The notes under the pieces: model-generated
What the model was told of the DNA's origin: nothing
Database searches by the model: none
The model's input: only the letters and a program-made list of their open reading frames with translations
Translations under genes and position numbers: made by a program
Shown here: positions 1-64,000 of the stretch, one piece after another
Layout of the letters: every line of letters starts with the position of its first letter
Numbering within the stretch: position 1 is the stretch's first letter
Assembly: GCA_018816245.1 (NCBI GenBank)
Contig: JAHIVW010000003.1
Span: forward strand, 389,150 to 453,149
Direction of reading: 5' to 3'
Origin: Nanobdellota archaeon
GTDB taxonomy: Archaea > Aenigmatarchaeota > Aenigmatarchaeia > QMZP01
Length of the DNA stretch: 64,000 bases

Positions 1-1
1 C

Positions 2-679
2 AATGAATTCACCACGTTGCTGAATGCATGTGGGAAACTCGGTAACCCGGGTCTCGGGATTGCGTTATGCCTTGGTGATCCAACTGCGCCGCCGCTTATG
101 AAAAAGGTCCTCGCTTCCTACCGAAAGGAGATCGGTGAGGGCATCAGATGCTTCTATGCCAACCAAGAGACCCTACTGCTTGAGCGAGACAAGGGCCTTT
201 ATGTCCATGCCCGTGACCTGATTGGAGAACACATCATCTCGAACGTCATTTCCACCGTCCACAAGGCAGGTGTCCTGCCTGAAAAACCGGTTTTTGCACT
301 CGTTCACGCTGCTGACGGCGCAATAAAGGTCTCGGCCCGCGCAAGCGAGGCGCTCGTTGCACAAGGGCTCAACTTGGGAAAGATCCTTGCAGCAGCAGCA
401 GCGAAGGCGGGTGGTGAGGGTGGCGGCCATCGTGGTGCGGCAGGGGCGCTCATTCCGATCGCCAATGAGCACATGCTTATAAATAGTATTGAGGAAATAC
501 TGATGTCTCTTGGAGGCAGCCCAAAACCGGTTCCTGAACCGATTGCTGCCACTCCTGATACCTATGACCGAAGAAAACAAGACCGTGGAGAAGGAAGCAC
601 CCCAAGAGAAGAAAGTCGGCCCCGCCAAAAAGTGGAAAGGAAAGGACTGGTTCGTTATTTTGGCGCCGAAGATGTTTAA
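2..679 (+). CDS. DHH/DHHA1-family phosphoesterase (RecJ/GAN-like), C-terminal part; the 5' end lies outside the window
   Basis: The frame is open to the window edge. The DHHA1 signature GGGHRGAAGA is present near the C-terminus. The tail overlaps the S3Ae gene by about 116 nt. Confidence 0.7.
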   Translation, partial: NEFTTLLNACGKLGNPGLGIALCLGDPTAPPLMKKVLASYRKEIGEGIRCFYANQETLLLERDKGLYVHARDLIGEHIISNVISTVHKAGVLPEKPVFALVHAADGAIKVSARASEALVAQGLNLGKILAAAAAKAGGEGGGHRGAAGALIPIANEHMLINSIEEILMSLGGSPKPVPEPIAATPDTYDRRKQDRGEGSTPREESRPRQKVERKGLVRYFGAEDV

Positions 680-1208
680 CGAGCTCGCCATCGGCGAAAC
701 CCCGACCACTGACCCCAAGACGATTGTGGGACGCCAGGTCCAGGTCTCCATGACCGAGCTCGGGGGCAACCCGCAAAAATTCTACATGAAAATGAAGTTC
801 CGCATCACCGAGATTGCTGGCCGGAATGCCAAAACCGAGTTTAATGGATTTGAGCTGCTCCGGGAACACCTCATGAGAGTGGTCCGGAAGCGCACGCAAA
901 AGATCGAAACCATCTTGACAATCACAAGTAAGGACAAATGGAAGCTGCAGATCACATCACTGCTGGTGCTGAACCGACGGACTGACGCAACCATCAAGCA
1001 CGTTATTCGAAAACTGGTTACCGACACACTAACAGAAACGATTACCAAGAGCACGACGGAAGAATTCATCAAGAAGGTTGTTGATGGTTCCTTCCAAAAG
1101 AACCTGCGCAAAGAAGGAAGTAAACTCTATCCTATTCGCTTCTGTGAAATCGCGAAGATTGAGGTCCTCAAGACCCCGGCAGCCAAGCCGATCGCAGCAA
1201 CGGTGTAA
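564..1208 (+). CDS. rps3ae: 30S ribosomal protein S3Ae (eS1)
   Basis: KKWKGKDWFVILAPKMF is the typical S3Ae N-terminal motif. The internal Met at 564 (MTEENK) is preferred over the ORF-track start at 510. The length of about 214 aa fits. Confidence 0.9.
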   Translation: MTEENKTVEKEAPQEKKVGPAKKWKGKDWFVILAPKMFNELAIGETPTTDPKTIVGRQVQVSMTELGGNPQKFYMKMKFRITEIAGRNAKTEFNGFELLREHLMRVVRKRTQKIETILTITSKDKWKLQITSLLVLNRRTDATIKHVIRKLVTDTLTETITKSTTEEFIKKVVDGSFQKNLRKEGSKLYPIRFCEIAKIEVLKTPAAKPIAATV

Positions 1209-1210
1209 AT

Positions 1211-3400
1211 ATGGCGCGCGACATTGCCGGTGAAGTCAAGAAGTTGATGCGCCAGGTTGAACAGATTCGGAACATCGGCACGGTTGCGCACATCGACCAC
1301 GGCAAAACCACGTTGAGCGACAATCTGCTCGCTGGCGCAGGCATGATTTCTGAAGAACTTGCTGGCAAGCAGCAAATGATGGATTACGATCAGCAGGAAC
1401 AAGAACGGGGGATCACCATCTATGCTGCAAACGCAAGTATGATTCATGAAGTAGGGGGCAAGACCTACCTGATCAATTTGATTGATACCCCGGGCCACGT
1501 TGACTTTGGCGGTGACGTGACCCGCGCCATGCGCGCGGTCGATGGGGTGATTATCCTCACTGACGCAGTCGAAGGGGTTATGCCGCAGACCGAAACCGTG
1601 ATTCGGCAGGCAATCCGGGAGCGCGTCAAACCAATTCTGTTCATCAACAAGGTTGACCGGTTGATCAAGGAACTCAAACTCAGTCCCGAGGACATGCTCG
1701 AGCAGTTTAAAGGGATCATCAATGAAGTCAACCGACTAATCCAGCAGTACGCAGAAGACGCGTACAAAGATAAGTGGCTGGTCAATGTCAATGATGGTTC
1801 TGTTGCATTTGGCAGTGCCGTGCGCAAGTGGGCAGTCTCTGTGCCGTACATGAAGAAGACCGGCATTTCTTTCAAAGACGTCATTGATCACACAGAAAAA
1901 CAAGAAGAGGACGAACTTGCCAAGAAAGCGCCGCTGTACCGAATCGTCATGGATATGGTGGTCCACCACCTTCCGAATCCGAAAGAAGCGCAGACATACC
2001 GGATCAAAAAGATCTGGTCAGGTGATGCTGATTCTCAAGTCGGGAAGGACATGGCTGCCTGCAATCCCGAAGGGATCTTGGCAGGTGTGGTCACGAAGAT
2101 CTACCCCGATCCGCATGCTGGCTACGTCGCAACCGTTCGTATCTTTTCCGGGAAGATTGAACGCGGCCAGGAAGTCTACATGGTTTCCCGCTTGAAATCA
2201 GGAAAGGTCCAGCAAGTTTCTATTTACAAAGGTGGCCAACGCCTCGCCATGGAAGAAGTGGTCGCCGGGAACATTGTCGGCGTCGTTGGTCTCAAAGATG
2301 CATTCTCTGGTGAAACCCTCACCGCTGTGGGGAACGATATGCCCGGCTTCGAAGCAATCAAGCACATCTTCGAACCCGTTGTCACCAAGGCCATCGAACC
2401 CAAGCAACCGAAGCAGCTCAGCAAGTTTATTGCATTCCTGAAGCAGACCGGCCGGGAAGACCCGACCCTGCAGGTCAAGATCAACGAAGATACCGGCGAG
2501 TACCTGGTGTCCGGATTGGGTGAACTCCACCTCGAGGCAAAGGTTGAGCGCAAGCTCAAGGAAGAAGGGATCGAGGTCGATGTCTCCCCGCCGATCGTGA
2601 TTTACAATGAATCGATTAAAGGGACAACACCCGGACCAGTCGAAGGGAAGAGTCCAAACAAACACAACCGGTTCTACGTCACCGCAGAGCCGGTTCCCAA
2701 GGCGGTCTACGACGCCATGCTCAAGGGCGACTTGCCCAGCGATTACGAAGTGAAGAAGAAAGATCAGGAGTTGCTTGACAAGCTCGTGAATCTCGGCATG
2801 GACCGGGACATTGTTAAGAAGATCAAACTGATTCATAACAGGAACATTTTGCTCGACACCACCTACGGCGTCCAATCAATTCTTGAAATTATGGAAATGG
2901 TCAAGGAAGCGTTCAGGGAAGCCACGAACGAAGGACCGCTTGCACGCGAACCTGTCACGGGCGTTCTTGTGAAAATGACTGATGCAAAGCTGCACGAGGA
3001 CGCGATCCACCGCGGTCCGGCGCAAGTGATCCCTGCGATCAGAAAGGCGGTCCGCAACGCCATGATCGGCGCCAAGACGTTCATCTTCGAGCCAAAACAG
3101 ATCATCCGCATTGATGTTCCCACAGAACAGCTTGGCGGCGCCAGCAAGGAAGTGAACAACCGGCGCGGCCAGATCATGGAAATGAAGGAAGAGCGCGGGG
3201 TCACGAGCATTACCACGAAACTCCCGGTCGCGGAGATGTTCGGGTTCAACTCTGCCCTGAAAAGTGCAACAGGCGGCCTCGGCTTCTACTGGCTGATCGA
3301 CATTGTCTACGAACCGCTGCCCAAGGAACTTGAAGCGAAGGTGATTGCCGGCATCAAACAGCGGAAAGGGATCAAGGACGACACTGAGGAAGAAGAGTAA
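1211..3400 (+). CDS. fusA: Translation elongation factor 2 (aEF-2)
   Basis: GTPase motifs AHIDHGKTT, DTPGHVDF and NKVDR are present. The 729-aa length and acidic C-terminus fit. It starts 3 nt after the S3Ae stop. Confidence 0.97.
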   Translation: MARDIAGEVKKLMRQVEQIRNIGTVAHIDHGKTTLSDNLLAGAGMISEELAGKQQMMDYDQQEQERGITIYAANASMIHEVGGKTYLINLIDTPGHVDFGGDVTRAMRAVDGVIILTDAVEGVMPQTETVIRQAIRERVKPILFINKVDRLIKELKLSPEDMLEQFKGIINEVNRLIQQYAEDAYKDKWLVNVNDGSVAFGSAVRKWAVSVPYMKKTGISFKDVIDHTEKQEEDELAKKAPLYRIVMDMVVHHLPNPKEAQTYRIKKIWSGDADSQVGKDMAACNPEGILAGVVTKIYPDPHAGYVATVRIFSGKIERGQEVYMVSRLKSGKVQQVSIYKGGQRLAMEEVVAGNIVGVVGLKDAFSGETLTAVGNDMPGFEAIKHIFEPVVTKAIEPKQPKQLSKFIAFLKQTGREDPTLQVKINEDTGEYLVSGLGELHLEAKVERKLKEEGIEVDVSPPIVIYNESIKGTTPGPVEGKSPNKHNRFYVTAEPVPKAVYDAMLKGDLPSDYEVKKKDQELLDKLVNLGMDRDIVKKIKLIHNRNILLDTTYGVQSILEIMEMVKEAFREATNEGPLAREPVTGVLVKMTDAKLHEDAIHRGPAQVIPAIRKAVRNAMIGAKTFIFEPKQIIRIDVPTEQLGGASKEVNNRRGQIMEMKEERGVTSITTKLPVAEMFGFNSALKSATGGLGFYWLIDIVYEPLPKELEAKVIAGIKQRKGIKDDTEEEE

Positions 3401-3410
3401 GCCCTTTTCA

Positions 3411-5696
3411 TCATTTTATTGTTTCTTCCGGTGGCGTACCAACGACGACACCCGCGTTCTTTTTACAAACGCATTGACTTGTATCACATTCGTATGTTGG
3501 ACCAAGTGTTTTGCAGGCATCCTCTTTCACACATCTCCAATTCGCTTCACCAGTATGTTTAGGGTAATCAGGATCGTCACTAAGACCGTCCCCATCTTGG
3601 TCATTTCCTACACAACTTACCAAGTGAAGCTCCTCTCGCTGTTTTCGGAATTCATCAAAGACCTCCTTGTGTGGCTCCACACCTTCCTCACAGAGAGCGG
3701 TAAGAGGGTTCCCCTGAAAATAGGTTGTTAGTACTTCGCAAAGAGTCATACAAGTACATACATTAATCATATCAGGAGGAATTGAGAATTCGACGACAGG
3801 ATATTGCCCTTGTGCTTCTTGTTGATCGTAGATGGCATCAATACTATCCCACCACTCCTCTGCTGAATCAAAGTTATATGTTGGGAGTGGCCAGGGAATG
3901 CTGTATTTCTTTTCATCGCCTACTATGTTTCCATTCACATCAACATCGTAATATCTCCATACCGGACAATAAGAGCAGAGGCAGGGTTCTTCCCATGGCC
4001 AAACTATTGTCGCTTCCTGTGGCTCGAAGGAAGTAGCGAAATGAGTTTCTGTTTCCTCTTTTGATATTGGTCTACCTTTATCGTCAGCACCGAGGCTCAA
4101 ATAACGATCTCCACATATGTTGCCAATTTTCGAATAAACATCTCTATACACTCCTAAGTATCCCGGCAAGAGACCCACCGAGCAACCATGACCTGATATA
4201 ACTAGTTTTGTCATCTCATTAATTTTTGTTCCCCCTGTAGAGGCCCAAAACATCATATTGTTTTTGTCGTTACTATGTTGTATTCCATATGAATGGATTA
4301 ATTCATGTTGTAGGGTGGCAGTCAATTTGTCTTCATTGAAGTGCCATCGATTATTCCAGAACTCAATGAATTGTTTATACGCTAATACCAATACACCTTC
4401 TTGTCGGTTGTATAACGATGTTGCAAACAAAGGTGTCCCTCTTGCATCATTTCCAAAGTATATTTTATCTACAACAATAACTGGTATCTTTTGGGGATTG
4501 TTTCTTTTGAGGTACCTTTCATACGCTCCTATTTTTTTAACATTAGAAGGAACAGTTCCAACGTACCATATTTCTCCTTTATCTGTCAGGAGGAATCCTG
4601 CAGGATTCGATACTGCGGGATTTATTATTTCGAATTGATCTGCTGTTGGTGCAATCATAGGTGGGGGGATGAATTTTCCTTCAGTTACAGCATTTCGCAA
4701 TATATCAAATGATTTAGCAAATCCTTGGGGAATAATTGTTTTGAAGGCATCCTCTCCGTAAACATCTCCTAAATTGCTGCCGTGCCAGAAGACTTTCACT
4801 GGTCCAATTTCAAGGGGCATACACGAAGAAGATGCACTGATAGGAGGACCAAGAGGGACTTCTGTAGCTTCCTCAACATATTGATAAAATGCAAATGAAC
4901 GTTTCCAAAGTAGGTTTCTCAACTCTTCCCATGTCATATCACCTTCCTCATTAAGAACAGCAAATGCGAGATTTCCCCCATCACTTACCAAGACAACAGG
5001 TTTCATATTGTCAGGGAGCTCTGGGAGGGTGATTGTATAACCGCTTCCTGTTGGTGTAATAGTTACCTCAATGTCAGAAAGTTCCCCTGTATATAAATTT
5101 CCTGTAAATACCGAAATTTCGGCTGGAGGTCGAACATCATTTATTTGAAGAGAAAAAATATTATTCCCTTCATATTCTACAGCTAGTTCAGGGGTTGTGA
5201 TATCAAGTGTGATTGTTTTTGTTGTACTAACTGAACTTCCATCAGCGAAGTCAATCTGTGCACCAAGTATATGAGAGCCGTCCCCCAAATAAAGGAGGGG
5301 TTCAAGAATGTAATCAAAAACAATGATGATATCGTTTCCTTCGGGGTACAATTGATACTCGTCATCTTGTTGTATATAATTATCAATAATAAATGTTACA
5401 TCAGTAATCAAATCTGGATCAAGTGGTGGAGATCCAAAATTTGGTGAAAGTGTCAACGAGAGGCTATCGGAAGGAATGCCTGTGTTAAATACAATATCAT
5501 CATGATTAATCACAATGAGGGGGTTTGTTGACTTTTTTGTGTTGAAGGAGGCGGCAGTGGGGAAATTTTCCAAAGATCGCCGATAAGAAGATTTGAACCA
5601 AAAATTACGAACGTGAGGAAAATAATAAAGACAATACCGACGATAAATGGTTTGTTTGGGAACGAAGAATTCTTGGAACGAGACATGCTTTAACAA
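3411..5696 (-). CDS. Secreted metzincin-type zinc metalloprotease with a C-terminal TSP3-like Ca-binding/Cys-rich region; the N-terminus is probably frameshifted
   Basis: HELIHSYGIQH matches the metzincin consensus HExxHxxGxxH, followed by NNMMF as a possible Met-turn. NDQDGDGLSDDPD resembles a thrombospondin type 3 repeat. The ORF-track start is a TTG with no signal peptide. A perfect ATG-initiated signal anchor lies in the +1 frame at 5510..5686. Confidence 0.7.
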   Translation of the reverse strand: MLKHVSFQEFFVPKQTIYRRYCLYYFPHVRNFWFKSSYRRSLENFPTAASFNTKKSTNPLIVINHDDIVFNTGIPSDSLSLTLSPNFGSPPLDPDLITDVTFIIDNYIQQDDEYQLYPEGNDIIIVFDYILEPLLYLGDGSHILGAQIDFADGSSVSTTKTITLDITTPELAVEYEGNNIFSLQINDVRPPAEISVFTGNLYTGELSDIEVTITPTGSGYTITLPELPDNMKPVVLVSDGGNLAFAVLNEEGDMTWEELRNLLWKRSFAFYQYVEEATEVPLGPPISASSSCMPLEIGPVKVFWHGSNLGDVYGEDAFKTIIPQGFAKSFDILRNAVTEGKFIPPPMIAPTADQFEIINPAVSNPAGFLLTDKGEIWYVGTVPSNVKKIGAYERYLKRNNPQKIPVIVVDKIYFGNDARGTPLFATSLYNRQEGVLVLAYKQFIEFWNNRWHFNEDKLTATLQHELIHSYGIQHSNDKNNMMFWASTGGTKINEMTKLVISGHGCSVGLLPGYLGVYRDVYSKIGNICGDRYLSLGADDKGRPISKEETETHFATSFEPQEATIVWPWEEPCLCSYCPVWRYYDVDVNGNIVGDEKKYSIPWPLPTYNFDSAEEWWDSIDAIYDQQEAQGQYPVVEFSIPPDMINVCTCMTLCEVLTTYFQGNPLTALCEEGVEPHKEVFDEFRKQREELHLVSCVGNDQDGDGLSDDPDYPKHTGEANWRCVKEDACKTLGPTYECDTSQCVCKKNAGVVVGTPPEETIK

Positions 5697-5783
5697 TTTA
5701 GCTTTTTGTTTTTAAATTCATCCTCACATAGGGTCAAGAATGAAAATGGGAGCTTTTTAGTTCCCAATCCAATTTGACAGAAG

Positions 5784-6374
5784 ATGATCCGTTTCCCAAA
5801 AAAATATCAGAAGCTCGTCAATACGAACAAGAACACGAAACGCCTGAACAGCACCCTCACTTTTTTGGTTCGCCTGCTCGTGCTCTCGATTCCGCTCTAT
5901 ATCATCCTCTTCTTCATTGACTTCTTCCCGATCCAGGAGATGACCGCGATTCATTCAGTCGCGATCCTCCAAGCACTCGGCATCTGGTGGGCACGGGAGG
6001 GAGCAACGGTCACGATCCTGAGCGGGACCGACTTCTTTACGTTCATCATTTCTCCGGACTCCACGGCATGGAAAAGTCTCGTGTTCCTCGTTGCTCTCGT
6101 TGTCGCGGTCCCCAAGATTGATCTCGAGAAACGGGTCTTCGGCCTCGCGATCGGCCTGCCGATTGTCTGGCTTGTCAACATCGGCCGGGTTCTTGCTATT
6201 ATTGGTGCGGAACAAACCTTCGGCCGGGATGCAGCGCTCCTCACGCACGACGTGTTGTGGCGCTTCGGGTTGATTGCCCTTGTTCTTGGAATCTGGATCG
6301 TCTGGCTTCGGTTCTCGTTGCCAAAGAAAAAGTCATTCTTCAATCGACGAAAAGGCGCGCACCACTACTTCTGA
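5784..6374 (+). CDS. Archaeosortase/exosortase-family membrane protein (small variant) with an apparent Ser in place of the catalytic Cys
   Basis: A polytopic 196-aa protein. ISPDSTAWKSL aligns by eye with the exosortase motif xxACSGxRSL. NIGRV corresponds to the conserved N..R motif. THDVLW supplies the conserved His. Confidence 0.55.
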   Translation: MIRFPKKYQKLVNTNKNTKRLNSTLTFLVRLLVLSIPLYIILFFIDFFPIQEMTAIHSVAILQALGIWWAREGATVTILSGTDFFTFIISPDSTAWKSLVFLVALVVAVPKIDLEKRVFGLAIGLPIVWLVNIGRVLAIIGAEQTFGRDAALLTHDVLWRFGLIALVLGIWIVWLRFSLPKKKSFFNRRKGAHHYF

Positions 6375-7691
6375 CAAAGCCGGGTGGATGTGCACGGTGT
6401 TCGTGATGGACGACACATGATTCTTGATTTTCATTGCCACGAGCACTTCATGGATCAGGGTCGAGGCTTCTGGACCAAGAATATGACAGCCGAGGATCTT
6501 CCCCTGAGGACTCGCGAGCACTTTCACGAACCCGTCTTCCCGCAACGCCAAGCCCATGCCCGTGTTCTTGTACTCGTACCGGCCGACCCGGTACGGGATC
6601 TTTTTTTCCTGCAGCTGCTCTTCGGTCATGCCCACACCCGCAATCTGCGGCGTCGTGAAAATGGCGTGTGGCATTGCGGTATAGTCAACGGGCTTTTTTG
6701 TTTTTCCAAGCACGTTCTGTGCTACAGATGCTGCCTCAAGGTTCGCAGAATGTTTGAAAAAATACTTCCCGGCAATGTCACCGAGTGCCCAGATGTCCTT
6801 CACGGACGTCTCCATATACTTGTTGACAACAACGTAGCCACGCGTGTCGGTTTTCACCCCCATCTTGGCAACATCAAGGATATCCGTATTCGGTATTCTC
6901 CCAAGCGCAACCAACAGCTGTTCTGCGCGAAGCGTTTTCTTGGCGCCGCCTGCCGTTGGTTTCACCACAACCGTAAAGGTCTTGTTCGCATAGGACACGG
7001 ATTCAACAAGATGCTGCAGCAAGACCTTGTGCCGTTGCTGAAACGCCTTCGTGAACGCCTCACCAATGGCTTTGTCCTCGCGGGGGAGCAAGCGGACATT
7101 CCGCTGCACGACAGTGACCTTGGTTCCCAAGGCACCAAAGAAGTGGGCGAGTTCACTGGCAATATAGCCGCCGCCGAGCACGATCATGGTTTTCGGCTGC
7201 TTAGTTAACCGAAGGGCCTCGGTGCTGGTCAGGTACGGTGTCTTCTCAAGACCAGGAAGGGGGACAATCGACGGTCGCGTTCCTGCGGCGATCACCACTT
7301 TCTTCGCGGTGATGGTCTTGTTGCCGACGCGGAGTGTCTTCGGGCCGACAAACGTGCCTCGTCCCTTGAACACCGTGATGTTTGGATGCTCCCGGTTCCC
7401 TGCTTCGATCATTTTTGCTTCATGATCAACGGTCCGTGATACCCATTGCACCAGCACGCGATAGTCGACCAGTTTCATGGTGACTGACAAGCCATGTTTT
7501 CCTGCGGTCCGAATCATTTCAGCAAGATCAGCAGGATGAATCAGCATCTTTGAGGGAATGCAGCCCCGGTTCAGGCAAGTACCACCGAATGGCCCCTCTT
7601 CGACCACGGCGACCTTCAATCCTCGGTCCGCGGCTGCGGCAGAGACCGTGAGTCCTGATCCTGCTCCAATCACAAGCACATCGAATTGCAT
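6333..7691 (-). CDS. Class I pyridine nucleotide-disulfide oxidoreductase (dihydrolipoyl dehydrogenase/glutathione reductase-like)
   Basis: VLVIGAGSG is the FAD-binding fold. GGTCLNRGCIPSK is the redox-active disulfide motif. A second Rossmann motif GGGYIASE is present. The start at 7691 is preceded by GAGGAGG and is preferred to 7724. Confidence 0.85.
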   Translation of the reverse strand: MQFDVLVIGAGSGLTVSAAAADRGLKVAVVEEGPFGGTCLNRGCIPSKMLIHPADLAEMIRTAGKHGLSVTMKLVDYRVLVQWVSRTVDHEAKMIEAGNREHPNITVFKGRGTFVGPKTLRVGNKTITAKKVVIAAGTRPSIVPLPGLEKTPYLTSTEALRLTKQPKTMIVLGGGYIASELAHFFGALGTKVTVVQRNVRLLPREDKAIGEAFTKAFQQRHKVLLQHLVESVSYANKTFTVVVKPTAGGAKKTLRAEQLLVALGRIPNTDILDVAKMGVKTDTRGYVVVNKYMETSVKDIWALGDIAGKYFFKHSANLEAASVAQNVLGKTKKPVDYTAMPHAIFTTPQIAGVGMTEEQLQEKKIPYRVGRYEYKNTGMGLALREDGFVKVLASPQGKILGCHILGPEASTLIHEVLVAMKIKNHVSSITNTVHIHPALSEVVVRAFSSIEE

Positions 7692-7732
7692 GCCTCCTCT
7701 TTGGGGAGGAGGATAAAAAAACACACATGACC

Positions 7733-8188
7733 TTAGGTCCGGTTAATAACAACGCCACCCAGTCCCCTGGCAGCAAATGTGTGGAGCATGTCTGCAATAG
7801 AATTCAGGATGCTTTGTGCCTCTCCTGCCTTCAGCCGGAGTTCCTTCGGTTCTTGAATTTCAAGCGCAGAGGGAGCGTAGTTCATCACAAGAAAGACGAG
7901 CACATCGTAGGAGGCGGTCAGCACCTCTAATTCAACAAGATTCCCGTACGCTTCCTTCACCGGGAGGTTCGGGGTCTCCTTCTTCTCCACGTCATGAAAC
8001 ACCTGCTTCACAATCTTTGTATTCTTCTCTCTTCCGAGCTTGACAACATGATTCTCGAGCGATTTCTTTGCTGCTTCCTCAGAGCTTGCCAGGACTTCAA
8101 TCATCATCCAACTCTTGATCCACCCGTCTTTGACCCGCTTTTGCACTTCTTTTTCGTCAACGAAGATGTCTGGCGTTCGCATAACCAC
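7733..8188 (-). CDS. Hypothetical cytoplasmic protein
   Basis: A 151-aa ORF with ordinary composition. It is divergent from the surface-protein gene at 8262. I recognise no motif. Confidence 0.5.
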   Translation of the reverse strand: MVMRTPDIFVDEKEVQKRVKDGWIKSWMMIEVLASSEEAAKKSLENHVVKLGREKNTKIVKQVFHDVEKKETPNLPVKEAYGNLVELEVLTASYDVLVFLVMNYAPSALEIQEPKELRLKAGEAQSILNSIADMLHTFAARGLGGVVINRT

Positions 8189-8261
8189 TCCTTGATCATG
8201 TGTCTATTAAAATGCCCCCTCACGAGCCGGCTATTTAATTGCCCCATTCTAACAATAACTC

Positions 8262-10781
8262 ATGCGCCTTGCGCTGCTGGGAAGTGTGTTCCTTGTTGCT
8301 CTTCTGAGTCTGGCCCCACCAACAGCTGGGCTGCTCACTATTGATGTGACCGGCGCTGCAGGAAACTATTCCGCAGGCGCCCATCTTAATGGGAGCATAG
8401 TCATCACCTTCGATGAAATTCCTACTGGAAATGCGATCCTCGCTGCTTACATCGATTCAACGACCGCCCCGGTTGCAACAACCGAGCTGAATGATCTTCT
8501 TGAAACAGCGACAGCGCAGTATATTCCTGTCTCGTTTGAATACGAGGTTGCGGTATCGGGCAGCAACACCTGGACCGACTATCCCAATCAACAGTTTTTC
8601 TACGGCTTCACGGCAACCGGGACGTGTGGCGGTTCCTACTGCCTTCCCGGCGGGATCAATGAATGCAAGAACATCTGCCCGAATAATCCCCAATGCCAGA
8701 ACGGTCCCTATCCGTGCACGTGGGTATTCAGTCAGAATCCTGACCAGGAAGGATCGACGTCTGCACAAGATGGTCTCAAATACATCAATGACGGGAGCAA
8801 CGTCATTGCCTTGCCACAAGGAGAGAACGGCGACACGGTGTGGTCGTATGTCTCTTCCCCAACACCCACGGTCGACCTCACGACACGCATGGTATGTGGA
8901 AACGAGGTGTATCCTGCCTGTACGGAACATGCAGGAGTTTCGCCCTGTACCACCTGGCCCGATGGATGGATTCGCCGAACCTTGCCAGAGCTCAATACCC
9001 CCCAGTTCTATAACCCGATCCCGGGAACCGCACACCGGATCACGACCATCGAACCCTTTGATAACAGCAGCATTGAGTTGCACCCGAACCTCTTTGGTGG
9101 CGGCTTGGGCGGCATCTACAAGAACGACCTGAAACTCAAATACTACAAATGGGATGGTCAGAGTAATGTCCCGTCAAACAGCGCCTACTGGGATGGAGAA
9201 ACGATTCTTATCTTCAATTATGATGATACGGCAACCTATCGTATCACCTATCTTCCTCCAAACGGGCCACATCTCTGTGCGGTGACCAGTGTTAGCGAAC
9301 AAACAACTGAGGTGTGGAATGATGCCTTTTCTGAGGCCGGAACAACAACCTACAATACTCCTTATATCAAGACCTACACGGACACGATTCTCAATGCGAA
9401 TCTCGATGTTCCTGACTGTCCGGTTCCTTTTGGTAATCCCTGTAACACCATCTTTCTTTCCCTTACCGCCACCGAAACAAAGGACACGACTGGTACGGTT
9501 GAGATTACCTATGATTCACCAACAAGAACCGTAACCGCAACAACGTCGTCAAGCAAGCTTTCCAGCACCTTTGCAACCAATCCATTTCCCCTCTCGTCGC
9601 TCACCGATCTGGTGGCGCCTCCAGCGTTGGGGCCGCATCGTGTCTTTACCTCGCTCCTCCTCGACGGAATCAATGTCTCTTCAACCGCCTTCAACATTAC
9701 AACCTGTTTTGACGCGGACCAGGACGGTTCCTGTGATGCCATCGATTGTAATGATCAGGATATGAGTGTCTACCCTGGTGCTATTGAAATCTGCAACGGC
9801 ATCGACGATGACTGCGACGGCTTCATCGACGAAGGTTACACCACTGCCTTTTCGTCGATCGGAAGCCCATGCGGCGGCAAGGGGATCTGCGGCGGTGTTT
9901 TTGTGTGCACACCAAATGGCTTGAACGTGACCTGCACCAGCAATGTAACCGTCGGCCAGTTTCCGGAATACTGTGCTGATAAACGTGATAACGACTGCGA
10001 CGGTGCAGTCGATGAAGTTGTCGAGCTGGTGAACGGCCAAACTGTGGTTGCGTGTGTGTGCAAGGACGGTGAAACCAAGGTGTGTGGATCCAATGTTGGC
10101 GCCTGCAGTGCCGGCATGCAGACCTGCGTGAACGGGAAGTGGACTGTTTGTTCTGGAAAAGAGAGCGGATCATCAGAACTCTGCAACGGCATCGACGATG
10201 ACTGCGATGCTGAAATCGACAATATTAACGGTGGGACGACGCCGTCACAAACAGCATGTGGCTGTACTGGTGGGAAGAAACCAACACAAGAAAGCTGCAA
10301 TGATATTGATGATGACTGTAACGGCTTAGTTGATGACGGCATCGCTTGCTGCACGCCGGGGAATACAAGGAATTGTGGCTCATCCGTTGGTGCATGCGTC
10401 TCTGGTGTTGAAGTGTGTACTGATGAATTCCAATGGTCAAATGATTGTAGCGGTGCTACCCTCCCTCGCGCAAACGACATTTGCTACAATAATCTCGATG
10501 ACGATTGCGACGGCATCGCGGACGAATTTTGTACACAGGAGATCACCTGCGCCAATGGGATCCAGGATCTGAACGAAGAGGGGATTGATTGCGGCGCCGA
10601 ATGCGGAAACGTCTGTCCCATGAACATCGCGTCGATCGTCTTGCCGGTCGTCATTGCCCTTGCTTTTATTCTTGTAACCGTCTTCGGGCTCATCCCGCTC
10701 ATCAAGGCCCACCACACTACTTCGGCTCGGAACAAGGAGTGGGAGGAGGCTGACGAAGAGGAGGAGGACGAGGAGGAGTGA
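8262..10781 (+). CDS. Large secreted or membrane-anchored protein with tandem MopE-type Cys-rich (putative metal-binding) repeats
   Basis: The N-terminal signal peptide is MRLALLGSVFLVALLSLAPPTAG. Repeats such as CNDQDMSVYPGAIEICNGIDDDCDGFIDEG, CNGIDDDCDAEIDN, CNDIDDDCNGLVDDG and YNNLDDDCDGIADEF are present. There is a C-terminal TM helix and an acidic tail EEADEEEEDEEE. Confidence 0.75.
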   Translation: MRLALLGSVFLVALLSLAPPTAGLLTIDVTGAAGNYSAGAHLNGSIVITFDEIPTGNAILAAYIDSTTAPVATTELNDLLETATAQYIPVSFEYEVAVSGSNTWTDYPNQQFFYGFTATGTCGGSYCLPGGINECKNICPNNPQCQNGPYPCTWVFSQNPDQEGSTSAQDGLKYINDGSNVIALPQGENGDTVWSYVSSPTPTVDLTTRMVCGNEVYPACTEHAGVSPCTTWPDGWIRRTLPELNTPQFYNPIPGTAHRITTIEPFDNSSIELHPNLFGGGLGGIYKNDLKLKYYKWDGQSNVPSNSAYWDGETILIFNYDDTATYRITYLPPNGPHLCAVTSVSEQTTEVWNDAFSEAGTTTYNTPYIKTYTDTILNANLDVPDCPVPFGNPCNTIFLSLTATETKDTTGTVEITYDSPTRTVTATTSSSKLSSTFATNPFPLSSLTDLVAPPALGPHRVFTSLLLDGINVSSTAFNITTCFDADQDGSCDAIDCNDQDMSVYPGAIEICNGIDDDCDGFIDEGYTTAFSSIGSPCGGKGICGGVFVCTPNGLNVTCTSNVTVGQFPEYCADKRDNDCDGAVDEVVELVNGQTVVACVCKDGETKVCGSNVGACSAGMQTCVNGKWTVCSGKESGSSELCNGIDDDCDAEIDNINGGTTPSQTACGCTGGKKPTQESCNDIDDDCNGLVDDGIACCTPGNTRNCGSSVGACVSGVEVCTDEFQWSNDCSGATLPRANDICYNNLDDDCDGIADEFCTQEITCANGIQDLNEEGIDCGAECGNVCPMNIASIVLPVVIALAFILVTVFGLIPLIKAHHTTSARNKEWEEADEEEEDEEE

Positions 10782-10814
10782 GTTCTTTAAGACTCTTCCT
10801 TCTATAGAAAACCT

Positions 10815-11222
10815 ATGGAACAAAGCCCGTCACTTTCGTTGCTAATCATCATTGGGGTCATCTTTATCGGCCTCGGGATTGCTGGCATCTATATGTTTGC
10901 CGGTTCAACTACGCTCTCCGGACGTTTCAGTGATGAGCCTTCCTGCGCGGATGCCGCGATCGTTGTCCAGACCGGATCCTATCAAACGGGCGTTCTCGAG
11001 CTCCTTGTTTTGAATTACGACAGCAACGCTCATCCCGCAGAAGTGTTGCTCACCACACCGAGCGGTACTGAGAAGCGGAAACCGAGTTACACGATTGTAC
11101 CAGGGGCAACAACCGTGTCGGTGAATGATGTGGGCACAACCATCCAAGAAGCGACCGTCCATCTTCTGGATTGCACAAAAGTGAGTGATCTCATCCAACG
11201 TGACCGGATCACCGGGTTGTAG
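10815..11222 (+). CDS. Hypothetical N-terminally anchored small protein
   Basis: An N-terminal hydrophobic helix (LSLLIIIGVIFIGLGIAGIYMF) is followed by a beta-rich domain. It lies immediately downstream of the 839-aa surface-protein gene. Confidence 0.45.
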   Translation: MEQSPSLSLLIIIGVIFIGLGIAGIYMFAGSTTLSGRFSDEPSCADAAIVVQTGSYQTGVLELLVLNYDSNAHPAEVLLTTPSGTEKRKPSYTIVPGATTVSVNDVGTTIQEATVHLLDCTKVSDLIQRDRITGL

Positions 11223-11511
11223 TGTCTTCTGCTGTCAGGTGCAGGTAGTCGGGATGGTGCTTGAGAAAGTGCTGTCGGAGATAGGGACATGTTGGAATGA
11301 TTTTTTTGCCCCGGTTCTTTGCATACTCGAAAACGAAGCGCGCGAGTTGTTCCGCGATACCGCGTCCCCGATATGATTCAGGAACACTGATCGTGCGCAC
11401 GTCCAGAGCAGTTCCAACGAGGGTATATATGAGCACGGCTTCATCAGTGCCGAGGTTCATGACAACTCGTTGGCGAACAGGATCATGAACAATTGTCATA
11501 GGCGATGCCAT
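11209..11511 (-). CDS. GNAT-family N-acetyltransferase, short YjdJ-like form
   Basis: The protein is 100 aa. YRGRGIAEQLARFVFEYAKNRGKKIIPTCPY resembles the acetyl-CoA-binding R-G-x-G-I/A motif of single-domain GNATs. Confidence 0.7.
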   Translation of the reverse strand: MASPMTIVHDPVRQRVVMNLGTDEAVLIYTLVGTALDVRTISVPESYRGRGIAEQLARFVFEYAKNRGKKIIPTCPYLRQHFLKHHPDYLHLTAEDTTTR

Positions 11512-12917
11512 CGCGGCCCCTTGTCAGTGTCTTCGATGAGAACGCCCTGTTCTCGGAGCAGCACGCGGATCTCGTCTGCCCGGGTCCATTCCTTCGTGAG
11601 TCGACACTGTTCCCGTTGTTCGATCAGCTCCCGGATCATGGCCGGTGCCTGGAGCACGGTCTTCCATTCATGACCGTGCTCGCTCAGTCGAAGCCCCAAA
11701 ATCGTATCAAGTTCAAAAAGCATGGCAAGACGGGCTGGTGCGTCAGCAATCGTTTGTTCAGCAAGCTGTTTTCTTGTGTCACGGACAAAATGGAAGAGGA
11801 CAGCGAAGGCTTCGGGAACATTCAGATCATTGTCCAGTGCGGCCTCGAATAATTCCCGTGTTTGTGTTGTTTCTTGTGTTATTGCTTTCGGATCATCAGC
11901 ATGAACAGCGCGCAACTCGCGCACGAGATTGCGCAATGATGCGAGACTCTCGCCCGCAGCAGCAAGTCCTTTCTTCGTGAAGTTCAGTTTTGTGCGGTAG
12001 TGCGCTGACAACAACAAGAAACGGATCCCCAGCGGTTCTGCGTGTTGTTCCAGGACGCGAAGCGTCTTGATGTTGCCCAAGGATTTGCTCATCTTCTTTC
12101 CTTCCATGAGGAGCCATTCGTTGTGCAGCCACCAGTTCACGAACTTCTTGCCGGTTGCTGCCTCAGATTGGGCAAGCTCGTTCTGGTGGTGCGGAAAAAT
12201 CAAGTCAACGCCGCCAACATGAATGTCAAACGGGGTTCCCAGATATTTCATGCTCATGGCCGAACACTCGATGTGCCAGCCTGGCCGCCCCTTGCCGATG
12301 AGCGTGTCCCAAAAGACGTTTCCGTCATCCGCGGTCCACGCTTTCCAAAGCGCGAAGTCTCGGACATCAGTCTTGTCATATTCGTCCGCGGCAACCCGGC
12401 CGCTTGCTCCTGCCTTCAAGGATGCGGTGTTCAACCTCGCAAGGTTCCCGTAGTCCGGGAACTTCGAGATGGCGAAGTAGACCGAGCCGTCCTCACCTTT
12501 GTACGCAATTCCCTTTTTCAAGAGGTCTTGCACCAGTTGTACCATGTCCTCGATGTGATCAGTTGCTTTGGGGATGGTTTCCGGAAGCAGAATGTTGAGC
12601 TGGGTAAGGTCCTCGAAGAATCCTTTGGTGTAGAACTCCGTGAATGCATTGAGTGATTTCCCTTCCTTCTGGGAATCCCGGATCGTCTTGTCGTCAACGT
12701 CCGTGATGTTCATGACATGCTTGACGGTGTAGCCTTTCCAGAGGAGGTACCGCTTCAGTAGATCCGCGAAGACATACGCCCGGTAGTTCCCGATGTGCGG
12801 GGAGCTATAGACCGTGGGACCGCAAACGTACATCCGGACCGTGCCTCGGGTGAGCTCCTTGAACGGCTGGATCTTCCGGGTGAGGGTATTGTAGAGACGG
12901 AGGGCCATAGTGACCAT
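11496..12917 (-). CDS. cysS: Cysteinyl-tRNA synthetase
   Basis: Class I signatures HIGN and KMSKSLGN are present. PGWHIECS is the Zn/cysteine-binding region. The length is 473 aa. Confidence 0.95.
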   Translation of the reverse strand: MVTMALRLYNTLTRKIQPFKELTRGTVRMYVCGPTVYSSPHIGNYRAYVFADLLKRYLLWKGYTVKHVMNITDVDDKTIRDSQKEGKSLNAFTEFYTKGFFEDLTQLNILLPETIPKATDHIEDMVQLVQDLLKKGIAYKGEDGSVYFAISKFPDYGNLARLNTASLKAGASGRVAADEYDKTDVRDFALWKAWTADDGNVFWDTLIGKGRPGWHIECSAMSMKYLGTPFDIHVGGVDLIFPHHQNELAQSEAATGKKFVNWWLHNEWLLMEGKKMSKSLGNIKTLRVLEQHAEPLGIRFLLLSAHYRTKLNFTKKGLAAAGESLASLRNLVRELRAVHADDPKAITQETTQTRELFEAALDNDLNVPEAFAVLFHFVRDTRKQLAEQTIADAPARLAMLFELDTILGLRLSEHGHEWKTVLQAPAMIRELIEQREQCRLTKEWTRADEIRVLLREQGVLIEDTDKGPRWHRL

Positions 12918-12960
12918 TTAAATACTCTAATGGTAAATACACCGAATCGGAGCTTTAAAC

Positions 12961-13230
12961 ATGATTCCTATGCAGGCAACCATTCTCCAGTATCGTCGAG
13001 GGCGCCACACCCAGACCCCGAACCAGGCCCTCCTCCAGATCCCAGGGGTGGATTCCCGGGCAAAGGCCGCGGACTACCGAGGCAAGAGGGTCGTGTGGAA
13101 GACGACCGCAGGGAAGGAGATCACGGGCAAGATTATCCAACCGCACGGCAACAAGGGCGTTGTTCGCGCCCGGTTCGTGAAGGGACTGCCTGGAACGGCG
13201 CTTGGGACCCGAGCGACGATTGTTGCTTAA
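12961..13230 (+). CDS. rpl35ae: 50S ribosomal protein L35Ae (eL33)
   Basis: An 89-aa protein. RRGRHTQ...YRGKRVVW...HGNKGVVRARF...LPGTALG is the characteristic L35Ae pattern. Confidence 0.85.
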   Translation: MIPMQATILQYRRGRHTQTPNQALLQIPGVDSRAKAADYRGKRVVWKTTAGKEITGKIIQPHGNKGVVRARFVKGLPGTALGTRATIVA

Positions 13231-14465
13231 CGAGCTGCCTGTCCCCACGTCTGCTTCGCTTTCTGAAGCATCGTGACAACCGGCGTCTTCTCACCGGCAA
13301 GATAGTAGAGTGCAGCCCGCCCGCCGGTGCTGATGTGATCAAACCGGTCGGCAATCCCGAGCTGGCGCACGACTTCTGCGGAATGCCCCCCGCCGATCAT
13401 CCGGTAGCCCTTTTGGTTTGCAACATGGGTGATAAGTTTGTGTGTTCCGTAGTCGAAGTCCTTGTCCTCGAACCGGCCCATGGGACTGTTCATCACCACG
13501 ACCTTGGCGTCGTCAAGGATCTTGCAATAATGGTCAACGGTTTCCTTGCCGATGTCCGCAATGGGGAAGGATGACGGCAACGCTGACACCGCAATATCGA
13601 TCCGGCGTTCATGATCAATGGCGATGTCAACCGGGGTCATAATATTGTCTTCATACCGACGCAGGATAGCCTGCGCATCAGGGATCAATGTATCAATGCC
13701 TTTTCCTTTCAGCACTTCCATGGTGGCGTTCCCGAGATTGTAACCACGGGCTGCGAGGAACAGTGTTCCCAGCAAGCCACCAGTCAGGATCATGTCTGCA
13801 GTCCCGTTTGCAAGTGCACAGCGAACCACCTTCAACGATTCCGGGACCTTTACGCCACCGAGTACGAATGCAACCGGCTTCTCTTGCTGGTCAAAGACAC
13901 GCTCAAGTGCTGTCAGTTCTGCCTCGATCAGCCTGCCAGCAGCAGTCGGGAGGGTTTCCCCAAACCCAACAAGGGATGCCTGGCTGCGATGAATTGCACC
14001 AAACGCGTCGTTCACAAAATAGTCAGCAAGCGGCGACAGTTTTTGGACCATCATGGTTTTGGCAAGCGCGTCAGCAGGCTGCTCCTTAAGTTCTTCGGAG
14101 TTGAATCGGACATTCTCGAGGAGGAGGGTCTCACCGTTCTTCATTTTGGTGATGCTCTCCCGGGCATGGGTTCCAAAGATGTCATCAATATACGTGACTG
14201 GAGAACCCAGATGGTGTTCCAGAACGCTCGCATGCTGGTCAAGCGGCACGAAGTCAGTATCACCGACGCGTCCCTGATGCGACAGCACCACGGTTTTCGC
14301 GCCAGCCTCAGCAAGCTCCTTTAAAGTTGTTGCCGCGTGCCGGCGGATCCTGGTGTCATCCATGATCTTCCGCGAATCACGGTCAATAGGACAGTTGATG
14401 TCAACGCGAACGAGCACGGTCTTGCCTGCAACAGTCATATCGTCGAGCGTCAGGAATTTCTTCAT
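13227..14465 (-). CDS. pgk: Phosphoglycerate kinase
   Basis: VLVRVDINCPID and the C-terminal GGG/STGGRA motifs are present. The start at 14465 (MKKFLTLDD) sits 5 nt after the aldolase stop. The longer ORF-track start at 14615 would overlap the aldolase gene. Confidence 0.93.
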   Translation of the reverse strand: MKKFLTLDDMTVAGKTVLVRVDINCPIDRDSRKIMDDTRIRRHAATTLKELAEAGAKTVVLSHQGRVGDTDFVPLDQHASVLEHHLGSPVTYIDDIFGTHARESITKMKNGETLLLENVRFNSEELKEQPADALAKTMMVQKLSPLADYFVNDAFGAIHRSQASLVGFGETLPTAAGRLIEAELTALERVFDQQEKPVAFVLGGVKVPESLKVVRCALANGTADMILTGGLLGTLFLAARGYNLGNATMEVLKGKGIDTLIPDAQAILRRYEDNIMTPVDIAIDHERRIDIAVSALPSSFPIADIGKETVDHYCKILDDAKVVVMNSPMGRFEDKDFDYGTHKLITHVANQKGYRMIGGGHSAEVVRQLGIADRFDHISTGGRAALYYLAGEKTPVVTMLQKAKQTWGQAAR

Positions 14466-14469
14466 AGCG

Positions 14470-15417
14470 TCACACAACCCGGAAGGATTGTTTTCCTTCT
14501 GCGACTTGGAGCGCAAAGGCAACGTCTTTGTCCCCGACCGTGATCGCAGAGATCGCATTCGCCATCCGAACCGCGTCAGTAAGTGATTTCTGGTGAATGT
14601 TTCTTCCTGTTGCATTACCTGATACCCCGGCCACGTGAATCTGGTCGTACAACCGTCGCAAGAAGGTATCGATTTTCGTTGAACTGCCTCCTTCGCACAC
14701 GATCTTCGTCCTGCCGGCTGCGCGGATCGCTTCCTTCAACAAAGCGGGATCGGACACATCACCCTGCTTTGGTTGTTTGACTTTCACAAAATCAGCACCA
14801 AGGACAGCACCAATGCCTGCTGCACCAGCAACTAGATGTGGGTCCTTGTCGTTTTTCACACCGCGACCCCGGGGGTACGACCACAACACTGCTATCATAC
14901 CGTGTTCATGGGCTTTGGCAAAGAGCTGTCCTGCCTGCGCAAGCATTTCTGCTTCGTGTTCGCTCCCTGGATAGACCGTGCATCCAATGCCAAGGACAGC
15001 GAGGCCGTTCTTCTGCAATCGCAACACATCGTCAAAGGATGCAAGCGCGAGGCTGCGAGGATCCCGCTCCGTTCCTTTATCGAGATGGGTTTTGGAGTTC
15101 ATCTTCACCAGGTACGGAATGTCTCGGTAACTCGGACCATAGCGGGCAATCAGTCCGAATTGTGTCGCAAACACACCGATCTCTGCCTGATGCGCAATTC
15201 GGAACAGATGTTCAGGATCGCCGTCATCGTCGGGGATCTTTCCGATATCAGCCTCTCCTGCAAAATCGTCATTAAGATGTTCAGCCTTTTGATCACCCGC
15301 AAACAGCATCAATCTCCCTGTGTTCCTTGTTGCTAAAAGATAGTTTTTGATGTAGGTTTCCCGCTGTTCATTCGGAACAGATGCAGGAACAACAACATCA
15401 GCTTCTGTGATCTTCAT
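14470..15417 (-). CDS. fba: Class I fructose-bisphosphate aldolase, archaeal/DhnA (FbaB-like) type
   Basis: The 315-aa length and DhnA-family pattern fit (YLVKMNSKT, GADFVKVK Schiff-base lysine region, GRNIHQ). It is directly upstream of pgk on the same strand. Confidence 0.85.
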   Translation of the reverse strand: MKITEADVVVPASVPNEQRETYIKNYLLATRNTGRLMLFAGDQKAEHLNDDFAGEADIGKIPDDDGDPEHLFRIAHQAEIGVFATQFGLIARYGPSYRDIPYLVKMNSKTHLDKGTERDPRSLALASFDDVLRLQKNGLAVLGIGCTVYPGSEHEAEMLAQAGQLFAKAHEHGMIAVLWSYPRGRGVKNDKDPHLVAGAAGIGAVLGADFVKVKQPKQGDVSDPALLKEAIRAAGRTKIVCEGGSSTKIDTFLRRLYDQIHVAGVSGNATGRNIHQKSLTDAVRMANAISAITVGDKDVAFALQVAEGKQSFRVV

Positions 15418-15463
15418 ACCAAACCTCCTTCCAGACCAGGGTATGTTATATACTTGTAAAACT

Positions 15464-15487
15464 AACTTCCCTTTTACGGGGGAAGTT
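15464..15487. promoter_or_regulatory. Perfect 8-bp inverted repeat (AACTTCCC-N8-GGGAAGTT) between the divergent fba-pgk and transporter promoters
   Basis: Seen directly in the DNA. It is flanked by the TATA-like boxes GTTATATAC (15445..15453) and GTTTAAATAAC (15485..15495). Confidence 0.35.
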
Positions 15488-15546
15488 TAAATAACTTATA
15501 ACTAGTCTTCCCCACACTGAATATCATACCAAACTATGGAGAAAGT

Positions 15547-16698
15547 ATGCATACGTCATTCCATCCGGTCCACATGATTACTCGTGTACTTCGGCTCAAG
15601 GACGAGCTCTCGGAGGTATACGCCAATCTCATCATTCAAACCTTCGCGATTTCTCTTGCTGGTGTGTTTCTTCCCATCTTCGTGATCAACCTCGGCCATT
15701 CGCTTGACATTGCCCTCATGTTCATGCTGGTGTTCTGGATCGCCCATGGAATTTTTGTGCCGTTTGCCTCGAAGCTGTCAGGAGTTATTGGGCTGAAACA
15801 TTCCATTCTGATTCGCATTCCTCTCCTCGTGAGTTTCTTTGCGTTGCTTGCCTGGGCACCGGGAATTGCGAACAATCTCAGTGTTCTGTTTTTCATTGCC
15901 ATCCTTGGCGGTATTTCCGAAGCCATCTACTGGCCGTCGCTCCATGCAGTATTTATCAAAAACTCGAGTCTTGTTGGTGAGACAGCACAAGCAGGGAACT
16001 TGTTTGCCTTCCCGAAGTTTGCGGCTGTTGTCGCACCGCTTCTTGGGGCAACTATCCTCGCGGTCCTCGGGTTTCCGGTTCTCTTCGCAATTGTGATTGT
16101 CTTGATGCTGCTCTCTGTTGTTCCCTTGTTCGTGACTCCTGATCGCCGTGAATCGGTCACGATTGACAAGAAGGTCTTTTCCTCAAGCTCGGTGTACGCG
16201 CTCCTCTTCCTTTCAAAAGGAATCCTGAAAGTCTCAGAAGCAGTGATGTGGCCGTTGTTTGTCTTCGTCATGATCGGTGGATTCGTCAACGTTGGTCTTG
16301 CCGCGACCTTTACCGCGCTTGGGATAGCGATCTTCACCAGCTTCATCAGCAAGATCACGAAAAAGATGCGGCGCCACCAACTTTTGAAAATCGGAGCAAT
16401 TGGTTACCTTGTGATTTGGGTCCTTCGGATTGGGGCAACCTCCATTGAGGAAGTTATCCTTCTTTCCTTCTTCGGCGGGATCTTTTTCTCCATCATCTCG
16501 GTGCTGGTGTACACCTTTTTTGCTGACCGTGCCCGTGGTGTGCACATGATGCGGGAAGTGGCGTTCCGGGAGATCTGGCTCATGTTCGGGATGGCGCTCC
16601 CGATCCTCTTCGCACTCATGTTCCTGGAGCCTGCGACAAAGTTTGTGTTCGTGTTCTCCCTCGCCGCGATTATCTCGCTCCTCTTCGTTTTTATCTAA
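15547..16698 (+). CDS. Polytopic membrane transporter, MFS-like
   Basis: A 383-aa protein with about 10-12 hydrophobic helices and short basic loops. No diagnostic motif was identified. Confidence 0.55.
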   Translation: MHTSFHPVHMITRVLRLKDELSEVYANLIIQTFAISLAGVFLPIFVINLGHSLDIALMFMLVFWIAHGIFVPFASKLSGVIGLKHSILIRIPLLVSFFALLAWAPGIANNLSVLFFIAILGGISEAIYWPSLHAVFIKNSSLVGETAQAGNLFAFPKFAAVVAPLLGATILAVLGFPVLFAIVIVLMLLSVVPLFVTPDRRESVTIDKKVFSSSSVYALLFLSKGILKVSEAVMWPLFVFVMIGGFVNVGLAATFTALGIAIFTSFISKITKKMRRHQLLKIGAIGYLVIWVLRIGATSIEEVILLSFFGGIFFSIISVLVYTFFADRARGVHMMREVAFREIWLMFGMALPILFALMFLEPATKFVFVFSLAAIISLLFVFI

Positions 16699-16729
16699 GC
16701 ATTTGAAGCTTGGATCCTGAGAACACTCC

Positions 16730-17908
16730 ATGAAGCTGCTGGTGTTTTCTGATACACATTTCGGATTCGGGAGCGGGACAGAACGGGAAACCGAGGCATT
16801 CGACTGTGTCCAGGAAGCACTCCGCCAGCACGTTGACGCTGTCCTGATTGCGGGCGACCTGTTTGATGGAAAAACACCTTCGTCAGAGATCCTTGCGAAA
16901 ACCATGGAATCATTACTACCGACGGTGTTCTCCAATCAGACAGCACGAGTGACCGAAGGGATTCAGAAGGATCTTGCAACGGTCCCACAGCTTGCGTTTC
17001 TGGGAACACCGGTCATTACCATTGCCGGGAACCATGAGCGGCGGGCAAAGGGCCTGCTGAATCCGGTGCAGCTCCTGGAACGTGCTGGGTTTGTTTTTCA
17101 TTTGCACGGGAACGCGCTTGTCCTCGAGAAAAACAGTGAACGAGTTGTTATCCACGGGCTCTCTGGTCTGCCGAACCATCTTGCTCCGGCGGTCTTCAAG
17201 GAATGGAATCCGAAACCGCTTCCTGATGCATTCAATATTCTCCTCTTTCACCAAACGCTGACGCCGCTCTTCTTTGCTCCAAACGGCTTTGCCATGGACC
17301 AGCTGCCACCAGGCTTTGACCTGTATCTCTGTGGCGACATTCATGAAGCAAAGCAGGCAACGTTTGACGGGAAACCACTGCTCGTGCCAGGATCCGTAAT
17401 CCATACCCAGCTGGGCAAGGATGCACGCGAACGGAAGAAGTACTGGATTATTGAAACACAAGGAAAGGACTGCACCATCGAACCACACGAATTTGAAGAA
17501 CAACGGGATTTCTATTTAATTGAAGACAATGTTGAAGCACAACTCGCGTTGCTTGCTGCACAGAAACATACTAAGAAACCGCTTGTCCGAGTTAAACTCC
17601 CGAAGAATCATCCCCTTCCCATGCAACGACTAAAAGAACAGTATCAGGAACAGTTCCTGCTCTCGTTCCGGCACACAGAAGGGAAGCCCATTGAGGAAAC
17701 CGGTGTCAGTCTTGATGACCAGCGCCTTTCGGTTCAGCAGCTCGGGAAGGCGCTGCTGACCGCGCACTTCGAGAAAGGAATGCTTGACACCGATCGAGCA
17801 CACCAGCTGTTTGAGTTGCTGGCAGAAGGCAAGACAGAACAGGCGGTACAGCTCCTCGAACAAACGGGGATTAGGAGAACTGATTTAAAGGAACAAACAA
17901 AAGGGTGA
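16730..17908 (+). CDS. mre11: Mre11-like metallophosphoesterase (DNA double-strand break repair nuclease family)
   Basis: Calcineurin-like phosphoesterase motifs are present: FSDTHFG, AGDLFD, GNHER and GDIHE. The length is 392 aa. No rad50 gene is adjacent. Confidence 0.75.
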   Translation: MKLLVFSDTHFGFGSGTERETEAFDCVQEALRQHVDAVLIAGDLFDGKTPSSEILAKTMESLLPTVFSNQTARVTEGIQKDLATVPQLAFLGTPVITIAGNHERRAKGLLNPVQLLERAGFVFHLHGNALVLEKNSERVVIHGLSGLPNHLAPAVFKEWNPKPLPDAFNILLFHQTLTPLFFAPNGFAMDQLPPGFDLYLCGDIHEAKQATFDGKPLLVPGSVIHTQLGKDARERKKYWIIETQGKDCTIEPHEFEEQRDFYLIEDNVEAQLALLAAQKHTKKPLVRVKLPKNHPLPMQRLKEQYQEQFLLSFRHTEGKPIEETGVSLDDQRLSVQQLGKALLTAHFEKGMLDTDRAHQLFELLAEGKTEQAVQLLEQTGIRRTDLKEQTKG

Positions 17909-17912
17909 TGGC

Positions 17913-18191
17913 ATGGACCGGACGCTCGTCAAGCAAGTTGCAGTGCTTGCACGACTCACGCTGATCGAGGACGAAGAGAAGCTGTTTGCCAAGGAACTCG
18001 AGAAGGTACTTGATGCATTCAAGACTCTGGCTACTGCGCCGGTGAAGACGCTGCCACAAACAGTTCACCCGGTGGCCGTGAAGAATCGGACGCGGTCCGA
18101 CACCATTGAACCATCACTCACCCAGAAAGAAGCGCTTGCGAACGCAAAGAACAAAAAGGACGGCTACTTTGTGGGACCACGGGTTGCATGA
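17913..18191 (+). CDS. gatC: Asp/Glu-tRNA amidotransferase subunit C
   Basis: A 92-aa protein. VAVLARLTL..E....EL..VLD and the C-terminal KDGYFVGPRV match the GatC pattern. Confidence 0.8.
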   Translation: MDRTLVKQVAVLARLTLIEDEEKLFAKELEKVLDAFKTLATAPVKTLPQTVHPVAVKNRTRSDTIEPSLTQKEALANAKNKKDGYFVGPRVA

Positions 18192-18493
18192 CTCGATTTC
18201 GGTTGCCAACAGATCTCGAAGATCCGTCTCCTGATCTTCGTGAGTGGACAGAGATGACGCTTGGTTATGTCTCAGGATTAATCAAAGAGACATATCCTGT
18301 GAGATTTTCTACTGCCCGGAGATTTGTTCAAGAACAAGCCTTTTCGCTTTATACTGACGTTCGGATGACAGCACCAGAAGAGGATCCTGCGCTTTCATGG
18401 GAGCGTGTTGTCACAACCTATTATGCTGCAGCACGCGAACAGCGAAGAGCGTCTGCAAAAGAATCCCGGCAAGATCATGTTCGTGATCGCTGA
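18188..18493 (+). CDS. Hypothetical protein
   Basis: A 101-aa ORF coupled to gatC through a 4-nt ATGA overlap. No motif was recognised. Confidence 0.4.
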   Translation: MTRFRLPTDLEDPSPDLREWTEMTLGYVSGLIKETYPVRFSTARRFVQEQAFSLYTDVRMTAPEEDPALSWERVVTTYYAAAREQRRASAKESRQDHVRDR

Positions 18494-19146
18494 AGCTCCA
18501 CGCCCGGCCGGATCCAGTTTTTGTCCCTGAGTCGTTTGCGATTTTCTTTCACGCGCACATCTGAAAAGGAATGCTTGATATCGTTTTCCGGGAACCCAAG
18601 CACCTTCCCAAATGCTGTCAGATCGCTCACGGAACGGAGCTCCCACTGGTCAACGGCCCCGGACGCAAGCACAAAGGGAGCTTTTGCCTTCCGGACGTGC
18701 TGGGCCGCAGCACGGTACTGTGCGAGCAGTGCGGCCTGATGGCGGCGCGCGGTTCGGAGCAGCGGCGCGAAGTCAAAGACGATCGCGATGTTGTTCTTCT
18801 TTGCAAGCTTGCACAGGATGTGATTCACCCCGGCGTCCTCCTGCTTCTCCCAGGGAGCAACGAGGAAATCAACTTCTGGAATCGAGAGTGCTGTCCGGAC
18901 GATCTCCGGGTCCTGGGTGCGGACGGCGATCAGCTCGGCCGACCGGCGGAAGGCGCGGGCGTCGCGGCGGACCTCGTTCTTGGTGACAGGGATGAGCTCG
19001 ATGCCGTGCACCACATCTGTCCGCGGAATCACGACCGGTTCCTCGCCCGGCGTGCCGAACACTGCGATTGCGGCGTAGCCAAGGTCCTTCACAAGCGCGA
19101 CTCGTGACGGACCGCCAAGGAGATGGGTGTAGAAGTCAACGACCAT
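18475..19146 (-). CDS. rnp3: RNase P protein component 3 (Rpp30)
   Basis: A 223-aa protein with an Rpp30/PHP-like pattern: DLGYAAIAV, IAVRTQDPEIVRTAL..EVDFL, VNHILCKLAKKNNIAIVFDF and FVLASGA. Confidence 0.75.
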   Translation of the reverse strand: MVVDFYTHLLGGPSRVALVKDLGYAAIAVFGTPGEEPVVIPRTDVVHGIELIPVTKNEVRRDARAFRRSAELIAVRTQDPEIVRTALSIPEVDFLVAPWEKQEDAGVNHILCKLAKKNNIAIVFDFAPLLRTARRHQAALLAQYRAAAQHVRKAKAPFVLASGAVDQWELRSVSDLTAFGKVLGFPENDIKHSFSDVRVKENRKRLRDKNWIRPGVELQRSRT

Positions 19147-19213
19147 GTTATATCACCTAAGATTTATTGTCCATGGGGAGGTTTATATTGTTTGATCCAA
19201 GGAGTCTAACTAT

Positions 19214-19747
19214 ATGACGCTTAAGCTTCACTTGATCGGCCCCATCCCAAAGGGAGACGATGTTAGAAGAAATTGGAAGGATTGGAAGATTGAGTATACA
19301 GAGAAGCTTTCACGGATTCGCGATATTGTTCTTACTGATGGGGATGTGTGGAGAGACGAGACGAAACCGCTGCAACTCGTTGGCCACGACACCTATCTTC
19401 TCCGAACTGCTGATATCATCATTGTAAACGCAGAAGAGATGTTAGGTGTGGGAACTGCCCAAGAAATGGTAATCGCAAAGTATTTTTCAAAACCGGTTAT
19501 CACCATCCTTCCAAAAGACGCCCACCACAGGAAGTCAAATATCGTTTTTAATGGCACGAAAATTGATGACTGGATTCATCCCTTTGTCTTGGCTTTTTCC
19601 GATCTTGTTGTTGAAAACGTTGATGATTGTCTCGAATGGATAGAGGTATTCAGAAGAAATCCAGAAACCAAAGAAATCAAGGATATTACAATACTTGATA
19701 ACGCTATTAGTTCTTATCTCAATGAGAAGGGTGGATTTAAGAGATGA
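19214..19747 (+). CDS. Nucleoside 2-deoxyribosyltransferase-like protein
   Basis: ADIIIVNAEEMLGVGTAQEMVIAKYFSKPVITI resembles the NDT-family G-x-G-T-x-x-E motif. The gene is AT-rich. AAGGAG lies upstream of the ATG. Confidence 0.45.
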   Translation: MTLKLHLIGPIPKGDDVRRNWKDWKIEYTEKLSRIRDIVLTDGDVWRDETKPLQLVGHDTYLLRTADIIIVNAEEMLGVGTAQEMVIAKYFSKPVITILPKDAHHRKSNIVFNGTKIDDWIHPFVLAFSDLVVENVDDCLEWIEVFRRNPETKEIKDITILDNAISSYLNEKGGFKR

Positions 19748-20391
19748 CAAAATACTTGATAATAAACGCTGACGACTTTGGAATGAGCAGGATTTTTGAT
19801 AACGTCATTCTAGATCTAATTAAGAATAACTTGGTTCTTTCAACAACCGTGATGGTGAATAGAATCACAGATAACCAGAAGGAACAAGTAGAGAGATTAA
19901 TCGCTTTATCAAAGAATAAGAATTTAAGTATCGGCCTCCATCTAGAATTTGAAAATAATGATTATACTTCACAGATAAAATCCCAATATCAGAAATTCAG
20001 GAAGATTTTCGGGTTTACTCCATCTCATATAGATATTCATAAAGCGCACTCCTTGAAAGAATCATTCTCAGAGACAGCTGAATTATGTAAAGAACGGAGT
20101 ATTCCTCTTCGAAATAGTGGTGTGCGTTTTAATGGTGTTAAAACGACCCTTTCTGAAGCATTTTTTGGAAGCATTGAAGATTTTGATAAGATAGAGGAAT
20201 GGGTCAAAACCTTTGAAGATGGGAACTTTTATGAGATTCTATTTCACCCTGGAAACTATGACCCCGATTGTAAGTCAAGTCTCAATCAAGATCGAGAACG
20301 TGATATTAAACATATTAAAAGACTGAATGCGATCCTTAGGAAAAACAACGTCAAAGCGGTCAGCTATTTGGATTTGGCAGCCTCTCGTTAA
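19744..20391 (+). CDS. ChbG/YdjC-family carbohydrate deacetylase
   Basis: The N-terminal LIINADDFGMS and later GLHL and HID/HPG metal-binding motifs are typical of YdjC. It overlaps the preceding gene by 4 nt. The gene is AT-rich. Confidence 0.8.
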   Translation: MTKYLIINADDFGMSRIFDNVILDLIKNNLVLSTTVMVNRITDNQKEQVERLIALSKNKNLSIGLHLEFENNDYTSQIKSQYQKFRKIFGFTPSHIDIHKAHSLKESFSETAELCKERSIPLRNSGVRFNGVKTTLSEAFFGSIEDFDKIEEWVKTFEDGNFYEILFHPGNYDPDCKSSLNQDRERDIKHIKRLNAILRKNNVKAVSYLDLAASR

Positions 20392-20454
20392 TGGTTTCTT
20401 AATAGGCTCATTTTTCATCGACAATGTTATATGACTCCTTTCCCAGTATATTCT

Positions 20455-21156
20455 ATGACATCGCACCGCGTCATGGTCGAGCAGCTGCAGCGCCGGGGCT
20501 TTCTCAAAACGCCAAGAATCATCGCCGCCTTCACGGCGGTCCCTCGGGACGCCTTTGTCCCTGACCGCCTCAAGGACCAGGCATACCGGGACCGGCCGCT
20601 TCCCATCGGCTTCGGCCAGACCATCTCCGCGCCGCACATGAACGCCTGGATGACCGAGCTCCTTGATCCAAAGAAGACCGACATTGTACTTGAGGTAGGT
20701 GGTGGTTCAGGATACCAGGCAGCGATCCTCTCGAAGCTTGTCAAACAGGTGTACAGCATTGAACTCGATGGCAGGCTCGTGACGCAAGCGCGAACCGCGC
20801 TCAAACAAACTGACATTACCAATGTGACCATGATCCTCGGCGACGGGGCAACAGGGTATCCGAAACACGCACCGTACAAGAAAATCCTCCTGTCGTGTGG
20901 AGCAGCAGCGATCCCTGAGGCCTTGCTTGCCCAACTTGCTGTGGGCGGAATTCTCATCGGTCCTATTGGGGGAACCTGGTCACAGGAACTGACGCGGGTC
21001 ACCAAACAAAAAACAGGATTCAAAACCGAAACTTTTGGCTCATGTGTCTTTGTGCCGCTTCGCCGTCATGGTGATGAACCCGTATACAAGAAATTGCTTG
21101 CACGCTTCAAACTGGGAGATCATCAGGATCAACAGCCATCGAAAGCACCTTCTTAA
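20455..21156 (+). CDS. pcm: Protein-L-isoaspartate O-methyltransferase
   Basis: VPRDAFVP, GQTISAPHM and VLEVGGGSGYQAAIL (SAM motif I) are present. The start at 20455 is preferred because a GTTATAT TATA-like box abuts the 20431 ATG. Confidence 0.9.
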   Translation: MTSHRVMVEQLQRRGFLKTPRIIAAFTAVPRDAFVPDRLKDQAYRDRPLPIGFGQTISAPHMNAWMTELLDPKKTDIVLEVGGGSGYQAAILSKLVKQVYSIELDGRLVTQARTALKQTDITNVTMILGDGATGYPKHAPYKKILLSCGAAAIPEALLAQLAVGGILIGPIGGTWSQELTRVTKQKTGFKTETFGSCVFVPLRRHGDEPVYKKLLARFKLGDHQDQQPSKAPS

Positions 21157-21757
21157 ATTGCACCGCGTCAAATTGTTTGCCGTGTCCTGGATAGTACGTC
21201 TTGACCGGCAGGGTCGCGATCTTGTTGATCGAGGCTTCAAACTGATCCGGCAACGAGTTTGCAAAGTCAATCCGGCCGACACCGTTCTCAAAAATCGTGT
21301 CACCGGTAAAGAGAAGCTTGTTCTTCTTGTCGTACAGACAGATTGAACCAGCAGTATGTCCCGGAACATGAATCACCTGCAGCGTGAGTGGTCCTGCCTT
21401 GATGATGTCACCGTCTTTCAGTTTTTGGTCAACTGGCCGCGGTTTCATGTTGCCATTGAACCAATCTGCAGCAGCAAGCTTAACGTCACCTTTCTCCAGT
21501 ACTGCAGCGTCATCCTTGTGGATCGCGATCTTCGCGTCAATGAAGAAGCCGTTCCCACCGCAATGATCGAAGTGGCAATGGGTATTGACAACGAGTTTCA
21601 CGTCAGAGAGTTTTTTCTTCGCGACGCCCAGCAAGTCCCGCATCCGGGAAAAGTTCAGCCCGGTTCCTGCATCAATCGCGACATCATCGATAAGGTAGAT
21701 ATTGCTTTCGGTGTCCCCCAGTCGAATCATGATCACGTCGCCGAACTTCTTGATCAT
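21107..21757 (-). CDS. MBL-fold metallo-hydrolase
   Basis: NTHCHFDHCGGN matches the HxHxDH motif. Downstream PGHTAGS and PGHG motifs are present. Confidence 0.85.
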   Translation of the reverse strand: MIKKFGDVIMIRLGDTESNIYLIDDVAIDAGTGLNFSRMRDLLGVAKKKLSDVKLVVNTHCHFDHCGGNGFFIDAKIAIHKDDAAVLEKGDVKLAAADWFNGNMKPRPVDQKLKDGDIIKAGPLTLQVIHVPGHTAGSICLYDKKNKLLFTGDTIFENGVGRIDFANSLPDQFEASINKIATLPVKTYYPGHGKQFDAVQFKKVLSMAVDPDDLPV

Positions 21758-21800
21758 GAGTGTCTTTTCGATGGGAGGTTTTTAAGTGCACCGTCAAAAG

Positions 21801-22475
21801 TCAGCACGGCTTCTTCTTCCGGAACCACTGACCCAGTTTCCGCTGCTTGTGTTCCCCGTCAATGGTCTCGATCGTGACCCAGGTTTTCCGGACAATGTCC
21901 GGCCAGTCCTTGTTGTTTGCCCGCCAGTTCCGGAGCCACTGCATGGTGATCTCGTTGCTGGTGTAGCCCGGGCCAATGTCCCCGTACTGCGCTTTGAGCT
22001 TCTCGATGTCGGCGTCTCTCGCGACCTTGGCCAGGATGCTTGCTGCCCCAACCGTGGGGTAGCGGGTATCTGCCTTGTGTTCGACCACGAGTTTCGTGCT
22101 CTTGTTGTCAAGCATGGAACGGAGCGTCGCTGTGAACTTCGGAAGATTCACATCAGGACCGTCGATGAACGCGGTTGCAGGGGTAAGGTAGTTGAGAATC
22201 TCTGCGAACTTCTCTGCCTCGAGGTGGTTCAAATTCGTTCCTGTGCGACGGGAGTTGTCGATTCTGCACGGCGAGACTTTAATAACAATTACTTGCTGCG
22301 CGATTCCCTCGATTTGTTTTGCGAGACGCTCCCGTTTTTTTGGTGCGAGTTCCTTTGAATCCCGCACACCGATTTTCCTCAACTGGTGTTCGTCCTGTTC
22401 GTTGAACAACGCGCCGGCAACAACAAGCGGTCCGATGATTGCGCCGCGTCCTGCTTCATCAATACCTGCAATCAT
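21801..22475 (-). CDS. rnhB: Ribonuclease HII
   Basis: MIAGIDEAGRGAIIGPLVVAG, DSKEL and the YPTV/AASILAK motifs are present. The start at 22475 is preferred; the alternative is 22496. Confidence 0.93.
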   Translation of the reverse strand: MIAGIDEAGRGAIIGPLVVAGALFNEQDEHQLRKIGVRDSKELAPKKRERLAKQIEGIAQQVIVIKVSPCRIDNSRRTGTNLNHLEAEKFAEILNYLTPATAFIDGPDVNLPKFTATLRSMLDNKSTKLVVEHKADTRYPTVGAASILAKVARDADIEKLKAQYGDIGPGYTSNEITMQWLRNWRANNKDWPDIVRKTWVTIETIDGEHKQRKLGQWFRKKKPC

Positions 22476-22516
22476 ATTGGCCCTATATAAACACATGGCA
22501 ACTTATAAGTCAGGAC

Positions 22517-22591
22517 AGCGGGATGGAGCAGCCTGGAGTGCTCGCCGGGCTCATAACCCGGAGGTCGGTGGTTCAAATCCACCTCCCGCTA
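22517..22591 (+). tRNA. Initiator tRNA-Met (anticodon CAT)
   Basis: A cloverleaf was folded by eye. The acceptor is AGCGGGA/TCCCGCT with an A1:U72 pair. The anticodon arm is CCGGG-CTCATAA-CCCGG with three G:C pairs next to the loop. The T arm is GGTGG-TTCAAAT-CCACC. CCA is not encoded. Confidence 0.9.
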
Positions 22592-25500
22592 CTCTATTCT
22601 CCCGGCCACGCGCGTGAAGAAAATCCCGACAGCAAGAAGGAAGAACAACATCACAGCCCAGTCTGACCACCCGGAAAATGAGAGCGGGTAGCCGATGAAG
22701 ATGTTTATGTAGTCAGAATCTATTACCCCATACGCGTCAGTCCGGTCATTCGTTCCATTTGCATACAGGATAAGAGGACCTTCTGTCTCAGGATCAACAG
22801 AAAAGATTTCAACCGGGAACGTGCGTTCTTCGTTCGGGTTCAGGTTGTAGACTTCGAGCACCGTGCGATTTGGATAGATATAGAAATCTGTTCCCACTTC
22901 ACCCTCTCCACCCGTGAATCCGGCAAGCGGATAGTTTGAGAGTTCGACTGATGTCTTTGCAATCACAATTGGCTGGACATTGCGCACAAAGAGATTCGCG
23001 ACATGCGAGGATCCCATGATCAAGAAAAGTTCATTCACATCGAACTCGAGGAGCGAGTGCGGCCCGAGGTAGACGATTTCTGAGAGATTATAATTCCCTG
23101 CAAAGTCAGTTGCGTTTGCGCGGAGATTCACGGATTCGACCGCAGGGTCGACAGAAATGTTCATCGCGCAGACTTCATAGGTGTCAGGGATTCCAAACGG
23201 CGTGCAGTCAAGTGTTTCTTCAACAAAAACGTCGTTCTCAACTTTCCGTACAGTAATCTTGATTTTGTCGATCCCTGATGGATTGTCATGTGCATAGACA
23301 ATCGGATTCACCCAGTTGCTATCCTGGGGGAGTGCACCATTGTCCAGGACGTTTCCTTTTTCATCGATTGCGGTTATGTTGACAAAGGGGATGCGCGTAT
23401 CGATTTTCGTGATCTCAACCTGGTTTTCTCCGTCACCAAGGGTTGCCGGCATCACTTCCATGTTTAATGCAAAGTCCCAGGCATTTGTGAGGAAAGTGTA
23501 CGCTGTTTCCTGGCCAGTATCGACGTCTCCTACTGCAGAAAGGTTCATTCCTTCGTCATCGCCGAAATAGGTGTCAGCATTCAGGAGACAATCCGGTGGC
23601 GCGAGTGGTGGCGGGGAATCCGGCGAGCTCACAGGAAGAAGGTTGCCGACAGGCGTACCAGGAGGTTTCTCCGTGGCATACGTTATGTTCGTGCAGAGGA
23701 CACCTGATGCGTCAGGTGGTTCGTTTGTAATTGTCCAGGAGAGGTTGAGGCATCCGTCGGCACAGTCAGCTTCGTCCACATACCAATAGGGTTTCTGCGG
23801 TCCGCTCCACGGATCGAAAGCAACAAGCGTTGTGCTGGGAATGAATTCATCAACCCTGACCGGTAAGGACGCAGAATCAGATCCTGGGTTTCCTGCTCTA
23901 TCTGTTGCACTGCACCAGAACTGTACTTCATCATAGGATCCCCAATAGAGCTGATTACAGGTCGCGTTCATCAAGGAAGAATTCACGCAACCACTTTGTG
24001 TGCCAGGATCGCTATCAACAGGATATTCTATATTATCGTTAACATCATAGGAGGTCACGGTGTAGGAGGCAATCCCCGAGTCATCTCCGGCCCACCAGGC
24101 AACCTGGTAATCGCCGTCTGTCTCGTTAATCCAGGGATTGGTAAGACTCCAGCCGTAGTAGCCGCCGTTGTCCTTGAAGGAGGCAATGCCGCACGTAGCA
24201 GCGGTGAAATCAAGTGTGACATTGAACCACTCCGGGATCGTGAAGCTGTTCCCAGCGTCATCGGTCACCGTGATCCGGAAGGACATGTTCTTTCCTTCCA
24301 GTTCGGTGAGCAGAAATCCGGCTCTCCATGTATTAACATCAATGTTGATCGTGCCGCTGGTTGCAGTTGTCGGAAGAATGTTTGCTTGTTCTAGGATTTG
24401 CCAGGCATTCATGGGCTGCCCGTCTATGTTCACAAACATGTACACGATGGTGTACGAATCCACGCCGCTGTTCGCGATGGGATGCGCGAGGTCAGTTGCT
24501 GTCCAGTCGAGATCGAAGAATTGTGGGACAAAGGGAAATGGGGTTGAAGCAAGCGTCGCTATTGGAGCAAACTTGTCGTACTTAACCTCCCGGGGAATAG
24601 AGCGGCCGATATTGGTGGCCATGTCCTTGGCTTCCCCGCAGACCCAGCCATAGTCCGTGGGGGTGAAGCTGGCGCCGGGGTTCGGGTTCCCGGTTCCCGT
24701 GCAGGCACCGGGATTGGTTGAAAAATCATAGATGATGTCTGTCGCCGGGTTACAGGTCGAGTTATCGTCGGTGCAGGAAAGGGTGACCGCTGGCGGGCTG
24801 TTCGTCCAGACCGTGGGAACGACGGAGACGTCGACAACCGGGGGGACCTTGTCGACAAGGAACTGGACCGGGGTTAGTGTATAGCCTGTGTTGCCGTTCA
24901 TATCCTTCGCGGCACCGCAGATCCAGACGTGGGTCGGGACATCGATCGTGTCAGGCGGGGAACCAAGAACTGGGGTGATTGGATATTCAGCATAGGTGCT
25001 TGGACAAGTTGTCGGTGGCGTGACAGGATCGTAGAAGATGGAGAACCTGTAGGTTCCGGCATCACACCCTGCTGTGTCACTGCACTCAAGTCGGGCGGTT
25101 GTGACGCCGTTATACCATGTCGTCGTCACCGAAGTGGGGTCAGGAATGACAGCGACGGTTGGCGGAATGTTGTCAACTGCCCCTCGACAACAGACCGTAT
25201 AGCCGGTGTTGTAATAGACCGCTCTGCTGCAATCCTCGACGTGCGCGTTCGTGACACCAGAGAGCCGTAGGATACAGTCGTACGCTTGGCCACAAGAAGC
25301 TCCTTGGACAACGAAACAATCGATATCCGATCCTGGTGTCAAGGTACTGAGGCACACATCCGTATAGCCTGGAGTAGCAGGATTCGGGGATCCGCCAGGA
25401 AGTTCCGCGAGTTCTGCGTGCGCGTTGGTCGTGGCTGATCGCCGGTAGAGCACTTCTGCATCAATCACACCAGGACCAGAACAGCTGTCTGAAAGGGTCA

Positions 25501-25771
25501 TATCAGCGCCAGGGTCATAACTGCAACAGAGTTTCTCGTGGTTGTTATTCATTGGATCACTATACGCTCCAACAATTGCAACGTGCATATTCGTATGAAT
25601 TACTGTCCCAATTCTATATGCAGAGTCGACGGTGGTATACGACTTCCCTCCTTGCGAACCAGAACAAATGAGGCCTGCTCCCCCATAGAAACAACCAAGT
25701 TGCGCTTCTACAGACGAGGCGAGCACTGGCAGCACGAACACCATTGCTAGGAAGAGAACCCCAATCCGCAT
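22589..25771 (-). CDS. Large secreted surface protein (1060 aa) with a C-terminal hydrophobic anchor
   Basis: The signal peptide is MRIGVLFLAMVFVLPVLASSVEA. Domain junctions of the D-x-x-x-P type recur (DNIPPTV, DKVPPVV, DKFAPIA, DEFIPST). The C-terminus is SFSGWSDW followed by AVMLFFLLAVGIFF and then TRVAGRIE. A TATA box (TATATATA) lies about 20 nt upstream. Confidence 0.7.
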   Translation of the reverse strand: MRIGVLFLAMVFVLPVLASSVEAQLGCFYGGAGLICSGSQGGKSYTTVDSAYRIGTVIHTNMHVAIVGAYSDPMNNNHEKLCCSYDPGADMTLSDSCSGPGVIDAEVLYRRSATTNAHAELAELPGGSPNPATPGYTDVCLSTLTPGSDIDCFVVQGASCGQAYDCILRLSGVTNAHVEDCSRAVYYNTGYTVCCRGAVDNIPPTVAVIPDPTSVTTTWYNGVTTARLECSDTAGCDAGTYRFSIFYDPVTPPTTCPSTYAEYPITPVLGSPPDTIDVPTHVWICGAAKDMNGNTGYTLTPVQFLVDKVPPVVDVSVVPTVWTNSPPAVTLSCTDDNSTCNPATDIIYDFSTNPGACTGTGNPNPGASFTPTDYGWVCGEAKDMATNIGRSIPREVKYDKFAPIATLASTPFPFVPQFFDLDWTATDLAHPIANSGVDSYTIVYMFVNIDGQPMNAWQILEQANILPTTATSGTINIDVNTWRAGFLLTELEGKNMSFRITVTDDAGNSFTIPEWFNVTLDFTAATCGIASFKDNGGYYGWSLTNPWINETDGDYQVAWWAGDDSGIASYTVTSYDVNDNIEYPVDSDPGTQSGCVNSSLMNATCNQLYWGSYDEVQFWCSATDRAGNPGSDSASLPVRVDEFIPSTTLVAFDPWSGPQKPYWYVDEADCADGCLNLSWTITNEPPDASGVLCTNITYATEKPPGTPVGNLLPVSSPDSPPPLAPPDCLLNADTYFGDDEGMNLSAVGDVDTGQETAYTFLTNAWDFALNMEVMPATLGDGENQVEITKIDTRIPFVNITAIDEKGNVLDNGALPQDSNWVNPIVYAHDNPSGIDKIKITVRKVENDVFVEETLDCTPFGIPDTYEVCAMNISVDPAVESVNLRANATDFAGNYNLSEIVYLGPHSLLEFDVNELFLIMGSSHVANLFVRNVQPIVIAKTSVELSNYPLAGFTGGEGEVGTDFYIYPNRTVLEVYNLNPNEERTFPVEIFSVDPETEGPLILYANGTNDRTDAYGVIDSDYINIFIGYPLSFSGWSDWAVMLFFLLAVGIFFTRVAGRIE

Positions 25772-25821
25772 GCGGCAGTCACTGTATATATAATGAGCGG
25801 GAGGGCATTAAAAGGGCCACT

Positions 25822-28128
25822 TCATAAAGGAGTGCAGGTAACGATGTTGGCGCCATCAATCTTGTAGTAGTTCGTGACCTCGGTCATGCCCCGGTTATCA
25901 TCATACACAATCACTTGGAGTTCGTAGCAGGCGCCAAGAACGAGCTTGCTGGTCGTCACGGTCATCTCAAAGAACGGAACAAGCTTGTTCACCTTGTTCT
26001 CCTTCTCCGGAGGATAAGCATTGAAGAGTTTGACATAGGTTCCCACGGTCCTGGGTTCCCGGATCATATACTTGACCAAGGAGACGCGGGAAAGGTCGGT
26101 CGCCTCGACCTGGAACTGCATCTTGTTGTTCACGGGCTGCGGCAGCATCGTAACCGTGAGCTCAGGAGGAAGGGCATAGGACGCGACTACGTCCGCCAGC
26201 TTCTGAACATTGAGACCGCCAAAGCCAGTCTCAACACCAGCAGGAACGTTCACGTCATCAGTTGCAAGGTGGTTCCCTGCAGTATCGGTCGCAGCAAGGG
26301 CAGCGGACAGCTGCCAGGGATGGACTTGGTACTCTGGATTAGTACGGACTTCCTGGATTGAGAGGCCGGTGTTGCTCTTTTCCTTATTGTAGGCCTCAAT
26401 GGCGAGGGCGTACGCGCCTGCGGTTGCAGCTGCTGCCATGGATGAGCTTGCTGACCCGCTAAGCTGGTAGGTCTGGATGGTCTCGGGTGGGATACCGCCG
26501 AACAGGATTCGGGGAATCAGAACTTGGCCACCGGGCGCGGTCACGTCGACCCGCATCCAGTCAGGCTCAACGCCTGTCCAGTCAGTCGCTTGTCCCAACG
26601 GCGCTGGTGAACCGTAGGAAGCATTACAGACACGATCGTAGACACTGAGTGGTGTTCCGGGATCGCAGCCGGCAATGGAGCTAAAGATGGTTTCTGTCGC
26701 CGCTGTTGAGATGTACGCAGAAGCGATGACGGGTTTGGCAGGGTATTTCTTTGCCTTTCCGTTCTTGGAGCGAAGCGAGTCTGACGCAGCAAGCGGGTTC
26801 AGCTGGTCGCTGTAGCCTTCGTTTCCTGACGGGAAGATGAGAAGCGTATTGAATTTCGCTGCCTTTCGGTACAGTCCTCTGAGTGCCTTGTATTTTTTGG
26901 CGAATTTATCTGGGGATGAGAGTGGTGGGGTTTTGTCAGAATCCGCCAGAACCACCGGAGCAAGAATGATGTTGGGCGTATCTTCTTTTCCTGCCTTTGA
27001 GCAGTCAGGGCCTTCGAGCAGCCAGATGATCGCCTTGGCGAAATCAGTTTTCTTTATTTTCTTTGCATTCGGGGAAGAAACACTGTCGCCTGAGACGTCA
27101 ATATCAACAAAGTAATACGTCGCGGCAGGGGCGAACCCCGTCATGTCAGGGAAGTTCACCGGATCGAGGGTCCCGGTGTCGCCGAGCAAGGACATGGTTG
27201 TGAATCCGTGGCCGATGCCGCCGCCGCTCAGGAGCGTCTCGTCGTATAATCGGCCGTGTTGTGTTGTTTGATCAGGTTGAAGAGGGCCAACCTGAGAAAG
27301 TTCACAGGTATCGAGCCGACCCGTGTACCACGCCATTGCGATTGGGGGGAGCCAGCTTGGCGCCTTGTATATTCCTCCTGGCACTGCTTCGTCACGGTAC
27401 ATGATTCCTGAATCGATCACCCCGATACGGACGCCTTCGCCGTCGTTCAGCCCGTGGTTTGTTTGGGCTGCCACTGCGTCGGTCAAGGTCGGGAAGAGGC
27501 CGTAGCCTCCAAGCTCGAGATATTCGTTTGGTTCTGTTCCGTCCTCACTGTCGTCTCCAACGTCTCCATTGAGGAGGAAATTACCATTTTCATCAAAATC
27601 ATTTTGAAATCCACATCCGCTGAACGTCTGGAGGAGCGACGCGTATAGTTGTTGCACATTTGAGTAGAGGCCGCTGTCACATGTGAAGAACACCGCTCGT
27701 TCGTATGTTTGTGCGTTTACAAATACGCCGTCCTCGGTCTCAACAAGAGGGCTATCAGAGAAGTCGATTGCTTCACACTCCATGCTCGGATCATAGGTTT
27801 CAATATAATTCATAACCGCTTCTGATGAACAGTCATTCCCTTGAAACGAAAGCCCCTTCATCCCGACCGTTGAAGAAGGAGTGGTCTCGCCAGGAGAACT
27901 CTGCGATGGGACAGGAACCCAATTTATAAATCCTATGCCACCGGGAGGCACTGGTTCGATAGGAACTTGAGGGGAACCGATAGTTACTCCAGGTGATGGT
28001 ACCCGGGCAACAAACTGGGGAAGCACAACGAATCCGAATGCAAGATTGAATACCACGGCGATAGCAACGACAACGACAACGACAAGAATTCCCCGGGTCG
28101 ATTGTTCGTCAAGAGAGCCTCGGCGCAT
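25822..28128 (-). CDS. Subtilisin-like (S8) serine protease, N-terminally membrane-anchored
   Basis: The N-terminal TM is ILVVVVVVAIAVVFNLAFGFVVL. The catalytic order D/H/N/S is VRIGVIDSG, GHGFTTMS, FPSGNEG and SGSASSSMAAAATAGA. Confidence 0.8.
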   Translation of the reverse strand: MRRGSLDEQSTRGILVVVVVVAIAVVFNLAFGFVVLPQFVARVPSPGVTIGSPQVPIEPVPPGGIGFINWVPVPSQSSPGETTPSSTVGMKGLSFQGNDCSSEAVMNYIETYDPSMECEAIDFSDSPLVETEDGVFVNAQTYERAVFFTCDSGLYSNVQQLYASLLQTFSGCGFQNDFDENGNFLLNGDVGDDSEDGTEPNEYLELGGYGLFPTLTDAVAAQTNHGLNDGEGVRIGVIDSGIMYRDEAVPGGIYKAPSWLPPIAMAWYTGRLDTCELSQVGPLQPDQTTQHGRLYDETLLSGGGIGHGFTTMSLLGDTGTLDPVNFPDMTGFAPAATYYFVDIDVSGDSVSSPNAKKIKKTDFAKAIIWLLEGPDCSKAGKEDTPNIILAPVVLADSDKTPPLSSPDKFAKKYKALRGLYRKAAKFNTLLIFPSGNEGYSDQLNPLAASDSLRSKNGKAKKYPAKPVIASAYISTAATETIFSSIAGCDPGTPLSVYDRVCNASYGSPAPLGQATDWTGVEPDWMRVDVTAPGGQVLIPRILFGGIPPETIQTYQLSGSASSSMAAAATAGAYALAIEAYNKEKSNTGLSIQEVRTNPEYQVHPWQLSAALAATDTAGNHLATDDVNVPAGVETGFGGLNVQKLADVVASYALPPELTVTMLPQPVNNKMQFQVEATDLSRVSLVKYMIREPRTVGTYVKLFNAYPPEKENKVNKLVPFFEMTVTTSKLVLGACYELQVIVYDDNRGMTEVTNYYKIDGANIVTCTPL

Positions 28129-28139
28129 CTTTTTCTCCT

Positions 28140-28826
28140 TTATTCAGTCCAGTGCGGTACCTTCATGCAGACGGCGTTGACACCTGCAGTGAAACTTGTA
28201 CTAACGGTGGATTGAACAGTTATTTTACAACCATTGGGAAGGTTTGGATGACCACCCACATCAAAAGGATATCGTTGCACCTGCATAGTTTTCGGAGCAG
28301 GGTCACTTCCACTAGCTTTGCTGTATCCCCACTCGCACATAATTGCCATATAGTCTATTCCAGGACAGGCGGAATAGAATATCTGGGTGGTGTCAGGGGG
28401 AACGGTTCCTGCCTCTGAATACCCGCCCGGTGCAACACCGTCTACAATCTGAAACTCAGGACAGTCACTCCCTGAATCGCTCCCGAGACAGTAGTCCTGG
28501 CAGTTCGTTCCGTCTGATCGACACAATGACCCGCAGTTCGTTCCGGATCCCTGGCAAAAGGCACTGCTGTCAATGGAATCAAGAAGGTCGGCATTCAGAT
28601 TAGTAATCTTTCCCTTTCCAAGATCCACGGTTTGTGCGGTTGGTGTGGTGACCAAAATCGTGCTCAGTGCGCTCAAGGGTATGGGAAGGTCGCCAATCTG
28701 TGTCCATGAATGACCAGGATTCGGTGCAGCAGAAGATCCCATGCCGATGAAAATCCCGACGAAAAACACCGCGCCAACAATCGCTGCGATAAACACTGAG
28801 CTCCGCGCTTTCCCCCGACGCTGCAT
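28140..28826 (-). CDS. Small membrane-anchored Cys-rich extracellular protein with a PNPGHSW motif after the anchor
   Basis: MQRRGKARSS is followed by a TM helix, then APNPGHSW and NADLLDSIDSSAF. It is the first gene of a same-strand trio with the S8 protease and the 1060-aa protein. Confidence 0.6.
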   Translation of the reverse strand: MQRRGKARSSVFIAAIVGAVFFVGIFIGMGSSAAPNPGHSWTQIGDLPIPLSALSTILVTTPTAQTVDLGKGKITNLNADLLDSIDSSAFCQGSGTNCGSLCRSDGTNCQDYCLGSDSGSDCPEFQIVDGVAPGGYSEAGTVPPDTTQIFYSACPGIDYMAIMCEWGYSKASGSDPAPKTMQVQRYPFDVGGHPNLPNGCKITVQSTVSTSFTAGVNAVCMKVPHWTE

Positions 28827-28849
28827 ACTACAATTAAGGGGATCCTCCT

Positions 28850-30142
28850 TTAAAAGGCTGCCCGTTTCTTGAGTCCGGCGATGAGCGCGGTCAGCGGCAC
28901 CTTTGCCTGTTTTCCAGTCGTCATGTCCTTGAGGGTGAATTTCTTTGTTTTCTGTTCTTCTTCGCCGATCACCACGACGAACGGGATCTTCTGGCTGTTC
29001 GCAGAATGCAACTGTTTCTTGAGGTCGCGGCCGAGCAGATCAACGACCGTCGCAATCCCGTCGTTGCGAAGCGCTGCAGCGACCACGTCCACTTCCCGCG
29101 CAACAGCAGGATCGTTCCCAATGCCTGCGACAAGCACGGTTGCTCCTTGATCAAGTGTCGCAGGAAAGCGTTTCTCAGCGTCCATGATCTCATATAAGCG
29201 TTCAAATCCAAGCGAAATCCCGGTTGCTGGTGTGTCTTTGCCGCCGTACTGCTCGACCAGCTTGTCGTAGCGGCCGCCACCGGCAACTGAGCCGATGTTG
29301 TTCTTCGACGCAATGCTGATCTCGAAGATCGGGCCCGTGTAGTAGTCCAGACCACGAACAAGGGAGAAGTCAATGATCATCATTGGGGAAAGCTTCTTTG
29401 CTGCAGCAACCAGTTCCTTGAGTTCAAGAACGCCGTCGCCAGGGAGCTGCTTCTCGACCTTCTTCAGGAGCTGGTCCGGGCTTCCGGTGAGGCGAACAAC
29501 CGCAAAGAGCTCATCGATTTGCTGTTGCTTCAGTACTCCAGCAAGCTCCTCCCGGACTGCTGCTTCACCGATCTTCTCGAGCTTGTCCAGGGCCCGGAAG
29601 ACCGCGGGCGCGGTTGTGGCAGGGATGGTGAGTTTGTTCAGGAGATCGTTGAGGATCTTCCGGTTGTTCAGGCGAATGGAGAAGGCAGAGAAGCCGAGTG
29701 CCGTGAGCGCGTCCACAGCGAGGGCCAGGAGTTCTGCTTCTGCAGCCATCGTGGAAACTCCGAAGACATCGGCATCGCACTGGAGGAATTCCCGGAAGCG
29801 GCCGGCCTGGGGATTATCGTACCGGTAGACCGGCCCGATCTGGGCCCGGCGGAAGGGCTTGGGGAACTGGGGATTGGCTGCGATCACCCGCGCGGTGGGG
29901 ACCGTCAGATCAAAGCGGAGGCCGAGCTCGCGGTCTCCTTTGTCTTTGAAGGAATAGATCTCATCCTTGATCCCGTCGCCACTTGATTTTGCGGCGAGGA
30001 GTTCCCAGCTTTCGACGACCGGGGTTTCCAGCAACCCGTAACCGTAGCGCGCGAACACCGCGCGGATCTGGTCGAGCATCCACTGCCGCTTGCGTGCCTG
30101 GTCCGGGAGGAAGTCCCGCATGCCTTTGGGGGGTTGGAACAT
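28850..30142 (-). CDS. hisS: Histidyl-tRNA synthetase
   Basis: MFQPPKGMRDFLP, the class II motifs (RYDNPQAGRFREF, GGGRYD) and the C-terminal anticodon-binding domain are present. The length is 430 aa. Confidence 0.95.
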   Translation of the reverse strand: MFQPPKGMRDFLPDQARKRQWMLDQIRAVFARYGYGLLETPVVESWELLAAKSSGDGIKDEIYSFKDKGDRELGLRFDLTVPTARVIAANPQFPKPFRRAQIGPVYRYDNPQAGRFREFLQCDADVFGVSTMAAEAELLALAVDALTALGFSAFSIRLNNRKILNDLLNKLTIPATTAPAVFRALDKLEKIGEAAVREELAGVLKQQQIDELFAVVRLTGSPDQLLKKVEKQLPGDGVLELKELVAAAKKLSPMMIIDFSLVRGLDYYTGPIFEISIASKNNIGSVAGGGRYDKLVEQYGGKDTPATGISLGFERLYEIMDAEKRFPATLDQGATVLVAGIGNDPAVAREVDVVAAALRNDGIATVVDLLGRDLKKQLHSANSQKIPFVVVIGEEEQKTKKFTLKDMTTGKQAKVPLTALIAGLKKRAAF

Positions 30143-30175
30143 AGGGTTCTGTTGAGCAACAGAATTTATAACACC

Positions 30176-30799
30176 CTACCGGTTCCAGAAATGCTTGCGC
30201 CGCGCCAGCGTGTACACAATCCACATCCGCTGGAGCGCGCTGATGTTCGCCAGGATCGCCAAGACAATGATCGCGTAGGAGAGCACGAGCTTCCCGAAGA
30301 AGGCGGCTGCCAGGATCGCAACAAAGAGTACGATCATGCGGTCCGTATGTTCCAGAATCCCGCCCCGGATTTCGGTTTGGGTAATGTCCTTTTCCTTGGC
30401 CGCAGCCTTCGCGTACGTCGTCACGATCGCCCCGAACAGGAGCAGGAAGATCCACCCTTCCATGGGGGCATAGACCCGCGGCAGGCTCGCGAAGAGCAGG
30501 CCGAAGAGCACGGCCCCTTCGATGTAGCGGTCAACCATGGTGTCGAGGTACGCACCCAGTTTCGTGACCCGGCCGGTCACGCGCGCCACAGCGCCGTCCA
30601 CCACGTCGATGAACGCGGCGATCGCGAGGAAGACTGCCGCCTTGAGGAACTGCTCACTGATGAGATAGAAGAATGCGACCGCGATCGGAACAATGGAAAT
30701 CAGGGTCCACTGGTTTGGAGAGAGCCCGATACGCGCAAACAGGATGCCGACTTTCACCGAAAATTGTTTGAACCGGTCCCGGCTGCGGTAGAGGGTCAT
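30176..30799 (-). CDS. CDP-alcohol phosphatidyltransferase (archaetidylserine or archaetidylinositol-phosphate synthase type)
   Basis: DVVDGAVARVTGRVTKLGAYLDTMVDRY matches D-G-x2-A-R-x8-G-x3-D-x3-D. The protein is polytopic. Confidence 0.85.
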   Translation of the reverse strand: MTLYRSRDRFKQFSVKVGILFARIGLSPNQWTLISIVPIAVAFFYLISEQFLKAAVFLAIAAFIDVVDGAVARVTGRVTKLGAYLDTMVDRYIEGAVLFGLLFASLPRVYAPMEGWIFLLLFGAIVTTYAKAAAKEKDITQTEIRGGILEHTDRMIVLFVAILAAAFFGKLVLSYAIIVLAILANISALQRMWIVYTLARRKHFWNR

Positions 30800-30804
30800 A
30801 GGAA

Positions 30805-33726
30805 TTATGTAGTGTGCATCTTTTTGAGGATTGCCTTAATAGTGCCTTCTGGGAGCTTCAACAGCCCCTGCGGATCAGGAATGGGGGCAAAGGTCACGAC
30901 AGCAGCGCCGACTTTCTGCTTGAGCTCCTCTGTTTTGGTGCGGAGCAGGTCAGGAGCACTGAGGGTAAGCTCGATCCTATCTCCAACCTGAAGGTCCTGC
31001 TTCTTCCGAAGATCCTGCACAAAACGGACAACTTCGCGGAAGAGCGCCTCATCTTTGAGGACGTCGCCCAGCTGCAAGGAACCGAACACACAGCCGGTTC
31101 CTTTACCAACGGTGACGTCAACTGTGCGGACATTCCCGAGCAGCGAGATGACGGCCGAGGTTGCTTCAATCGAGAGTTTTGTTTTGTCGTCAGTGGTAAT
31201 AGCAACATGGGAGAGGGGATGTCGGAGTTTGATGTTCTGTTCCTGGCGTTTCGCGATAATGGCGTCCACGACCTGTTTCGCAATCGCCATCTGGGCTTCG
31301 AGGGCAGTATCAGGTGCTTTGTCATCTGGCCACGGTTGCGTATGAACCGATCCTTTCCCGAAGAGGTCTTGCCAGAGTTTTTCTGCAAGGAACGGGGTGA
31401 TCGGCGCAAGCAATCGCAAGACCGTACTGAGGGTGTCGTATAATACCATGGACGCAGCAGCACGAGATGCAGGTGTGCTGGCCGGAGCAACACGGTCCCG
31501 GACCGCCTTGATGTACCAGCGGGACAGGTCGTTCAACACAAAATCGATCAGGGTGCGGCCTGCGATGTGGAACGCAAAGGTGTCAAGCGCTTCAGTGACC
31601 GTGGTGATCACGCTGTTGCGTCGTGACTGGAGCCAGCAGTCTTCAATTGCTGTCAGGGTTGCGTGCGCATCCTGCTGCGCATACGTTTTCGTAAACTCCG
31701 CAACGTTCCAGAGAATGTTCAGCGTGCGGCCGACATCTTTTGCATTGCGTTCTGAGAACTTCTGCGTGTCCCACGGGGCAATGTCAGAACAATAATATAG
31801 TCTGAGGACGTCTGAACCGAGTCGTTTGTGCGCGTCCGCTGCCCAAGTCACATTCCCGAGACTCTTGGACATCTTCTGGCCGTTCTCGTCGAGCATCCAG
31901 CCGTTCAGGCACACGGTTTCGTACGGGCGTTTGCCGAACGTGGCAACGCCACACAGCATGAGGGTGTAGAACCAGCCGCGGATCTGGTCCTGACTTTCGT
32001 CGATTAAGTCAACAGGAAAGAACCGTTCGAAGAGTGCTTTGTTTTCAAAGGGGTAGTGGAGCGATGCCCACGGGGAAATGCCGGAATCAAACCAGACGTC
32101 AAGGATGTCAGAAACGCGTTTCATTTCGCCACCACAATCGCAGCGGAGCATGATTGTGTCAACAACATGCTTGTGCAAGTCATCAATCTTGGTTTGGGTT
32201 GTTGCTCGTTCCTGGAGTTCATGCTTGCTGCCAACAACCGTGCGGCGGTCGCAGGCAGTGCATTCCCAAATCGGCATGGGGATACCCCAGTATCGTTGCC
32301 GGGTAATGGCCCAGTCCGGCGCGTCAGCAAGCAGATTCAGGAACCGGTCACGGGAGAATGGCGGGAGCCAGTTTGTTTTTTCTGCTTCTGCGCGAACTGT
32401 GTCGCGAATGGTGTCCATCTTCAGGAACCACTGCCGGCTCATGCGGTAGAGCAACGGTGTTTTGCATCGCCAGCACAGTGGGTACGGGTGTGAAATGGTC
32501 CCAAGGTGGAAAAGGTTGCCAGTGTGATCAAGAACTTCAAGGATTGCGTCATTGGCGTGTTTCACTGACATGCCAGCAAATGGTCCTGCCTCACTGGTCA
32601 TTTTTCCTTGTTCGTCGACCGGGGATGGTGTTGGTAAGTTGTAGTACGTCCCAAGCCTGTTGTCCTCAAGCCCGTGGCCAGGAGCAATGTGCACGAGACC
32701 GGTCCCGGTTTCCATGTCAACAATGTGGCCAAACGATTCCTTCTCTGTGCTGGTTTTCTTGATCGCGGTTTTCGAGGCAACGCGTTTCTTGAGCAGTGGG
32801 ATGGAAAGAACAATCCGGTGGGCATGGTCCTGCGTGTCAAGCTCCTGTTGCAGCGGCACGTCAAGGAGTGGTTCGTAGCGGAGGCCGTCAAGCAGCTTTC
32901 CCGGGAAGGTTTCCAGGATCTTTGGTTTGTCTTCCAAAACAGCAAGACGTTTTTGCGCAAGAATATACACGCGGTCGCCGACCTGCGCACGCACGTACGG
33001 TTCGTCAGGGTGGACCGCGATCACCACGTTTGCCGGCAAGGTCCAGGGTGTGGTGGTCCAGACGAGGAGATACTCGTGTTCTTTTCCTTTCACTGCAAAC
33101 CGGAGGAACACTGATGGATCTTCAATGGTCTTGTAGGAATCAGAAACTTCGTAGCCAGCGAGCACGGTTTCGCAGTGGGAACACCAGAACCCGGGCTTGA
33201 CGCCTTCGATCAACAACCCTTTCTCGTACCACTGTTTCACCGCCCACCAACCGCTTTCAAGGTACTGATTATCACTTGTTAAGTAGGGAGCAAGCCACCC
33301 GCGCCAGGCACCAAGCTGCTTGTACAACGTGAGCCACGCTTCCTGGTTCCCGCTTGCAAAGTCGTTGCACGCGGCAATGAACTTGTCAACACCCAGTTTC
33401 TCGATGTCCTGTTTTGACGTGAGCTTGAGTTTTTTCTCAACTTTGTTTTCAATGGGCAAGCCGCCGCAGTCAAACCCGGGCTGAAACCAGACCGCATGAC
33501 CCTGCATGTACTTGAACTTCCCCCAGATGTCCTTCAAGGTCGTTGTCTTGATGTGACCCACGTGCGGTTTGTCGTTCACGTACGGCGGGCCGTCGAGTAA
33601 GTAGTACTTTGGTTTCTTCGGGTCGACCGTCACGATTGTTTCAGGGATCTTGTGTTTGTCCCAGAACTGGGTGATCTCGTTTTCTACCTTGGCTGGATCG
33701 TACACGCCCATAAGACCATTCCCCAT
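30805..33726 (-). CDS. ileS: Isoleucyl-tRNA synthetase
   Basis: GPPYVNDKPHVGH is the HIGH region. KMSKSLGN and DWAITRQRYWGIPMPIW are present. The length is 973 aa. Confidence 0.93.
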   Translation of the reverse strand: MGNGLMGVYDPAKVENEITQFWDKHKIPETIVTVDPKKPKYYLLDGPPYVNDKPHVGHIKTTTLKDIWGKFKYMQGHAVWFQPGFDCGGLPIENKVEKKLKLTSKQDIEKLGVDKFIAACNDFASGNQEAWLTLYKQLGAWRGWLAPYLTSDNQYLESGWWAVKQWYEKGLLIEGVKPGFWCSHCETVLAGYEVSDSYKTIEDPSVFLRFAVKGKEHEYLLVWTTTPWTLPANVVIAVHPDEPYVRAQVGDRVYILAQKRLAVLEDKPKILETFPGKLLDGLRYEPLLDVPLQQELDTQDHAHRIVLSIPLLKKRVASKTAIKKTSTEKESFGHIVDMETGTGLVHIAPGHGLEDNRLGTYYNLPTPSPVDEQGKMTSEAGPFAGMSVKHANDAILEVLDHTGNLFHLGTISHPYPLCWRCKTPLLYRMSRQWFLKMDTIRDTVRAEAEKTNWLPPFSRDRFLNLLADAPDWAITRQRYWGIPMPIWECTACDRRTVVGSKHELQERATTQTKIDDLHKHVVDTIMLRCDCGGEMKRVSDILDVWFDSGISPWASLHYPFENKALFERFFPVDLIDESQDQIRGWFYTLMLCGVATFGKRPYETVCLNGWMLDENGQKMSKSLGNVTWAADAHKRLGSDVLRLYYCSDIAPWDTQKFSERNAKDVGRTLNILWNVAEFTKTYAQQDAHATLTAIEDCWLQSRRNSVITTVTEALDTFAFHIAGRTLIDFVLNDLSRWYIKAVRDRVAPASTPASRAAASMVLYDTLSTVLRLLAPITPFLAEKLWQDLFGKGSVHTQPWPDDKAPDTALEAQMAIAKQVVDAIIAKRQEQNIKLRHPLSHVAITTDDKTKLSIEATSAVISLLGNVRTVDVTVGKGTGCVFGSLQLGDVLKDEALFREVVRFVQDLRKKQDLQVGDRIELTLSAPDLLRTKTEELKQKVGAAVVTFAPIPDPQGLLKLPEGTIKAILKKMHTT

Positions 33727-33782
33727 ATCAGGAGGAATGCCGAGACTAAGATGGCGAGATTAATAAAGGTGTCAAGCGCCTG

Positions 33783-34703
33783 TCACGACGGGCAGTCGTC
33801 GGGACAGAACGGGGCTTCCAGGAACGAGAGCGTGACTTCGCTCTGGGCAGGGTTCGTGGCTGAGTAGTCGATTGCGCTCGCCCGGACGGTCAGGCCGTTG
33901 ATGATGGTCGCTGCGTTCAGAGCGACAACTTCCCCAACGCCATTGACGTCAACGTGGGTATCGTTTTCGCTGATCTCAGTCACCGTGACAAGATAGGTCG
34001 TGCTGTTCGCCGTGACGCTGGCGAGGCCGCCGGTCTTCAGTTCTGCGACCGGGGAGCCGCAGCTGCCGTCGCAGGCGATCGTGAAGAGCTGGGGACAGTC
34101 AAGGTTGCATGTCTGCGCAGTCTCCGCGAAGCGGAGCACGGCCGAGTTCATGGTCTGGTTCGTGCCGTGATAGTCAATGCTCACCAGGGTGACGGGAACG
34201 CTCCCGATCTTCTTGGTCAGGCCGACGGTGATGTACTGTGTGTCGGCGCCGATCTTCAGCGTGATCTGGTTCGCGCTCGAGGCCGAGATGACCTTGACGA
34301 CGTACGTCCCCGAGCCGAACTGGATGGGTTTCTCCTGGCCGACCGCGAACGTGGGTTCGATCGAACTGCAGACTGCATCTCCACAGAGCACGGCGGTTTC
34401 GTTGGCAGGCGGCTCAGGTTCTGGTTCGAGTGGCACGCAGCCGTTGTCCGCAGTGCCGTCGCAATCCTCGTCCAGGCCGTTCCCGCAGATTTCCGTCGTC
34501 GGGGTGCTGGTGCCAATGCAGATACCCCAAGAGTCGTCTACGCAAGTTCGGATGCCTGGCTTACACAGTCCGAGGCCGGCGCTGCAGGCCTGCTGCTCGC
34601 CGTTGGCGCAGTCCGGGGTGTGCTTTGGTTCAGTCGGGGGTTCGGCAGTGCACCCAGAGACCACCAGAACCAAAGCAAGAAGCAGGATAATGAAAAATTT
34701 CAT
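33783..34703 (-). CDS. Secreted putative lipoprotein with one MopE-type Cys-rich repeat
   Basis: MKFFIILLLALVLVVSGC is a signal peptide with a lipobox-like motif. CGNGLDEDCDGTADNGC is present, followed by a beta-rich C-terminal region. Confidence 0.6.
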   Translation of the reverse strand: MKFFIILLLALVLVVSGCTAEPPTEPKHTPDCANGEQQACSAGLGLCKPGIRTCVDDSWGICIGTSTPTTEICGNGLDEDCDGTADNGCVPLEPEPEPPANETAVLCGDAVCSSIEPTFAVGQEKPIQFGSGTYVVKVISASSANQITLKIGADTQYITVGLTKKIGSVPVTLVSIDYHGTNQTMNSAVLRFAETAQTCNLDCPQLFTIACDGSCGSPVAELKTGGLASVTANSTTYLVTVTEISENDTHVDVNGVGEVVALNAATIINGLTVRASAIDYSATNPAQSEVTLSFLEAPFCPDDCPS

Positions 34704-34738
34704 CCAAAATATATTGGGCGGTTGTTGATATAAAAAGG

Positions 34739-35854
34739 TCAGCTGGGCTTCCGGAACGTCCTCAGGGTGCGCTGGCCGTTCGTTGCCGGTTTCCTGGAAT
34801 CCGGGATTGCGTGCTCGAGTCCGGACACGCGGACGCCGATGCGACGGACCTGGAAATCAGGGCGCTCAGCAAGAAACGTTTTCAGCAGTGCTGTCACGGT
34901 GTCTTGTATTGCTTTCTTTGCTGTCGTTGGTTCGGTGAGCGAGTGACTGCGACTGATCTGTTCCATTTTGTTTGACATGACAATAAGGGAAACGGTTTGG
35001 AACGTTATTTTCTGTGCGGAAACCGTGTCGTGAACAAGTGTGCTCAGTGAGGCGACTGTTTCTGCAAGTGAATTGAAAGATGACGTGTCTTTTTTCATTG
35101 TGGTGAGACGCGACACTTGCTGCTTTTGGCGGCCCGGCTGAACAGGACGATCGTCTTTGCCGCGGGCACCGTTGTACAGCATGCTGCCTTTTGCCGAACC
35201 AACGAGTTTCTGAAGGTGTGCGAGGCTCATGGTTTTGAGCTGTTTGACTGATCTCATGTTAAGACTAGCAAGCAGTCCTTCGGTTTTCGGGCCAACACCA
35301 TAGAGTTTTCCTACAGAAAGCGGTTTCAGAAAAGAGGGCACGGCATCTTCAGGAACAGTAACAAGCCCGTTTGGTTTTTTTACACCTGCTGCAATCTTTG
35401 CAACGAGTTTGTTTGGTCCGATACCGATTGAACAGGTGAGTTTTTCTTTTTGGAGGATTTCAGATTTCATTTTCTTTGCAAGGCGTTCTGCGGCTGTGAA
35501 ACTATTCGTTTGCGAGAGATCGAGATAGGCTTCGTCAATACTGACCTGTTCAAAGAGATCTGAATATGTTTGCAGAATATCCATGACGCGGGCTGAGACT
35601 TTCCAATAATAGTCTCGATCTGCTGGCAGGAAGACTGCATTTTTTGCTTTTCGTTTGGCGTAAATGATTGGCATTCCCGATCGGACGCCAAGTTTGCGCG
35701 CTTCGTAATTCGCCGTTGCGACCGCACCGGAACCTTTGCCACGGGCAGAATACATACACACGATGACTGCTTTCCCTTTGAGTTTCGGGTTGCGGAGCTC
35801 CTCCACCTGGGCATAAAAGGCATCCAGGTCCACAAGGGCGACGATTCGTTTCAT
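34739..35854 (-). CDS. dinB: Y-family DNA polymerase IV (Dpo4/DinB)
   Basis: IVALVDLDAFYAQVE, SIDEAYLDL and the SIGIGPNKLVAKIA motifs are present. Confidence 0.9.
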   Translation of the reverse strand: MKRIVALVDLDAFYAQVEELRNPKLKGKAVIVCMYSARGKGSGAVATANYEARKLGVRSGMPIIYAKRKAKNAVFLPADRDYYWKVSARVMDILQTYSDLFEQVSIDEAYLDLSQTNSFTAAERLAKKMKSEILQKEKLTCSIGIGPNKLVAKIAAGVKKPNGLVTVPEDAVPSFLKPLSVGKLYGVGPKTEGLLASLNMRSVKQLKTMSLAHLQKLVGSAKGSMLYNGARGKDDRPVQPGRQKQQVSRLTTMKKDTSSFNSLAETVASLSTLVHDTVSAQKITFQTVSLIVMSNKMEQISRSHSLTEPTTAKKAIQDTVTALLKTFLAERPDFQVRRIGVRVSGLEHAIPDSRKPATNGQRTLRTFRKPS

Positions 35855-35889
35855 GGAGTGATTTTATATTTAGAGTATAAAGAAAGCCC

Positions 35890-36852
35890 ATGCTCTGCCT
35901 CGGCATTGAAGCAACAGCGCATACCTTCGGGGTCGGGATCGCTGCAGCTGACGGGCGGATGCTTGCGAATGTCAAGAAGACGTATCTTCCGAAGATCGGT
36001 TCAGGGCTCGTTCCGCGGGAGGCCCGGGATCATCACCGGCGTGTTGCAGACGGGCTCATTGCTGACGCACTTGCTGCAGCAGATTGTACAATGGAAGATA
36101 TTGATGTGCTTTCATTTTCGCAGGGACCGGGGTTGCCACCATGTTTGCATGTTGGCAAGGATGTTGTGACGCGGCTTGCGAAGCAGTACAAGAAATCGAT
36201 TGTCCCTGTGAATCACTGCATTGCACATATTGAGATTGGCAGACAACAAACCGGGCTGGGCGACCCAATGACCGTATATGTGTCAGGAGCAAACACCCAG
36301 GTGATCGGGTTCGCCAATGGCCGGTATCGCGTGTTTGGAGAGACCCAGGACATTGGCATCGGCAATGCGCTTGATAAACTTGGGAGAACCCTTGGGCTGC
36401 CGTTTCCTGCTGGTCCGGAGATCGAGAACCTCGCGAAAAAAGGATCGTGGACCACACTTCCCTATTCGGTGAAAGGTATGGACCTTGCATTTTCCGGTAT
36501 CCTCACTGCTGCGGAAAAGAAACAAGGATCAAAAGAAAACGTCTGTTTCTCATTCCAGGAAACGACTTTCGCCATGGTGACCGAAGTGACCGAGCGTGCA
36601 GTTGCGCATACAGGAAAGGAAGCAGTCCTCTTGACAGGTGGCGTTGCCGCAAACAAGCGGCTGCAGAAGATGCTTCAAACGATGTGTACGGAACGGGGAG
36701 CGAGATTCGCTGTTGTTCCGGCACCGTACGCCATGGACAACGGTGCCATGATTGCCTGGACTGGATTGATCATGCACAAAAAAACGAAACCAGGAACCCT
36801 CACGATCCTCCCGCGGCAGCGAACCGATGATGTTCCGGTCACCTGGCGCTAA
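35890..36852 (+). CDS. kae1: tRNA N6-adenosine threonylcarbamoyltransferase Kae1 (not fused to Bud32)
   Basis: LGIEATAHTFGVGI, the VNHCIAHIE metal-binding His pair and the GGVAANKRL motif are present. The length is 320 aa. Confidence 0.93.
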   Translation: MLCLGIEATAHTFGVGIAAADGRMLANVKKTYLPKIGSGLVPREARDHHRRVADGLIADALAAADCTMEDIDVLSFSQGPGLPPCLHVGKDVVTRLAKQYKKSIVPVNHCIAHIEIGRQQTGLGDPMTVYVSGANTQVIGFANGRYRVFGETQDIGIGNALDKLGRTLGLPFPAGPEIENLAKKGSWTTLPYSVKGMDLAFSGILTAAEKKQGSKENVCFSFQETTFAMVTEVTERAVAHTGKEAVLLTGGVAANKRLQKMLQTMCTERGARFAVVPAPYAMDNGAMIAWTGLIMHKKTKPGTLTILPRQRTDDVPVTWR

Positions 36853-37292
36853 CGGCGTCGTTTTCGTGGTGTTCGTCGCGTGGCTGTTCTCTTTTTCAGT
36901 GGCCGTCGTGCTTTCGTGCGCACAGGTTTCTTCCGTGTTTTCTTCCGCGCTTTCTTTGCTGCAACACTGAGCTTTCGTGGTGTTCGTCGTGTCACTGGTG
37001 GTTTCGCAACAATGTGTTCACGGTACTGGTCGGGAAGGCGCTGTGAATGGATTCGTCGTGCTGTGCGAACGTCATGCATTGCGCCGGCGATGATGAGCAG
37101 CCCGTAGAGGATTGCCCAGATTGCGACGAACAAGGCAATGGAAAAGATCGCGGCAACAACCGATCGGCCAATGAACGAGAAGTAGGTGATGTAGACGAAC
37201 GAAAAGAGCACGGCAGCAAGTGCAAGTGCCATAACGCCAAGGATCACGAGCCCGTCAGTGCGAAGGAAATAACCTCTCGCCATAGTGCGCAT
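36849..37292 (-). CDS. Hypothetical membrane protein with a strongly basic C-terminal tail
   Basis: Three predicted TM helices are followed by an R/K-rich tail of about 45 aa (RRTPRKLSVAAKKARKKTRKKPVRTKARRPLKKR...). Confidence 0.5.
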   Translation of the reverse strand: MRTMARGYFLRTDGLVILGVMALALAAVLFSFVYITYFSFIGRSVVAAIFSIALFVAIWAILYGLLIIAGAMHDVRTARRIHSQRLPDQYREHIVAKPPVTRRTPRKLSVAAKKARKKTRKKPVRTKARRPLKKRTATRRTPRKRRR

Positions 37293-37348
37293 TAGTTGGT
37301 CCCCTGCCTTAAAAGCACGTTTTTTAATCTCCGGATAACAGGACAGTC

Positions 37349-38176
37349 ATGAAGCTCCGGTTTGGGACAGCAGGATTGCCGATTGTAACAGAACCGCGCA
37401 ATACTGAGAATGGGATTGCAACTGTTCGAACGCTTGGCCTTGATGCCTTGGAACTTGAATTTGTTCATAGTGTCAACATTCGTCCAGAAAAGGCCAAAGA
37501 ACTCAAAAAAATTGCAAATCAACACGACATTGTTTTGACCTGCCATGCCCCCTACTACATCAATCTCAATGCAAAGGAAGCGGAAAAACGAAACGCAAGT
37601 TTGCAGCGGTTATTGAATTCGTGCCGTATTCTTTCTTTGGCCGGCGGCTGGTCATGTGTTGTGCATGCGGCATATCTGCTTGGCGAACCTGAAGAAAAGG
37701 TGACACAAAAACTCATTCCCATTTTCAAGAAGATCGTGGCAACGCTTCGGAATGAAGGGCATGACGTCTGGGTACGTCCGGAGTTTGCCGGGAAGCTTGC
37801 CCAATGGGCAAGCTTGGAAGGATTGGTTACTGTCAGTGAGGCGGTTGACGGGATGTTGCCATGCATTGACTTTGCGCATGCGCATGCATACACGAATGGG
37901 AAATATAATCATGCAGCAGAAATTCGGGAACTGTTAACAACACTTGAAAAACGGCTTGGGCGCACCTGTCTGAACAACATGCATATTCATATTGCAGGGA
38001 TTGCCTATGGCCCGAAAGGGGAGCGGAACCATCTGAATCTGGCTGATGCAGATCTGAAGTACAAGGAAATCCTGAAGGTCTGGAAGGAGTTCAAGCTCGG
38101 TGGGGTTGTCATTTGCGAATCACCGAACATTGAAAAGGACGCCCTGAAACTGCAGAAACAGTACCAGCAGCAATAA
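37349..38176 (+). CDS. nfo: AP endonuclease family 2 (endonuclease IV-like, TIM barrel)
   Basis: GLDALELEF, the CHAPYYINL metal-ligand pattern and FAHAHA are present. The length is 275 aa. Confidence 0.8.
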   Translation: MKLRFGTAGLPIVTEPRNTENGIATVRTLGLDALELEFVHSVNIRPEKAKELKKIANQHDIVLTCHAPYYINLNAKEAEKRNASLQRLLNSCRILSLAGGWSCVVHAAYLLGEPEEKVTQKLIPIFKKIVATLRNEGHDVWVRPEFAGKLAQWASLEGLVTVSEAVDGMLPCIDFAHAHAYTNGKYNHAAEIRELLTTLEKRLGRTCLNNMHIHIAGIAYGPKGERNHLNLADADLKYKEILKVWKEFKLGGVVICESPNIEKDALKLQKQYQQQ

Positions 38177-38201
38177 AAGGATTGAAACAGAAAGGAGTTC
38201 T

Positions 38202-39680
38202 ATGAACATTCGCGTGGAAGCAACCCGGTTCGATTCCTTGAAAACACCGTTTGCGGTGTTTCCCTTGACCGAGGAAGCGACCAGTGCTATCAAACTGGGG
38301 AAGAAAACAACCCTTGCACCGATCACCAAGCGCGTCAAGGCTTGTGATTTCAAGGGGGAGACTGGTGACACCACGCTCCTCTACGATCCAACACCAGGTA
38401 TGGGACGGCTGCTCCTTGTTGGGCTCGGGAAGGAGAAGGAACTTACTATTGAAAAATATCGCCGCGCCGGAAACACCGGTGTCCACCACGCGAAACGAGC
38501 ACGGGTGCAGTCCTTGCATGTTGTGGCACAGCCGTATGCAAAGGTAAGCGAACAAGAAGCTGCTGTTGCCTTGGCTGAGGGACTCCTGCTTGGAGGGTAT
38601 GATTTTGACCGGTACAAGACCGAGGAGAAGGAGAAACGGAAACCGGTCAAGGATGCTACTCTTGTCCTCGGTTTGTTGTCCACGAAGATTCGCGATGCCG
38701 TCGCCCGGGCGGTTATCGTGTGTTCCAATACACTTTATGTTCGTGACTTGATGAACGAGAGCACAAGCAAGATGTCAACCCTTGATATTGCACGGGAAGC
38801 AGTGCGCATCGGGAAGAAACCACTTGTCCGGTGCAAAGTGTATGATGAGAAGGCGCTCAAGAAACTGAAGTGCAACCTGCTTCTCGGGGTCGGGGCAGGA
38901 AGCAAGTTCCCGGCGCGGATGATTGTCCTTGATTATGTCGGCAATCCCGGAAGCAAGGACACGATCGCGCTTGTTGGGAAGGGAATTACGTTTGATTCCG
39001 GTGGGCTGAATCTCAAGCCGACTGGGTACCTGGAAACCATGCGCATGGACAAAGGTGGTGCCATGACCGTGCTGGCAACCATCAAATGCCTGGCAGAACT
39101 GAAGGCCAAGGTGAATGTTGTTGGGGTTATGGGCATGGCGGAAAACATGATCGGTCCTGGTGCCCAGAAACCAGGCGACGTTGTTATTGGCTATGCAGGC
39201 AAGTCCGTGGAAATTGGAAATACTGATGCAGAAGGGCGGCTGGTACTCGGCGACTGTCTCGCCTTTGTTGAGAAGCAGTACAAGCCGAAGGCGATTGTTG
39301 ATCTGGCGACCTTAACCGGGGCCGTGCTCGTGGTCTTGTCAGAATACGGTGCCGGGCTTGTTTCCACAGATGATAAACTCGCGAATGCGCTTGAGACTGC
39401 AGGAACAGCAACAGGTGAGCGTGTGTGGCGGCTGCCGTTATATGAAGAATTCTTGGACGATGTCAAGAGTGACATCGCTGATGTCCGGAACGTCGGCCAT
39501 CCGAAAGGGTACGGCGGGACCGTGACTGCGGCAGCATTCTTGCGCAAGTTTGTTGGTGAGACACCGTGGGCACATCTTGATATTGCCGGAACCGCGTGGG
39601 CTGAGAAACCCAGGCACTATATTCAGCGAGGGGCGACCGGCTACGGCGTCCGGTTGCTCGTCGAGTGGCTGACGAGGTGA
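38202..39680 (+). CDS. pepA: Leucyl aminopeptidase (M17)
   Basis: The M17 signature NTDAEGRLVL is present, as are VGKGITFDSGG and MRMDKGGA. Confidence 0.92.
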   Translation: MNIRVEATRFDSLKTPFAVFPLTEEATSAIKLGKKTTLAPITKRVKACDFKGETGDTTLLYDPTPGMGRLLLVGLGKEKELTIEKYRRAGNTGVHHAKRARVQSLHVVAQPYAKVSEQEAAVALAEGLLLGGYDFDRYKTEEKEKRKPVKDATLVLGLLSTKIRDAVARAVIVCSNTLYVRDLMNESTSKMSTLDIAREAVRIGKKPLVRCKVYDEKALKKLKCNLLLGVGAGSKFPARMIVLDYVGNPGSKDTIALVGKGITFDSGGLNLKPTGYLETMRMDKGGAMTVLATIKCLAELKAKVNVVGVMGMAENMIGPGAQKPGDVVIGYAGKSVEIGNTDAEGRLVLGDCLAFVEKQYKPKAIVDLATLTGAVLVVLSEYGAGLVSTDDKLANALETAGTATGERVWRLPLYEEFLDDVKSDIADVRNVGHPKGYGGTVTAAAFLRKFVGETPWAHLDIAGTAWAEKPRHYIQRGATGYGVRLLVEWLTR

Positions 39681-39755
39681 CCCTACGGATCCAATCGGGA
39701 ACAACAACAGGCATTGCGATTTTTGATTTGTTGGTGACCGAAAACACTAAACATG

Positions 39756-41639
39756 TTACGGATTGTCTTGCCATTGCAGGTACGGATAGGTTTGCCCTTC
39801 AATAATATCCCATACAGAAACGAAATCCCATCCAGTGAACGTGGCCTGCTGGTGCATGGCTGCCGTGGGATGATTTTGGATGCCGCTACAGGTTCCTGAA
39901 CCACAATCCAGTAAGGGACCTGCGACGCTATTGTCCCAGTGATCGCCGACAAAGGTCCCTTTCTGTCGCTGTCCCACAAAGCCGCCAACATCGGTTGTTC
40001 CTGAGACTGTTGTTGCTGCGTACGTGTTGCGGATGGTTGCCGTTGTGCTTCCAAAACTCGGCGCCCGTACTTGTCCGGCAGCGCCGCCAACCTTGTTCGC
40101 GCCGGATACGTGGCCGAGAATGTAGACATTTTCAATCAAAGGATCGGACGTGCCATAGAATAACCCACTTCCCATTGTTCCAACAGCACCGCCAATGTAA
40201 TCTGTTCCGGTCACCGTTGCACTGGCAAAGGACGATTGCACAACACTCGCTCCGTAATAATCATCTCCATCAAGTCGTCCCACTAGACCGCCGACTGACT
40301 GGACCCCGTTTACTGATCCGGTGAAGGAAGATGCTGTAACCGTGCCCTGGTATTCTACATGTCCCACTAGACCGCCGACATTATTATTTCCTGAAATTGT
40401 TCCTGTTGCAGCGGCGTCCTCGACCAGCGGAGCGCCGCTATAGCCGGAGATCTCACCAACGATTCCGCCGACATGATTTCCTGTTCCGATCACGGTGGAA
40501 ACAGTTGCTGAAACGTCACGCAGAACACAGGGTCCGTCCATACTCCCTGCGAAGCCACCGATTTCTGTTGTGCCTTGGACAAGCTGTCCCGTGGCTGAGG
40601 AATCCGTGATCATTGCTCGATGATCCATTAAAGAAACAAAACCACCAAGTAGCCCGCCCGAACTGGTGACGGTCACTGCTGCTGATGAAAAGGTGATGCT
40701 TGTATCATCGGTCATCGAAGAGACGAAACCACCAAGACTACTCGACCCGGTAACAGAACCTGTAACCTTGGAATCGTCAATGGACGCGAAATCATGCAAC
40801 GAACCAGCAAACCCACCGGCAGTGTCCGCGGCGTTAACAGTAGCGGTTGCTTGCGAATCCGTTATCACTGTTTCTCCTTGCATTAACCCGACAAAGCCAC
40901 CAATATGGTCACCGGAGACTGTGTTGAAAACTATGCTTTCAATCGTTGTTCCTTCAATTCTGGATGATTCCTCCATACCTCCAACGATTCCCCCAACACT
41001 ACCGCTTCCTTGGACAGTGCCGCTGGCAAAAGAATCAATGATCATGCTGTTCCCGCCAATGGAACCGACAAGCCCGCCGACATCGTAATATCCAACAATA
41101 TTGTAGTCTTCAAGGTGCACGTTCACGAGCTTTGCGTTGTTGTCAATGATACCGAAGAGTCCTACAAAAGAGAGGGACGGATTTGCATACGTATAGTGAT
41201 TGATGATATGGCTATTGCCGTTATAAATACCAATAAAATGTGCGCCAGTCCCGCCAATGGGGGAAAGCGAGAAACCTGTTAGATTGATGTCGCAGGTCTG
41301 GATGTAATGCCCGGAGAGATTCGTGCGGACAGCGTCCAACTCCTGGGACGTGCAGACGTGCATATAGCCGGCCTCAAACCGGCAGGTTGCCGAACATCCG
41401 TCCCCGTTGTCAGTGTTACTGTCATCGCATTGTTCTGCTCCGCTGATGCGTCCATCACCACATACAACAATAGGAATAGGTGGTGAGGGGGAGACAAGAG
41501 GTGATAAAGGAGAGATTTTTGGTGCGACAACAAATTGTTGTCCAGCTAGTGTTTGTTGGTCAGCTATGAGGACAACGATAAGAATGAACGCAAAAACTGT
41601 TATGATCAGGATTCGGGTTTCCATGCGCATGCCTCTCAC
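39756..41639 (-). CDS. Secreted GLUG-repeat protein with an N-terminal Myxococcus-type cysteine-rich repeat
   Basis: An N-terminal anchor or signal is present. CGDGRISGAEQCDDSNTDNGDGCSATC is the Cys-rich repeat. More than 12 repeats of the (V/I/L)GG(F/L/I)VG type follow, at a period of about 25-30 aa. Confidence 0.7.
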   Translation of the reverse strand: MRGMRMETRILIITVFAFILIVVLIADQQTLAGQQFVVAPKISPLSPLVSPSPPIPIVVCGDGRISGAEQCDDSNTDNGDGCSATCRFEAGYMHVCTSQELDAVRTNLSGHYIQTCDINLTGFSLSPIGGTGAHFIGIYNGNSHIINHYTYANPSLSFVGLFGIIDNNAKLVNVHLEDYNIVGYYDVGGLVGSIGGNSMIIDSFASGTVQGSGSVGGIVGGMEESSRIEGTTIESIVFNTVSGDHIGGFVGLMQGETVITDSQATATVNAADTAGGFAGSLHDFASIDDSKVTGSVTGSSSLGGFVSSMTDDTSITFSSAAVTVTSSGGLLGGFVSLMDHRAMITDSSATGQLVQGTTEIGGFAGSMDGPCVLRDVSATVSTVIGTGNHVGGIVGEISGYSGAPLVEDAAATGTISGNNNVGGLVGHVEYQGTVTASSFTGSVNGVQSVGGLVGRLDGDDYYGASVVQSSFASATVTGTDYIGGAVGTMGSGLFYGTSDPLIENVYILGHVSGANKVGGAAGQVRAPSFGSTTATIRNTYAATTVSGTTDVGGFVGQRQKGTFVGDHWDNSVAGPLLDCGSGTCSGIQNHPTAAMHQQATFTGWDFVSVWDIIEGQTYPYLQWQDNP

Positions 41640-41669
41640 ATATTCTTTGTCGCAGGGAGAATAAAAAGA

Positions 41670-42116
41670 CTAAGGGTGGCAAAGGAGTGCCTCGGGATGG
41701 GTTGTAGTATTTGTGAACGGGTCATACCCTTGCCGGAGGAGGCTCTGCATCGGCCGGAAGAGCGGCTGCGGCAGGTTGTTCCAGTCGAACCAGCCGATCT
41801 CCGCTGTCCGGTCAGGTTCGGTGATGGTTGGTTCGCCGCGTGCCCAGTCTGCAAGCACACAGACTGTCAGGTAGTGAAGCTTGTGTTCGGGATGAACATC
41901 GTTGGTGACGGTTGCAAAGCGGATATTTTTGATTTCAATACCGCTTTCCTCTTTGGTTTCGCGCCGTGCACAGGCTTCAAGGGATTCGCCGAATTCCAGA
42001 TGGCCGCCGGGGGGACACCATGTGTCCTCGCCGTGTGCGCCGATTCGTTTCTGCATCAAGACATTATTGTTTTTGAGAATAATGACCCCGAGGCCGACTT
42101 TGGGGAGCTCTCTCAT
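41670..42116 (-). CDS. NUDIX hydrolase
   Basis: The Nudix box is GGHLEFGESLEACARRETKEESGIE. It overlaps the rtcB stop by 4 nt. Confidence 0.85.
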   Translation of the reverse strand: MRELPKVGLGVIILKNNNVLMQKRIGAHGEDTWCPPGGHLEFGESLEACARRETKEESGIEIKNIRFATVTNDVHPEHKLHYLTVCVLADWARGEPTITEPDRTAEIGWFDWNNLPQPLFRPMQSLLRQGYDPFTNTTTHPEALLCHP

Positions 42117-43564
42117 CCTTTCACATTCCCAATTGGTTTTAAATTCGCAACCAGCTTCGAGATTCCTGCCTGCTCGACAGACGCGACAACATCCGTGATG
42201 TTCTTGTACGCCATGCCGGCTTCTTCAGCAAGGCCCATGGCCGACGCGCTCTTCACATAGATGCCGCGCTTCTCCATGTCCTGCTGCAACTGGTCGCCTT
42301 GCACGAGCTTCTTTGCTTTGGTCCGCGACATAGTCCGCCCGGAGCCGTGACACGTGCTTCCGAACGTCAGCTCCATGGCTTTCTCGGTTCCCACAAGGAG
42401 TGCGGATCCGGTTTCCATGGACCCGCCGATGATGATCGGCTGCCCGGTTTTCTGGTATTGCTTTGTCAGTTCTGGATGGCCAGGACCGAATGCACGGGTT
42501 GATCCTTTGCGGTGAACCACAAGCTTTCGTTTCTTGCCGTCGACATCGTGCTCTTCGAGTTTTGCCATGTTGTGTGTGACGTCGTAAATCAAGTGAAGGC
42601 CAAGGGCTTCAGGAGATTGTTTGAAGATGCTGGAAAAGCCTTCGCGGATGCGATGGGTGACCACTTGCCGGTTCGCGTACGCGAAGTTAGCGGCGCAGGC
42701 CATTGCTTTGTAGTAGGTTTGGCCTTCGTCTGACTGGAACGGGACACATGCAAGTTCCCGGTCAGGAACAGTGATGTGGTAGCGGCGCATGATCTCGTCG
42801 AAGTTGCGCACCGAGTCCGTGCAGATCTGGTGGCCGATGCCGCGGGATCCCGTGTGCACCATGACCATGACCTGGTTTGGATCGGTGATCCCAAAGGCTG
42901 CGGCAAGGTCCTTGTCGAAGATTTCTTTTGCAACTTGCAGTTCCAGGTAGTGGTTGCCACTTCCCAGTGTACCGAGCTGGTTCTTGCCGCGTTTGTGCGC
43001 CTTGTCAGAAACCGTTGCCGGATCAGCCCACGGGATTTTCCCGTTGCTTTCGGTATGTTCAACATCGTCCTGCCAGCCGTAGCCGTTGTCAACGCACCAC
43101 TGCGTTCCATCTGTCAGGATGTCGTCGAGTTGTGCTGTATTGAGTCGTGCAAATCCTTTGACGCCGACGCCTGCGGGGACGGTCCTGAAAAAGGTGTTGA
43201 TGAGATCTTTGATTTTCGGTTTGACGTCGGTGTAGGTGAGGTTGGTTCGGATCAGGCGCATGCCACAATTGATGTCGAAGCCGACCCCCCCAGGAGAAAT
43301 AATCCCTTCCTTCACATCGAACGCCGCGACGCCGCCGATGGGGAAGCCATAACCCCAGTGGCCGTCAGGCATGCAGTAGGCATGCTTCACGATGCCGGGG
43401 AGACAGGCCACGTTCGTGGTCTGGTCGAAGACCCCGTGATCCATGTCCTTCAGGATCGTCGGCGAGGCCACGAAGCGGGCGGGGACGTGCATGCCCTGCT
43501 TGTAGGATGTGGGCAGCTCGTACAGGGCGTTCCCGATGCGCTGGAGTTGCTTGGGAATAACCAT
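42113..43564 (-). CDS. rtcB: RNA-splicing ligase RtcB
   Basis: A 483-aa protein. The metal and GMP-His motifs are present: PDGHWGYG, GGVGFDINCG, GSGNHY, HTGSRG and STCHGSGR. Confidence 0.96.
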   Translation of the reverse strand: MVIPKQLQRIGNALYELPTSYKQGMHVPARFVASPTILKDMDHGVFDQTTNVACLPGIVKHAYCMPDGHWGYGFPIGGVAAFDVKEGIISPGGVGFDINCGMRLIRTNLTYTDVKPKIKDLINTFFRTVPAGVGVKGFARLNTAQLDDILTDGTQWCVDNGYGWQDDVEHTESNGKIPWADPATVSDKAHKRGKNQLGTLGSGNHYLELQVAKEIFDKDLAAAFGITDPNQVMVMVHTGSRGIGHQICTDSVRNFDEIMRRYHITVPDRELACVPFQSDEGQTYYKAMACAANFAYANRQVVTHRIREGFSSIFKQSPEALGLHLIYDVTHNMAKLEEHDVDGKKRKLVVHRKGSTRAFGPGHPELTKQYQKTGQPIIIGGSMETGSALLVGTEKAMELTFGSTCHGSGRTMSRTKAKKLVQGDQLQQDMEKRGIYVKSASAMGLAEEAGMAYKNITDVVASVEQAGISKLVANLKPIGNVKG

Positions 43565-43595
43565 GGGAAGTGTTACGTTGTGTTGTTTATATGGA

Positions 43596-43616
43596 TATAT
43601 AACAGTGTTATATATA
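43596..43616. promoter_or_regulatory. Palindromic TATA-containing motif TATATAACAGTGTTATATATA, 32-52 nt upstream of rtcB
   Basis: Seen in the DNA. The core TATAACAGTGTTATA is identical to the one at 60727..60741. An imperfect hairpin follows at 43625..43659. Confidence 0.5.
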
Positions 43617-43666
43617 AGAAAGCCGAGTGGGCGATGATCCTTTCGGAAAACGCCCGCTCGACATTG

Positions 43667-44272
43667 TCACTGAGCGCGGAAATCAATGTCCGGTCCTGTC
43701 TCGACTTCCACATCAGTCATCTTCCCAACGAGGATCGATCCCTTCCCCAACGCCTTGATGGTTCCGGTCTCTATGTTCGCCAAGACGTCGACAGCGACGT
43801 GGCATCTTGGACCACTGAGAAAAAGGAACTGGTCAAGATGCCCGCTCTCGACATGGAGCGTTGCCCTGTCTCCTCCTGGGGACACTGCAAGAATCTTGGC
43901 GGTAAGGAGTTTCGCGTCGATGTCAGCAGAGCAAATGATGGTCGCCTGTCCTGCTACTGCTTCGAGCACCCGCAACTTGATAGGGAAACAACCATTTGAA
44001 ATGTGCAGGGAGGACGTTGGCACGTCCACCATGACATCACTACAGTTGTTGACGCAGAGCTGGATCGTTCGTGGTACCCGGATGTTGACTTCCCGCACAT
44101 AACGATCAACGGAGGTTCCGTTGAAGAACAGGAGATCATTTCCGAACACGACGGCTTCGTTTTGAACGTCGAGGACCTCTTGATCGAGGTCGTTGATCCC
44201 CCTCACCACAAGTTCTCTCCCACGGGTGAGAGAAATCTTGTGTGAAAAATTGTATAGCAAAACGGTCTGCAT
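43667..44272 (-). CDS. Hypothetical beta-rich protein (201 aa)
   Basis: The sequence shows alternating hydrophobic/polar short-strand periodicity (VMVDVPTSSLHISNG.., ATLHVESGHL.., HVAVDVLANIETGT..). GGAGAGAGT lies before the ATG. No confident family was assigned. Confidence 0.5.
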   Translation of the reverse strand: MQTVLLYNFSHKISLTRGRELVVRGINDLDQEVLDVQNEAVVFGNDLLFFNGTSVDRYVREVNIRVPRTIQLCVNNCSDVMVDVPTSSLHISNGCFPIKLRVLEAVAGQATIICSADIDAKLLTAKILAVSPGGDRATLHVESGHLDQFLFLSGPRCHVAVDVLANIETGTIKALGKGSILVGKMTDVEVETGPDIDFRAQ

Positions 44273-44298
44273 ACTCTCTCCATGGAGTTGGTGGTTTG

Positions 44299-44334
44299 TA
44301 AAAATCCGGGCGGGCAGCGTCGGTTGCCCGCCCG
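44299..44334 (-). terminator. Intrinsic-terminator-like GC hairpin plus T-run between the 156-aa and 201-aa orphan genes
   Basis: On the minus strand, CGGGCGGGCA-N8-TGCCCGCCCG forms a perfect 10-bp stem and is followed by GATTTTTA. Confidence 0.5.
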
Positions 44335-44364
44335 TGGCTTGAATGAGGATCCCAGCACCCTCGG

Positions 44365-44835
44365 TTACCTTTGAGAACGGACCCGGTCGTGCAGACCTTG
44401 AAGATCGTCTCTCGTCGCCTTCATAACGGGGACGATCTCATCCTCGAATCGTTGCATGCAGGTCGCCGGCCCGATCAGCTTCCCGGCCCGATCGTGAAAC
44501 TCTTCTCCCTCGTTGAGCAACACGAGGGTGAAACGCCGCGCGAGCCGGTGGAAGAGCTCGTCGGGAGTGAGTTCTTCATTCTGCACCAGACTTGCGATAA
44601 CCTCATCAACCGCTCGCTGGAAGAGCTCGACAAAGCGAGCATAGTGACTGAAATCCAGCTCCGCCAGGCTGAATGCCAGACGCATTTGGTGTGCGATGGC
44701 AATCCTCCTGAAGGCATATGCACGCGGAATGTCGAAGGGTTTCCGGAACAGATCAAGGAAATTGCACCAGAACACGCCCAGCACGATTCCGAGATCTTCA
44801 GTTGTTGGAGGATGAGTAGTTGTTGTCTTCATCAT
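44365..44835 (-). CDS. Hypothetical protein (156 aa), predicted helical
   Basis: The start MMKTTTTH at 44835 overlaps the upstream stop by 4 nt (ATGA). No motif was recognised. Confidence 0.5.
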   Translation of the reverse strand: MMKTTTTHPPTTEDLGIVLGVFWCNFLDLFRKPFDIPRAYAFRRIAIAHQMRLAFSLAELDFSHYARFVELFQRAVDEVIASLVQNEELTPDELFHRLARRFTLVLLNEGEEFHDRAGKLIGPATCMQRFEDEIVPVMKATRDDLQGLHDRVRSQR

Positions 44836-45284
44836 CCTGCCCCCGTCAGGAGTCCATGAACATCGTCGAAGAGCTTCGCCCCCTCTTCGATAAGCTCTTT
44901 GAGCTCCTTCAAAGCGGCAGTGGTTCCGATCGAATGGAACTGAAGGCGAATCAATCCTTCTTTTCCACCCAAAATCCACGAAACCGGCGTTTGTTCAAAA
45001 GCCTTGTCGAAGGATACCTGGAGGAATCCTATCCAGTCATGATCAGGGTTTGGAGCATCGGATACGAGCTCCTCCTTGACGATATACTTGAGATAGGGTT
45101 CTGCCACCTGTTCGCCGGTTACCTCCGTCACCCCAGCGAACCGAAGACCGAGGTCAAAGACCTTCACAAGTTCCTTGACAAAGCCTTCGTGTTCATTGTC
45201 GATGAATGCTCCCATGACAAGTCCCCAGGCGGACCGGAGGAGGCCGAAGATGAGCTTCGTTTGGTGCATTGTCAGTTTCTGCAT
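44832..45284 (-). CDS. Hypothetical protein (150 aa), possible paralog of 62203..62640 and of the C-terminal half of 53552..54055
   Basis: AAGGAG lies 6 nt upstream of the ATG. Weak colinear similarity is described in the findings. Confidence 0.55.
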   Translation of the reverse strand: MQKLTMHQTKLIFGLLRSAWGLVMGAFIDNEHEGFVKELVKVFDLGLRFAGVTEVTGEQVAEPYLKYIVKEELVSDAPNPDHDWIGFLQVSFDKAFEQTPVSWILGGKEGLIRLQFHSIGTTAALKELKELIEEGAKLFDDVHGLLTGAG

Positions 45285-45448
45285 GTTGTCTCCTTTCTCC
45301 CTCCCGGGAGAGTGAGTTTGTAGAAAACATGGTTCCCTTCCCGGCGCCGTTCGACGAGTCCTTTCTTGGACAGTCTCGCCAGGAATTCGCCGAAGAACTG
45401 GGCAACCCGTCGCTCGTCATAGTCACAGAACCTTTTCTCAGTCGTCAT
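45272..45448 (-). CDS. Small winged-helix (ArsR-like) DNA-binding protein (58 aa)
   Basis: LARLSKKGLVERRREGNHVFYKLT looks like a recognition helix plus wing. GGGAGG lies 7 nt upstream of the ATG at 45448. The ORF-track start at 45502 is an alternative. Confidence 0.5.
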   Translation of the reverse strand: MTTEKRFCDYDERRVAQFFGEFLARLSKKGLVERRREGNHVFYKLTLPGGRKETTCRN

Positions 45449-45510
45449 TGCAAAACCTCCCATGAATTCAACGCAAGATCGCCAAAGACAGTCTTGAGAC
45501 AAGAAATTTC

Positions 45511-45560
45511 GTCCACCAGCCGCGCTCCCGCTCCCTCATGCGAATCTTGTTTGTTCCCAC
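45511..45560 (-). promoter_or_regulatory. Conserved leader element, copy A (plus strand: GTCCACCAG..CGCTCCCGCTCCCTCAtgcGAATCTTGTTTGTTCCCAC)
   Basis: It shares the ordered blocks CTCCCTCA, GAATCTT, GTTTG and CCCAC with 62715..62765. The CTCCCTCA block lies 83 nt upstream of the first ATG here and 89 nt upstream in copy B. Confidence 0.45.
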
Positions 45561-45697
45561 GAGCCGTGCTCAGAGGGGACAAGATTCAGCCTGTGGCAGG
45601 ACACACCAACGAGGCGTGTCAACGGAGGGATGGTGGTGATGATCGTGATTTGTCACTGTCTGAAGATGAAAAATAGATACGAAACTATATAAACATT

Positions 45698-46114
45698 TCA
45701 GATGTCCACGGTCACCTGGGCCTCGTAGCCGTCCTTGGTCTTCGAAATCCCGAACTGGTGCATGGTGATCGCCTTCACGTCGTTCCGGAGCTTTTGAGTC
45801 TTGGGGTCGATCTTCCCGCCCCGGACCGTGGCCGTGACCCCGGTCGGCGTCACCTGAACCGCAAATTCCCTGAAGAGGAGCCCCTCGGTGTCCTTGAGGA
45901 AGATGAGTTCGGAAAGGAAGTCGTAGAGGAGGTGGTCAGGGTCAGTGCCACGGATAGTGACTATTTTCTTCACCGTTGCCGGGATGGTCGAGAGGTCTGC
46001 CATGGAGGCGAACGTGGCCTCGGCAGCAGCCGCAAAGAGCTCGTCGAGCGTCCTGCCCCGGGCGATGAAGGCGATGTCCGCTATCGAGGCGTCCTCGAGG
46101 AACTCGTAGGGCAT
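45698..46114 (-). CDS. Archease (RtcB activator)
   Basis: A 138-aa protein. MPYEFLEDASIADIAF.A.G.TLEELF, LYDFLSELIFL and the C-terminal KAITMHQF pattern are typical of archease. Confidence 0.9.
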   Translation of the reverse strand: MPYEFLEDASIADIAFIARGRTLDELFAAAAEATFASMADLSTIPATVKKIVTIRGTDPDHLLYDFLSELIFLKDTEGLLFREFAVQVTPTGVTATVRGGKIDPKTQKLRNDVKAITMHQFGISKTKDGYEAQVTVDI

Positions 46115-46144
46115 GGCTAGTGTAGATCAGGGGATTTAAAATGA

Positions 46145-46163
46145 TAAATAACAATGTTATATA
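46145..46163. promoter_or_regulatory. Palindromic TATA-containing motif TAAATAACAATGTTATATA, 31-49 nt upstream of archease
   Basis: Seen in the DNA. It has the same architecture as the rtcB and DASS sites. A hairpin follows at 46172..46214. Confidence 0.45.
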
Positions 46164-46165
46164 CC

Positions 46166-46214
46166 AGAAAAAGAGAGCGACCGGCACAACAGTTGCACCG
46201 ATAAATCGCTCTCT
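46166..46214 (-). terminator. Terminator-like hairpin plus T-run at the end of the surface-protein operon
   Basis: On the minus strand, AGAGAGCGA-N25-TCGCTCTCT forms a 9-bp stem and is followed by TTTTTCTGG. Confidence 0.45.
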
Positions 46215-46277
46215 CCAGGAACAGGAGTTTTCCGCAACGACGCACTTACTGGCTCACTTCCTGTTCCTGTTGTTGCG

Positions 46278-46556
46278 TCACTTCTTGGACTTCTTGGAGG
46301 CAGCCTGCAGCAGGGGCTTGACAAACCCTGTTGGTTTGTCTCGATTCAAGAAAGACGAGATTGCCTCTGCAGCCTCCCGTGAACACATACCATCCAGGGT
46401 GTCAGGGGGAAGCCGAAACGGTGATTTCACCACCTTAATCCTCCCCATCCTTTCTTCTGTCATCGCCATAACCCTTCCGTAAAGAGAAGAAAAGGAAACG
46501 AAACCGGTCTTTTGTCTGTCTTTCCTCAAGGACACGAGAGCCTTCAGCCTAATCAT
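46278..46556 (-). CDS. Hypothetical small protein, possibly ribbon-helix-helix-like
   Basis: It is the last ORF of the same-strand surface-protein operon. FRLPPDTLDGM...SREAAEAISSFL loosely resembles an RHH strand-helix pattern. The start is uncertain, with internal Met codons at 46469 and 46463. Confidence 0.4.
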   Translation of the reverse strand: MIRLKALVSLRKDRQKTGFVSFSSLYGRVMAMTEERMGRIKVVKSPFRLPPDTLDGMCSREAAEAISSFLNRDKPTGFVKPLLQAASKKSKK

Positions 46557-46646
46557 GACGTGCTGCTCAATGAGGAATCACATGACTCCTGGATCTGTGT
46601 ACTGAGGTGTTTAGAACTCCAGTGTTCTCGCCAGGAGTATAAAAAG

Positions 46647-47963
46647 CTACTTCCGTTTCGTTGCCCAGAACCCACCGAGGCCAATAACAATCAGCACCAA
46701 CAGGATAATACCGACAATCCCGCCAAGGAGCAGCGGATCCCAGCCTGCTGGCACAGCAGCGCACTGGTTCCCGTCACAACCGTTCGGACAGGTCTCGATT
46801 ACCGTCCAGCTCATGCCGTCCGTGGCACACTGCTGTCGCGATCCTGAAGAACATTGGACCGCTCCTGGTGTGCACACAGTCGTGGCGGCGGCTGCTTGTT
46901 CCCCGACAACTGCGAAGGTTGAGAAACCCGGAGTTTCTGCTTCGAATTGGTAGCCGGTTGCAGTCTCTCCGGTGAAGGTTGTTGCCAGGGTCTGCCATTC
47001 TCCACCGCTGTACCGGAGGAGGGTAATGGCGTCTTTGTCAATATTACTTTCCATGATCCAGAGCTTGGTCACTTCGAAGTCGATGCTCGCATGTTTGAGC
47101 ATGTTTTCAATGTTGGTGAGATCGATTGTGATATACTTGAACACGAGCTGCGACACGGTCGCACCGCTTGGTGTCACCGCCGTTGCAGGCGGCGCTGTTC
47201 CCACGGTTGTGGGCAAGCCTGATTGTGTCGAAACGCTGATCATAACATTGGATGCTGTTCCGGTTGTTTCAATCCTGATGCCTTTCATAAACAGGCCTGC
47301 GGTGTCAAAGACGATCTTTTGTGGAGTGCCAGCAGAGATCTTGTTCACTGTTTTGCTGGCAGTAACCGGCTGTTCCACGGGTGCAGGTTCTTCCTCCTCT
47401 TCTTCGCTTGAGGAGGTGGTTCCGCCGGAGCCTGTGCTGCCGCCTGTTCCGCCACCCGTGCCACCACCAGTGGAGGTGCAGGTTCCAATGGTGCCAGCGA
47501 CATTACAGTCATACCCTGATGTGGTGCAGGCGGTGTTGCAGCAGTAGCCGTCAACGCAATATGTTGAGTTACACGATCCTCCATATGTACAGGCAACGCC
47601 GTTGGCATACGGGTTGACGGTAAGGTTGAGTGACGAAGAATTCCCAATCACGGTCCAGAGTTGTGGTGAGTTATTGGTCGGATAGGCAGGGAGATCGAAT
47701 ACTTTAAATGTAATGTTCGCACCAGCACCAGCAGCCACGTGAATCAGGTACCAACCTAAAGTAAGCTTGCCAAGGGTGGCATTTGAGTGTGCTGTTGAAC
47801 TGCCGTTGATGAAAGAAAAGATCAGGGCTCCGTCTGGACTGGCATTTCCTGTCATTGTAATACCGCCGAACCAGTCAGCAACGTTTGTTGTCTGCGCGGT
47901 AACCTGTGGCATGAGCAAGGCGGCGGCGATAATCATTCCCGCCAATATCCGAACGTGGTTCAT
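46647..47963 (-). CDS. Secreted PGF-pre-PGF domain surface protein with a C-terminal anchor
   Basis: A signal peptide is present, then a Cys-rich region, a GGGTGGGTGGSTGSGGTT linker and an acidic run. TKLWIMESNIDKDAITLLRYSGGEWQTLATT...YQFEAETPGFSTFAVVG is the hallmark end of the PGF-pre-PGF domain. The C-terminus is PAGWDP, then a TM helix, then KRK. Confidence 0.7.
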   Translation of the reverse strand: MNHVRILAGMIIAAALLMPQVTAQTTNVADWFGGITMTGNASPDGALIFSFINGSSTAHSNATLGKLTLGWYLIHVAAGAGANITFKVFDLPAYPTNNSPQLWTVIGNSSSLNLTVNPYANGVACTYGGSCNSTYCVDGYCCNTACTTSGYDCNVAGTIGTCTSTGGGTGGGTGGSTGSGGTTSSSEEEEEEPAPVEQPVTASKTVNKISAGTPQKIVFDTAGLFMKGIRIETTGTASNVMISVSTQSGLPTTVGTAPPATAVTPSGATVSQLVFKYITIDLTNIENMLKHASIDFEVTKLWIMESNIDKDAITLLRYSGGEWQTLATTFTGETATGYQFEAETPGFSTFAVVGEQAAAATTVCTPGAVQCSSGSRQQCATDGMSWTVIETCPNGCDGNQCAAVPAGWDPLLLGGIVGIILLVLIVIGLGGFWATKRK

Positions 47964-47967
47964 AGCA

Positions 47968-50900
47968 TCAGACGATCTGGATCGTATCTGTGACGTTTGC
48001 GTTGATCCAGTAGGGGAAGGCGCTTCCCGAGATTGTGGTGAGGTCGTTCACTGCTCGACCTGGCACAAAGGTTTTCCACGTGTTGCTTCCTCCTTCGGCT
48101 GTCGTATTGTAGTGGTGGACTGCAGTGAAGTTACCCCAGATGCTTGCAAGCACATTCTGCACGGTCTTGTTGCCGCTTACTGAGGAGGCGGAGATCGTGA
48201 AGGATATAACTTCGAAGCGGTTGGAGAAGTTTGCATTCGTATCAAGCACACCACACTGCGGGAACTCGATTGCCCAGTCAGAGTAGTTGGCAAAGCCGAT
48301 GTTCGTGATCCCAACAACACCATTTCCAGCACGATCGGTGATCCCGTAAGCAAACATGTCAAGCAAGCCGTTCTCGCCGGGGTACGGGCTACCACATCCC
48401 GTCTTCACCCCAAGAACTTCGAATTTCTCATGGGCTGCATCGGTCATGTTCAGCACAAGGACTGAGGTATTCGTGCTGTTGAGGATAGCAACAATGACGG
48501 TATTCGGGTTGTTAGCACTTACATTGAATCCATTGAATCCATTTTCAAAGCTGCTTTGGTTATCCGTTATCGTGACGCTATCATAGTTGAATGCTGCCGT
48601 GTTAATGGTTTCATTGAACCGGAAGGTCAGCGTCTTCTCCATGAAGCTGTAGTTCCACGTAACGAGGCCAGGGGCCACGGTGTCAGTCGTCACGTACCAG
48701 CGTGACGTGTTCATAACGATGTTCCCGGCAGAATCGTTCATGTATATGGTGAAGTTGATCGGGATGTTCGGCTGGCTGGTGAAGTTGTAGCTACATGACT
48801 TGTTCCCTGCGTCAGGATCGCTCGTGAAGTTCCCAGAGCCCGTCCCGTTCTTCCAGTCAAACACGCACTGGAATGGATTGGTCTCTGTGTATGACATGTT
48901 CACGAATACATAGGACACGTTTGTGTAGGAGTTGTTCAGCTCCGGGGTGATGAGATTGACATCGGCCGGTGGTGTGGTGTCAGTCAACGCGAAGAATACC
49001 TGGTATGAACTATTACTATTGCCCGCGGAGTCCGAGACAAAGAAGGTGTAATTGACCGGCCCGGAGGAGACGGCTGTGAGGTTCACCGAACAACCAGAGA
49101 AGTTCTGCAGGGTGTACTTTGTGTGCGTCATCGTCACGTTCGTGAGGCCGCTTGAGTTTCCGAACTCAACAACACAACTCGTGCTGTTCATGTTGGTCTC
49201 GTTTATCGTGTAGTTAATGAAAACATAGGTCCCGTTGAGCGTCGAGTCGTTTTGGACGGCTGTGGAGTTCCAGATCGCCGTGGGCACGACCGTGTCACGC
49301 GTCACCGTAAGCATCTTGGATGAGTTGCTGTTGCCAGCGACGTCAGTCACGAAGAGAGTGAGGTTCCAGATTCCGTCACTGAGGCCGGTGAAATTGTAAT
49401 TACATTCCAGACTCTCGTCGCCTCCGACATAATCTGCTGTGTAGTTGGCAACTGAGTCATTGCTGAACTGGAACGTGCAGCTGGTCGCGTTCACGTGGGT
49501 TTCGTTGACCGTGAAGTTGGCAGTGATGTAGTCCTTGATGATGTACGAACCGTTCAGTTCTTCTGTATCGCTGCTATTGTCGATCTTGTTCGGGACAAGG
49601 GTATCGATCGTAAAGTTGATGAATGGTGTCACGTTGCTGTTCTCAGCAGAGTCGTTGAAGAACAGCTTCGCTGACCAGGAGGCATTCGTACCGATGTTGT
49701 TCTGGGCGAGCAATCCAATGCCGCAGCTCATGCCAGCACCAGTTGCTGTCCGGGTCAGAGTTCCCGTGTAGTTCACTGCAGTCCCGTTGTTGAACTCGAT
49801 GAGACACTGGTCAGGATTGGTCTCGTTGATCGTGTAGTTGAAGTTGATGCTTGTGATCGAATTGTTGCTGCTTGTGCCAAGGGTACCGTTGGACTGGTTC
49901 AACTGATTCGGCTCAAGGATATCGACGATGTACGTGATCAGTTGTGACTTGTTCTGATTGCCAGCGACGTCAGTCACCCAGAGGGTGGCATTAATGATGC
50001 CTTCGTTGGCAGTGGTGAAGTTGTAGGTGCAGTTGAGCGAGGAGCCGCCGCCCTCCAGGGCTGCGGTGTAGTTGGCAGCGCTGCCGTTGTGAGTGATCTC
50101 GATGAGACAGCTGGTCGCGTTGATGTGCGACTCGTTTACGGTGAAGTTAAAGGTGACTCCGGGACCGCCGGTGTAGGAAGCATTAATATAGGTGCCGTTA
50201 AAGAGGGAACCGCCACTGATGTCGATGTTGTTCGGAACCAAGGAGTCGACTGTGAAATTCTCGAGGACAGATTGATTCGAGTTCCCTGCTGTATCATTCA
50301 CAAAGACCTTGTGTGACCATGAGGCATTCGTGAGGAGGTTGTTCTGAACCGTAAGGGTGATGCCACAGGACGTGTTCAGGCCAGAGCCGCTTCGGGTTCC
50401 TGAATAGTTCGTTACGGTCCCGTTATTGAACTCGACCACACAAACATCAGGATTCGTCTCATTGTACGTGTAATTGAAGGTCACGGTCGTTGACGTGACG
50501 TTGCTGTCAAGCGTTGGAGTGGGAACATTAGTTACCAACAAACCTGGAGCAGAGATTTCTGCCGTCGTTGTCATCGGGGAAGCCTCTGATCCATTGTTCG
50601 CAAGGAGGCTTCCAAGGTCCGTCATGTTGAAGAAGAATTGCAACACTTCAGTGTCACTGAGAATTGCAGAAAGATCTTTCGTCGTATTACAATCATAGAT
50701 TCGCACTCCTGAAGCTTTTTCATAACATGAAAGTGTTGCAGAAGTGTAGCTGCCCGCGCCTGCTGGTTTATAATAGACTGTCACGTTGGAACTTGGATCA
50801 ATGTTCTCTTCATTGACGGTAACCTCAAAGAGAATATTAGAAAGACCACCGAGAAGTGAACCCGGAACCGGACTGGTCTCATTCAAGGTAGCGTTTGTCG

Positions 50901-53028
50901 AGTCGCGAGTCACTGTGATGAGCTTGGAGCTGTTTTGGTTGCCGGCAACATCAGTCACCCAGAGGGTAGCGTTGAGGATACTATCATTAGCATTAGTGAA
51001 GTTGTACGTACAGTTCAGACTCTCGCCACCGCCCATAAAGGCTGCCGTGTAATTCGCGAGGCTGCCATTATGGGCAATCTGCACGACGCAGCTGGTCGCG
51101 TTGATGTGTGATTCGTTTACTGTGAAGTTGAAAGAAACATAATTGTTTTGCGTGAATGATCCGTTCAGGTTTGCCATTCCGGAGCTATTGTCGATCTGGC
51201 GCGGCTCACTGGTGTCAATTGTAAAGTTCACTAATGGTGTGGAGTTGCTGTTGCCCGCGGAGTCGTTGAAGAATAGCTTCGCTGACCAGCTGATTCCAAT
51301 GGAATCGTTCCCCGGAAGGAGGTCGGCGAGACAGCTCATGCCGACACCAGTCGATGTGTTGGTCAGGATTCCGGTGTAGTTCGTTACAGTCCCGTTGTTG
51401 AACTCGATCAGACAGCTGTGTGGATTCGTCTCGTTTATGGTGTAGTTGAACTTTAGGCTCGTCACTGAGATGTTTGTATTGGCGAAGGTTCCGGCAGACG
51501 GGGTCCCGTTGGATGCATTCAGGTTGTTTGGGACAAGGGTATCGATCGTGTATGTGATAAGCCTCGAGGAGTTGCTGTTGCCAGCGACGTCAGTCACGAA
51601 GAATGTTGTGTTAATGATGCTGTCAGTGGGACTCGCGAAGAGATAGGTACAATTCAAGGTGGCACCGCCACTTTTTGGGACTCCAGTATAGTTCGCCGCA
51701 GTGCCGTTGTGGGTGATCTGGAACGTGCAGCTGGTCGCGTTGATGTGTGATTCGTTCGCAGTGAAGTTGAAGTCGATGCCATCACCAAGCGCAGTTGAGT
51801 TGAAGTACGTGCCATTGCTATAGGCCCCGGTGCTGATGCCGATCTGGAACGCTTCAACGACATCCTGCGTGAAATTATACGTTGGACTAATGTTGCTGTT
51901 CCCAGCAGAGTCGTTCACGAAGAAGAAGTAGGACCAGCTGATTCCAATGGAATCGTTCGGAAGGATCAGAGCAGCAGTACAGTGGGTTCCGGTTCCTGAA
52001 CCGATCCTGGACATTGAGAAATTGGTAAGTGTGCCGTTGTTCAGGGTCACGATGCAACTATTCGGGTTGGTATCATTCCAACTCACATTGAACGTTGGTG
52101 TACCGACCGAGCTATTGGAATCGGGGATCGGCGATCCTGTTGTATTGATAACATTATTCGGGAGGGTTTGATCAATAGTGAACGAATTCGGACTGGTTTC
52201 AGTTCCGTTTGTACCGAGCAGACTCACCGTGTCAGTTGTGTTCCAGAAGTACTGGATCACCTCGCCGTCGTCCGCGAACCACTCCATGTCGTTAAGTGTC
52301 AAATTACAGAGCTTGACTGCAGCCGTTCCTTCGCACAGTGTGGTCACATTGCGCTGGTACGTTCCAGTGCCGCTCTTACGCCAGTAAAAAGTGACGTTGC
52401 CTTTCCCGAAGCCGTTGGCATTGGTACTGATGTTAATATTTTGGTCAGTCAAGATGACCGAAACCAAGGGTGTCAGGTCGTTCGTGAACCCGTTCGTATT
52501 CGGAGAGGTCTCGTTGATCACCGGTGCCTGCGAGTCGTTCTTGTTTACGTTGTGGACCGTGCCATTCGACGGACCAAGTGATGCATTGATATCGAGGAGG
52601 ACGAAGACGGTAACAGCTTCGGTACCGTTTCCTGCTGTAGTACTGACATTGAAGTAGAACGTCGCACTTGTGTTCGTTGTTTCGTTATTGAGAATACCAA
52701 TCGCGGTGAGGTTAGAGAACGTGACGTTTGCGGTATTGTTGGTGACGAACGTGATAGCGGAGGTCATGTTTGATCCGTTTGTTCCTTCAATAAAAGTGAA
52801 ATTTGCAGGAAGCTGGAATGTAATATTAGAAATATTGTGACTACCGTTCGCGTTGACAACTGTGAACACGAGTTGAGCGACTGAGGATCCGGATTCGACG
52901 GTATTCGAAGTTGTCGTGTAGCTGTACGCAAACGCAGGAAGAACGTAGTACGCGGTGAGGCCGATAGAGAGAGCTACCAGCAGGAGAACTACCGAAAATT
53001 TGGAAATACCTTTAAATGGCCCCTTCAT
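47968..53028 (-). CDS. Giant secreted surface (S-layer/adhesin-like) protein with extreme N-glycosylation sequon density and modular Ig-like repeats
   Basis: MKGPFKGISKFSVVLLLVALSIGLTAYYVLPAFA is a good signal peptide from the start at 53028; the ORF track gives 53121. N-x-S/T occurs about every 8-10 residues in the stretches I counted. D(T/S)xxP domain junctions and VTDVAGN / NDSAGNSN motifs recur. The stop is 4 nt from the next gene's start. Confidence 0.8.
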   Translation of the reverse strand: MKGPFKGISKFSVVLLLVALSIGLTAYYVLPAFAYSYTTTSNTVESGSSVAQLVFTVVNANGSHNISNITFQLPANFTFIEGTNGSNMTSAITFVTNNTANVTFSNLTAIGILNNETTNTSATFYFNVSTTAGNGTEAVTVFVLLDINASLGPSNGTVHNVNKNDSQAPVINETSPNTNGFTNDLTPLVSVILTDQNINISTNANGFGKGNVTFYWRKSGTGTYQRNVTTLCEGTAAVKLCNLTLNDMEWFADDGEVIQYFWNTTDTVSLLGTNGTETSPNSFTIDQTLPNNVINTTGSPIPDSNSSVGTPTFNVSWNDTNPNSCIVTLNNGTLTNFSMSRIGSGTGTHCTAALILPNDSIGISWSYFFFVNDSAGNSNISPTYNFTQDVVEAFQIGISTGAYSNGTYFNSTALGDGIDFNFTANESHINATSCTFQITHNGTAANYTGVPKSGGATLNCTYLFASPTDSIINTTFFVTDVAGNSNSSRLITYTIDTLVPNNLNASNGTPSAGTFANTNISVTSLKFNYTINETNPHSCLIEFNNGTVTNYTGILTNTSTGVGMSCLADLLPGNDSIGISWSAKLFFNDSAGNSNSTPLVNFTIDTSEPRQIDNSSGMANLNGSFTQNNYVSFNFTVNESHINATSCVVQIAHNGSLANYTAAFMGGGESLNCTYNFTNANDSILNATLWVTDVAGNQNSSKLITVTRDSTNATLNETSPVPGSLLGGLSNILFEVTVNEENIDPSSNVTVYYKPAGAGSYTSATLSCYEKASGVRIYDCNTTKDLSAILSDTEVLQFFFNMTDLGSLLANNGSEASPMTTTAEISAPGLLVTNVPTPTLDSNVTSTTVTFNYTYNETNPDVCVVEFNNGTVTNYSGTRSGSGLNTSCGITLTVQNNLLTNASWSHKVFVNDTAGNSNQSVLENFTVDSLVPNNIDISGGSLFNGTYINASYTGGPGVTFNFTVNESHINATSCLIEITHNGSAANYTAALEGGGSSLNCTYNFTTANEGIINATLWVTDVAGNQNKSQLITYIVDILEPNQLNQSNGTLGTSSNNSITSINFNYTINETNPDQCLIEFNNGTAVNYTGTLTRTATGAGMSCGIGLLAQNNIGTNASWSAKLFFNDSAENSNVTPFINFTIDTLVPNKIDNSSDTEELNGSYIIKDYITANFTVNETHVNATSCTFQFSNDSVANYTADYVGGDESLECNYNFTGLSDGIWNLTLFVTDVAGNSNSSKMLTVTRDTVVPTAIWNSTAVQNDSTLNGTYVFINYTINETNMNSTSCVVEFGNSSGLTNVTMTHTKYTLQNFSGCSVNLTAVSSGPVNYTFFVSDSAGNSNSSYQVFFALTDTTPPADVNLITPELNNSYTNVSYVFVNMSYTETNPFQCVFDWKNGTGSGNFTSDPDAGNKSCSYNFTSQPNIPINFTIYMNDSAGNIVMNTSRWYVTTDTVAPGLVTWNYSFMEKTLTFRFNETINTAAFNYDSVTITDNQSSFENGFNGFNVSANNPNTVIVAILNSTNTSVLVLNMTDAAHEKFEVLGVKTGCGSPYPGENGLLDMFAYGITDRAGNGVVGITNIGFANYSDWAIEFPQCGVLDTNANFSNRFEVISFTISASSVSGNKTVQNVLASIWGNFTAVHHYNTTAEGGSNTWKTFVPGRAVNDLTTISGSAFPYWINANVTDTIQIV
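49100..52100 (-). repeat. Alternating A/B module repeats inside the giant surface-protein gene
   Basis: Near-identical DNA blocks recur. GCCAGCGACGTCAGTCAC occurs near 49335, 49961 and 51585, with a variant near 50945. GCTGGTCGCGTTGATGTG occurs near 50111, 51091 and 51731. Boundaries are approximate. Confidence 0.6.
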
Positions 53029-53168
53029 TAACCCCACGCTTGGTAGGAGTTGGTTTCCTGAGTTTATAAAGATTACCAATGTCGTCCCCACATGGTGTGG
53101 GAAGGTTGTGTATTTGGTCAAAAACCTATTTCTATATATTATTCTAGTGAAAGGGTATTAGGAACAAT

Positions 53169-53285
53169 GCGTCGGTAGTCTAGCGGTAGGACCCAGATCC
53201 TTGGAAACTCAGAGCGCAGTGCGCAATGACCAAGAAGGGAAAGCCTTCCAAGCCTGTGACCCGGGTTCGATTCCCGGTCGACGCA
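53169..53285 (+). tRNA. tRNA-Gly (anticodon TCC) with a 46-nt intron (53197..53242) between positions 29 and 30 of the anticodon stem
   Basis: Exons splice to GCGTCGG-TA-GTCT-AGCGGTA-GGAC-C-CAG|GC-CTTCCAA-GCCTG-TGAC-CCGGG-TTCGATT-CCCGG-TCGACGC-A. The 71-nt product closely resembles typical archaeal tRNA-Gly(UCC). The stem CAGGC/GCCTG forms only after the intron is removed. Confidence 0.85.
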
Positions 53286-53471
53286 TTCTTTTCATTTCTG
53301 TACAAAACAAAACATATTTTACAAAACGAATCAGATCTTACACACTGTTTTAATGGCTGTTCCTCTTGGTTTTCGTTTCGAAAATTTTTTGTTGTAATTC
53401 TTTGTGTATTATTTTTGCGGTAATGGTATTTTTATGTTCTGTTAGATTGTTGTCATCTCTGTTTTCTGGTT

Positions 53472-53486
53472 TATAACGCTGTTATA
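53472..53486. promoter_or_regulatory. Palindromic motif TATAACGCTGTTATA next to a 12-bp-stem hairpin (53492..53546)
   Basis: Seen in the DNA. It is the fourth copy of the palindrome-plus-hairpin module. Here no gene start lies within 50 nt. Confidence 0.35.
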
Positions 53487-53551
53487 TTAATCCAAACAAA
53501 CGGCACGTCATGTCAGTGAGATGTGACACACGCACCGTTCGTTTGGGCACC

Positions 53552-54055
53552 TTACATGCCGAAGCTCTCGAGTTGCTGAAACTCCTTGAGCTTCTTACCA
53601 GCAGTCTCGATGACCTGGTCCACGAACTTGGCCTCTCCTTCGTCGGCGATGGCGAGCTTCTCCAGACCACTCCGCAGCGCGAACTCGAGGGCCTTCTTGT
53701 GGACGATCCCCTCGTTGAGGGGTTTGAGGGCATCGGCGAGTATACCAAAGGCCCTTCCCAAGATCAACCGGATCATCGGTGTCCCTTCACAGGGAACCGG
53801 TTTCCGGTCCTTGGTACTGTTGCAGTTCAGGAGGAGTTGCCAGTCCGTCGTCTTCCCCAGAAGTCGGCCCTCGTTGATCTGCTCGCGGAGGAACATGATT
53901 CGCGCACAGACATGCGCGAGGATATTCAGGAAAACGGGCCTGAATTCGTCCTCAAGGGCCGTTGCCTTGACCGTGATCGGATCAGGCGCTTCCGTGACTT
54001 CCGTGATGAGTTCTGTCTCCTCAATTGGAGAAAGAGGCTCCACATGCTCGTTCAT
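53552..54055 (-). CDS. Hypothetical protein (167 aa)
   Basis: AAGGAG lies 7 nt upstream of the ATG at 54055; the ORF track gives 54097. The opposite-strand ORF 53510..54175 looks like a shadow frame. Its C-terminal half is weakly similar to the N-terminal half of 44832..45284. Confidence 0.5.
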   Translation of the reverse strand: MNEHVEPLSPIEETELITEVTEAPDPITVKATALEDEFRPVFLNILAHVCARIMFLREQINEGRLLGKTTDWQLLLNCNSTKDRKPVPCEGTPMIRLILGRAFGILADALKPLNEGIVHKKALEFALRSGLEKLAIADEGEAKFVDQVIETAGKKLKEFQQLESFGM

Positions 54056-54252
54056 GAGTTCTCCTTGCCCACAGGGCGTTTCGCGATGCCTTTCCATGAT
54101 TGTGAACCAAAGACAACGAACGTCGTTATCTTTTCAGAACAAGAAACCTGCCACTCCTACTGTCATTCCTGCTGAGGCGTTACCGATCAGGCAACGGAAG
54201 ACAGATGGAGCAGTGATAAGAGCATGAACACTAACACGAGGTAGGGAAGAAA

Positions 54253-54833
54253 TTATTTAAGCGCTTCCGAAGGCGTTCCCGTGGCTCGCGCGTCTTTCAG
54301 TGCCGCAGCATACCATTCCAGGCTGTCCAGAAACAGTGACACCTTCTGGTTATATGAGGCATTCAGGGCCGTGCCTTTCTCATCAAAGGACGTCTGGACC
54401 TGGGAAATCGGGAACGCTGCCGGGATGCTCGTGGTACCAAGGTCTGCCAGGATCTCTCGTAAATGGATTCCTGCACGCACCCCGCCGAACGGACCAGTCG
54501 AATACGTCACGATCCCGCTCGGCTTGAAGGCGAACTCAGCAGGACCGAAGTGATCCAGCAGGTTCTTCAGTGCCGGAGGCACGCTGTGATTGTATTCCGC
54601 ACACACCACCACGAAGGAGTCCGCCTTCCTGAGGAGCTGCGCGAGACGTTCGAGCAGCTCGGGGCTTTCTGGTACTCCTTGTACCGCTTGTCCAAGAGCG
54701 GGAGGGGATGTTCCAATGGGTCGATCAGCACTGCTTCGTGGCCGCGTTCCTGCAGCTTAGTCACAAAGAATCGGGCTGCCTTGATGCCCTGTCGCTCGGA
54801 CCGGACAGATCCATAGAGAACAGTGATGTTCAT
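54253..54833 (-). pseudogene. NAD(P)H-dependent FMN reductase (flavodoxin-like), interrupted by a single-base frameshift
   Basis: The N-terminal ORF (MNITVLYGSVRSERQG...) and the C-terminal ORF (..VVCAEYNHSVPPALKNLLDHF..) join into one collinear protein (..KEYQKAP/ELLERLAQLLRKADSFVVVCAEYN..) if one base is added or removed at the G4 run 54661..54664. Confidence 0.7.
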
Positions 54834-54914
54834 GAAGAATCCCTGGTGTTCAGAAATATAATCTTCTCATTGTCCCTTCAACACGGTATTAAGGCAGGAA
54901 ACGAGAAAAACACC

Positions 54915-55232
54915 ATGCACGAGACCGTGATCGCCAATCAGCTCATCGAAGAAGCCCGGCGGCACGGCGACGTGAAAGCAGTCACCATCGAAGTTGGGAT
55001 GGTGGCACACCTGACTGCCGAGGAATTGGAACGGACCATGGCAGCACTTGTTGACTGGGAATTACACATTACTGATGTGCCAGCAAGGGTTTCCTGTGTA
55101 TGCGGCTTTACTGGAGAACCACAGATTCTTGGCCGCGGTCATGACATGTGTTTGTATGTCTGTCCGAAGTGTTCCGGTGCTCCTGACATCATCTCAGGTG
55201 GTGATATCAAGATCGTATCTGTGGACGTATGA
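54915..55232 (+). CDS. hypA: Hydrogenase nickel-insertion protein HypA
   Basis: MHE is the characteristic N-terminus. The protein is 105 aa. Zn-site cysteines are C-x-C...C-P-x-C. Confidence 0.85.
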   Translation: MHETVIANQLIEEARRHGDVKAVTIEVGMVAHLTAEELERTMAALVDWELHITDVPARVSCVCGFTGEPQILGRGHDMCLYVCPKCSGAPDIISGGDIKIVSVDV

Positions 55233-55591
55233 CAACGGTGCTGTGTTTCGGGAATCCGCACTTGCAGGACGACAGTCTCGTTGCATCGCTCATGTCGTCA
55301 TTAGCGCTTCCTGGGATCGAATTCATTTCGTGCACCACGCCTGATGACCTGTTGTTGCACAAGGATTTCATCATTCTTGATGTGGCTAAAGGCATTACAG
55401 AACCTGTGTTCCTTGCTAATCCCGATCAATTACGGACGCGAAACCTTGTTTCCCTGCATGATTTTGATCTGAACTTTTTTTTGAAGTTGTACGCGAAACT
55501 GGGAAACCATTTCAAGGTACTGGCAATCCCGTACGACTATGATAAAGAAAAGGCTGTGACCGCGATTACGGAACTGCTTACACCCAGGTAA
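55229..55591 (+). CDS. NiFe hydrogenase maturation endopeptidase (HycI/HyaD-like)
   Basis: VLCFGNPHLQDDSL matches the GN.x.DD motif. A later HDFD motif is present. The protein is 120 aa and overlaps hypA by 4 nt. Confidence 0.7.
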   Translation: MTTVLCFGNPHLQDDSLVASLMSSLALPGIEFISCTTPDDLLLHKDFIILDVAKGITEPVFLANPDQLRTRNLVSLHDFDLNFFLKLYAKLGNHFKVLAIPYDYDKEKAVTAITELLTPR

Positions 55592-56846
55592 CGTCCAAGA
55601 AATGGGAGCTGCAGGAGAAACACGGATCATACGCGCGGATCAGTTTCTCGATACTGTCAATAATCTCTTGCTGTGATTGGGTGAGGATGCGTGGCAGGAA
55701 GGCGCGGATATCTTCCTGCATTGACCGGAGGTTCTGTGCAGTGGGTGTTATAATATTACAATAGACAATCTTCCTGTCTTTGACAAGGTACTCGTGCCAG
55801 AGTGTTCCGCGAGGAGCTTCAATAGCAGCAATGCCATGGCCACTCTTCAGGTCCGCGCGCCGCGGCGGTTCTGGTTTCAGCTCAAGGGTTTCCAGGATCG
55901 AGATGCAGGTTTCAATGGCATGGAGGAGTTCAACGGCCTGCGCATAGTTGGTGTGGAACGGGTTCTGGCTGGGAAACCAGGTTGCTGCTGCACGTTTTGC
56001 AGCCGGTGCCAGCAAGTCCTTGCTGGTGTTGACGCGCGCGAGGGCGCCGACGCGGTATTCCTTGCCTGCTTTGACCACAAAATTTGCGGTGCTGTCGCGC
56101 TCGTGATATTCCTTGAGATAGTCATGATATTTCCTAATCGGATAATCCTTCTTCCCGGTCCGGATAACGCCGGTTAACATGGCGTATTCCTTTTCATGAT
56201 ACACAGAGAAATTGGCAAGCTCGCGTTCAAACCGCGGGTACCGGAGCGAGGCAAACAAGGAAACGGTTTTCTGTGCGAGCGGTCGGCATGCTTTCAACTG
56301 TGCTGTAAGGTCGTCCAATTGTTCCTGTTTCGGAAGCGTGAGAAACCCCCCTATCTGCGCGGACACCGGATGCAAGTCACGGCCGCCAACCACGGACACC
56401 AACTGGTTGCCGATTTTCATTATCTGCAGTGCAGTCGTGATTTCTTTCTTGTACTTCGGGAGCATCGCAAGCGCTGACTCGTAGCCGAGAAAGTCAGGAA
56501 GCGACAGGAAATACAAATGGGTTGCATGGCTGCGGATGCGCTCGCCCCAGTTTAACAATTTGCGTAATGTCATGGTTTGCTCGGACACCTGCACGTGCAA
56601 CGCGTTTTCCATGGCAAACGCGGACGCAAGCGTGTGCGCACAGCTGCAAATCCCACAGATCCGTGATGTGAGTTCCGGTGCTTCATGGAACTGCCTGCCG
56701 CGAACAATCCCCTCGAAATACCGGCTCCCTTCAGTTGAACCAAGATCGCAGCGCTCCACTTTTCCGTTTCGAATCTTCACCGTGAGCGAGGCGTGCCCCT
56801 CAATCTTTGTCAGATGATCAAGCTTTATTGTTTTTGTCATACACAA
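55578..56846 (-). CDS. hydA: Group 3b NiFe hydrogenase large (alpha) subunit
   Basis: The N-terminal RICGICSCAH and C-terminal DPCFSCSSH Ni-Fe ligand motifs are present. A short C-terminal extension (FLDVTWV) is available for proteolytic maturation. Confidence 0.92.
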   Translation of the reverse strand: MCMTKTIKLDHLTKIEGHASLTVKIRNGKVERCDLGSTEGSRYFEGIVRGRQFHEAPELTSRICGICSCAHTLASAFAMENALHVQVSEQTMTLRKLLNWGERIRSHATHLYFLSLPDFLGYESALAMLPKYKKEITTALQIMKIGNQLVSVVGGRDLHPVSAQIGGFLTLPKQEQLDDLTAQLKACRPLAQKTVSLFASLRYPRFERELANFSVYHEKEYAMLTGVIRTGKKDYPIRKYHDYLKEYHERDSTANFVVKAGKEYRVGALARVNTSKDLLAPAAKRAAATWFPSQNPFHTNYAQAVELLHAIETCISILETLELKPEPPRRADLKSGHGIAAIEAPRGTLWHEYLVKDRKIVYCNIITPTAQNLRSMQEDIRAFLPRILTQSQQEIIDSIEKLIRAYDPCFSCSSHFLDVTWV

Positions 56847-57591
56847 GCTTCCGGACTGCCGGCATCTTGGTGCCAGCGAATGTTACCAACCGGTCCTTGA
56901 TGAATTTTAGACCATGTCCTTGCTTCCGCAGGATAGTGACCATGACCGGGAGGTTCGCGTCGTCAGTTGGCCCGCGGCAGCCCCAGCATTCCAGACCGCC
57001 GTTGATGCAGATCGCGTTACAACCACCGCGCGTGATCGGACCCAGGCACGGCTTCTTCACCTCAAGTAAACAACCGTTGTTGTGCAACTTGCATTCAGTG
57101 CACACAGGATTGTCGTATGATTTTGGGATGTTGCCAAGAACGACGGTCTTGAGGAATGTTCTGATTTCCTGTTTGCTTGGTGGGCAACCGGGAATAACAT
57201 AATCAACCTGCACAAATGAGTCAATCGGACTCGGTTGCACGTCACTGATGTTCTTGTTTTTTTCGTACAACAAGTGCGCATAATTTTTCTGCAACGTAAA
57301 GTGACGGTACGCAGGAACGCAGCCGGTGTGTGCGCACGCGCCCAACGCAATCAGGATCTTCGTGTTCTTCCTGATTTTCAGCAACCGCTCCTTGTCTTCA
57401 TTAGTCGCAACCAACCCTTCCATGAAAACATAATCAAATGTTTCGTCATCATTCACATCTTTAATGAACGGCCACGCACGGATCTCGACGAGTTCCAACA
57501 AGTCGAGCAAGTCGTCTTCCTGGAAGATCACACTCAGCTGACAGCCAGCGCAGCCGGTGATCCCGTAAAAGCCAACTTTGAGTTTAGTCAT
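56818..57591 (-). CDS. hydD: Group 3b NiFe hydrogenase small (delta) subunit
   Basis: GCAGCQ is the proximal-cluster motif. Further Cys clusters are GACAHTGC, PGCPP and CTECK...CLGPITRGGCNAIC. The start at 57591 is preferred to 57615. Confidence 0.85.
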   Translation of the reverse strand: MTKLKVGFYGITGCAGCQLSVIFQEDDLLDLLELVEIRAWPFIKDVNDDETFDYVFMEGLVATNEDKERLLKIRKNTKILIALGACAHTGCVPAYRHFTLQKNYAHLLYEKNKNISDVQPSPIDSFVQVDYVIPGCPPSKQEIRTFLKTVVLGNIPKSYDNPVCTECKLHNNGCLLEVKKPCLGPITRGGCNAICINGGLECWGCRGPTDDANLPVMVTILRKQGHGLKFIKDRLVTFAGTKMPAVRKLVYDKNNKA

Positions 57592-58381
57592 TCTTGAAAT
57601 ACCCAATCTCATCAAACCGGAAGACAGGACCGTCCTTGCACGTGAACTTCCCCCGGATCATGCAGTGGCAGCACATCCCGATACCGCAATACATTAACCG
57701 TTCTGTTGAGAGATACAATTGCTCGTCAGTAAATCCTTTCTTTTTCAGGATGGCAACGGTGTCGTTGATCATGCGCGGCGGTCCGCAGATGAACACGCCG
57801 GTGTTCTTGGTCCGCAGTTTCAGTCCTTCAATCACTTCAGTGATGTGTCCTGAGGTCCAGTCATGGCAGGTAGTTGACTTCTCCTTGCTCAGTGCTGTCT
57901 TGAAGTTGAAGACTTCCTTCCATTGCACTGCTTCTTTCTTGAAGATAATATCATTCACGTTCCGGTAGCCAAAAAACAGGAACACATCATTGTATTTGTG
58001 TCGGTGATGGATAATGTAATCGATCACGCCGCGAAGGGTCGCGACGCCACACCCAGCGCCGATCAAGATGATGTTCTTGCCTTCGTATTCCTTCAATGGG
58101 TAACCTTTTCCGTACGGGCCACGGATATAGAGCGTGTCACCTTTCTTCAGGTTGGCGAGCGCATTTGTGACGGTCCCTGCCTGCCGGATGGTGAATTGCA
58201 CGGTCTTTGTGGTATACGATGCCACTGAAATTGGCGCTTCACCGTACCCCAACACCGAAAGCTGGTAGAACTGTCCCGGGACACACGTGCCGACCTTGGG
58301 AAGCGTCAGACTGACGATGTCCGGTGTTTCTCGGAACCGGTGCAACACCTTCACTTTTCGGGGGACAAGAGTTTGGATCAT
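57584..58381 (-). CDS. hydG: Sulfhydrogenase gamma subunit (FAD/NAD(P)-binding, 2Fe-2S; PyrK-like)
   Basis: The ferredoxin-reductase-type fold motifs RGPYG and GAGCGVATL are present. The C-terminal CGIGMCCHC...C is the 2Fe-2S motif. Confidence 0.85.
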   Translation of the reverse strand: MIQTLVPRKVKVLHRFRETPDIVSLTLPKVGTCVPGQFYQLSVLGYGEAPISVASYTTKTVQFTIRQAGTVTNALANLKKGDTLYIRGPYGKGYPLKEYEGKNIILIGAGCGVATLRGVIDYIIHHRHKYNDVFLFFGYRNVNDIIFKKEAVQWKEVFNFKTALSKEKSTTCHDWTSGHITEVIEGLKLRTKNTGVFICGPPRMINDTVAILKKKGFTDEQLYLSTERLMYCGIGMCCHCMIRGKFTCKDGPVFRFDEIGYFKND

Positions 58382-59331
58382 GTGATCTTGTTTGCAATCG
58401 ACACCCAGTCAATGCGCGTTGGACAGGCAGCAATGCAGCGGCCGCAGCCGGTGCAGAGATCAAATCCGTGCTGTTCTCGGAAGTATTGGATCTGGTGGTA
58501 AATGCGATGTTTGAAGCGATGCTCTCGCTGCTCCCGGAATACATGGTTGCCTGCAATGCGCGTGAACGCCTTGACCTGGCAGGAACTCCAGATGCGACAG
58601 CGCGTTCCGTGTTTGAGGGTGTCGAGCTCGTCATGCAATTCATAACAGTAACAAGTCGGACACATCGCCGTGCATGCAGTACAACTGAGACACTTGTTCA
58701 CACCTGCAGTCCAGGCGTGGTGATCATAGATTGCATTGAAGTCACGCTTTCGCAGCTTTCGGGTTTTGATGTGTTTGTCTGCATCCGTGATCCGCTTGTT
58801 CGCTTTCTTGAAGAACCGTCGGTATTTTTTTATTAGCGCAGCGCCTTTTACACTGGTCACCTCAACGAGGAACTGTGTTTTCTGTTCGTAGAACATGAGA
58901 TCCTGATACTCCTCCAATCCCATGCCGTCGCAGAAGCAGTACTTGTTCGGCGGTGTCGCACAGTGATATCCGATCAGGATCGTGTTGGCGCGCTGCGCCT
59001 TGTACCAAGGATCCTTGTACTGTTTCTGGAAGATGCTGTCCTGGTGTTTGAGGGCTGTCAGGTCGCAGCGGCGAACCCCGAAGAATATCTTTTTCGATGA
59101 TGTGGGTCTGACGGTGATGAGTTTTTGTCCATCAAACCGGAGGATGGTTTCCCGTTTCCTGAAGAAGTGTTCCTTGATCGGGAAGTACGCGTTGTCCGAG
59201 AAGTCAATGGTACCGTTGTACGGTTCAAAGCGGATCGCATCGCGTTTCACTGGCACGTACACGGGCGAGCGCTTCGAGAGCACTGCAAGAAACAGATGCA
59301 GCTGGCTTCGTGGAAGCGTGTACACACCCAT
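58378..59331 (-). CDS. hydB: Sulfhydrogenase beta subunit (4Fe-4S)
   Basis: CLSCTACTAMCPTCYC and CTGCGRCIAACP are ferredoxin-type motifs. It is the first gene of the B-G-D-A order known from Pyrococcus sulfhydrogenase. Confidence 0.85.
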   Translation of the reverse strand: MGVYTLPRSQLHLFLAVLSKRSPVYVPVKRDAIRFEPYNGTIDFSDNAYFPIKEHFFRKRETILRFDGQKLITVRPTSSKKIFFGVRRCDLTALKHQDSIFQKQYKDPWYKAQRANTILIGYHCATPPNKYCFCDGMGLEEYQDLMFYEQKTQFLVEVTSVKGAALIKKYRRFFKKANKRITDADKHIKTRKLRKRDFNAIYDHHAWTAGVNKCLSCTACTAMCPTCYCYELHDELDTLKHGTRCRIWSSCQVKAFTRIAGNHVFREQREHRFKHRIYHQIQYFREQHGFDLCTGCGRCIAACPTRIDWVSIANKIT

Positions 59332-59355
59332 ATATCATTCACTTGGCTTCGGTGC

Positions 59356-60693
59356 TTATATCCAGTACAGCATCGCGAGTGACGCGAGGACGAACAGGCT
59401 GATGGTTGCAAGAATGGCACCGGCCTTCGCCATGTCTTTCACGCGGATGTAGCCGGATGAATAGGCAATCGCCGACGGCGGGGTGCCAACCGGAACAATG
59501 AAGTCAAGTGACACGCCGATGGCAGCGAGCATAACGACAGTCGTCACGTCCAGACCGGTCGCGTGGGCAAGCGGGATCATGAGCGGGATCATCACCGCTG
59601 CTGCGGCTGTGTTGCTGGCAACAACTGTCAAGAGGATGGCAAAGAATCCAATCCCGACAAAGGCGAGGAAGAGCGGCTGGTTCGCGATGACGAGTTCCAG
59701 GAAGGAGGCAATGAATGCATCGAGTCCTGATGCCTGGATGGCTAATCCGAGTGAGAGGCCACCGCCAATCAGGATCAAGGTCGGCCAGTGGATCTTGGTG
59801 AAGTCCTCAGTGTTGAGCAGACCGAACACATACAACAGAATGATCGGAACAAGCGACACCGTGCTGCTGGCCATGCCATGCACGCGCGTGGTCAGCCACA
59901 ATGCAACCGTGACCGCGAAGATGAGGAGCACTTGTTTCTGTGGTTTGCTGAGCCCGCGCTTGAAGCGGATGGTTTTGAGTGTTTTGATTTCAGACCGGAA
60001 TATTCGCGTCACCACCACCCAGGCAACCGGAATAAACACAATCACAAACGGGAGACCGTACCACATCCAGTCAAGGAAGTCAAACGCAATCCCTGCTTCG
60101 TTCAGGAATTTCGCAGCAATGACATTCGGGGTGCTGCCGATCAAGGTCCCGATGCCGCCGATGGTTGCGGCAAACGCAATACCAAGTACCAACGCCTTGC
60201 CGTAATTAGATTTCAACGGCTTGATCTTGTTTTTCGTTAACACAACCAACCCGATTGGTAACAGGATTGCGGTTGCTGCAGTGTTGCTCATCCACATGGA
60301 AAGGAACGCGGCGATCACCATCATAGCGAACAGGAAGGTGTTCGGAGCGTGCCCGATCTTATCAAGGAAGGTGTACGCAATGTATTCGTCGAGTTTGTGC
60401 TTTTGGAGCGCTCGTGCGAGGACGAAACCGCCGAGCAACAGGACAATGACCGGATCGAAGAACGGGGTGAAGGTTTCCTCGGGCGTCATGCCTGCAATCG
60501 TGATCAAGAGGAACGCGATGACAATGGCTGTTGCATGGAGCGGCAGGGCCTCGGTGAACCAGAGGAACATGGCAACGATCATGATTGCCAGGACGAGTTG
60601 CGCCTGCGGTTGGAGGGGAAGCGGCGCGAGCGCAATGATGATCCCGACGATCGCGGAGAGGAGAATGAAGAGGTGCTGGCGGGTCATTTGCAA
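59356..60693 (-). CDS. DASS/SLC13-family anion:sodium symporter
   Basis: A 445-aa polytopic protein. Duplicated SNTA(A/T)A hairpin motifs are present (MSNTAATAILLPI and ASNTAAAAVMIPL). Confidence 0.85.
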   Translation of the reverse strand: MQMTRQHLFILLSAIVGIIIALAPLPLQPQAQLVLAIMIVAMFLWFTEALPLHATAIVIAFLLITIAGMTPEETFTPFFDPVIVLLLGGFVLARALQKHKLDEYIAYTFLDKIGHAPNTFLFAMMVIAAFLSMWMSNTAATAILLPIGLVVLTKNKIKPLKSNYGKALVLGIAFAATIGGIGTLIGSTPNVIAAKFLNEAGIAFDFLDWMWYGLPFVIVFIPVAWVVVTRIFRSEIKTLKTIRFKRGLSKPQKQVLLIFAVTVALWLTTRVHGMASSTVSLVPIILLYVFGLLNTEDFTKIHWPTLILIGGGLSLGLAIQASGLDAFIASFLELVIANQPLFLAFVGIGFFAILLTVVASNTAAAAVMIPLMIPLAHATGLDVTTVVMLAAIGVSLDFIVPVGTPPSAIAYSSGYIRVKDMAKAGAILATISLFVLASLAMLYWI

Positions 60694-60720
60694 TACATTT
60701 GGTTCGGGGGGAGCATAAAG

Positions 60721-60747
60721 GTCATGTATAACAGTGTTATATATGAC
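60721..60747. promoter_or_regulatory. 27-bp near-perfect palindrome GTCATGTATAACAGTGTTATATATGAC, 28-54 nt upstream of the DASS transporter
   Basis: Seen in the DNA. The core is identical to the rtcB site. A long hairpin follows at 60752..60792 (ACGAACGG...CCGTTCGT). Confidence 0.5.
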
Positions 60748-60809
60748 AAAGACGAACGGCAGGAGTATGTTTGTCGGGTTCCTACCGTTCGTGGGTTCAG
60801 GGGAGATGC

Positions 60810-61079
60810 TTATACCTCGAGTGCAGTCCAGCCGTCGCGGGGTCGGGGAACTCCGCCGACAACGGAACCGCTACACTTGAAGATATGTGATCGCAGGCCG
60901 CTTCCGAGGCATGCTTCGCAGATCTTCTTCCCAGCGACCTTTTTCCCATTACAGATCGGACACTTTTCTCCTTCTTTGATATGGTGTCCGACCACCACGT
61001 CCTTCTTCACGGAAATCCCTCCCGTGCCAAAACCTGCATCTCCTAAAAATGTTCCCGCCGATGTGGAGATGCAAAACAT
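60810..61079 (-). CDS. Hypothetical small zinc-finger protein
   Basis: CPICNGKK....CEACLGSG resembles the DnaJ-type CxxCxGxG pair. The start is uncertain. Confidence 0.4.
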   Translation of the reverse strand: MFCISTSAGTFLGDAGFGTGGISVKKDVVVGHHIKEGEKCPICNGKKVAGKKICEACLGSGLRSHIFKCSGSVVGGVPRPRDGWTALEV

Positions 61080-61099
61080 CGGGACGGTTTACGATAATA

Positions 61100-61483
61100 C
61101 TAGCACCTTTTCGGACGTCGAGCTCCCGTGCACATAGAAAGGGTTCGAGTACCAGCGCACATAGAACTCTCGCCCTCCGGCGGCAGTTTTACACCACCGC
61201 CGATGCTAGGGAAGTGTGCCGTAACACGGCCCATCGGAACCGGTTCCCGCTCGGGCTCGATGATCAGCAGTTCCTCGAAGGCATGGAGAACCTCCGGAAA
61301 CAGGATAGGAGATACGCCACCACACTCCTCCAAGAGAAGCTTGAGAATGAGACGCGCGACGTTCTCGAGTCCTCTTGCTCCAGCTTCTCTGAAGATAGTG
61401 TCAGTGACTTCTTCCACCTTTTCGGGTGGTGTATCGTTGTCCGCCAAGACATATACGAGGGCGTGAATCTGTTCTCGTTGCAT
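61100..61483 (-). CDS. Hypothetical protein (127 aa)
   Basis: GGGGAGGGG lies about 10 nt upstream of the ATG at 61483; the ORF track gives 61540. No motif was recognised. Confidence 0.45.
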   Translation of the reverse strand: MQREQIHALVYVLADNDTPPEKVEEVTDTIFREAGARGLENVARLILKLLLEECGGVSPILFPEVLHAFEELLIIEPEREPVPMGRVTAHFPSIGGGVKLPPEGESSMCAGTRTLSMCTGARRPKRC

Positions 61484-61610
61484 ACGACTTTCCCCTCCCC
61501 AGTTTGTGAACCTTGAGGCAGTGGGGAGTTTCTGCCACAACTATACCGAAAAAACCTGGCGGCCCTCCCAGAAAGAGCCGCCAGGTTCAAACTAACGAAC
61601 ACCTTGTCTG

Positions 61611-61808
61611 TCAGCGTTCTCCAAGATCCCTGCTTGGTTGAGCAACTCGGAGTTCCTCAAGAAATCTTTTCACCGCCTCGCGGCGCCTCGGAAGGGCGCT
61701 CTGCCGAAGCAGCACCAATCGCATGGCCCACGGATCGGAGTTGAATTCTCTAACCGGATCCCCGAAGTTCTCGAGAAGTCTGTTCTCGGGCCCCTGGTGC
61801 ATTTTCAC
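61611..61808 (-). CDS. Hypothetical small protein (65 aa)
   Basis: It overlaps the upstream membrane-protein gene by 4 nt. Confidence 0.4.
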   Translation of the reverse strand: MKMHQGPENRLLENFGDPVREFNSDPWAMRLVLLRQSALPRRREAVKRFLEELRVAQPSRDLGER

Positions 61809-62203
61809 GTCATGTTCTCCTTTCTCAGGGGGTCTGTCTTGTGACCAGATCCGATTGTCCAGCCATGGCGAATTAGTTGCAGGACAGGGATCCCTGCAAC
61901 GATGATCATGAAGAGCAGCACCAGAAACTGACCTCCCGTCGTTTCTAGGATCTTCGAAGCTTGTGCCAGGAATGCGAAGGCCCCGAAGATCAAGCTGCTT
62001 CCCAAGAGTCTCTGCTGCTTCAGGTAGGTGAGCGCACCCACGAGCAGCAGAACTACAAACCCGAGTGCAGGTCCGATTCTCATCATCACCTGCGACGGCG
62101 ATCCATCACCATAATCCCCAAAAGGAAAGGTGAAGAGGTAGATGCCGAAGTAGATCACTGTACAGGCAGCGATCAAGATCTGGAGCGTCTTCTGATCTCG
62201 CAT
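61805..62203 (-). CDS. Hypothetical 4-TM membrane protein (132 aa)
   Basis: Four hydrophobic helices are predicted. Its start overlaps the upstream stop by 1 nt (TGATG). Confidence 0.55.
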   Translation of the reverse strand: MRDQKTLQILIAACTVIYFGIYLFTFPFGDYGDGSPSQVMMRIGPALGFVVLLLVGALTYLKQQRLLGSSLIFGAFAFLAQASKILETTGGQFLVLLFMIIVAGIPVLQLIRHGWTIGSGHKTDPLRKENMT

Positions 62204-62640
62204 CAGAATGTGTCCCTGAGAATGGAGGGAAGAACCATGATCTTGGTTCTCAGGGTGTGTGCCGCAAGGGGAATCATCCCGAGAACTTCTTCAGGATCCG
62301 TAGAGAGTTCGGCGAAACGCCGTATCCCCTCCTCACGGCTTACCCCCTCAAGTTCGAGATGTGTGTAGGCATCCGCCAACACCCACTTCATCATCCCGAA
62401 CTGCACACCGCGGTCCCCCTCATTTGGATCGGGGTCAACGAGATCGAACGTCTCGGGACCCAAGAATGTGAACACCGGCGCGAGCGCACCAGCGATCCAG
62501 TTCTTGACATTCGTTTCCTCACCGTGTTCGAAAACGGGGATTTCGTCCCAAACAACGGACAGGAACGCCAGAACTGTGGCGAACAGCTCTGGTCGTGTTG
62601 TCAGGGGTTCCAGGCTTTCCCTGGAGATTTGAACATTCAT
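62203..62640 (-). CDS. Hypothetical protein (146 aa), possible paralog of 44832..45284
   Basis: GGGAGGG lies 3-5 nt upstream of the ATG at 62640; the ORF track gives 62688. It is the first gene of the cluster. Confidence 0.55.
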   Translation of the reverse strand: MNVQISRESLEPLTTRPELFATVLAFLSVVWDEIPVFEHGEETNVKNWIAGALAPVFTFLGPETFDLVDPDPNEGDRGVQFGMMKWVLADAYTHLELEGVSREEGIRRFAELSTDPEEVLGMIPLAAHTLRTKIMVLPSILRDTF

Positions 62641-62714
62641 GTACCCTCCCACATTGCCATTGAGCCAACGGCTCGGAAAAAGAAACACCAGCAGGCAGAC
62701 GAGGAAGGGCGGCT

Positions 62715-62765
62715 GTCTCCAGTCGCTTCTCCCTCAGAATCTTCGGTTTGGTTTTGCCTGCCCAC
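62715..62765 (-). promoter_or_regulatory. Conserved leader element, copy B (plus strand: GTCTCCAGTCGCTTCTCCCTCAGAATCTTCGGTTTGGTTTTGCCTGCCCAC)
   Basis: It has the same ordered blocks as 45511..45560. It lies 89 nt upstream of the first ATG of the cluster. Confidence 0.45.
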
Positions 62766-62987
62766 TGGTGCGTTGAAGAAACCCCAGACGGCTAACACTG
62801 CTTTGGGATCCGGGAAAAAGGGAGCGCAGTATCAGCCGCCCGGGGAGAACAGCTAACGTTCGTCTTGCAGCCCATCAGGAACCATTCCTGGTGATGACCG
62901 CAAGTGCCTTTTCTGCGAAGTGTCCGCTGTCCTTTCTATCTGGTCGCGGGTAGTGCTTACCGGTTTGGCGAATTGGAGGGGAGAAAA

Positions 62988-63272
62988 ATGGAGAACCATT
63001 TTCCTGATGAGCACCACCCGCGGTATTGTCTGGACGTGGACCCCCACTCCGGCAAGGAGTCGGTCAAGAAGGAGAAGAGACCGCTAACGGGGGTCCACGA
63101 TGTCTTTCGTTTGTCTTTCCTCACCCCACAAGAGCGCTCCCGCTGGCATAGGCGAACGCTGTTTTTAAGGGGAGCGTTCTGGTTTGCTGCGATCCGGATG
63201 GAGCGCGAAGCGGTTTTGGAGGTGATAAGAATACTAAGAAAGGAGCCGGAGCTTTATAAAGGTTCTTTTTGA
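62988..63272 (+). CDS. Questionable 94-aa ORF (alternatively part of a long minus-strand leader or ncRNA)
   Basis: GGAGGGG lies 8 nt upstream of the ATG. However, the product is Arg-rich. The DNA contains several perfect or near-perfect 10-bp inverted repeats. Confidence 0.3.
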   Translation: MENHFPDEHHPRYCLDVDPHSGKESVKKEKRPLTGVHDVFRLSFLTPQERSRWHRRTLFLRGAFWFAAIRMEREAVLEVIRILRKEPELYKGSF

Positions 63273-63289
63273 CTACGAGAAAAAGACAA

Positions 63290-63985
63290 CTAGTCAAAGG
63301 TTACTTCCTGGAACTTCCGGGTGTCCGCGAACTCCCGGACATCAGCGATGTGCAGAGTGATCTGGTTCCCGGTCTCGTACACGAGCTCTGCGGCAACCTG
63401 CAACAGAACGTGCCGGATCCGCTCGGAGGTATAGAGGACGTATGACGTCTCCTGCAGGATCTTCCTGAGCTCAGCCCGATCCAGGTTGTGCGCGATCTTG
63501 ATCGTAAGCTTCTTGTCCCCGTCGTCAAAGTCAAAGGAGTTCGTTTCCGCGACATAGGACCAGCCAGCACCCGCCATCATATGCTTGATCGAGGAGACGT
63601 TGATCTCCTTGGTCCCTGTCGGGAGAGGCGCAACAGTTTCCTCATACACCGTGATCCCGGTCGCAGTCGGGAAGTGAATATGCAGGCGATTCTTGCCGAT
63701 CTTCGCTTTCCGGAAGGCGACCAGCCCGATGTCCATGAGCTTTTTCACCTTGTCGTCGAACGTGGAACCAGACAACTTGAGCTGCTTGTAGATCTGGGAT
63801 GAGAAGATCCCTTTCCCGGTGGTAATGACCTGAAAAATATCCTGCTGCACGTCATCGAGGCCGGCCACACCGGTTTGCGGCGCGGGTGCTTCGTCTTGCT
63901 GTTCTTCAATGCGCTGCAAAATGCCTTTCTCTTTCATCAGGTTCCTTATTTCAGCATCAGTTACTGATCCTTTTGGCACTTTCAC
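63290..63985 (-). CDS. Winged-helix domain protein with an uncharacterised C-terminal domain (231 aa; the N-terminus may extend past the window edge)
   Basis: QQDIFQVITTGKGIFSSQIYKQLKLSGSTFDDKVKKLMDIGLVAFRK looks MarR/wHTH-like. The C-terminal roughly 110 aa (SIKHMMAGAGWSYVAE...DDGDKKLTIKIAH) are unassigned. Confidence 0.55.
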   Translation of the reverse strand: MKVPKGSVTDAEIRNLMKEKGILQRIEEQQDEAPAPQTGVAGLDDVQQDIFQVITTGKGIFSSQIYKQLKLSGSTFDDKVKKLMDIGLVAFRKAKIGKNRLHIHFPTATGITVYEETVAPLPTGTKEINVSSIKHMMAGAGWSYVAETNSFDFDDGDKKLTIKIAHNLDRAELRKILQETSYVLYTSERIRHVLLQVAAELVYETGNQITLHIADVREFADTRKFQEVTFD

Positions 63986-64000
63986 GTGCGGGAACCGTGC

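Follow-up and report, generated by a model that had tools for sequence, protein, structure and literature searches.

An orphan four-gene cassette between the archease and rtcB genes of an uncultured archaeon

Four open reading frames (ORFs) lie between the genes for archease and the RNA ligase RtcB in the 64-kb stretch of archaeal DNA analyzed here (“the window,” to whose first letter all positions refer). On balance, and with little more than even confidence, we read them as a self-contained orphan cassette that was inserted or arose between two normally adjacent genes, that provides for its own transcription and that stands outside the RNA-ligation machinery. The archaeon is poorly sampled, and the cassette is most likely no more than an ordinary insertion specific to its lineage.

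Both flanking genes are readily recognized. Archease (138 aa; 45698..46114, minus strand) is a full-length match to Pfam PF01951 (E 5e-37, 127.6 bits) and RtcB (483 aa; 42113..43564, minus strand) matches Pfam PF01139 (E 4e-173, 576.9 bits); beyond them, a NUDIX hydrolase gene (41670..42116, minus strand; PF00293, E 6e-22) starts within a 4-nt overlap with the rtcB stop. The spacing of 2,133 nt agrees with a first-pass annotation of this DNA, which had put the pair ~2.1 kb apart on one strand with ORFs of 58, 150, 156, and 201 aa in between. The same four ORFs, all on the minus strand and covering 79% of the interval, were called independently by a gene caller run on the source contig.

The first three genes are tightly packed. 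Gene 1 (45272..45448, minus strand) encodes a 58-aa basic protein (pI 9.9) and carries an SD sequence, GGAGGT, 6 nt 5′ of its ATG. Gene 2 (44832..45284, minus strand), for an acidic, predicted alpha-helical protein of 150 aa, overlaps gene 1 by 13 nt and has AGGAG 5 nt 5′ of its start. Gene 3 (44365..44835, minus strand; 156 aa, predicted alpha-helical) meets gene 2 in a 4-nt ATGA overlap, and gene 4 (43667..44272, minus strand) encodes an acidic, predicted all-beta protein of 201 aa. These overlaps are as first described, while the SD sequences then credited to all four genes are clear for genes 1 and 2, reduced to an SD-like GGAG(AG) for gene 4 and absent from gene 3. SDs are rare in the window, where a match of at least 5 nt was found for 3 of the 58 genes, in keeping with the accompanying remark that the housekeeping genes checked (aEF-2, pcm) lack them.

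The interval also holds its own candidate transcription signals. A TATA box, TTTATATA (45686..45693, minus strand), stands 5 nt past the archease stop, just where it had been noted, and would serve as the cassette promoter; the motif occurs three times in the 64 kb against 0.22 copies expected. The leader that follows (45449..45685, minus strand) shows no coding signal, with all frames negative and GC flat over codon positions. Within it lies a 45-codon upstream ORF (uORF; 45445-45582) that has no family match and ends in an ATGA shared with the start of gene 1. We rejected the leader as a riboswitch or ncRNA, its fold giving z = -1.1 and Rfam no match. Past gene 3, the hairpin and T-run reported earlier are indeed present (44299..44334, minus strand): a stem at 44334-44307 of 10 bp, nine of them G-C (-23.5 kcal/mol, z = -4.4), is followed by TTTTT and would act as a terminator or attenuator. 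The T-run (TTTTTACA), 32 nt ahead of the gene 4 ATG, could also be a weak TATA box for that gene. Directly past the gene 4 stop, a second strong hairpin (43622..43662, minus strand; -25.1 kcal/mol, z = -4.2) runs into CTTTCTT and is the predicted distal boundary of the cassette.

Compared with length-matched windows of real genes, codon usage in genes 2 and 4 is host-like (59th and 20th percentile, respectively), and that of genes 1 and 3 falls in the lowest 3%. Gene 3 also lacks strand asymmetry, its strand being assigned by gene arrangement. Plus-strand ORFs of 135-167 aa span the interval as well; for three of these, codon scores favor the minus strand or non-coding sequence, and the one opposite gene 3 scores about equal to gene 3 but lacks both an ATG start and signals. 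The four products show no paralogy among themselves (z <1.5) and have no paralogs elsewhere in the window.

Gene 1 had been assigned to the winged-helix (wHTH) proteins, and this stands for one part of the domain but not for the whole. Its residues ~19-50, the sole matching part, fit positions 46-70 of 77 in an ArsR profile (NCBIfam NF033788) at 22.2 bits, where the cut-off is 55; the PaaX, TrmB, and PadR matches in Pfam are likewise all under cut-off, and PADLOC returns sub-threshold wHTH-type matches only (Csa3, E 0.002). In the PDB, residues 19-50 align with residues 65-96 of the ArsR-family structure 6o8k (32 residues, E 0.002), an alignment that takes in the recognition helix and the beta-wing. 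Gene 1 thus shares the recognition-helix end and wing with ArsR/SmtB (and PadR/PaaX/TrmB) regulators, but it lacks their N-terminal helices—only ~18 residues precede the match, vs. ~45-64 in a full domain—and the C-terminal dimerization helix, and no full-domain ArsR/SmtB match above a curated cut-off was found in NCBIfam or Pfam. Judged by these alignments, its product appears to be a wHTH fragment or minimal derivative rather than a demonstrable family member. We also considered the uORF and gene 1 as one frameshifted ArsR gene. The lengths fit (joined, they give 103 aa with the wing at 64-95, where a 111-aa ArsR protein has it at 65-96), but no profile match enters the uORF and scores drop slightly, which leaves the idea unsupported.

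For genes 2–4, the earlier statement that they fit no family was borne out by profile, sequence and structure searches alike. No homolog was found among ~15 billion proteins overall. A word-indexed search of 5.8 billion clustered proteins gave only self matches, and phmmer, run exhaustively against 1.84 billion representatives with the three products joined as one query, gave no true homolog. Two extra phmmer matches (P0004 and P0005) are long repeat proteins whose scores sum many weak stretches. No family match was obtained in Pfam, NCBIfam, PADLOC, or PHROGs, no usable match in the PDB, and no relatives in plasmids, phages, or IMG/VR; in the PDB, gene 4 did match de novo designed TIM barrels over 29 residues (E 3e-5), which we rejected as a composition artifact. 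AlphaFold2 without an alignment predicted gene 4 as all strands (pLDDT 47) and a gene 2 + gene 3 fusion as helical (pLDDT 41). Single-sequence models at this confidence (pLDDT 41-47) we regard as unusable, and Foldseek against the PDB and BFVD returned nothing at E <=0.001 (TM <=0.38).

With a wHTH-like, two predicted helical and one predicted beta-rich product, the cassette invites comparison with PadR-HAAS-Toastrack envelope-stress cassettes, which combine a wHTH protein, a helical protein and a beta-rich protein. Searches for DUF1700/HAAS and for DUF4097, DUF2154, or DUF2807 gave no Pfam match even at E up to 1, and no transmembrane segment was found. Gene 4, which we considered as a solenoid or Toastrack protein, has no internal periodicity and no profile match; a signal peptide is likewise absent.

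Archease and RtcB form a known “tRNA splicing operon” (Desai et al., 2014; PMC3973293), and the locus here resembles it in that both genes are intact, on the same strand and accompanied in the window by an intron-containing tRNA as a substrate. It differs in that the pair stands 2.1 kb apart around a four-ORF cassette, with a palindromic element for each gene, and is neither adjacent nor, by the TATA box and two hairpins in the gap, apparently co-transcribed. Lying between two partners of one pathway, the cassette may still be functionally linked to them.

Among 160 other RtcB loci, all of them distant relatives, the cassette is absent from every one. Archease lies upstream of rtcB on the same strand in 65 of these loci, and in 51 of the 65 the gap is at most 143 nt. 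Extra genes stand between the pair in 14 of the 65 loci and in 28 of the 45 with archease downstream; examples are two DDE transposases, LAGLIDADG and HNH endonucleases, a ZIP transporter and a CobW GTPase. Interrupted pairs in other lineages thus resemble ours in holding extra genes in the same interval, but theirs belong to recognizable families, whereas the cassette products have neither relatives nor a mobility hallmark.

A shared element marks the two flanking genes instead of the cassette. A palindromic, promoter- or operator-like sequence precedes the archease ATG by 32 nt (TATAACATTGTTATT; 46147..46161, minus strand) and the rtcB ATG by 33 nt (TATAACACTGTTATA; 43598..43612, minus strand), each copy within a 36-nt repeat, and the two repeats are 81% identical. 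The palindrome, TATAACAnTGTTATA, has four copies in the window against 0.26 expected by chance; the remaining two precede a DASS-family anion symporter and a 221-aa ORF without a family, and the cassette promoter has none. A separate copy of this element in front of each gene would allow archease and rtcB to continue to function as a pair. Common to archease, rtcB and two other genes, the palindrome is the more usable by-product of this analysis, since it offers a concrete candidate for an operator or regulon that can be tested in an archaeon not yet cultured.

From these parts we propose the following working of the cassette. Transcription would start ~25 nt downstream of the TATA box and run through a leader of ~215 nt. 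Gene 1 would be translated off its strong SD, and genes 2 and 3 by coupling via the 13-nt and ATGA overlaps. The hairpin and T5 past gene 3 would end most transcripts, leaving gene 4 to be expressed from read-through or from the weak T-run promoter, and the second hairpin would close the cassette unit ahead of the rtcB promoter. Gene 1's small basic protein, with its recognition helix and wing, is most plausibly a nucleic-acid binder that controls the promoter of the cassette itself, and the two coupled helical proteins of genes 2 and 3 probably act together, perhaps as a complex.

As to how the cassette came to lie here, the earlier suggestion of an unrelated inserted cassette fits better than its counterpart in that 51 of 65 pairs elsewhere abut and split pairs hold unrelated, often selfish genes; what it lacks is a mark of mobility. 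No integrase or transposase occurs within 10 kb on either side, and the sole flanking repeat is the promoter palindrome, also found at two other loci, rather than an att-type repeat. Cassette GC (0.51-0.57) is like that of the surroundings, with no compositional anomaly, and there is no viral or plasmid relative, so that an integrated mobile element or provirus is not indicated by any of these features. An insertion may nonetheless be old, and some or all of its ORFs non-functional: gene 1 a decayed 3′ ArsR remnant, gene 3 (perhaps others) decaying or spurious, and the whole a gene graveyard. We consider this unlikely. The retention in gene 1 of the recognition-helix end and wing only, the uORF that stops in ATGA at its start and, once joined, places the wing as ArsR does, and the codon usage of genes 1 and 3 all suit such decay; the lack of homologs, hence of any sign of selection, and the low AlphaFold confidence of the modelled products have the same tenor. 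Yet genes 2 and 4 score as host genes, and four intact ORFs persist with overlaps, two SDs and two strong hairpins kept. Joining the uORF to gene 1, moreover, neither lengthens nor betters any wHTH match, and for an orphan, low confidence in a single-sequence model is to be expected and carries little information.

Readings that give the cassette a role in RNA repair, or in defense, fare less well. As an archease-RtcB accessory, the cassette would be a source of lineage-specific cofactors, of proteins that target substrates or of a regulator, e.g., the gene 1 protein binding the shared palindrome. It sits exactly between both pathway partners and on their strand, with the operator-like palindrome on both flanks; the window encodes an intron-containing tRNA and the ligase is therefore needed; and the ZIP transporter and CobW metallochaperone-type GTPase found elsewhere, plausibly tied to the metal dependence of RtcB, indicate that the interval can hold functional partners. 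We nevertheless hold this to be quite improbable. The cassette is missing from all 160 other loci, a TATA box and two hairpins of its own set it apart and it has no palindrome, the palindrome also precedes the anion symporter and the 221-aa ORF and so is not specific to RNA repair, and no product matches an RNA-binding or RNA-processing family in Pfam or NCBIfam. An accessory role in RNA ligation or repair, as first proposed, accordingly finds no support beyond position. To our knowledge, archaeal tRNA splicing and RNA repair have no regulators or cofactors besides archease, and an accessory cassette would, if real, add new components to both; the evidence points elsewhere. We give very little credence to the more specific form in which the gene 1 protein works on the archease/rtcB palindrome or the products of genes 2–4 bind RtcB, archease or RNA substrates as lineage-specific partners in a deep-branching, unsampled euryarchaeon, which would tie three new protein families to RNA repair. 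Very improbable, too, is a toxin-antitoxin or defense-like module of genes 1 and 2, perhaps along with gene 3, e.g., a degenerate hicAB-like pair in which a HicA-like RNase would come ahead of its partner, with RNA cleavage and repair as the link to RtcB. Its likeness to hicAB lies in order and size, a small basic first gene (58 aa) tightly coupled to a larger, overlapping second (150 aa), and in weak matches of gene 1 to HicA_toxin (PF07927; E 0.001-0.003, 18-19 bits) and to a PHROG that carries the annotation “toxin” (E 0.03). The HicA match, however, falls short of the 27-bit cut-off and is partial, covering profile positions 3-36/37 of 58 and missing the C-terminal helix of the dsRBD-like domain, and the same residues fit wHTH wings better (ArsR, 22 bits; PDB, E 0.002). 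Gene 2 offers no HicB-like partner and matches no other antitoxin (Pfam, NCBIfam, PADLOC, PDB). PADLOC, empty for genes 2–4 and sub-threshold for gene 1, reports no anti-phage system, and the earlier labels “defence” and “regulatory” are thus not supported.

In the reading we prefer, that of a self-contained cassette outside RNA ligation, these are taxonomically restricted genes in a permissive gap of a conserved gene pair. Isolation of the lineage accounts for part of their orphan status, and the cassette illustrates how far such status depends on the sampling of a lineage; other proteins encoded in the window (147, 221, and 306 aa) likewise match no family. The database copies of the cassette proteins, all from a single population, do not differ from one another, and the closest RtcB elsewhere, in a scan of GTDB representatives and JGI metagenomes, shares 67-68% identity.

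The first-pass annotation placed four genes in about 2.1 kb between archease and rtcB on one strand, and this observation is largely correct. On the minus strand, archease (45698–46114; PF01951, 127.6 bits) is separated from rtcB (42113–43564; PF01139, 576.9 bits) by 2,133 nt, ~79% of which is covered by four minus-strand ORFs: g1 (45272–45448; 58 aa), g2 (44832–45284; 150 aa), g3 (44365–44835; 156 aa) and g4 (43667–44272; 201 aa). The identical ORFs were called by the gene caller of the source metagenome-assembled contig (ENA ERZ27247128), and the overlaps reported among the first three are present (13 nt for g1/g2; 4 nt, ATGA, for g2/g3). Downstream of rtcB lies a NUDIX hydrolase gene (41670–42116, minus strand); its start shares 4 nt with the rtcB stop, coupling the two translationally—an unusual pairing, since of the first 80 other RtcB loci just two showed a NUDIX match close by. 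The locus is surrounded by minus-strand genes for large secreted or surface proteins, namely a PGF-pre-PGF domain protein (46647–47963), a ~1,700-aa protein with many N-glycosylation sequons (47968–53121) and a DUF4215/Glug-repeat protein (39756–41639). The neighboring PGF-pre-PGF domain makes a euryarchaeon with an archaeosortase system the probable host.

The cassette has its own promoter-like and terminator-like boundaries, set by a TATA box and hairpins. The TATA box, TTTATATA (45686–45693, minus strand; 3 copies in 64 kb vs. 0.22 expected), lies where it had been noted, 5 nt past the archease stop. Between it and the g1 ATG, the leader lacks coding signal, has no Rfam match and folds unexceptionally (z = -1.1). 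It contains a 45-codon upstream ORF (uORF; 45445–45582, minus strand) that starts with TTG and ends in a TGA overlapping the g1 start codon (ATGA); neither coding signal nor a profile match was found for this uORF. The strong hairpin and T-run said to end the first three genes were recovered on the minus strand after g3 (10 bp, 9 of them G–C, then TTTTT; -23.5 kcal/mol, z = -4.4), and a second hairpin of similar strength (43662–43622, minus strand; -25.1 kcal/mol, z = -4.2) directly follows the g4 stop. The claim that all four genes carry GGAGG-type Shine–Dalgarno (SD) sequences, unlike the housekeeping genes checked (aEF-2 and pcm), held for g1 (GGAGGT, spacing 6 nt) and g2 (AGGAG, spacing 5 nt) only; g4 has just GGAG(AG) upstream, and no SD was found upstream of g3. 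Such motifs are indeed rare (matches of at least 5 nt to GGAGGTGA at 3–12 nt spacing in 3 of 58 window ORFs), and most window genes begin no more than ~35 nt from a TATA-like element, pointing to translation that is mainly leaderless or from short leaders.

Coding evidence differs among the four ORFs. We built a codon log-odds model from 24 confident window genes and ranked each ORF against real-gene windows of matched length, with the sampled gene excluded. In this comparison g2 ranks at the 59th percentile, g4 at the 20th, and g1 and g3 are in the bottom 3%; for g3 the score on its own strand does not exceed the antisense score, a strand difference smaller than in any of the 960 real-gene windows. 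Its minus-strand placement is based on the ATGA coupling, the terminator 3′ of g3 and an opposite ORF that has no ATG. Cassette GC (0.51–0.57) resembles the surroundings.

The products of g2, g3 and g4 lack relatives, in agreement with the earlier failure to assign any gene but g1 to a family. In word-indexed searches, 5.8 billion clustered proteins yielded the queries alone, and exhaustive phmmer against 1.84 billion representatives (~15 billion proteins) found no relatives, two extra hits being repeat-protein artefacts. Nor were there matches in Pfam, NCBIfam, PADLOC, PHROGs or PDB sequences, or among plasmids, phages and IMG/VR. Copies in NCBI, JGI, ENA, Logan and GEM are identical bar alternative start calls and so stem from one population. 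AlphaFold2, run without an alignment and informative for secondary structure only, predicted g4 as all-beta (pLDDT 47) and g2 and g3 as all-alpha (pLDDT 41); fold searches on these models are meaningless. The four cassette products show no transmembrane segments and no mutual resemblance. Other window proteins (147, 221 and 306 aa) likewise lack a family match; orphan proteins are common in the window, a reflection of the lineage's isolation.

The g1 product is basic (pI 9.9) and had been called a winged-helix protein. It matches only the recognition-helix end and beta-wing of such families, always below cut-off (PaaX, TrmB and PadR; ArsR NF033788 at 22 bits vs. 55, profile positions 46–70 of 77), and among solved structures the best match is to an ArsR-family protein (residues 65–96 of 111, E 0.002). 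The ~18 residues before the match leave too little room for the rest of the domain.

We compared 160 RtcB loci, found with RtcB as the query in GTDB species representatives and JGI metagenomes; the set includes a few duplicates between the collections. The best RtcB identity was 67–68%, so the scanned sets hold no close relative of the source organism, and coding resembling g1–g4 was absent from all 160 (tblastn, E up to 10, noise only). Archease was present in 115; in 65 of the loci it precedes rtcB on the rtcB strand (gap ≤143 nt in 51, 345–5,985 nt in 14), and in 45 it follows rtcB on that strand (17 close). The common state is adjacency, in agreement with the described archease–RtcB operon (PMC3973293). 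Split pairs elsewhere hold unrelated genes or unassigned ORFs, which marks the interval as a tolerated landing site. Selfish elements occupy it in other genomes: two DDE transposase copies (L062; 2 × 307 aa), LAGLIDADG homing endonucleases (L030, 282 aa; L031, 281 aa) and an HNH endonuclease (L011; 87 aa). A ZIP transporter of ~249 aa recurs in DPANN-type loci (L005, L010, L002 and others; rtcB–ZIP–archease) and a CobW-family GTPase of ~294 aa in bacteria (L079, L081, L144 and others; rtcB–CobW–archease); these metal-handling genes may relate to the metal dependence of RtcB.

On balance we lean toward a self-contained orphan cassette in a permissive gap. Transcription would be driven by its own TATA box and translation of g1–g3 would be coupled, with the hairpin and T5 after g3 serving as a putative attenuator ahead of g4 and the second hairpin sitting before the presumed rtcB promoter. 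The g1 product would likely be a nucleic-acid-binding autoregulator, and those of g2 and g3 probably act together. That the cassette has lost its function in part or altogether seems unlikely; g1 would then be what is left of an ArsR gene, and g3 would be doubtful. The uORF joined to g1 makes 103 aa, about as long as an ArsR protein, but joining does not lengthen the winged-helix matches. The more exciting proposal of a true RNA-ligation accessory is unsupported and improbable; the cassette is absent from the compared loci. Slightly less probable still is a hicAB-like toxin–antitoxin or defence module; a HicA_toxin match to g1 falls on the residues of the winged-helix match and is weaker (18–19 bits; cut-off 27). 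There is no evidence of cassette mobility: the 10 kb to each side contain neither an integrase nor a transposase, no flanking repeats occur besides a promoter element, and viral or plasmid relatives were not found.

That element is a 36-nt repeat, 81% identical between its copies before rtcB (43586–43621) and archease (46135–46170). Its core, the palindrome TATAACAnTGTTATA, lies 32–33 nt upstream of both ATGs (43598–43612 and 46147–46161), and further copies precede an unassigned 221-aa ORF (53510–54175) by 23 nt (53472–53486) and a DASS-family anion symporter gene (59356–60693) by 28 nt (60727–60741). Eight strand-matches occur in the window vs. 0.26 expected by chance; the palindrome is preceded by TTTcT, and the element stands 23–33 nt upstream of the four start codons. 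The palindrome is a candidate for an operator that overlaps the BRE/TATA region, or for a distinctive promoter class yielding near-leaderless mRNAs. As it precedes each gene, archease and rtcB can be co-regulated without co-transcription; the cassette promoter lacks it, and the cassette is therefore apparently under separate regulation. An intron-containing tRNA gene (53169–53285, plus strand; Rfam tRNA, 41.4 bits, 117 nt), missed by ARAGORN, carries a ~46-nt insertion in the anticodon-loop region and is thus a ligation substrate of RtcB/archease, whose genes lie 7–10 kb away.

Follow-up and report, generated by a model that had tools for sequence, protein, structure and literature searches.

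The two clusters of orphan genes A and B lie on the minus strand of the window (the whole 64,000-nt stretch of DNA that was analysed), and the locus raises the question of whether their leaders share a cis-acting element, and at what level such an element would act. The original prediction was that a conserved element of about 50 nt precedes both clusters and suggests their co-regulation. As letters, this is correct. Site A (45511–45560) reads GTGGGAACAAACAAGATTCGCATGAGGGAGCGGGAGCGCGGCTGGTGGAC on the minus strand (45560→45511), and site B (62715–62765) reads GTGGGCAGGCAAAACCAAACCGAAGATTCTGAGGGAGAAGCGACTGGAGAC (62765→62715). From the end of TGAGGGAG to the first ATG is 83 nt in A (ATG at 45448) and 89 nt in B (ATG at 62640), and the core AAGATTC-N0-4-TGAGGGAG has no other occurrence in the 886-kb genome. 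Site A has no TATA box of its own; the canonical one (TTTATATA, 45693–45686) is 125–150 nt upstream. Site A is therefore not a core promoter, as had been suggested.

The similarity itself is weak. The best local alignment of A and B has 20 identical bases and two gaps, with a score of 24, compared with 17.2 ± 2.2 for shuffled controls, of which 18 in 1000 scored 24 or more. Under three scoring schemes the score was equalled by 2–4% of random genomic windows, and under a fourth by 21–23%. Among 351 real Shine-Dalgarno-led upstream regions 1.7–4.8% did as well, so that some 2–5% of unrelated upstream regions are as good a match. The comparison with shuffled controls had been set beforehand as a refuting test, and it came close to finding the match no better than the controls. 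When either 61-nt site was used to search the whole genome by Smith-Waterman alignment, the other fell outside the ten best matches. Absence of copies in related genomes had likewise been named as evidence against the element, and a search for the core pattern in 60 relatives at family and order level gave two matches, both inside apparent coding sequences. Folding of the two 50-nt sites gave no common structure. The resemblance of A and B is at most a faint echo.

With site A as the query, the best matches in the genome were three other loci with scores of 48, 45 and 33, against a 99.9th percentile of 25 over all windows. A shared cis-acting leader before anonymous clusters does exist, as predicted, but it is not the 50-nt motif of A and B; site A overlaps the UUCG junction and invariant G-rich box of a leader family with eight copies. 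Six copies are clear: A (C4:434843-434595, window 45694–45446), C4:367947-368227, C4:380224-380033, C4:461770-461602, C4:506938-506727 and C6:97961-97785. Two are degenerate, one in the leader of cluster B (window 63260–63037, termed Bup) and one at C6:94155-94028. The modules are about 175–315 nt long. An HMM made from four copies recovers two more at E = 2.7e-7 and 5.6e-4, and the eighth was found in a profile search at E = 0.054. The covariance model R1 gives the six clear copies 58–81 bits, and the next match in the genome 12.5 bits. Module A scores E = 1.7e-53 and 1.8e-47 with nhmmer and 80.8 bits (E = 7.6e-22) with R1, and a 49-nt HMM constructed without A still recovers site A at E = 0.047. 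By contrast, site B gave no match to R1 at E ≤ 10, to three short HMMs at E ≤ 100 or to full-length HMMs at E ≤ 20. It is close to certain that the family exists, and that it includes site A and excludes site B.

The host is a small groundwater archaeon of the DPANN type, and the family is seen in this one metagenome-assembled genome. No copies were found in 150 relatives, and scanning genome, metagenome and viral collections for the pattern gave none either. Rfam 15 finds two tRNAs only in the window at the gathering threshold; its permissive mode gives two chance-level matches to eukaryotic families (E about 3) for six leader loci.

The blocks of the family and their spacings are conserved. 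From 5' to 3' the module has a TATA box, a C-rich strand, a variable interior, UUCG, the G-rich box, a linker, the hairpin P2, a Shine-Dalgarno sequence and a small ORF, and all copies read in sense, with a TATA box on one side and a Shine-Dalgarno sequence with start codon on the other. In every copy a canonical archaeal TATA box lies 96–181 nt upstream of the G-rich box. The C-rich strand (AUCACC..CGUUCC) begins about 1–22 nt past the expected transcription start in six of the eight copies. Local hairpins occur in the interior, and an A-rich stretch and UUCG-N3-5 follow; the interiors of different copies cannot be aligned and show no conservation between copies. The UUCG junction immediately 5' to the box is conserved in six of the eight, and the box itself (GGGAGCGGGAGCG..GGUGG) is nearly invariant across the family. 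Three copies agree in all of its first 13 nt, and five have GGAGCGGGAGC in common. An A/U-rich linker starts 25–26 nt after the start of the box in four copies, and in seven of the eight GUCUUU follows the start of the box by 45 or 46 nt.

Module A (45446–45694), a full family copy, runs from its TATA box as far as the ATG that opens the first ORF of cluster A. The TATA box (45686–45693) falls within the family alignment and starts 5 nt after the stop codon of archease (45700–45698). The C-rich strand ATCACCACCATCCCTCC (45624–45640) pairs in MFE folds with 45535–45511. Site A comprises the end of the interior (GTGGGAACAAAC), the UUCG-N5 junction TTCGCATGA (45536–45544) directly 5' of the box, and the box GGGAGCGGGAGCG with its distal part CGGCTGGTGGAC (45511–45535), which together form the 3' strand of the predicted helix P1 for which duplex energies were computed. 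The A/U-rich linker GAAATTTCTTGTCTC (45496–45510) is followed by P2, AAGACTGTC-TTT-GGCGATCTT (45475–45495), with GTCTTT 46 nt after the start of the box. The Shine-Dalgarno sequence GGGAGG (45461–45456) and the ATG (45448–45446) then lead into a 58-aa wHTH-like ORF.

The conserved part is not protein-coding, since three-frame translation of six copies gave no shared start codon or peptide in any frame and the spacing from box to GUCUUU varies by 1 nt and not by 3. A small protein-coding gene or leader peptide was rejected on these grounds.

The similarity of site B to site A is confined to CAAAC..AAGATTC..TGAGGGAG, and homology is improbable. Site B sits in a separately structured part of the 590-nt leader of cluster B. 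A 16-bp helix GCACCAGTGGGCAGGC / GTCTGCCTGCTGGTGT (62685–62771, minus strand, as are all features of this leader) encloses it in a 150-nt fold (z = −2.27), and a long hairpin (62782–62845, arms 62845–62826 and 62801–62782, z = −2.36) lies just upstream. The first ORF of cluster B is preceded by a hairpin GAGCC-GTT-GGCTC (62674–62662) and the Shine-Dalgarno sequence GGGAGGG (62650–62644), with its ATG at 62640–62638. The presumed degenerate family copy Bup (63037–63260) is at the start of the leader, about 410 nt further upstream than site B. It has a TATA palindrome (63263–63254), a 5' strand ATCACCTCC (63226–63218), TTCG (63156–63153), a box-like GCCAGCGGGAGCGC (63147–63134) and a distal strand GTGGGGTGA (63129–63121). 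It lacks the first GGGAG and GUCUUU. An nhmmer model that had not seen Bup finds it at a genome-wide E of 0.17 over 140 nt; short models give E = 2.4–24 and R1 gives no match. Its fold closes as in the family, with z = −2.68. Since this copy lies in the leader of cluster B, A and B may be co-regulated through a different element from that first proposed, and at least five further transcription units with them.

Folding computations indicate that the P1 domains fold better than shuffles, with the sense strand the stabler. All MFE folds have the box paired to the C-rich strand upstream of it, and the P1 domains of the six clear copies have z values of −1.78, −4.67, −1.52, −3.53, −3.18 and −1.99 relative to shuffles. 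Compared with random genomic partners the box–upstream duplexes have p = 0.003–0.32, which combine by Fisher's method to about 4e-4 (a hand calculation); those of A and C4_368 are no better than the controls. By calculation, all six copies have a stabler duplex in sense than in antisense, with 20 G-U among 126 pairs. In the copy upstream of the acyl carrier protein a divergent box, GGGAGCAGCAGGACGG, has a matching divergent partner strand. The register of P1 differs among copies, and a single alignment was not achieved. For P2, 80% of cells are paired compared with 23–52% in slid controls, and its covariation score was reached by 66 of 500 shuffles; covariation is thin because there are just eight copies, all in one genome.

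Two functional assignments at the RNA level were rejected. The probability of the Shine-Dalgarno sequence being unpaired ranges from 0.06 to 0.83, which relative to 150 control genes extends from the 9th to the 98th percentile, so uniform sequestration is not supported, and translational repression by this means was discarded as the site is not consistently paired across copies. A riboswitch-type leader was rejected because the copies have no conserved interior within P1 and none were found in the 150 relatives or the collections scanned.

The ORFs that follow the modules are mutually unrelated, and apart from one acyl carrier protein they are orphans. In a Pfam search that protein was the only one to give a match, and no homologues of clusters A and B were found elsewhere that would allow a test of conservation. 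Cluster A was inserted in this lineage between archease and rtcB, which in most family relatives are separated by 44–300 nt on one strand and here by 2.1 kb. The only metatranscriptome containing this organism covers archease and none of the leaders, so the transcription starts of the modules are predicted only.

The most likely reading, to which we give a probability of about one half, is that the module is a transcribed, structured 5' leader common to accessory genes and acting at the RNA level. It would be transcribed from its own TATA box as an untranslated leader, in which the long 5'-proximal helix and P2 would set the stability or translation of the mRNA, with the Shine-Dalgarno sequence accessible ahead of the start codon of the small ORF. 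A single trans-acting factor might recognise the sequence of the invariant G-rich strand, which is Shine-Dalgarno-like with two GGGAG sequences, in the open or closed state of P1. The accessory genes would thereby come under common post-transcriptional control.

Such a module is like the structured cis-regulatory 5' leaders (riboswitches, ribosomal-protein leaders and the T-box; 'Cis-reg' in Rfam) in being a folded domain between promoter and Shine-Dalgarno sequence that recurs before different transcription units, always in sense, with conserved blocks and helices. Unlike them, its conservation lies on one strand of a helix, it occurs in one genome, it has no Rfam match and it is known from sequence alone. 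With its variable interior it lacks a conserved ligand-binding core. There is also an analogy with the 5' stabilisers of bacterial mRNA, which include 5'-terminal stem-loops (the ompA leader) and the Shine-Dalgarno-like STAB-SD of the cryIIIA leader of Bacillus thuringiensis. In most copies the long helix of the module starts only a few nucleotides from the predicted 5' end and, as in STAB-SD, the module carries a Shine-Dalgarno-like sequence, two GGGAG that can pair with the 3' end of the 16S rRNA (GGAUCACCUCCU), far upstream of the real Shine-Dalgarno sequence. Yet the host here is an archaeon, and the Shine-Dalgarno-like strand is paired in the predicted fold; a stabilising role is putative.

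To our knowledge gene regulation in DPANN archaea is almost wholly uncharted, and the many orphan genes of these archaea have no functional handle. A module common to at least seven otherwise unrelated transcription units marks a candidate regulon, and gives the search for its regulator a definite target, RNA or DNA. Accessory genes, among them those inserted into the conserved archease–rtcB pair, would carry a common expression signal. Its reach is limited, as the family is found in a single metagenome-assembled genome and is read from sequence.

The main alternative, which we consider distinctly less probable, is that the family is a transcriptional regulon acting at the DNA level. The GGGAGC-GGGAGC direct repeat would be a transcription factor site, the A/U-rich linker 25–33 nt after the start of the box a weak BRE/TATA, and GTCTTT with the P2 palindrome at the start site an initiator or repressor site. 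The near-invariance of the box while its partner strand varies is what would be expected of such a site, as is the rigid spacing of 45–46 bp to GTCTTT. An A/T-rich stretch (GAAATTT, GAATTTT, GAAATT, GATTTTC or GGTTTTTT) lies at archaeal promoter distance from P2 and the start codon, and a promoter there would leave a leader of 10–33 nt with the Shine-Dalgarno sequence; wHTH genes adjoin two copies. Yet the putative proximal TATA is missing in C4_368, and the much better TATA upstream of the box in every copy serves no other gene. The complementarity of the box to the upstream strand is strand-specific, favouring sense in six of six copies via G-U, and the P2 half-sites of A and C4_368 are poor DNA palindromes that nevertheless pair as RNA via G-U. 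Known archaeal regulon motifs include the glycolytic motif of Thermococcales, bound by TrmB-family regulators, and the Ptr2 sites. The module is like these in having a short near-invariant motif upstream of several operons at fixed spacing to promoter-like features. It differs in the position of the box, downstream of the best TATA, and in its strand-specific, G-U complementary upstream strand.

A more speculative proposal, rather doubtful at present, keeps the RNA-level action and adds an origin. The module would be a portable expression adaptor (TATA, masking helix, hairpin and Shine-Dalgarno sequence) placed on newly acquired orphan genes, forming a lineage-specific post-transcriptional regulon under one factor that reads the G-rich strand; the 2.1-kb insert between archease and rtcB would be a captured cassette, and site B an eroded member. 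Integrons and attC-like sites are reported in archaeal MAGs, and the module resembles attC in that its inverted repeats are imperfect, enclose a variable interior and lie beside orphan ORFs that look promoterless. Unlike attC sites, the copies are 5' of genes, have their own TATA, are dispersed 3.7–55 kb apart rather than arrayed, and lack RYYYAAC/GTTRRRY core sites.

It is improbable that the 50-nt element (GTGGG..AACAAAC..AAGATTC..TGAGGGAG) is an operator or RNA motif of clusters A and B only, perhaps with B as a strongly diverged family member. Apart from the unique core, in the same orientation and at similar distances from the first ATG, a gap-tolerant alignment of A and B is collinear over about 190 nt to the Shine-Dalgarno sequence (p = 0.02–0.05). 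Leader B has features in the same order as the family (CACCAG..A-rich..UUC-N3-GGGAG..AGCG..CUGGUG, U-rich, hairpin, Shine-Dalgarno), and its GGGAG stretch pairs with an upstream strand better than controls (p = 0.003–0.02). Against this, each site has better partners elsewhere in the genome, the family models miss B even at very permissive thresholds, the two sites lie in different predicted structures, the relatives have no copies, neither cluster has outside homologues on which conservation could be tested, and the true family-like copy of cluster B is Bup.

The module also resembles REP/BIME, ERIC and archaeal MITE elements in being a multi-copy imperfect palindrome, intergenic and in one genome; unlike theirs, its place and orientation are fixed relative to TATA, Shine-Dalgarno sequence and start codon, and conservation is absent from its interior. 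The flanks that were read showed no transposase-related ends, and classification as a MITE or mobile intergenic repeat was rejected on the unalignable interiors and uniform sense placement. That the copies are decaying relics of old segmental duplications of a promoter region, or of a MITE-like mobile element, with no present shared function is very improbable: the single genome, the grouping of six of the eight copies within 140 kb of one contig, interiors diverged almost to randomness, P1 strands that look like terminal inverted repeats and the lineage-specific insertion of cluster A would all fit, but the interiors show none of the conservation of young MITE families, the conservation is block-wise with exact spacing kept and the sequence between blocks replaced, all copies are sense with TATA on one side and Shine-Dalgarno sequence and start codon on the other, and the pairing is strand-specific through G-U.

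Two stretches of about 50 nt on the minus strand, site A (45511-45560) ahead of the orphan gene cluster A and site B (62715-62765) ahead of the orphan cluster B, had been proposed to form a leader element shared by the two clusters. Both stretches read as claimed, and the distances from TGAGGGAG to the first ATG, 83 nt in cluster A (ATG at 45448) and 89 nt in cluster B (ATG at 62640), are exact. The core AAGATTC-N0-4-TGAGGGAG is found at sites A and B only in the whole genome. The best local alignment of the two has 20 matched bases and two gaps (CAAAC--AAGATTCGCATGAGGGAG versus CAAACCGAAGATTC---TGAGGGAG). Tested against controls the similarity is slight. The alignment score of 24 compares with 17.2 +/- 2.2 for shuffled sequences, 18 out of 1000 of which reach 24, and it is matched by 2-4% of random genomic windows under three scoring schemes, by 21-23% under a fourth, and by 1.7-4.8% of 351 real Shine-Dalgarno-led upstream regions. 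When site A or B was used as the query in a whole-genome scan the other site lay outside the ten best matches, and the 99.9th percentile score for all windows was 25. The observation is thus correct in its letters and statistically weak.

Copies in related genomes did not emerge, the core pattern matching twice in 60 relatives, both times within apparent coding sequence. A common fold for the two 50-nt sites was ruled out by their differing predicted contexts, with GAGGGAG pairing upstream in A and downstream in B. No paralogy was found between the proteins of clusters A and B, and a search of 5.8 billion protein clusters gave no relative for the best-scoring ORF of either (A2 and B1), so that there are no syntenic leaders with which to compare conservation. 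Direct repeats acting as att sites of a 17-kb element were rejected, since the match is imperfect with indels, the composition is flat and the interval contains core genes (hydrogenase, tRNA, archease). ORFs on the plus strand that run across the two sites were set aside, in part by reading the sequence, for low coding scores and a frame that is not kept.

The scan revealed instead a previously undescribed leader family specific to this genome. Site A finds its best partners at three further loci in the genome, which score 48, 45 and 33. An HMM made from these four copies found two more (E = 2.7e-7 and 5.6e-4), together with a weak match (E = 0.17) at 63260-63122, the start of the leader of cluster B (leader B). 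With a covariance model (CM) built on the 78 central positions, the six clear copies reach 58-81 bits and the rest of the genome 12.5 bits or less. An HMM of seven sequences led to an eighth, degenerate copy on contig C6 (94155-94028), with all blocks present in its sequence. Site B was not detected by the CM at E ≤ 10, by three short HMMs at E ≤ 100 or by full-length HMMs at E ≤ 20. The original prediction holds in spirit for A, which has a real family leader, and was misplaced for B.

No Rfam family matches the leader copies. Among 150 relatives the box pattern, which represents the G-rich strand of the module, is no commoner than a reversed control, and the best CM matches reach 23 bits; on reading, none of the top eight was convincing. 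GTDB genomes, metagenome contigs and viral contigs, when scanned with fixed patterns, yielded scattered single matches at chance level, and the metagenome and viral loci score at most 18 bits when re-scored with the CM. As judged by these sequence searches, the family is absent from the 150 relatives. Our search of the literature on DPANN leaders or transcription starts found nothing relevant.

Each copy opens with a good TATA box (TTTATATA; TTTAAATA in two copies; CTATAAATAG; CTTTATAAAG), which is weaker in three copies. In six of the eight a C-rich strand, AUCACC..CGUUCC(C), lies ~1-22 nt past the expected start, and is followed by a variable interior with local hairpins, an A-rich stretch and then UUCG-N3-5. 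The box is identical in three copies (GGGAGCGGGAGCG), has GGAGCGGGAGC in common in five, and runs on into ..GGUGG. In four copies an A/U-rich linker begins 25-26 nt from the start of the box, and in seven of the eight the GUCUUU of a hairpin, P2, follows that point at a distance of exactly 45 or 46 nt. A Shine-Dalgarno site and start codon then follow, within 10-25 nt in most copies. Within leader A (45694-45446), site A spans the end of the interior, the UUCG junction and the box, and for this reason its TGAGGGAG and AAGATTC blocks looked conserved. A leader peptide or small protein in the conserved part was rejected, as no frame has a common start codon or peptide and the spacings differ by 1 nt.

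The minimum-energy folds all pair the box with the C-rich strand ahead of it, in a helix termed P1. MAFFT could not bring the 5' strands into register, and P1 was therefore judged from the folds of the individual copies. Against dinucleotide shuffles the P1 domains show greater stability (z = -1.78, -4.67, -1.52, -3.53, -3.18 and -1.99), and that of the degenerate copy in leader B has z = -2.68. Compared with random genomic partners, the box-to-upstream duplex is clear in two copies (p = 0.003 and 0.01), moderate in two (p = 0.07 and 0.11) and no better in two (p = 0.29 and 0.32). The divergent box GGGAGCAGCAGGACGG, from the copy before an acyl carrier protein gene, has a correspondingly divergent partner strand, and the distal pairs vary among the copies with complementarity kept (CCACCA/UGGUGG, CCACCC/GGGUGG and UCCAUCA/UGAUGGA). 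P2 has 80% of its cells paired against 23-52% in slid controls. Its covariation is weak, with the observed score reached by 66 of 500 shuffles. In most copies the box region (45511-45535 in leader A) has four or five G runs, GGG-AGC-GGG-AGCGC-GG-CU-GG-U-GG, and it is conceivable that a two-tetrad G-quadruplex competes there with P1.

Owing to G-U pairs, 20 of 126 in all, the sense duplex exceeds the antisense in stability in all six copies compared, and this advantage argues for an RNA rather than a DNA inverted repeat. We put the probability that the module is a transcribed, structured 5' leader at about one half. The main rival, which we consider less likely, is a promoter or operator acting at the DNA level, where a factor would bind the box, the A/T-rich linker would serve as a weak TATA and P2 would lie at the start site. 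It has a plausible geometry and fits the rigid spacing, and leaves unexplained both the canonical distal TATA boxes and the strand-specific complementarity. If the module is a structured leader, it would bring with it a strong promoter, a long 5'-proximal helix and a hairpin, and would leave the ribosome-binding site exposed; a set of accessory genes would then share one control over stability or translation. One strand of P1 is nearly invariant while its partner needs complementarity only, which suggests that the G-rich strand may also be recognised sequence-specifically by one common factor, to which P1 would mask or present it. In sequence the G-rich strand resembles a Shine-Dalgarno site, and it is complementary to the 3' end of the 16S (GGAUCACCUCCU). 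Uniform Shine-Dalgarno sequestration was rejected, since predicted accessibility spans the 9th to 98th percentile of controls. In one small metatranscriptome containing the organism archease is covered and none of the leaders, and for the copy before the acyl carrier protein gene a look for RNA runs yielded none.

Leader B (590 nt) opens with its degenerate copy at 63260-63037, which comprises the TATA palindrome, ATCACCTCC, TTCG, GCCAGCGGGAGCGC and a family-like closing helix. Further strong helices lie downstream (z = -2.36 and -2.27), one of which encloses site B. The features of site B follow the same order as those of the family, and the upstream pairing of its GGGAG surpasses that of controls. 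Homology to the family has no support from any sequence model, and it is improbable that site B is either a genuine, eroded relative or a site specifically shared. Within 62685-62845 of leader B a 9-nt pair (GGGCGGCTG/CAGCCGCCC) crosses a 16-bp helix (62771-62756/62700-62685), so both cannot form together. Such competing helices, as predicted, are possibly the layout of an RNA switch.

The ORFs behind the leaders are small and have no Pfam match except for one acyl carrier protein, and no relatedness was found among the ORFs behind the eight leaders. The copy at 506727-506938 of contig C4 precedes the acyl carrier protein ORF (83 aa, 506729-506478; PP-binding, E = 1.2e-11). No other leader-led ORF belongs to a known family, and such a gene is unusual in a small archaeon. 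The neighbouring wHTH proteins are the 58-aa ORF at 45448-45272 and a protein of 231 aa at 63985-63290.

The insertion that makes up cluster A is specific to this lineage. Most genomes of the same taxonomic family have archease and rtcB on a single strand with a gap of 44-300 nt; here the gap is 2.1 kb (in the region 42113-46114), and holds four orphan ORFs with their own leader, rtcB having its own palindromic promoter. The block starts with the TATA box of leader A, 5 nt past the archease stop. In two relatives where the archease-rtcB gap is larger, it is occupied by different ORFs, and a leader copy is lacking. Assembly contigs from a second groundwater run (X2) end on either side of leader A (45423-45656), which may be due to low coverage or to a repeat effect of the multi-copy leader. 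In several relatives (G007, G019, G030, G010 (L266) and G028 (L265)) rtcB is a two-piece match or an open frame of 868-1002 aa, adjoined by ORFs beginning ..AAIHGYLC(S/A)DGYVI.., which suggests a putative intein with a LAGLIDADG-type endonuclease. The rtcB of the window encodes 483 aa and is without such an intein.

The window spans 389150-453149 of contig C4. The genome (886 kb, six contigs, 88% estimated completeness) is that of a small archaeon by its archease gene with rtcB, a suggested intron-containing tRNA, TATA-type promoters and the 16S 3' end, and the public runs containing the window sequence are groundwater metagenomes. Between clusters A and B, a tRNA match of 117 nt (41 bits) at 53169-53285 suggests a tRNA that probably contains an intron. 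The palindrome TATAAC-N3-GTTATA has 26 exact copies in intergenic DNA genome-wide, with those of the window at 43598-43612, 46144-46161, 53472-53486 and 60727-60741. It looks like a general promoter or protein-binding palindrome, distinct from the leader family. Copies stand directly upstream of rtcB, archease and a DASS-type permease gene, those of rtcB and the permease having 18 identical bases in common (ATATATAACACTGTTATA), and clusters A and B are bounded at their 3' ends by the palindrome.

Follow-up and report, generated by a model that had tools for sequence, protein, structure and literature searches.

A possible lineage-specific cassette of ORFan genes and structured RNA behind an archaeal HerA-type ATPase operon

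The segment of about 2.5 kb located 3' of a coiled-coil/HerA-type ATPase operon in the analyzed stretch of Nanobdellota DNA (64,000 nucleotides, referred to as the window) may be regarded as a lineage-specific accessory cassette, which occupies a variable slot behind an operon conserved in Aenigmarchaeota and is transcribed into structured mRNA; we give this reading about an even chance. Two sense-strand transcripts would most likely be produced, with boundaries deduced from sequence elements. The first would start at a TATA-like palindrome just past the ATPase stop codon, run through approximately 590-650 nt of hairpin-rich non-coding RNA into the genes for p145, tm132, and perhaps p65, and end at a hairpin followed by six T residues, while the second would cover p127 and the CxxCxGxG zinc-ribbon protein zf66 and end at the hairpin at 60752-60792. 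Translation of p65 and zf66 is presumed. The encoded proteins are small, appear to be either new or fast-evolving, and probably form a small membrane-associated module. The RNA itself is apparently under selection, as the long helices of the leader depend on G.U pairs available only in the sense RNA and the synonymous positions in p145, tm132, and p127 are placed such that they pair. Such structure may stabilize the transcript or gate its translation, and the locus would then represent a long-lived mRNA with a cis-acting leader rather than a separate machine. All features are listed in Table 1.

Table 1. Features of the locus in window coordinates; values above 64,000 are window-equivalent positions on the contig.
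Feature	Position	Strand	Evidence or remark
p145, 145 aa, acidic (pI 4.5), predicted soluble all-helical ORFan	62203-62640	minus	period-3 z=8.2
tm132, 132 aa, basic membrane protein, 3-4 hydrophobic helices	61805-62203	minus	period-3 z=8.6
p65, 65 aa, basic (pI 10.6) ORF	61611-61808	minus	called by NCBI and JGI
p127, 127 aa, acidic ORFan	61100-61483	minus	period-3 z=3.8
zf66, 66 aa, basic, start GTG at 61010	60810..61010	minus	SD energy -12.8 kcal/mol; period-3 z=2.2
ATPase, C-terminal 236 codons of 670-aa HerA/FtsK superfamily protein	63290..64000	minus	contig ORF, Pfam, AF2, Foldseek
Coiled-coil gene, 196 aa, translationally coupled, 5' of ATPase	65299-65889	minus	contig
Leader, non-coding sense-strand RNA region, ORF-poor, 60-110-nt hairpin domains in series	62641-63289	minus	folding z
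Hairpin, 20-bp uninterrupted helix, four G.U pairs	62782..62845	minus	minus-strand RNA only
Hairpin domain, 16-bp helix, 4 G.U pairs	62685..62771	minus	ends in T5 run ~40 nt 5' of p145 start
CTTTATAAAG, palindrome, TATA-box-like, preceded by purine-rich stretch	63254..63263	minus	8 copies genome-wide
AAGACAAACGAAAGACA, copy of AACG[AC]AAGACA motif	63101..63117	minus	181 nt after ATPase stop codon
Terminator-like 14-bp GC-rich hairpin, then T6 (inverted repeat I7)	61547..61598	minus	inverted-repeat search
Terminal hairpin, 13-nt arms, 92% complementary	60752-60764/60780-60792	minus	inverted repeats I10, I21
Palindromic box TATAACAGTGTTATA	60724..60744		repeat D14; 53 copies genome-wide

The gene upstream of the segment had been described in the first-pass annotation as coding for a 231-aa wHTH protein, but this size reflects truncation at the window edge. 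The reading frame continues to window-equivalent position 65302, and the visible part represents the C-terminal third of a HerA-type ATPase composed of a motor, a wHTH (approximately residues 481-545), and an alpha/beta C-terminal domain. The protein matches Pfam DUF87 (PF01935) with 46.8 bits (cut-off 23.2; 5e-12) and contains the Walker A/B motifs GSSGYGKTN and LEEAHH, and its AF2 model (pLDDT 84.6) retrieves HerA (4d2i, E 6.6e-15), VirB4 (4ag5, TMt 0.71), and TrwB in Foldseek. By sequence as well as by fold, it is a member of the FtsK-HerA superfamily (DUF87/HerA central domain). A stand-alone wHTH regulator of the MarR/Lrs14/F-93 type is rejected, because the wHTH sits behind the HerA-type motor in the same polypeptide; moreover, the wHTH models of Pfam and NCBIfam stay below their curated cut-offs (F-93_WHD, 19.6 vs 28 bits; HTH_20, 17.5 vs 27 bits), as does the Lrs14 model (21 vs 90 bits). 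An affiliation with the HerA-NurA repair system is likewise rejected, as neither NurA nor Mre11 or Rad50 is found next to the ATPase, whose neighbors are the coiled-coil protein, which matches no family, and an alpha/beta hydrolase; the NCBIfam HerA models yield 31-35 bits against cut-offs of 800. Archaeal DNA import of the Ced/Ted type was also dismissed, since CedD scores 54.7 bits where 600 are required and tm132 matches no family in profile searches. The ATPase gene is retained in 52 of 61 related genomes and has 624 homologs of 50-71% identity, the upper value belonging to the nearest relative, in which the upstream synteny is kept as well. The coiled-coil/ATPase pair is conserved across Aenigmarchaeota (DPANN), and the ATPase gene belongs to the vertically inherited core, its housekeeping synteny being conserved.

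On the 3' side of the ATPase, the ORFs with their 1-nt and 4-nt overlaps, the ORF-poor interval, and the terminal hairpin are present as first described, except that the first protein, previously given as 146 aa, is real but contains 145 aa, the stop codon having been counted. In a period-3 test that needs no training, p145, tm132, and p127 are supported as coding, all with the G1/T2/GC3 bias typical of coding sequences; the support for zf66 and p65 is weak. The dicodon scores of the ORFs lie above those of 93-99.8% of shadow ORFs and within the lowest 2-28% of true genes; that of p145 exceeds 99.3% of the shadow ORFs, yet only 5% of the true genes. The gene for p145 is preceded by an SD-like GGGAGGG located 3 nt 5' of its ATG, and the single-sequence AF2 model of the protein is uninformative (pLDDT 44.7). 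The 1-nt overlap (TGATG) between p145 and tm132 indicates translational coupling, and tm132 exhibits a well-formed multi-helix membrane pattern. The start of p65 overlaps the tm132 stop codon by 4 nt (GTGA), with an SD-like energy of -7.1, while its period-3 z of 1.5 is not significant and its codon score is -0.006, and its coding status is uncertain. p127 has a strong SD-like site, GGGGAGGGG (-11.2 kcal/mol), and a Cys-containing C-terminal tail created by a 27-nt tandem duplication (direct repeat D3). For zf66, a longer version of 89 aa (60810-61079) would start at 61079, where no SD-like site is present. Its two CxxCxGxG motifs (CPICNGKK...CEACLGSG) form one DnaJ-type zinc centre, consistent with the motif definition of this zinc finger, while the score against PF00684 is 15.9 bits and thus below the gathering threshold of 32.7; a positional analogue in a relative resembles zf66 in the motif only. 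The genome makes weak use of SD sequences, and in the region SD-like G-runs occur twice as often as in control genes.

Searches of 5.8 billion and of 1.84 billion proteins, of 40-300 related genomes, and of viral collections reveal no homolog of any of the five products, and p127 in particular has none in 300 genomes of the phylum. Matches to PADLOC defence models stay at chance level (E 0.0005-0.05, short stretches). The five products are true ORFans, as far as sequence comparison goes, which confirms the earlier view that they belong to no recognizable family. The first-pass annotation had named missing homologs or a missing coding signal as evidence against the genes; homologs are indeed absent, while the coding signal is clear in the three larger ORFs and weak in the two smallest ones. 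It had also expected variable presence among close relatives for an accessory cluster, and the cluster is in fact missing from every relative, including the nearest one, its products being absent from the syntenic loci of 21 relatives. The ATPase and its partner are conserved, but the 3' flank is not: the slot is variable even among congeneric species, and in relatives it contains other small membrane, secreted, or zinc-finger ORFs, or even a sigma-70-like ORF. The succession of regulator, leader, soluble protein, membrane protein, and small proteins, which had been taken as the architecture of an undescribed system, recurs nowhere else and provides no evidence for such a system. Note that the evidence base is a single population, clonal across five metagenomes (2 SNPs).

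The leader is long and structured, as initially proposed, with sense-strand folding z values of -8 to -9 over an ORF-poor stretch of approximately 600 nt. The minus strand yields z=-9.2, compared with -2.4 for the plus strand, and a calibration, in which RNase P RNA was also used, gives -8.0, compared with -1.9 to -5.9 for pieces of the organism's own rRNA. Seven helices of at least 8 bp are predicted, and the four G.U pairs of the 20-bp helix imply that it forms only on minus-strand RNA; in 40 shuffles, the longest helix averaged 10.2 bp and never exceeded 15. The leader shows no coding signal (period-3 z=0.6) and no Pfam match in any frame, and a search of 60650-63400 against Rfam 15 gave no match at E<=1, the RNase P RNA being located elsewhere in the genome. 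Excess folding extends over the whole 2.5-kb segment (z -3 to -9), and the locus is the largest structured island in the genome. Relative to shuffles of their synonymous codons, the p145, tm132, and p127 ORFs show extra folding (z=-2.9 to -4.6), compared with values near 0 for conserved genes. Excess RNA folding at synonymous sites is also seen in a further orphan cluster of the window, which is associated with rtcB and archease.

As judged from the sequence elements, CTTTATAAAG is the candidate promoter from which the leader and the orphan genes would be transcribed. The five genes had been proposed to form one coupled unit, which is not confirmed, because the hairpin-T6 element at 61547-61598 separates p145, tm132, and p65 from p127 and zf66 and likely splits the cluster into two transcription units. 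The terminal hairpin contains the AAGACGAACG motif in inverted orientation in its 3' arm. The TATAACAGTGTTATA box just beyond it is a genome-wide promoter-zone element and is to be assigned to the downstream DASS transporter gene (59356-60693), whose promoter zone includes it, rather than to the cluster. In most relatives, the AACG[AC]AAGACA motif is characteristic of the promoter zone of the coiled-coil/ATPase operon: over 22 loci, its density upstream of this operon reaches 1.65/kb, compared with 0.41/kb in the first kb 3' of it and 0.058/kb elsewhere. Three of its 17 copies in the genome fall within 6.5 kb (0.12 expected), those other than AAGACAAACGAAAGACA being at window-equivalent positions 65901 and 66020.

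A connection of the locus with the rtcB-archease cluster, suggested earlier on the basis of a possibly paralogous first protein and a shared leader element, fails at the level of sequence comparison. Alignment of p145 with the 150-aa protein of that cluster gives at best 14.6 bits over 12 residues (BLASTP, E=0.59), and a search of the organism's own genome at E<=10 returns only the query itself. The 50-nt element (45511-45560 and 62715-62765) is detectable, but marginal: its local alignment score is 41, compared with 25.5 +/- 4.5 for random pieces of the window, 1% of which reach 41.

It seems rather unlikely that a mobile element, for instance a small plasmid or virus with a possible single-stranded stage, landed in the slot 3' of the ATPase operon and that the segment is its remnant or a passenger. 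Mobile elements typically carry small ORFans, a zinc-finger protein, and a small membrane protein and show genome-scale folding, and the short ORFan products, the variability of the slot, and a folding excess running through coding parts as in single-stranded replicons would agree with such an origin, as would the inovirus-like proviruses reported in Aenigmarchaeota (PMC6813254). However, genes for an integrase, Rep, a Zot/pI-type ATPase, or a capsid are absent, neither direct repeats nor att-like sites were found to flank the locus, no tRNA lies at its border, IMG/VR and phage records contain no match, the GC content resembles that of the surroundings, and the neighboring ATPase is a core gene with housekeeping synteny. 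An inovirus-like provirus in particular is rejected in view of the DUF87 core ATPase, the absence of a single-TMD small ORF and of att sites, and the empty viral searches. We consider it unlikely that the region is functionally tied to the ATPase, in which case the wHTH would read the structured segment and the AACG[AC]AAGACA sites as a downstream element for loading, boundary formation, or regulation, and the orphan genes would be fast-changing cargo or accessory subunits. The operon promoter motif does recur behind the ATPase stop codon, here and at distances of 246-820 nt in six relatives, related AAGAC[AG]AACG copies at 62857 and 60749 bracket the cluster, and the first 2.4 kb 3' of the ATPase in relatives are enriched for structure, 18% of their windows reaching z<=-3, compared with a 5th percentile of -2.45 for background windows of the 64-kb window. 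Yet the downstream motif occurs in just 7 of 22 loci, no gene 3' of the ATPase is conserved with it, a conserved housekeeping neighbor follows the ATPase almost directly in one relative, and recognition of the motif by the wHTH is putative.

It is improbable that the ORFs are spurious and the segment consists of large non-coding structured RNA or of hairpin-rich, weakly constrained DNA generated by template-switch (quasi-palindrome) mutation. Such an explanation would account for the folding across the entire segment, the long ORFs on both strands, the low dicodon scores, the lacking coding signal of p65, the unconfident model of p145, and the nearly strand-symmetric folding excess of the 3' slot in relatives, which makes a DNA-level or mutational origin possible. 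It is at odds with the coding-type position bias and period-3 z of about 8 in p145 and tm132, set against the value of the leader, with the membrane pattern of tm132, and with the start/stop overlaps and two exact CxxCxGxG motifs, and a functionless stretch of 2.6 kb is not expected in a 0.89-Mb genome. A bolder idea, which we regard as quite unlikely, is that the segment represents a new kind of element, whose sense RNA is coding and still folded as tightly as rRNA or more so, and which resides in an iteron-marked hypervariable slot behind a HerA-type DNA or nucleic-acid motor common to all Aenigmarchaeota, with a wHTH reading AACG[AC]AAGACA and a rapidly replaced, hairpin-rich cargo. If true, the cargo could be a single-stranded replicon that has become endogenized, or a structured RNA on which the motor acts.

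Under the preferred reading as an accessory cassette with structured mRNA, the locus shares individual traits with several known systems. The upstream gene is a full-length member of the uncharacterized Aenigmarchaeota pair of a coiled-coil and a HerA/DUF87-wHTH protein (listed in databases as "DUF87 domain-containing protein"), including the coupled coiled-coil partner and the AACG[AC]AAGACA motif before the operon, but the five orphan genes and the leader lie outside that module, as nothing 3' of the ATPase is conserved. Archaeal HerA of the HerA-NurA end-resection complex (PDB 4d2i, 9x1m) has the same core fold and Walker A/B motifs, but lacks the additional C-terminal wHTH and alpha/beta domain. 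zf66 resembles DnaJ-type CxxCxGxG proteins, including the small stand-alone anti-TRAP, in the spacing of its motifs as one zinc centre, and differs from DnaJ proteins in lacking a J domain and in scoring under every family cut-off. Integron cassette arrays and CALINs, which have been reported in archaea, likewise combine small same-strand ORFan genes and intervening strand-specific hairpins in a hypervariable slot; here, however, no integrase is present, the whole segment and not just the cassette ends is structured, and the hairpin with the 20-bp helix, the only one inspected, contains no GTTRRRY box. The large bacterial ncRNAs OLE, GOLLD, ROOL, and HEARO are comparable in their length of several hundred nt and in an excess of folding that matches or surpasses that of rRNA. 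In contrast to their compact multi-junction folds, the leader is a string of long near-perfect hairpins, of which no second example exists to provide covariation, and long, perfect helices occur more typically in hairpin elements than in globular functional RNAs. Finally, structure reaching into coding sequence recalls the genome-scale ordered structure of RNA viruses, whereas the locus described here is chromosomal DNA of an archaeon.

The five minus-strand ORFs behind the structured leader (see the table below) are a real set of orphan ORFs that is confined to a single lineage and lies in a hypervariable slot directly downstream of a conserved ATPase gene. As a gene cluster, they are an ordinary case of strain-specific orphan genes in a variable slot, and the first-pass annotation of the cluster as candidate for an undescribed system does not hold, as the architecture recurs nowhere else. 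Most of the described architecture was recovered: the 1-nt and 4-nt overlaps connecting the first three ORFs are present, the ending hairpin is real, and the roughly 590 nt without a convincing ORF correspond to the interval 62641-63289, which holds only short ORFs with coding scores near zero and has no Pfam match in any frame. The proposed coupling of all five genes applies only in part, because a terminator-like hairpin followed by T6 separates the three overlapping ORFs from the last two; the five ORFs therefore probably form two units rather than a single coupled string. The p127 ORF also contains a 22-nt direct repeat with a spacing of 27 nt (window 61118-61166), which doubles a Ser-Met-Cys-x-Gly-x-Arg peptide in the C-terminal tail and is a sign of recent sequence growth.

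Features of the orphan cluster and its surroundings (window coordinates unless stated otherwise)
Feature	Position	Strand	Remarks
p145	62203-62640	minus	145 aa, ATG at 62640
tm132	61805-62203	minus	132 aa, TGATG overlap with p145 gene
p65	61611-61808	minus	65 aa, GTGA overlap with tm132 gene
p127	61100-61483	minus	127 aa
Zinc-finger ORF	60810-61079	minus	89 aa; NCBI version (zf66) 66 aa from GTG at 61010
Terminal hairpin	60752-60792		real on inverted-repeat check
Terminator-like hairpin, then T6	61547-61598		between third and fourth ORFs
AACG[AC]AAGACA	63101-63110		inside leader
AACG[AC]AAGACA	65901, 66020 (window-equivalent; C4:455050, 455169)		11 and 130 nt upstream of coiled-coil gene
Palindromic box TATAACAnTGTTATA	43598-43612, 46147-46161, 53472-53486, 60727-60741		copies in window

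The assembly comprises 886 kb in six contigs and is 88% complete. The same clonal population occurs in five groundwater metagenomes with only 2 SNPs, one of which (A>T at window 61076, in run X3) falls within the N-terminal extension of the 89-aa version of the zinc-finger ORF and would be non-coding if translation in fact begins at the 66-aa start. The locus was present in no RNA run. The organism is an archaeon, as judged from a tRNA at window 53169-53285 (Rfam match) whose 117 nt are far above standard tRNA length and make it intron-bearing; the names given in databases to its nearest protein relatives assign it to Candidatus Aenigmarchaeota/Aenigmatarchaeota, a DPANN lineage.

None of the five products yielded a usable family match in Pfam, NCBIfam, PADLOC or PHROGs, consistent with the initial failure to recognise any family, and Pfam searches with ten alternative-frame ORFs gave nothing usable either; the sole family-library match among the five consists of sub-threshold CxxCxGxG motifs. 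It had been proposed to look for variable presence among close relatives, and missing homologs had been regarded as speaking against the ORFs. When p145 and tm132 were run against 5.8 billion proteins in a word-seeded search, the queries alone came back. For p145, 1.84 billion representatives were also scanned exhaustively with HMMER, and the single additional match (P0008) is an artefact, produced by 19 identical tandem repeats that score 25.8 bits each. Six-frame searches detected no homologs of p145 or tm132 in 40 relatives and none of p127 in 300 genomes of the phylum, while the five products had no phmmer match at E<0.1 among all ORFs of 20 syntenic loci and none in the nearest relative (L049). 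Viral or phage matches were absent from two IMG/VR scans (p145, tm132) and a phage-record DNA search, and all five products are singletons in 90% clusters. As judged from these sequence comparisons, they are ORFans. Apart from the palindromic box, no part of the segment recurs in the genome, which rules out repeated or mobile-element copies, and no att-type flanking repeats were found. Inspection by eye of the 20-bp leader helix, the one helix looked at, revealed no GTTRRRY box as in integron attC sites. A replication origin at the locus is ruled out by the cumulative GC skew, which has no extremum there.

The intrinsic coding evidence is mixed, leaning to coding for three of the five ORFs. 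In a training-free period-3 test, p145, tm132 and p127 reached z values of 8.2, 8.6 and 3.8, all with coding-type G1/T2/GC3 bias, and the signal is weak for zf66 (2.2) and p65 (1.5), with the leader at 0.6. With a dicodon model trained on this genome, the five ORFs beat 93-99.8% of shadow ORFs and score within the lowest 2-28% of true gene fragments, a pattern that would fit young or foreign genes. The tm132 product combines three to four hydrophobic helices and basic loops, and strong Shine-Dalgarno-like sites (-11 to -13 kcal/mol) precede p127 and zf66, although such sites are weakly used in this genome and the region is rich in G-runs. From its single sequence, p145 was modelled by AlphaFold with low confidence (pLDDT 44.7). 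In summary, p145, tm132 and p127 are probably real genes, zf66 is a plausible one, and the status of p65 is uncertain.

The supposed 231-aa wHTH regulator upstream of the leader turned out to be a window-edge artefact, and the annotation of the gene adjoining the cluster is corrected accordingly. Its frame runs on along the contig to 670 codons, coding for an ATPase with Walker A (GSSGYGKTN) and Walker B (LEEAHH) motifs and a Pfam DUF87/HerA score of 46.8 bits (cut-off 23.2). An AlphaFold model based on 61 homologs (pLDDT 84.6) has its best structural matches in Sulfolobus HerA (4d2i, E 6.6e-15), VirB4 and TrwB; the wHTH comprises residues 481-545, with an alpha/beta domain behind it. The start of the ATPase gene is overlapped by 4 nt by a 196-aa coiled-coil gene, and this pair is present in 52 of 61 genomes at about 50% identity across most genera of the family, with 624 ATPase homologs in the large protein collection. 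The ATPase of the nearest relative is 71% identical, and the upstream genes for aIF5B, SerRS and an alpha/beta hydrolase are kept there too. The pair is thus a core module passed on by vertical inheritance and does not represent a regulator of the cluster.

The ATPase operon and the leader share a sequence motif. ACG[AC]AAGAC occurs in 17 copies in the genome, three of which lie within 6.5 kb at this locus (0.12 expected) and extend as AACG[AC]AAGACA. Over 22 Aenigmarchaeota loci, the core CG[ACT]AAGAC reaches 1.65 copies per kb before the operon and 0.41 in the first kb behind it, vs 0.058 elsewhere. Related AAGAC[AG]AACG copies are located at 62857 and, as an inverted copy within the terminal hairpin, at 60749. 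AACG[AC]AAGACA could be the site at which the wHTH of the ATPase itself binds, and its copies in the leader and around the operon suggest that the 5' part of the leader may belong functionally to the flank of the ATPase module.

The proposed link to the rtcB-archease cluster, the other orphan cluster of the window, is not supported by the features named, as judged from sequence. The possibly paralogous first proteins, p145 and the 150-aa protein, align with a BLASTP E of only 0.59, and the score of the 50-nt "shared leader element" is matched by 1% of random window pieces, which is suggestive at best for an element chosen by eye. The whole genome contains 53 copies of the palindromic box seen at 60724-60744. 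For rtcB, archease, the DASS transporter gene and an ORF that begins at 53510, the box precedes the start codon by about 25-35 nt, and the copy at the cluster belongs to the transporter gene; the box looks like a general promoter-zone element (promoter or operator) of this organism. In L049, it likewise precedes the gene that comes next after the ATPase. What the two clusters, unexpectedly, do share is a folding excess at synonymous sites: the 201-aa (43667-44272) and 150-aa (44832-45284) ORFs of the rtcB-archease cluster give z values of -4.2 and -4.5 in synonymous-codon shuffles.

The long structured leader was borne out. The minus strand of 62644-63289 folds at -261 kcal/mol vs -213 +/- 5 for dinucleotide shuffles (z=-9.2), with z=-2.4 for the plus strand. 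Seven helices of the fold run uninterrupted for 8 bp or more, two of them over 20 bp and 16 bp, vs a mean longest helix of 10 bp (maximum 15) in 40 shuffles. Both long helices require four G.U pairs each and thus exist in the sense RNA only. By the same measure, 23S/16S rRNA pieces of this organism score -1.9 to -5.9 and its RNase P RNA -2.2. The leader has no Rfam match and is not RNase P RNA, which is encoded at C4:14293-14593. Folding continues into the ORFs: dinucleotide-shuffle z values are -3.0 to -4.7 for zf66, p127, tm132 and p145, vs -1.6 to +0.6 for the ATPase, its partner, the transporter, hydrogenase, rtcB and archease genes. Permutation of synonymous codons gave -4.6, -3.3 and -2.9 for p145, tm132 and p127, vs -0.1 to -0.9 for four of five conserved control genes and -2.1 for the fifth, a nudix gene, indicating that synonymous sites contribute to the pairing. 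A regression-normalised folding scan across the entire genome yielded no more than three multi-window structured islands, namely part of the 23S rRNA, an island on contig 6, and the cluster locus, which is the longest and most strand-asymmetric. Outliers of the scan other than the cluster locus were C6:41401-42300 and the single windows C4:86100, C4:460500 (at a palindromic box just past the aIF5B gene) and C6:96600.

A DNA-level or mutational origin of the hairpins has to be weighed against selection on the RNA. In relatives, the first 2.4 kb downstream of the ATPase are enriched for strong folding and reach z<=-3 in 18% of sense and 13% of antisense windows (the 5th percentile of the background of the window is only -2.45), and this near strand symmetry leaves room for such an origin, whereas the present genome shows a clear bias towards the sense strand. 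Thermodynamically, no other stretch of this 0.89-Mb DPANN genome is as structured as the locus; its structure exceeds that of the organism's own rRNA, is strand-specific and is superimposed on coding sequence. If confirmed at the transcript level, it would represent a rare case of a prokaryotic mRNA that is strongly selected for its global structure, or else a leader or non-coding RNA of large size in an archaeon. This extreme sense-specific structure over leader and coding sequence deserves follow-up, as does the variable, iteron-marked sequence that flanks the conserved HerA-type motor, both on the basis of one genome and thermodynamic statistics. The results add independent evidence for the bracketing of the conserved Aenigmarchaeota HerA-type motor operon by a specific motif and a hypervariable, hairpin-rich flank, which offers a concrete handle on what this phylum-wide motor does.

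No conserved gene follows the ATPase in relatives. Species of the same genus have the next housekeeping genes in common, but not the intervening 1.2-1.5 kb, and the slots of relatives hold other small membrane, secreted or zinc-finger ORFs; homology of the positional analogues among them (4-TM proteins of about 130 aa, a CxxCxGxG protein) does not go further than the motif. Between the ATPase gene and the palindromic box of L049, a 300-nt window (12601-12900) inside a gene-free gap of about 900 nt folds with z=-6.5 sense and -0.2 antisense; it has no sequence similarity to the leader. At 10-550 nt downstream of the ATPase ortholog of L037 (G051:C10), a 179-aa ORF carries, by eye, a sigma-70 region-2-like motif (GDLINEGVLGLMKAMKKFDP...YA), which would be unusual for an archaeon, and shares the slot with a CxxCxGxG protein and small membrane proteins. 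The relatives L025-L042 harbor, 250-3900 nt downstream of the ATPase, a conserved zinc-ribbon and HTH protein of about 100 aa (CPYC...WRGYRYN...LRLCKxCGRKFT), which adjoins arginyl-tRNA synthetase in 8 loci in either orientation and resembles the N-terminal parts of IS1/IS1595-type transposases.
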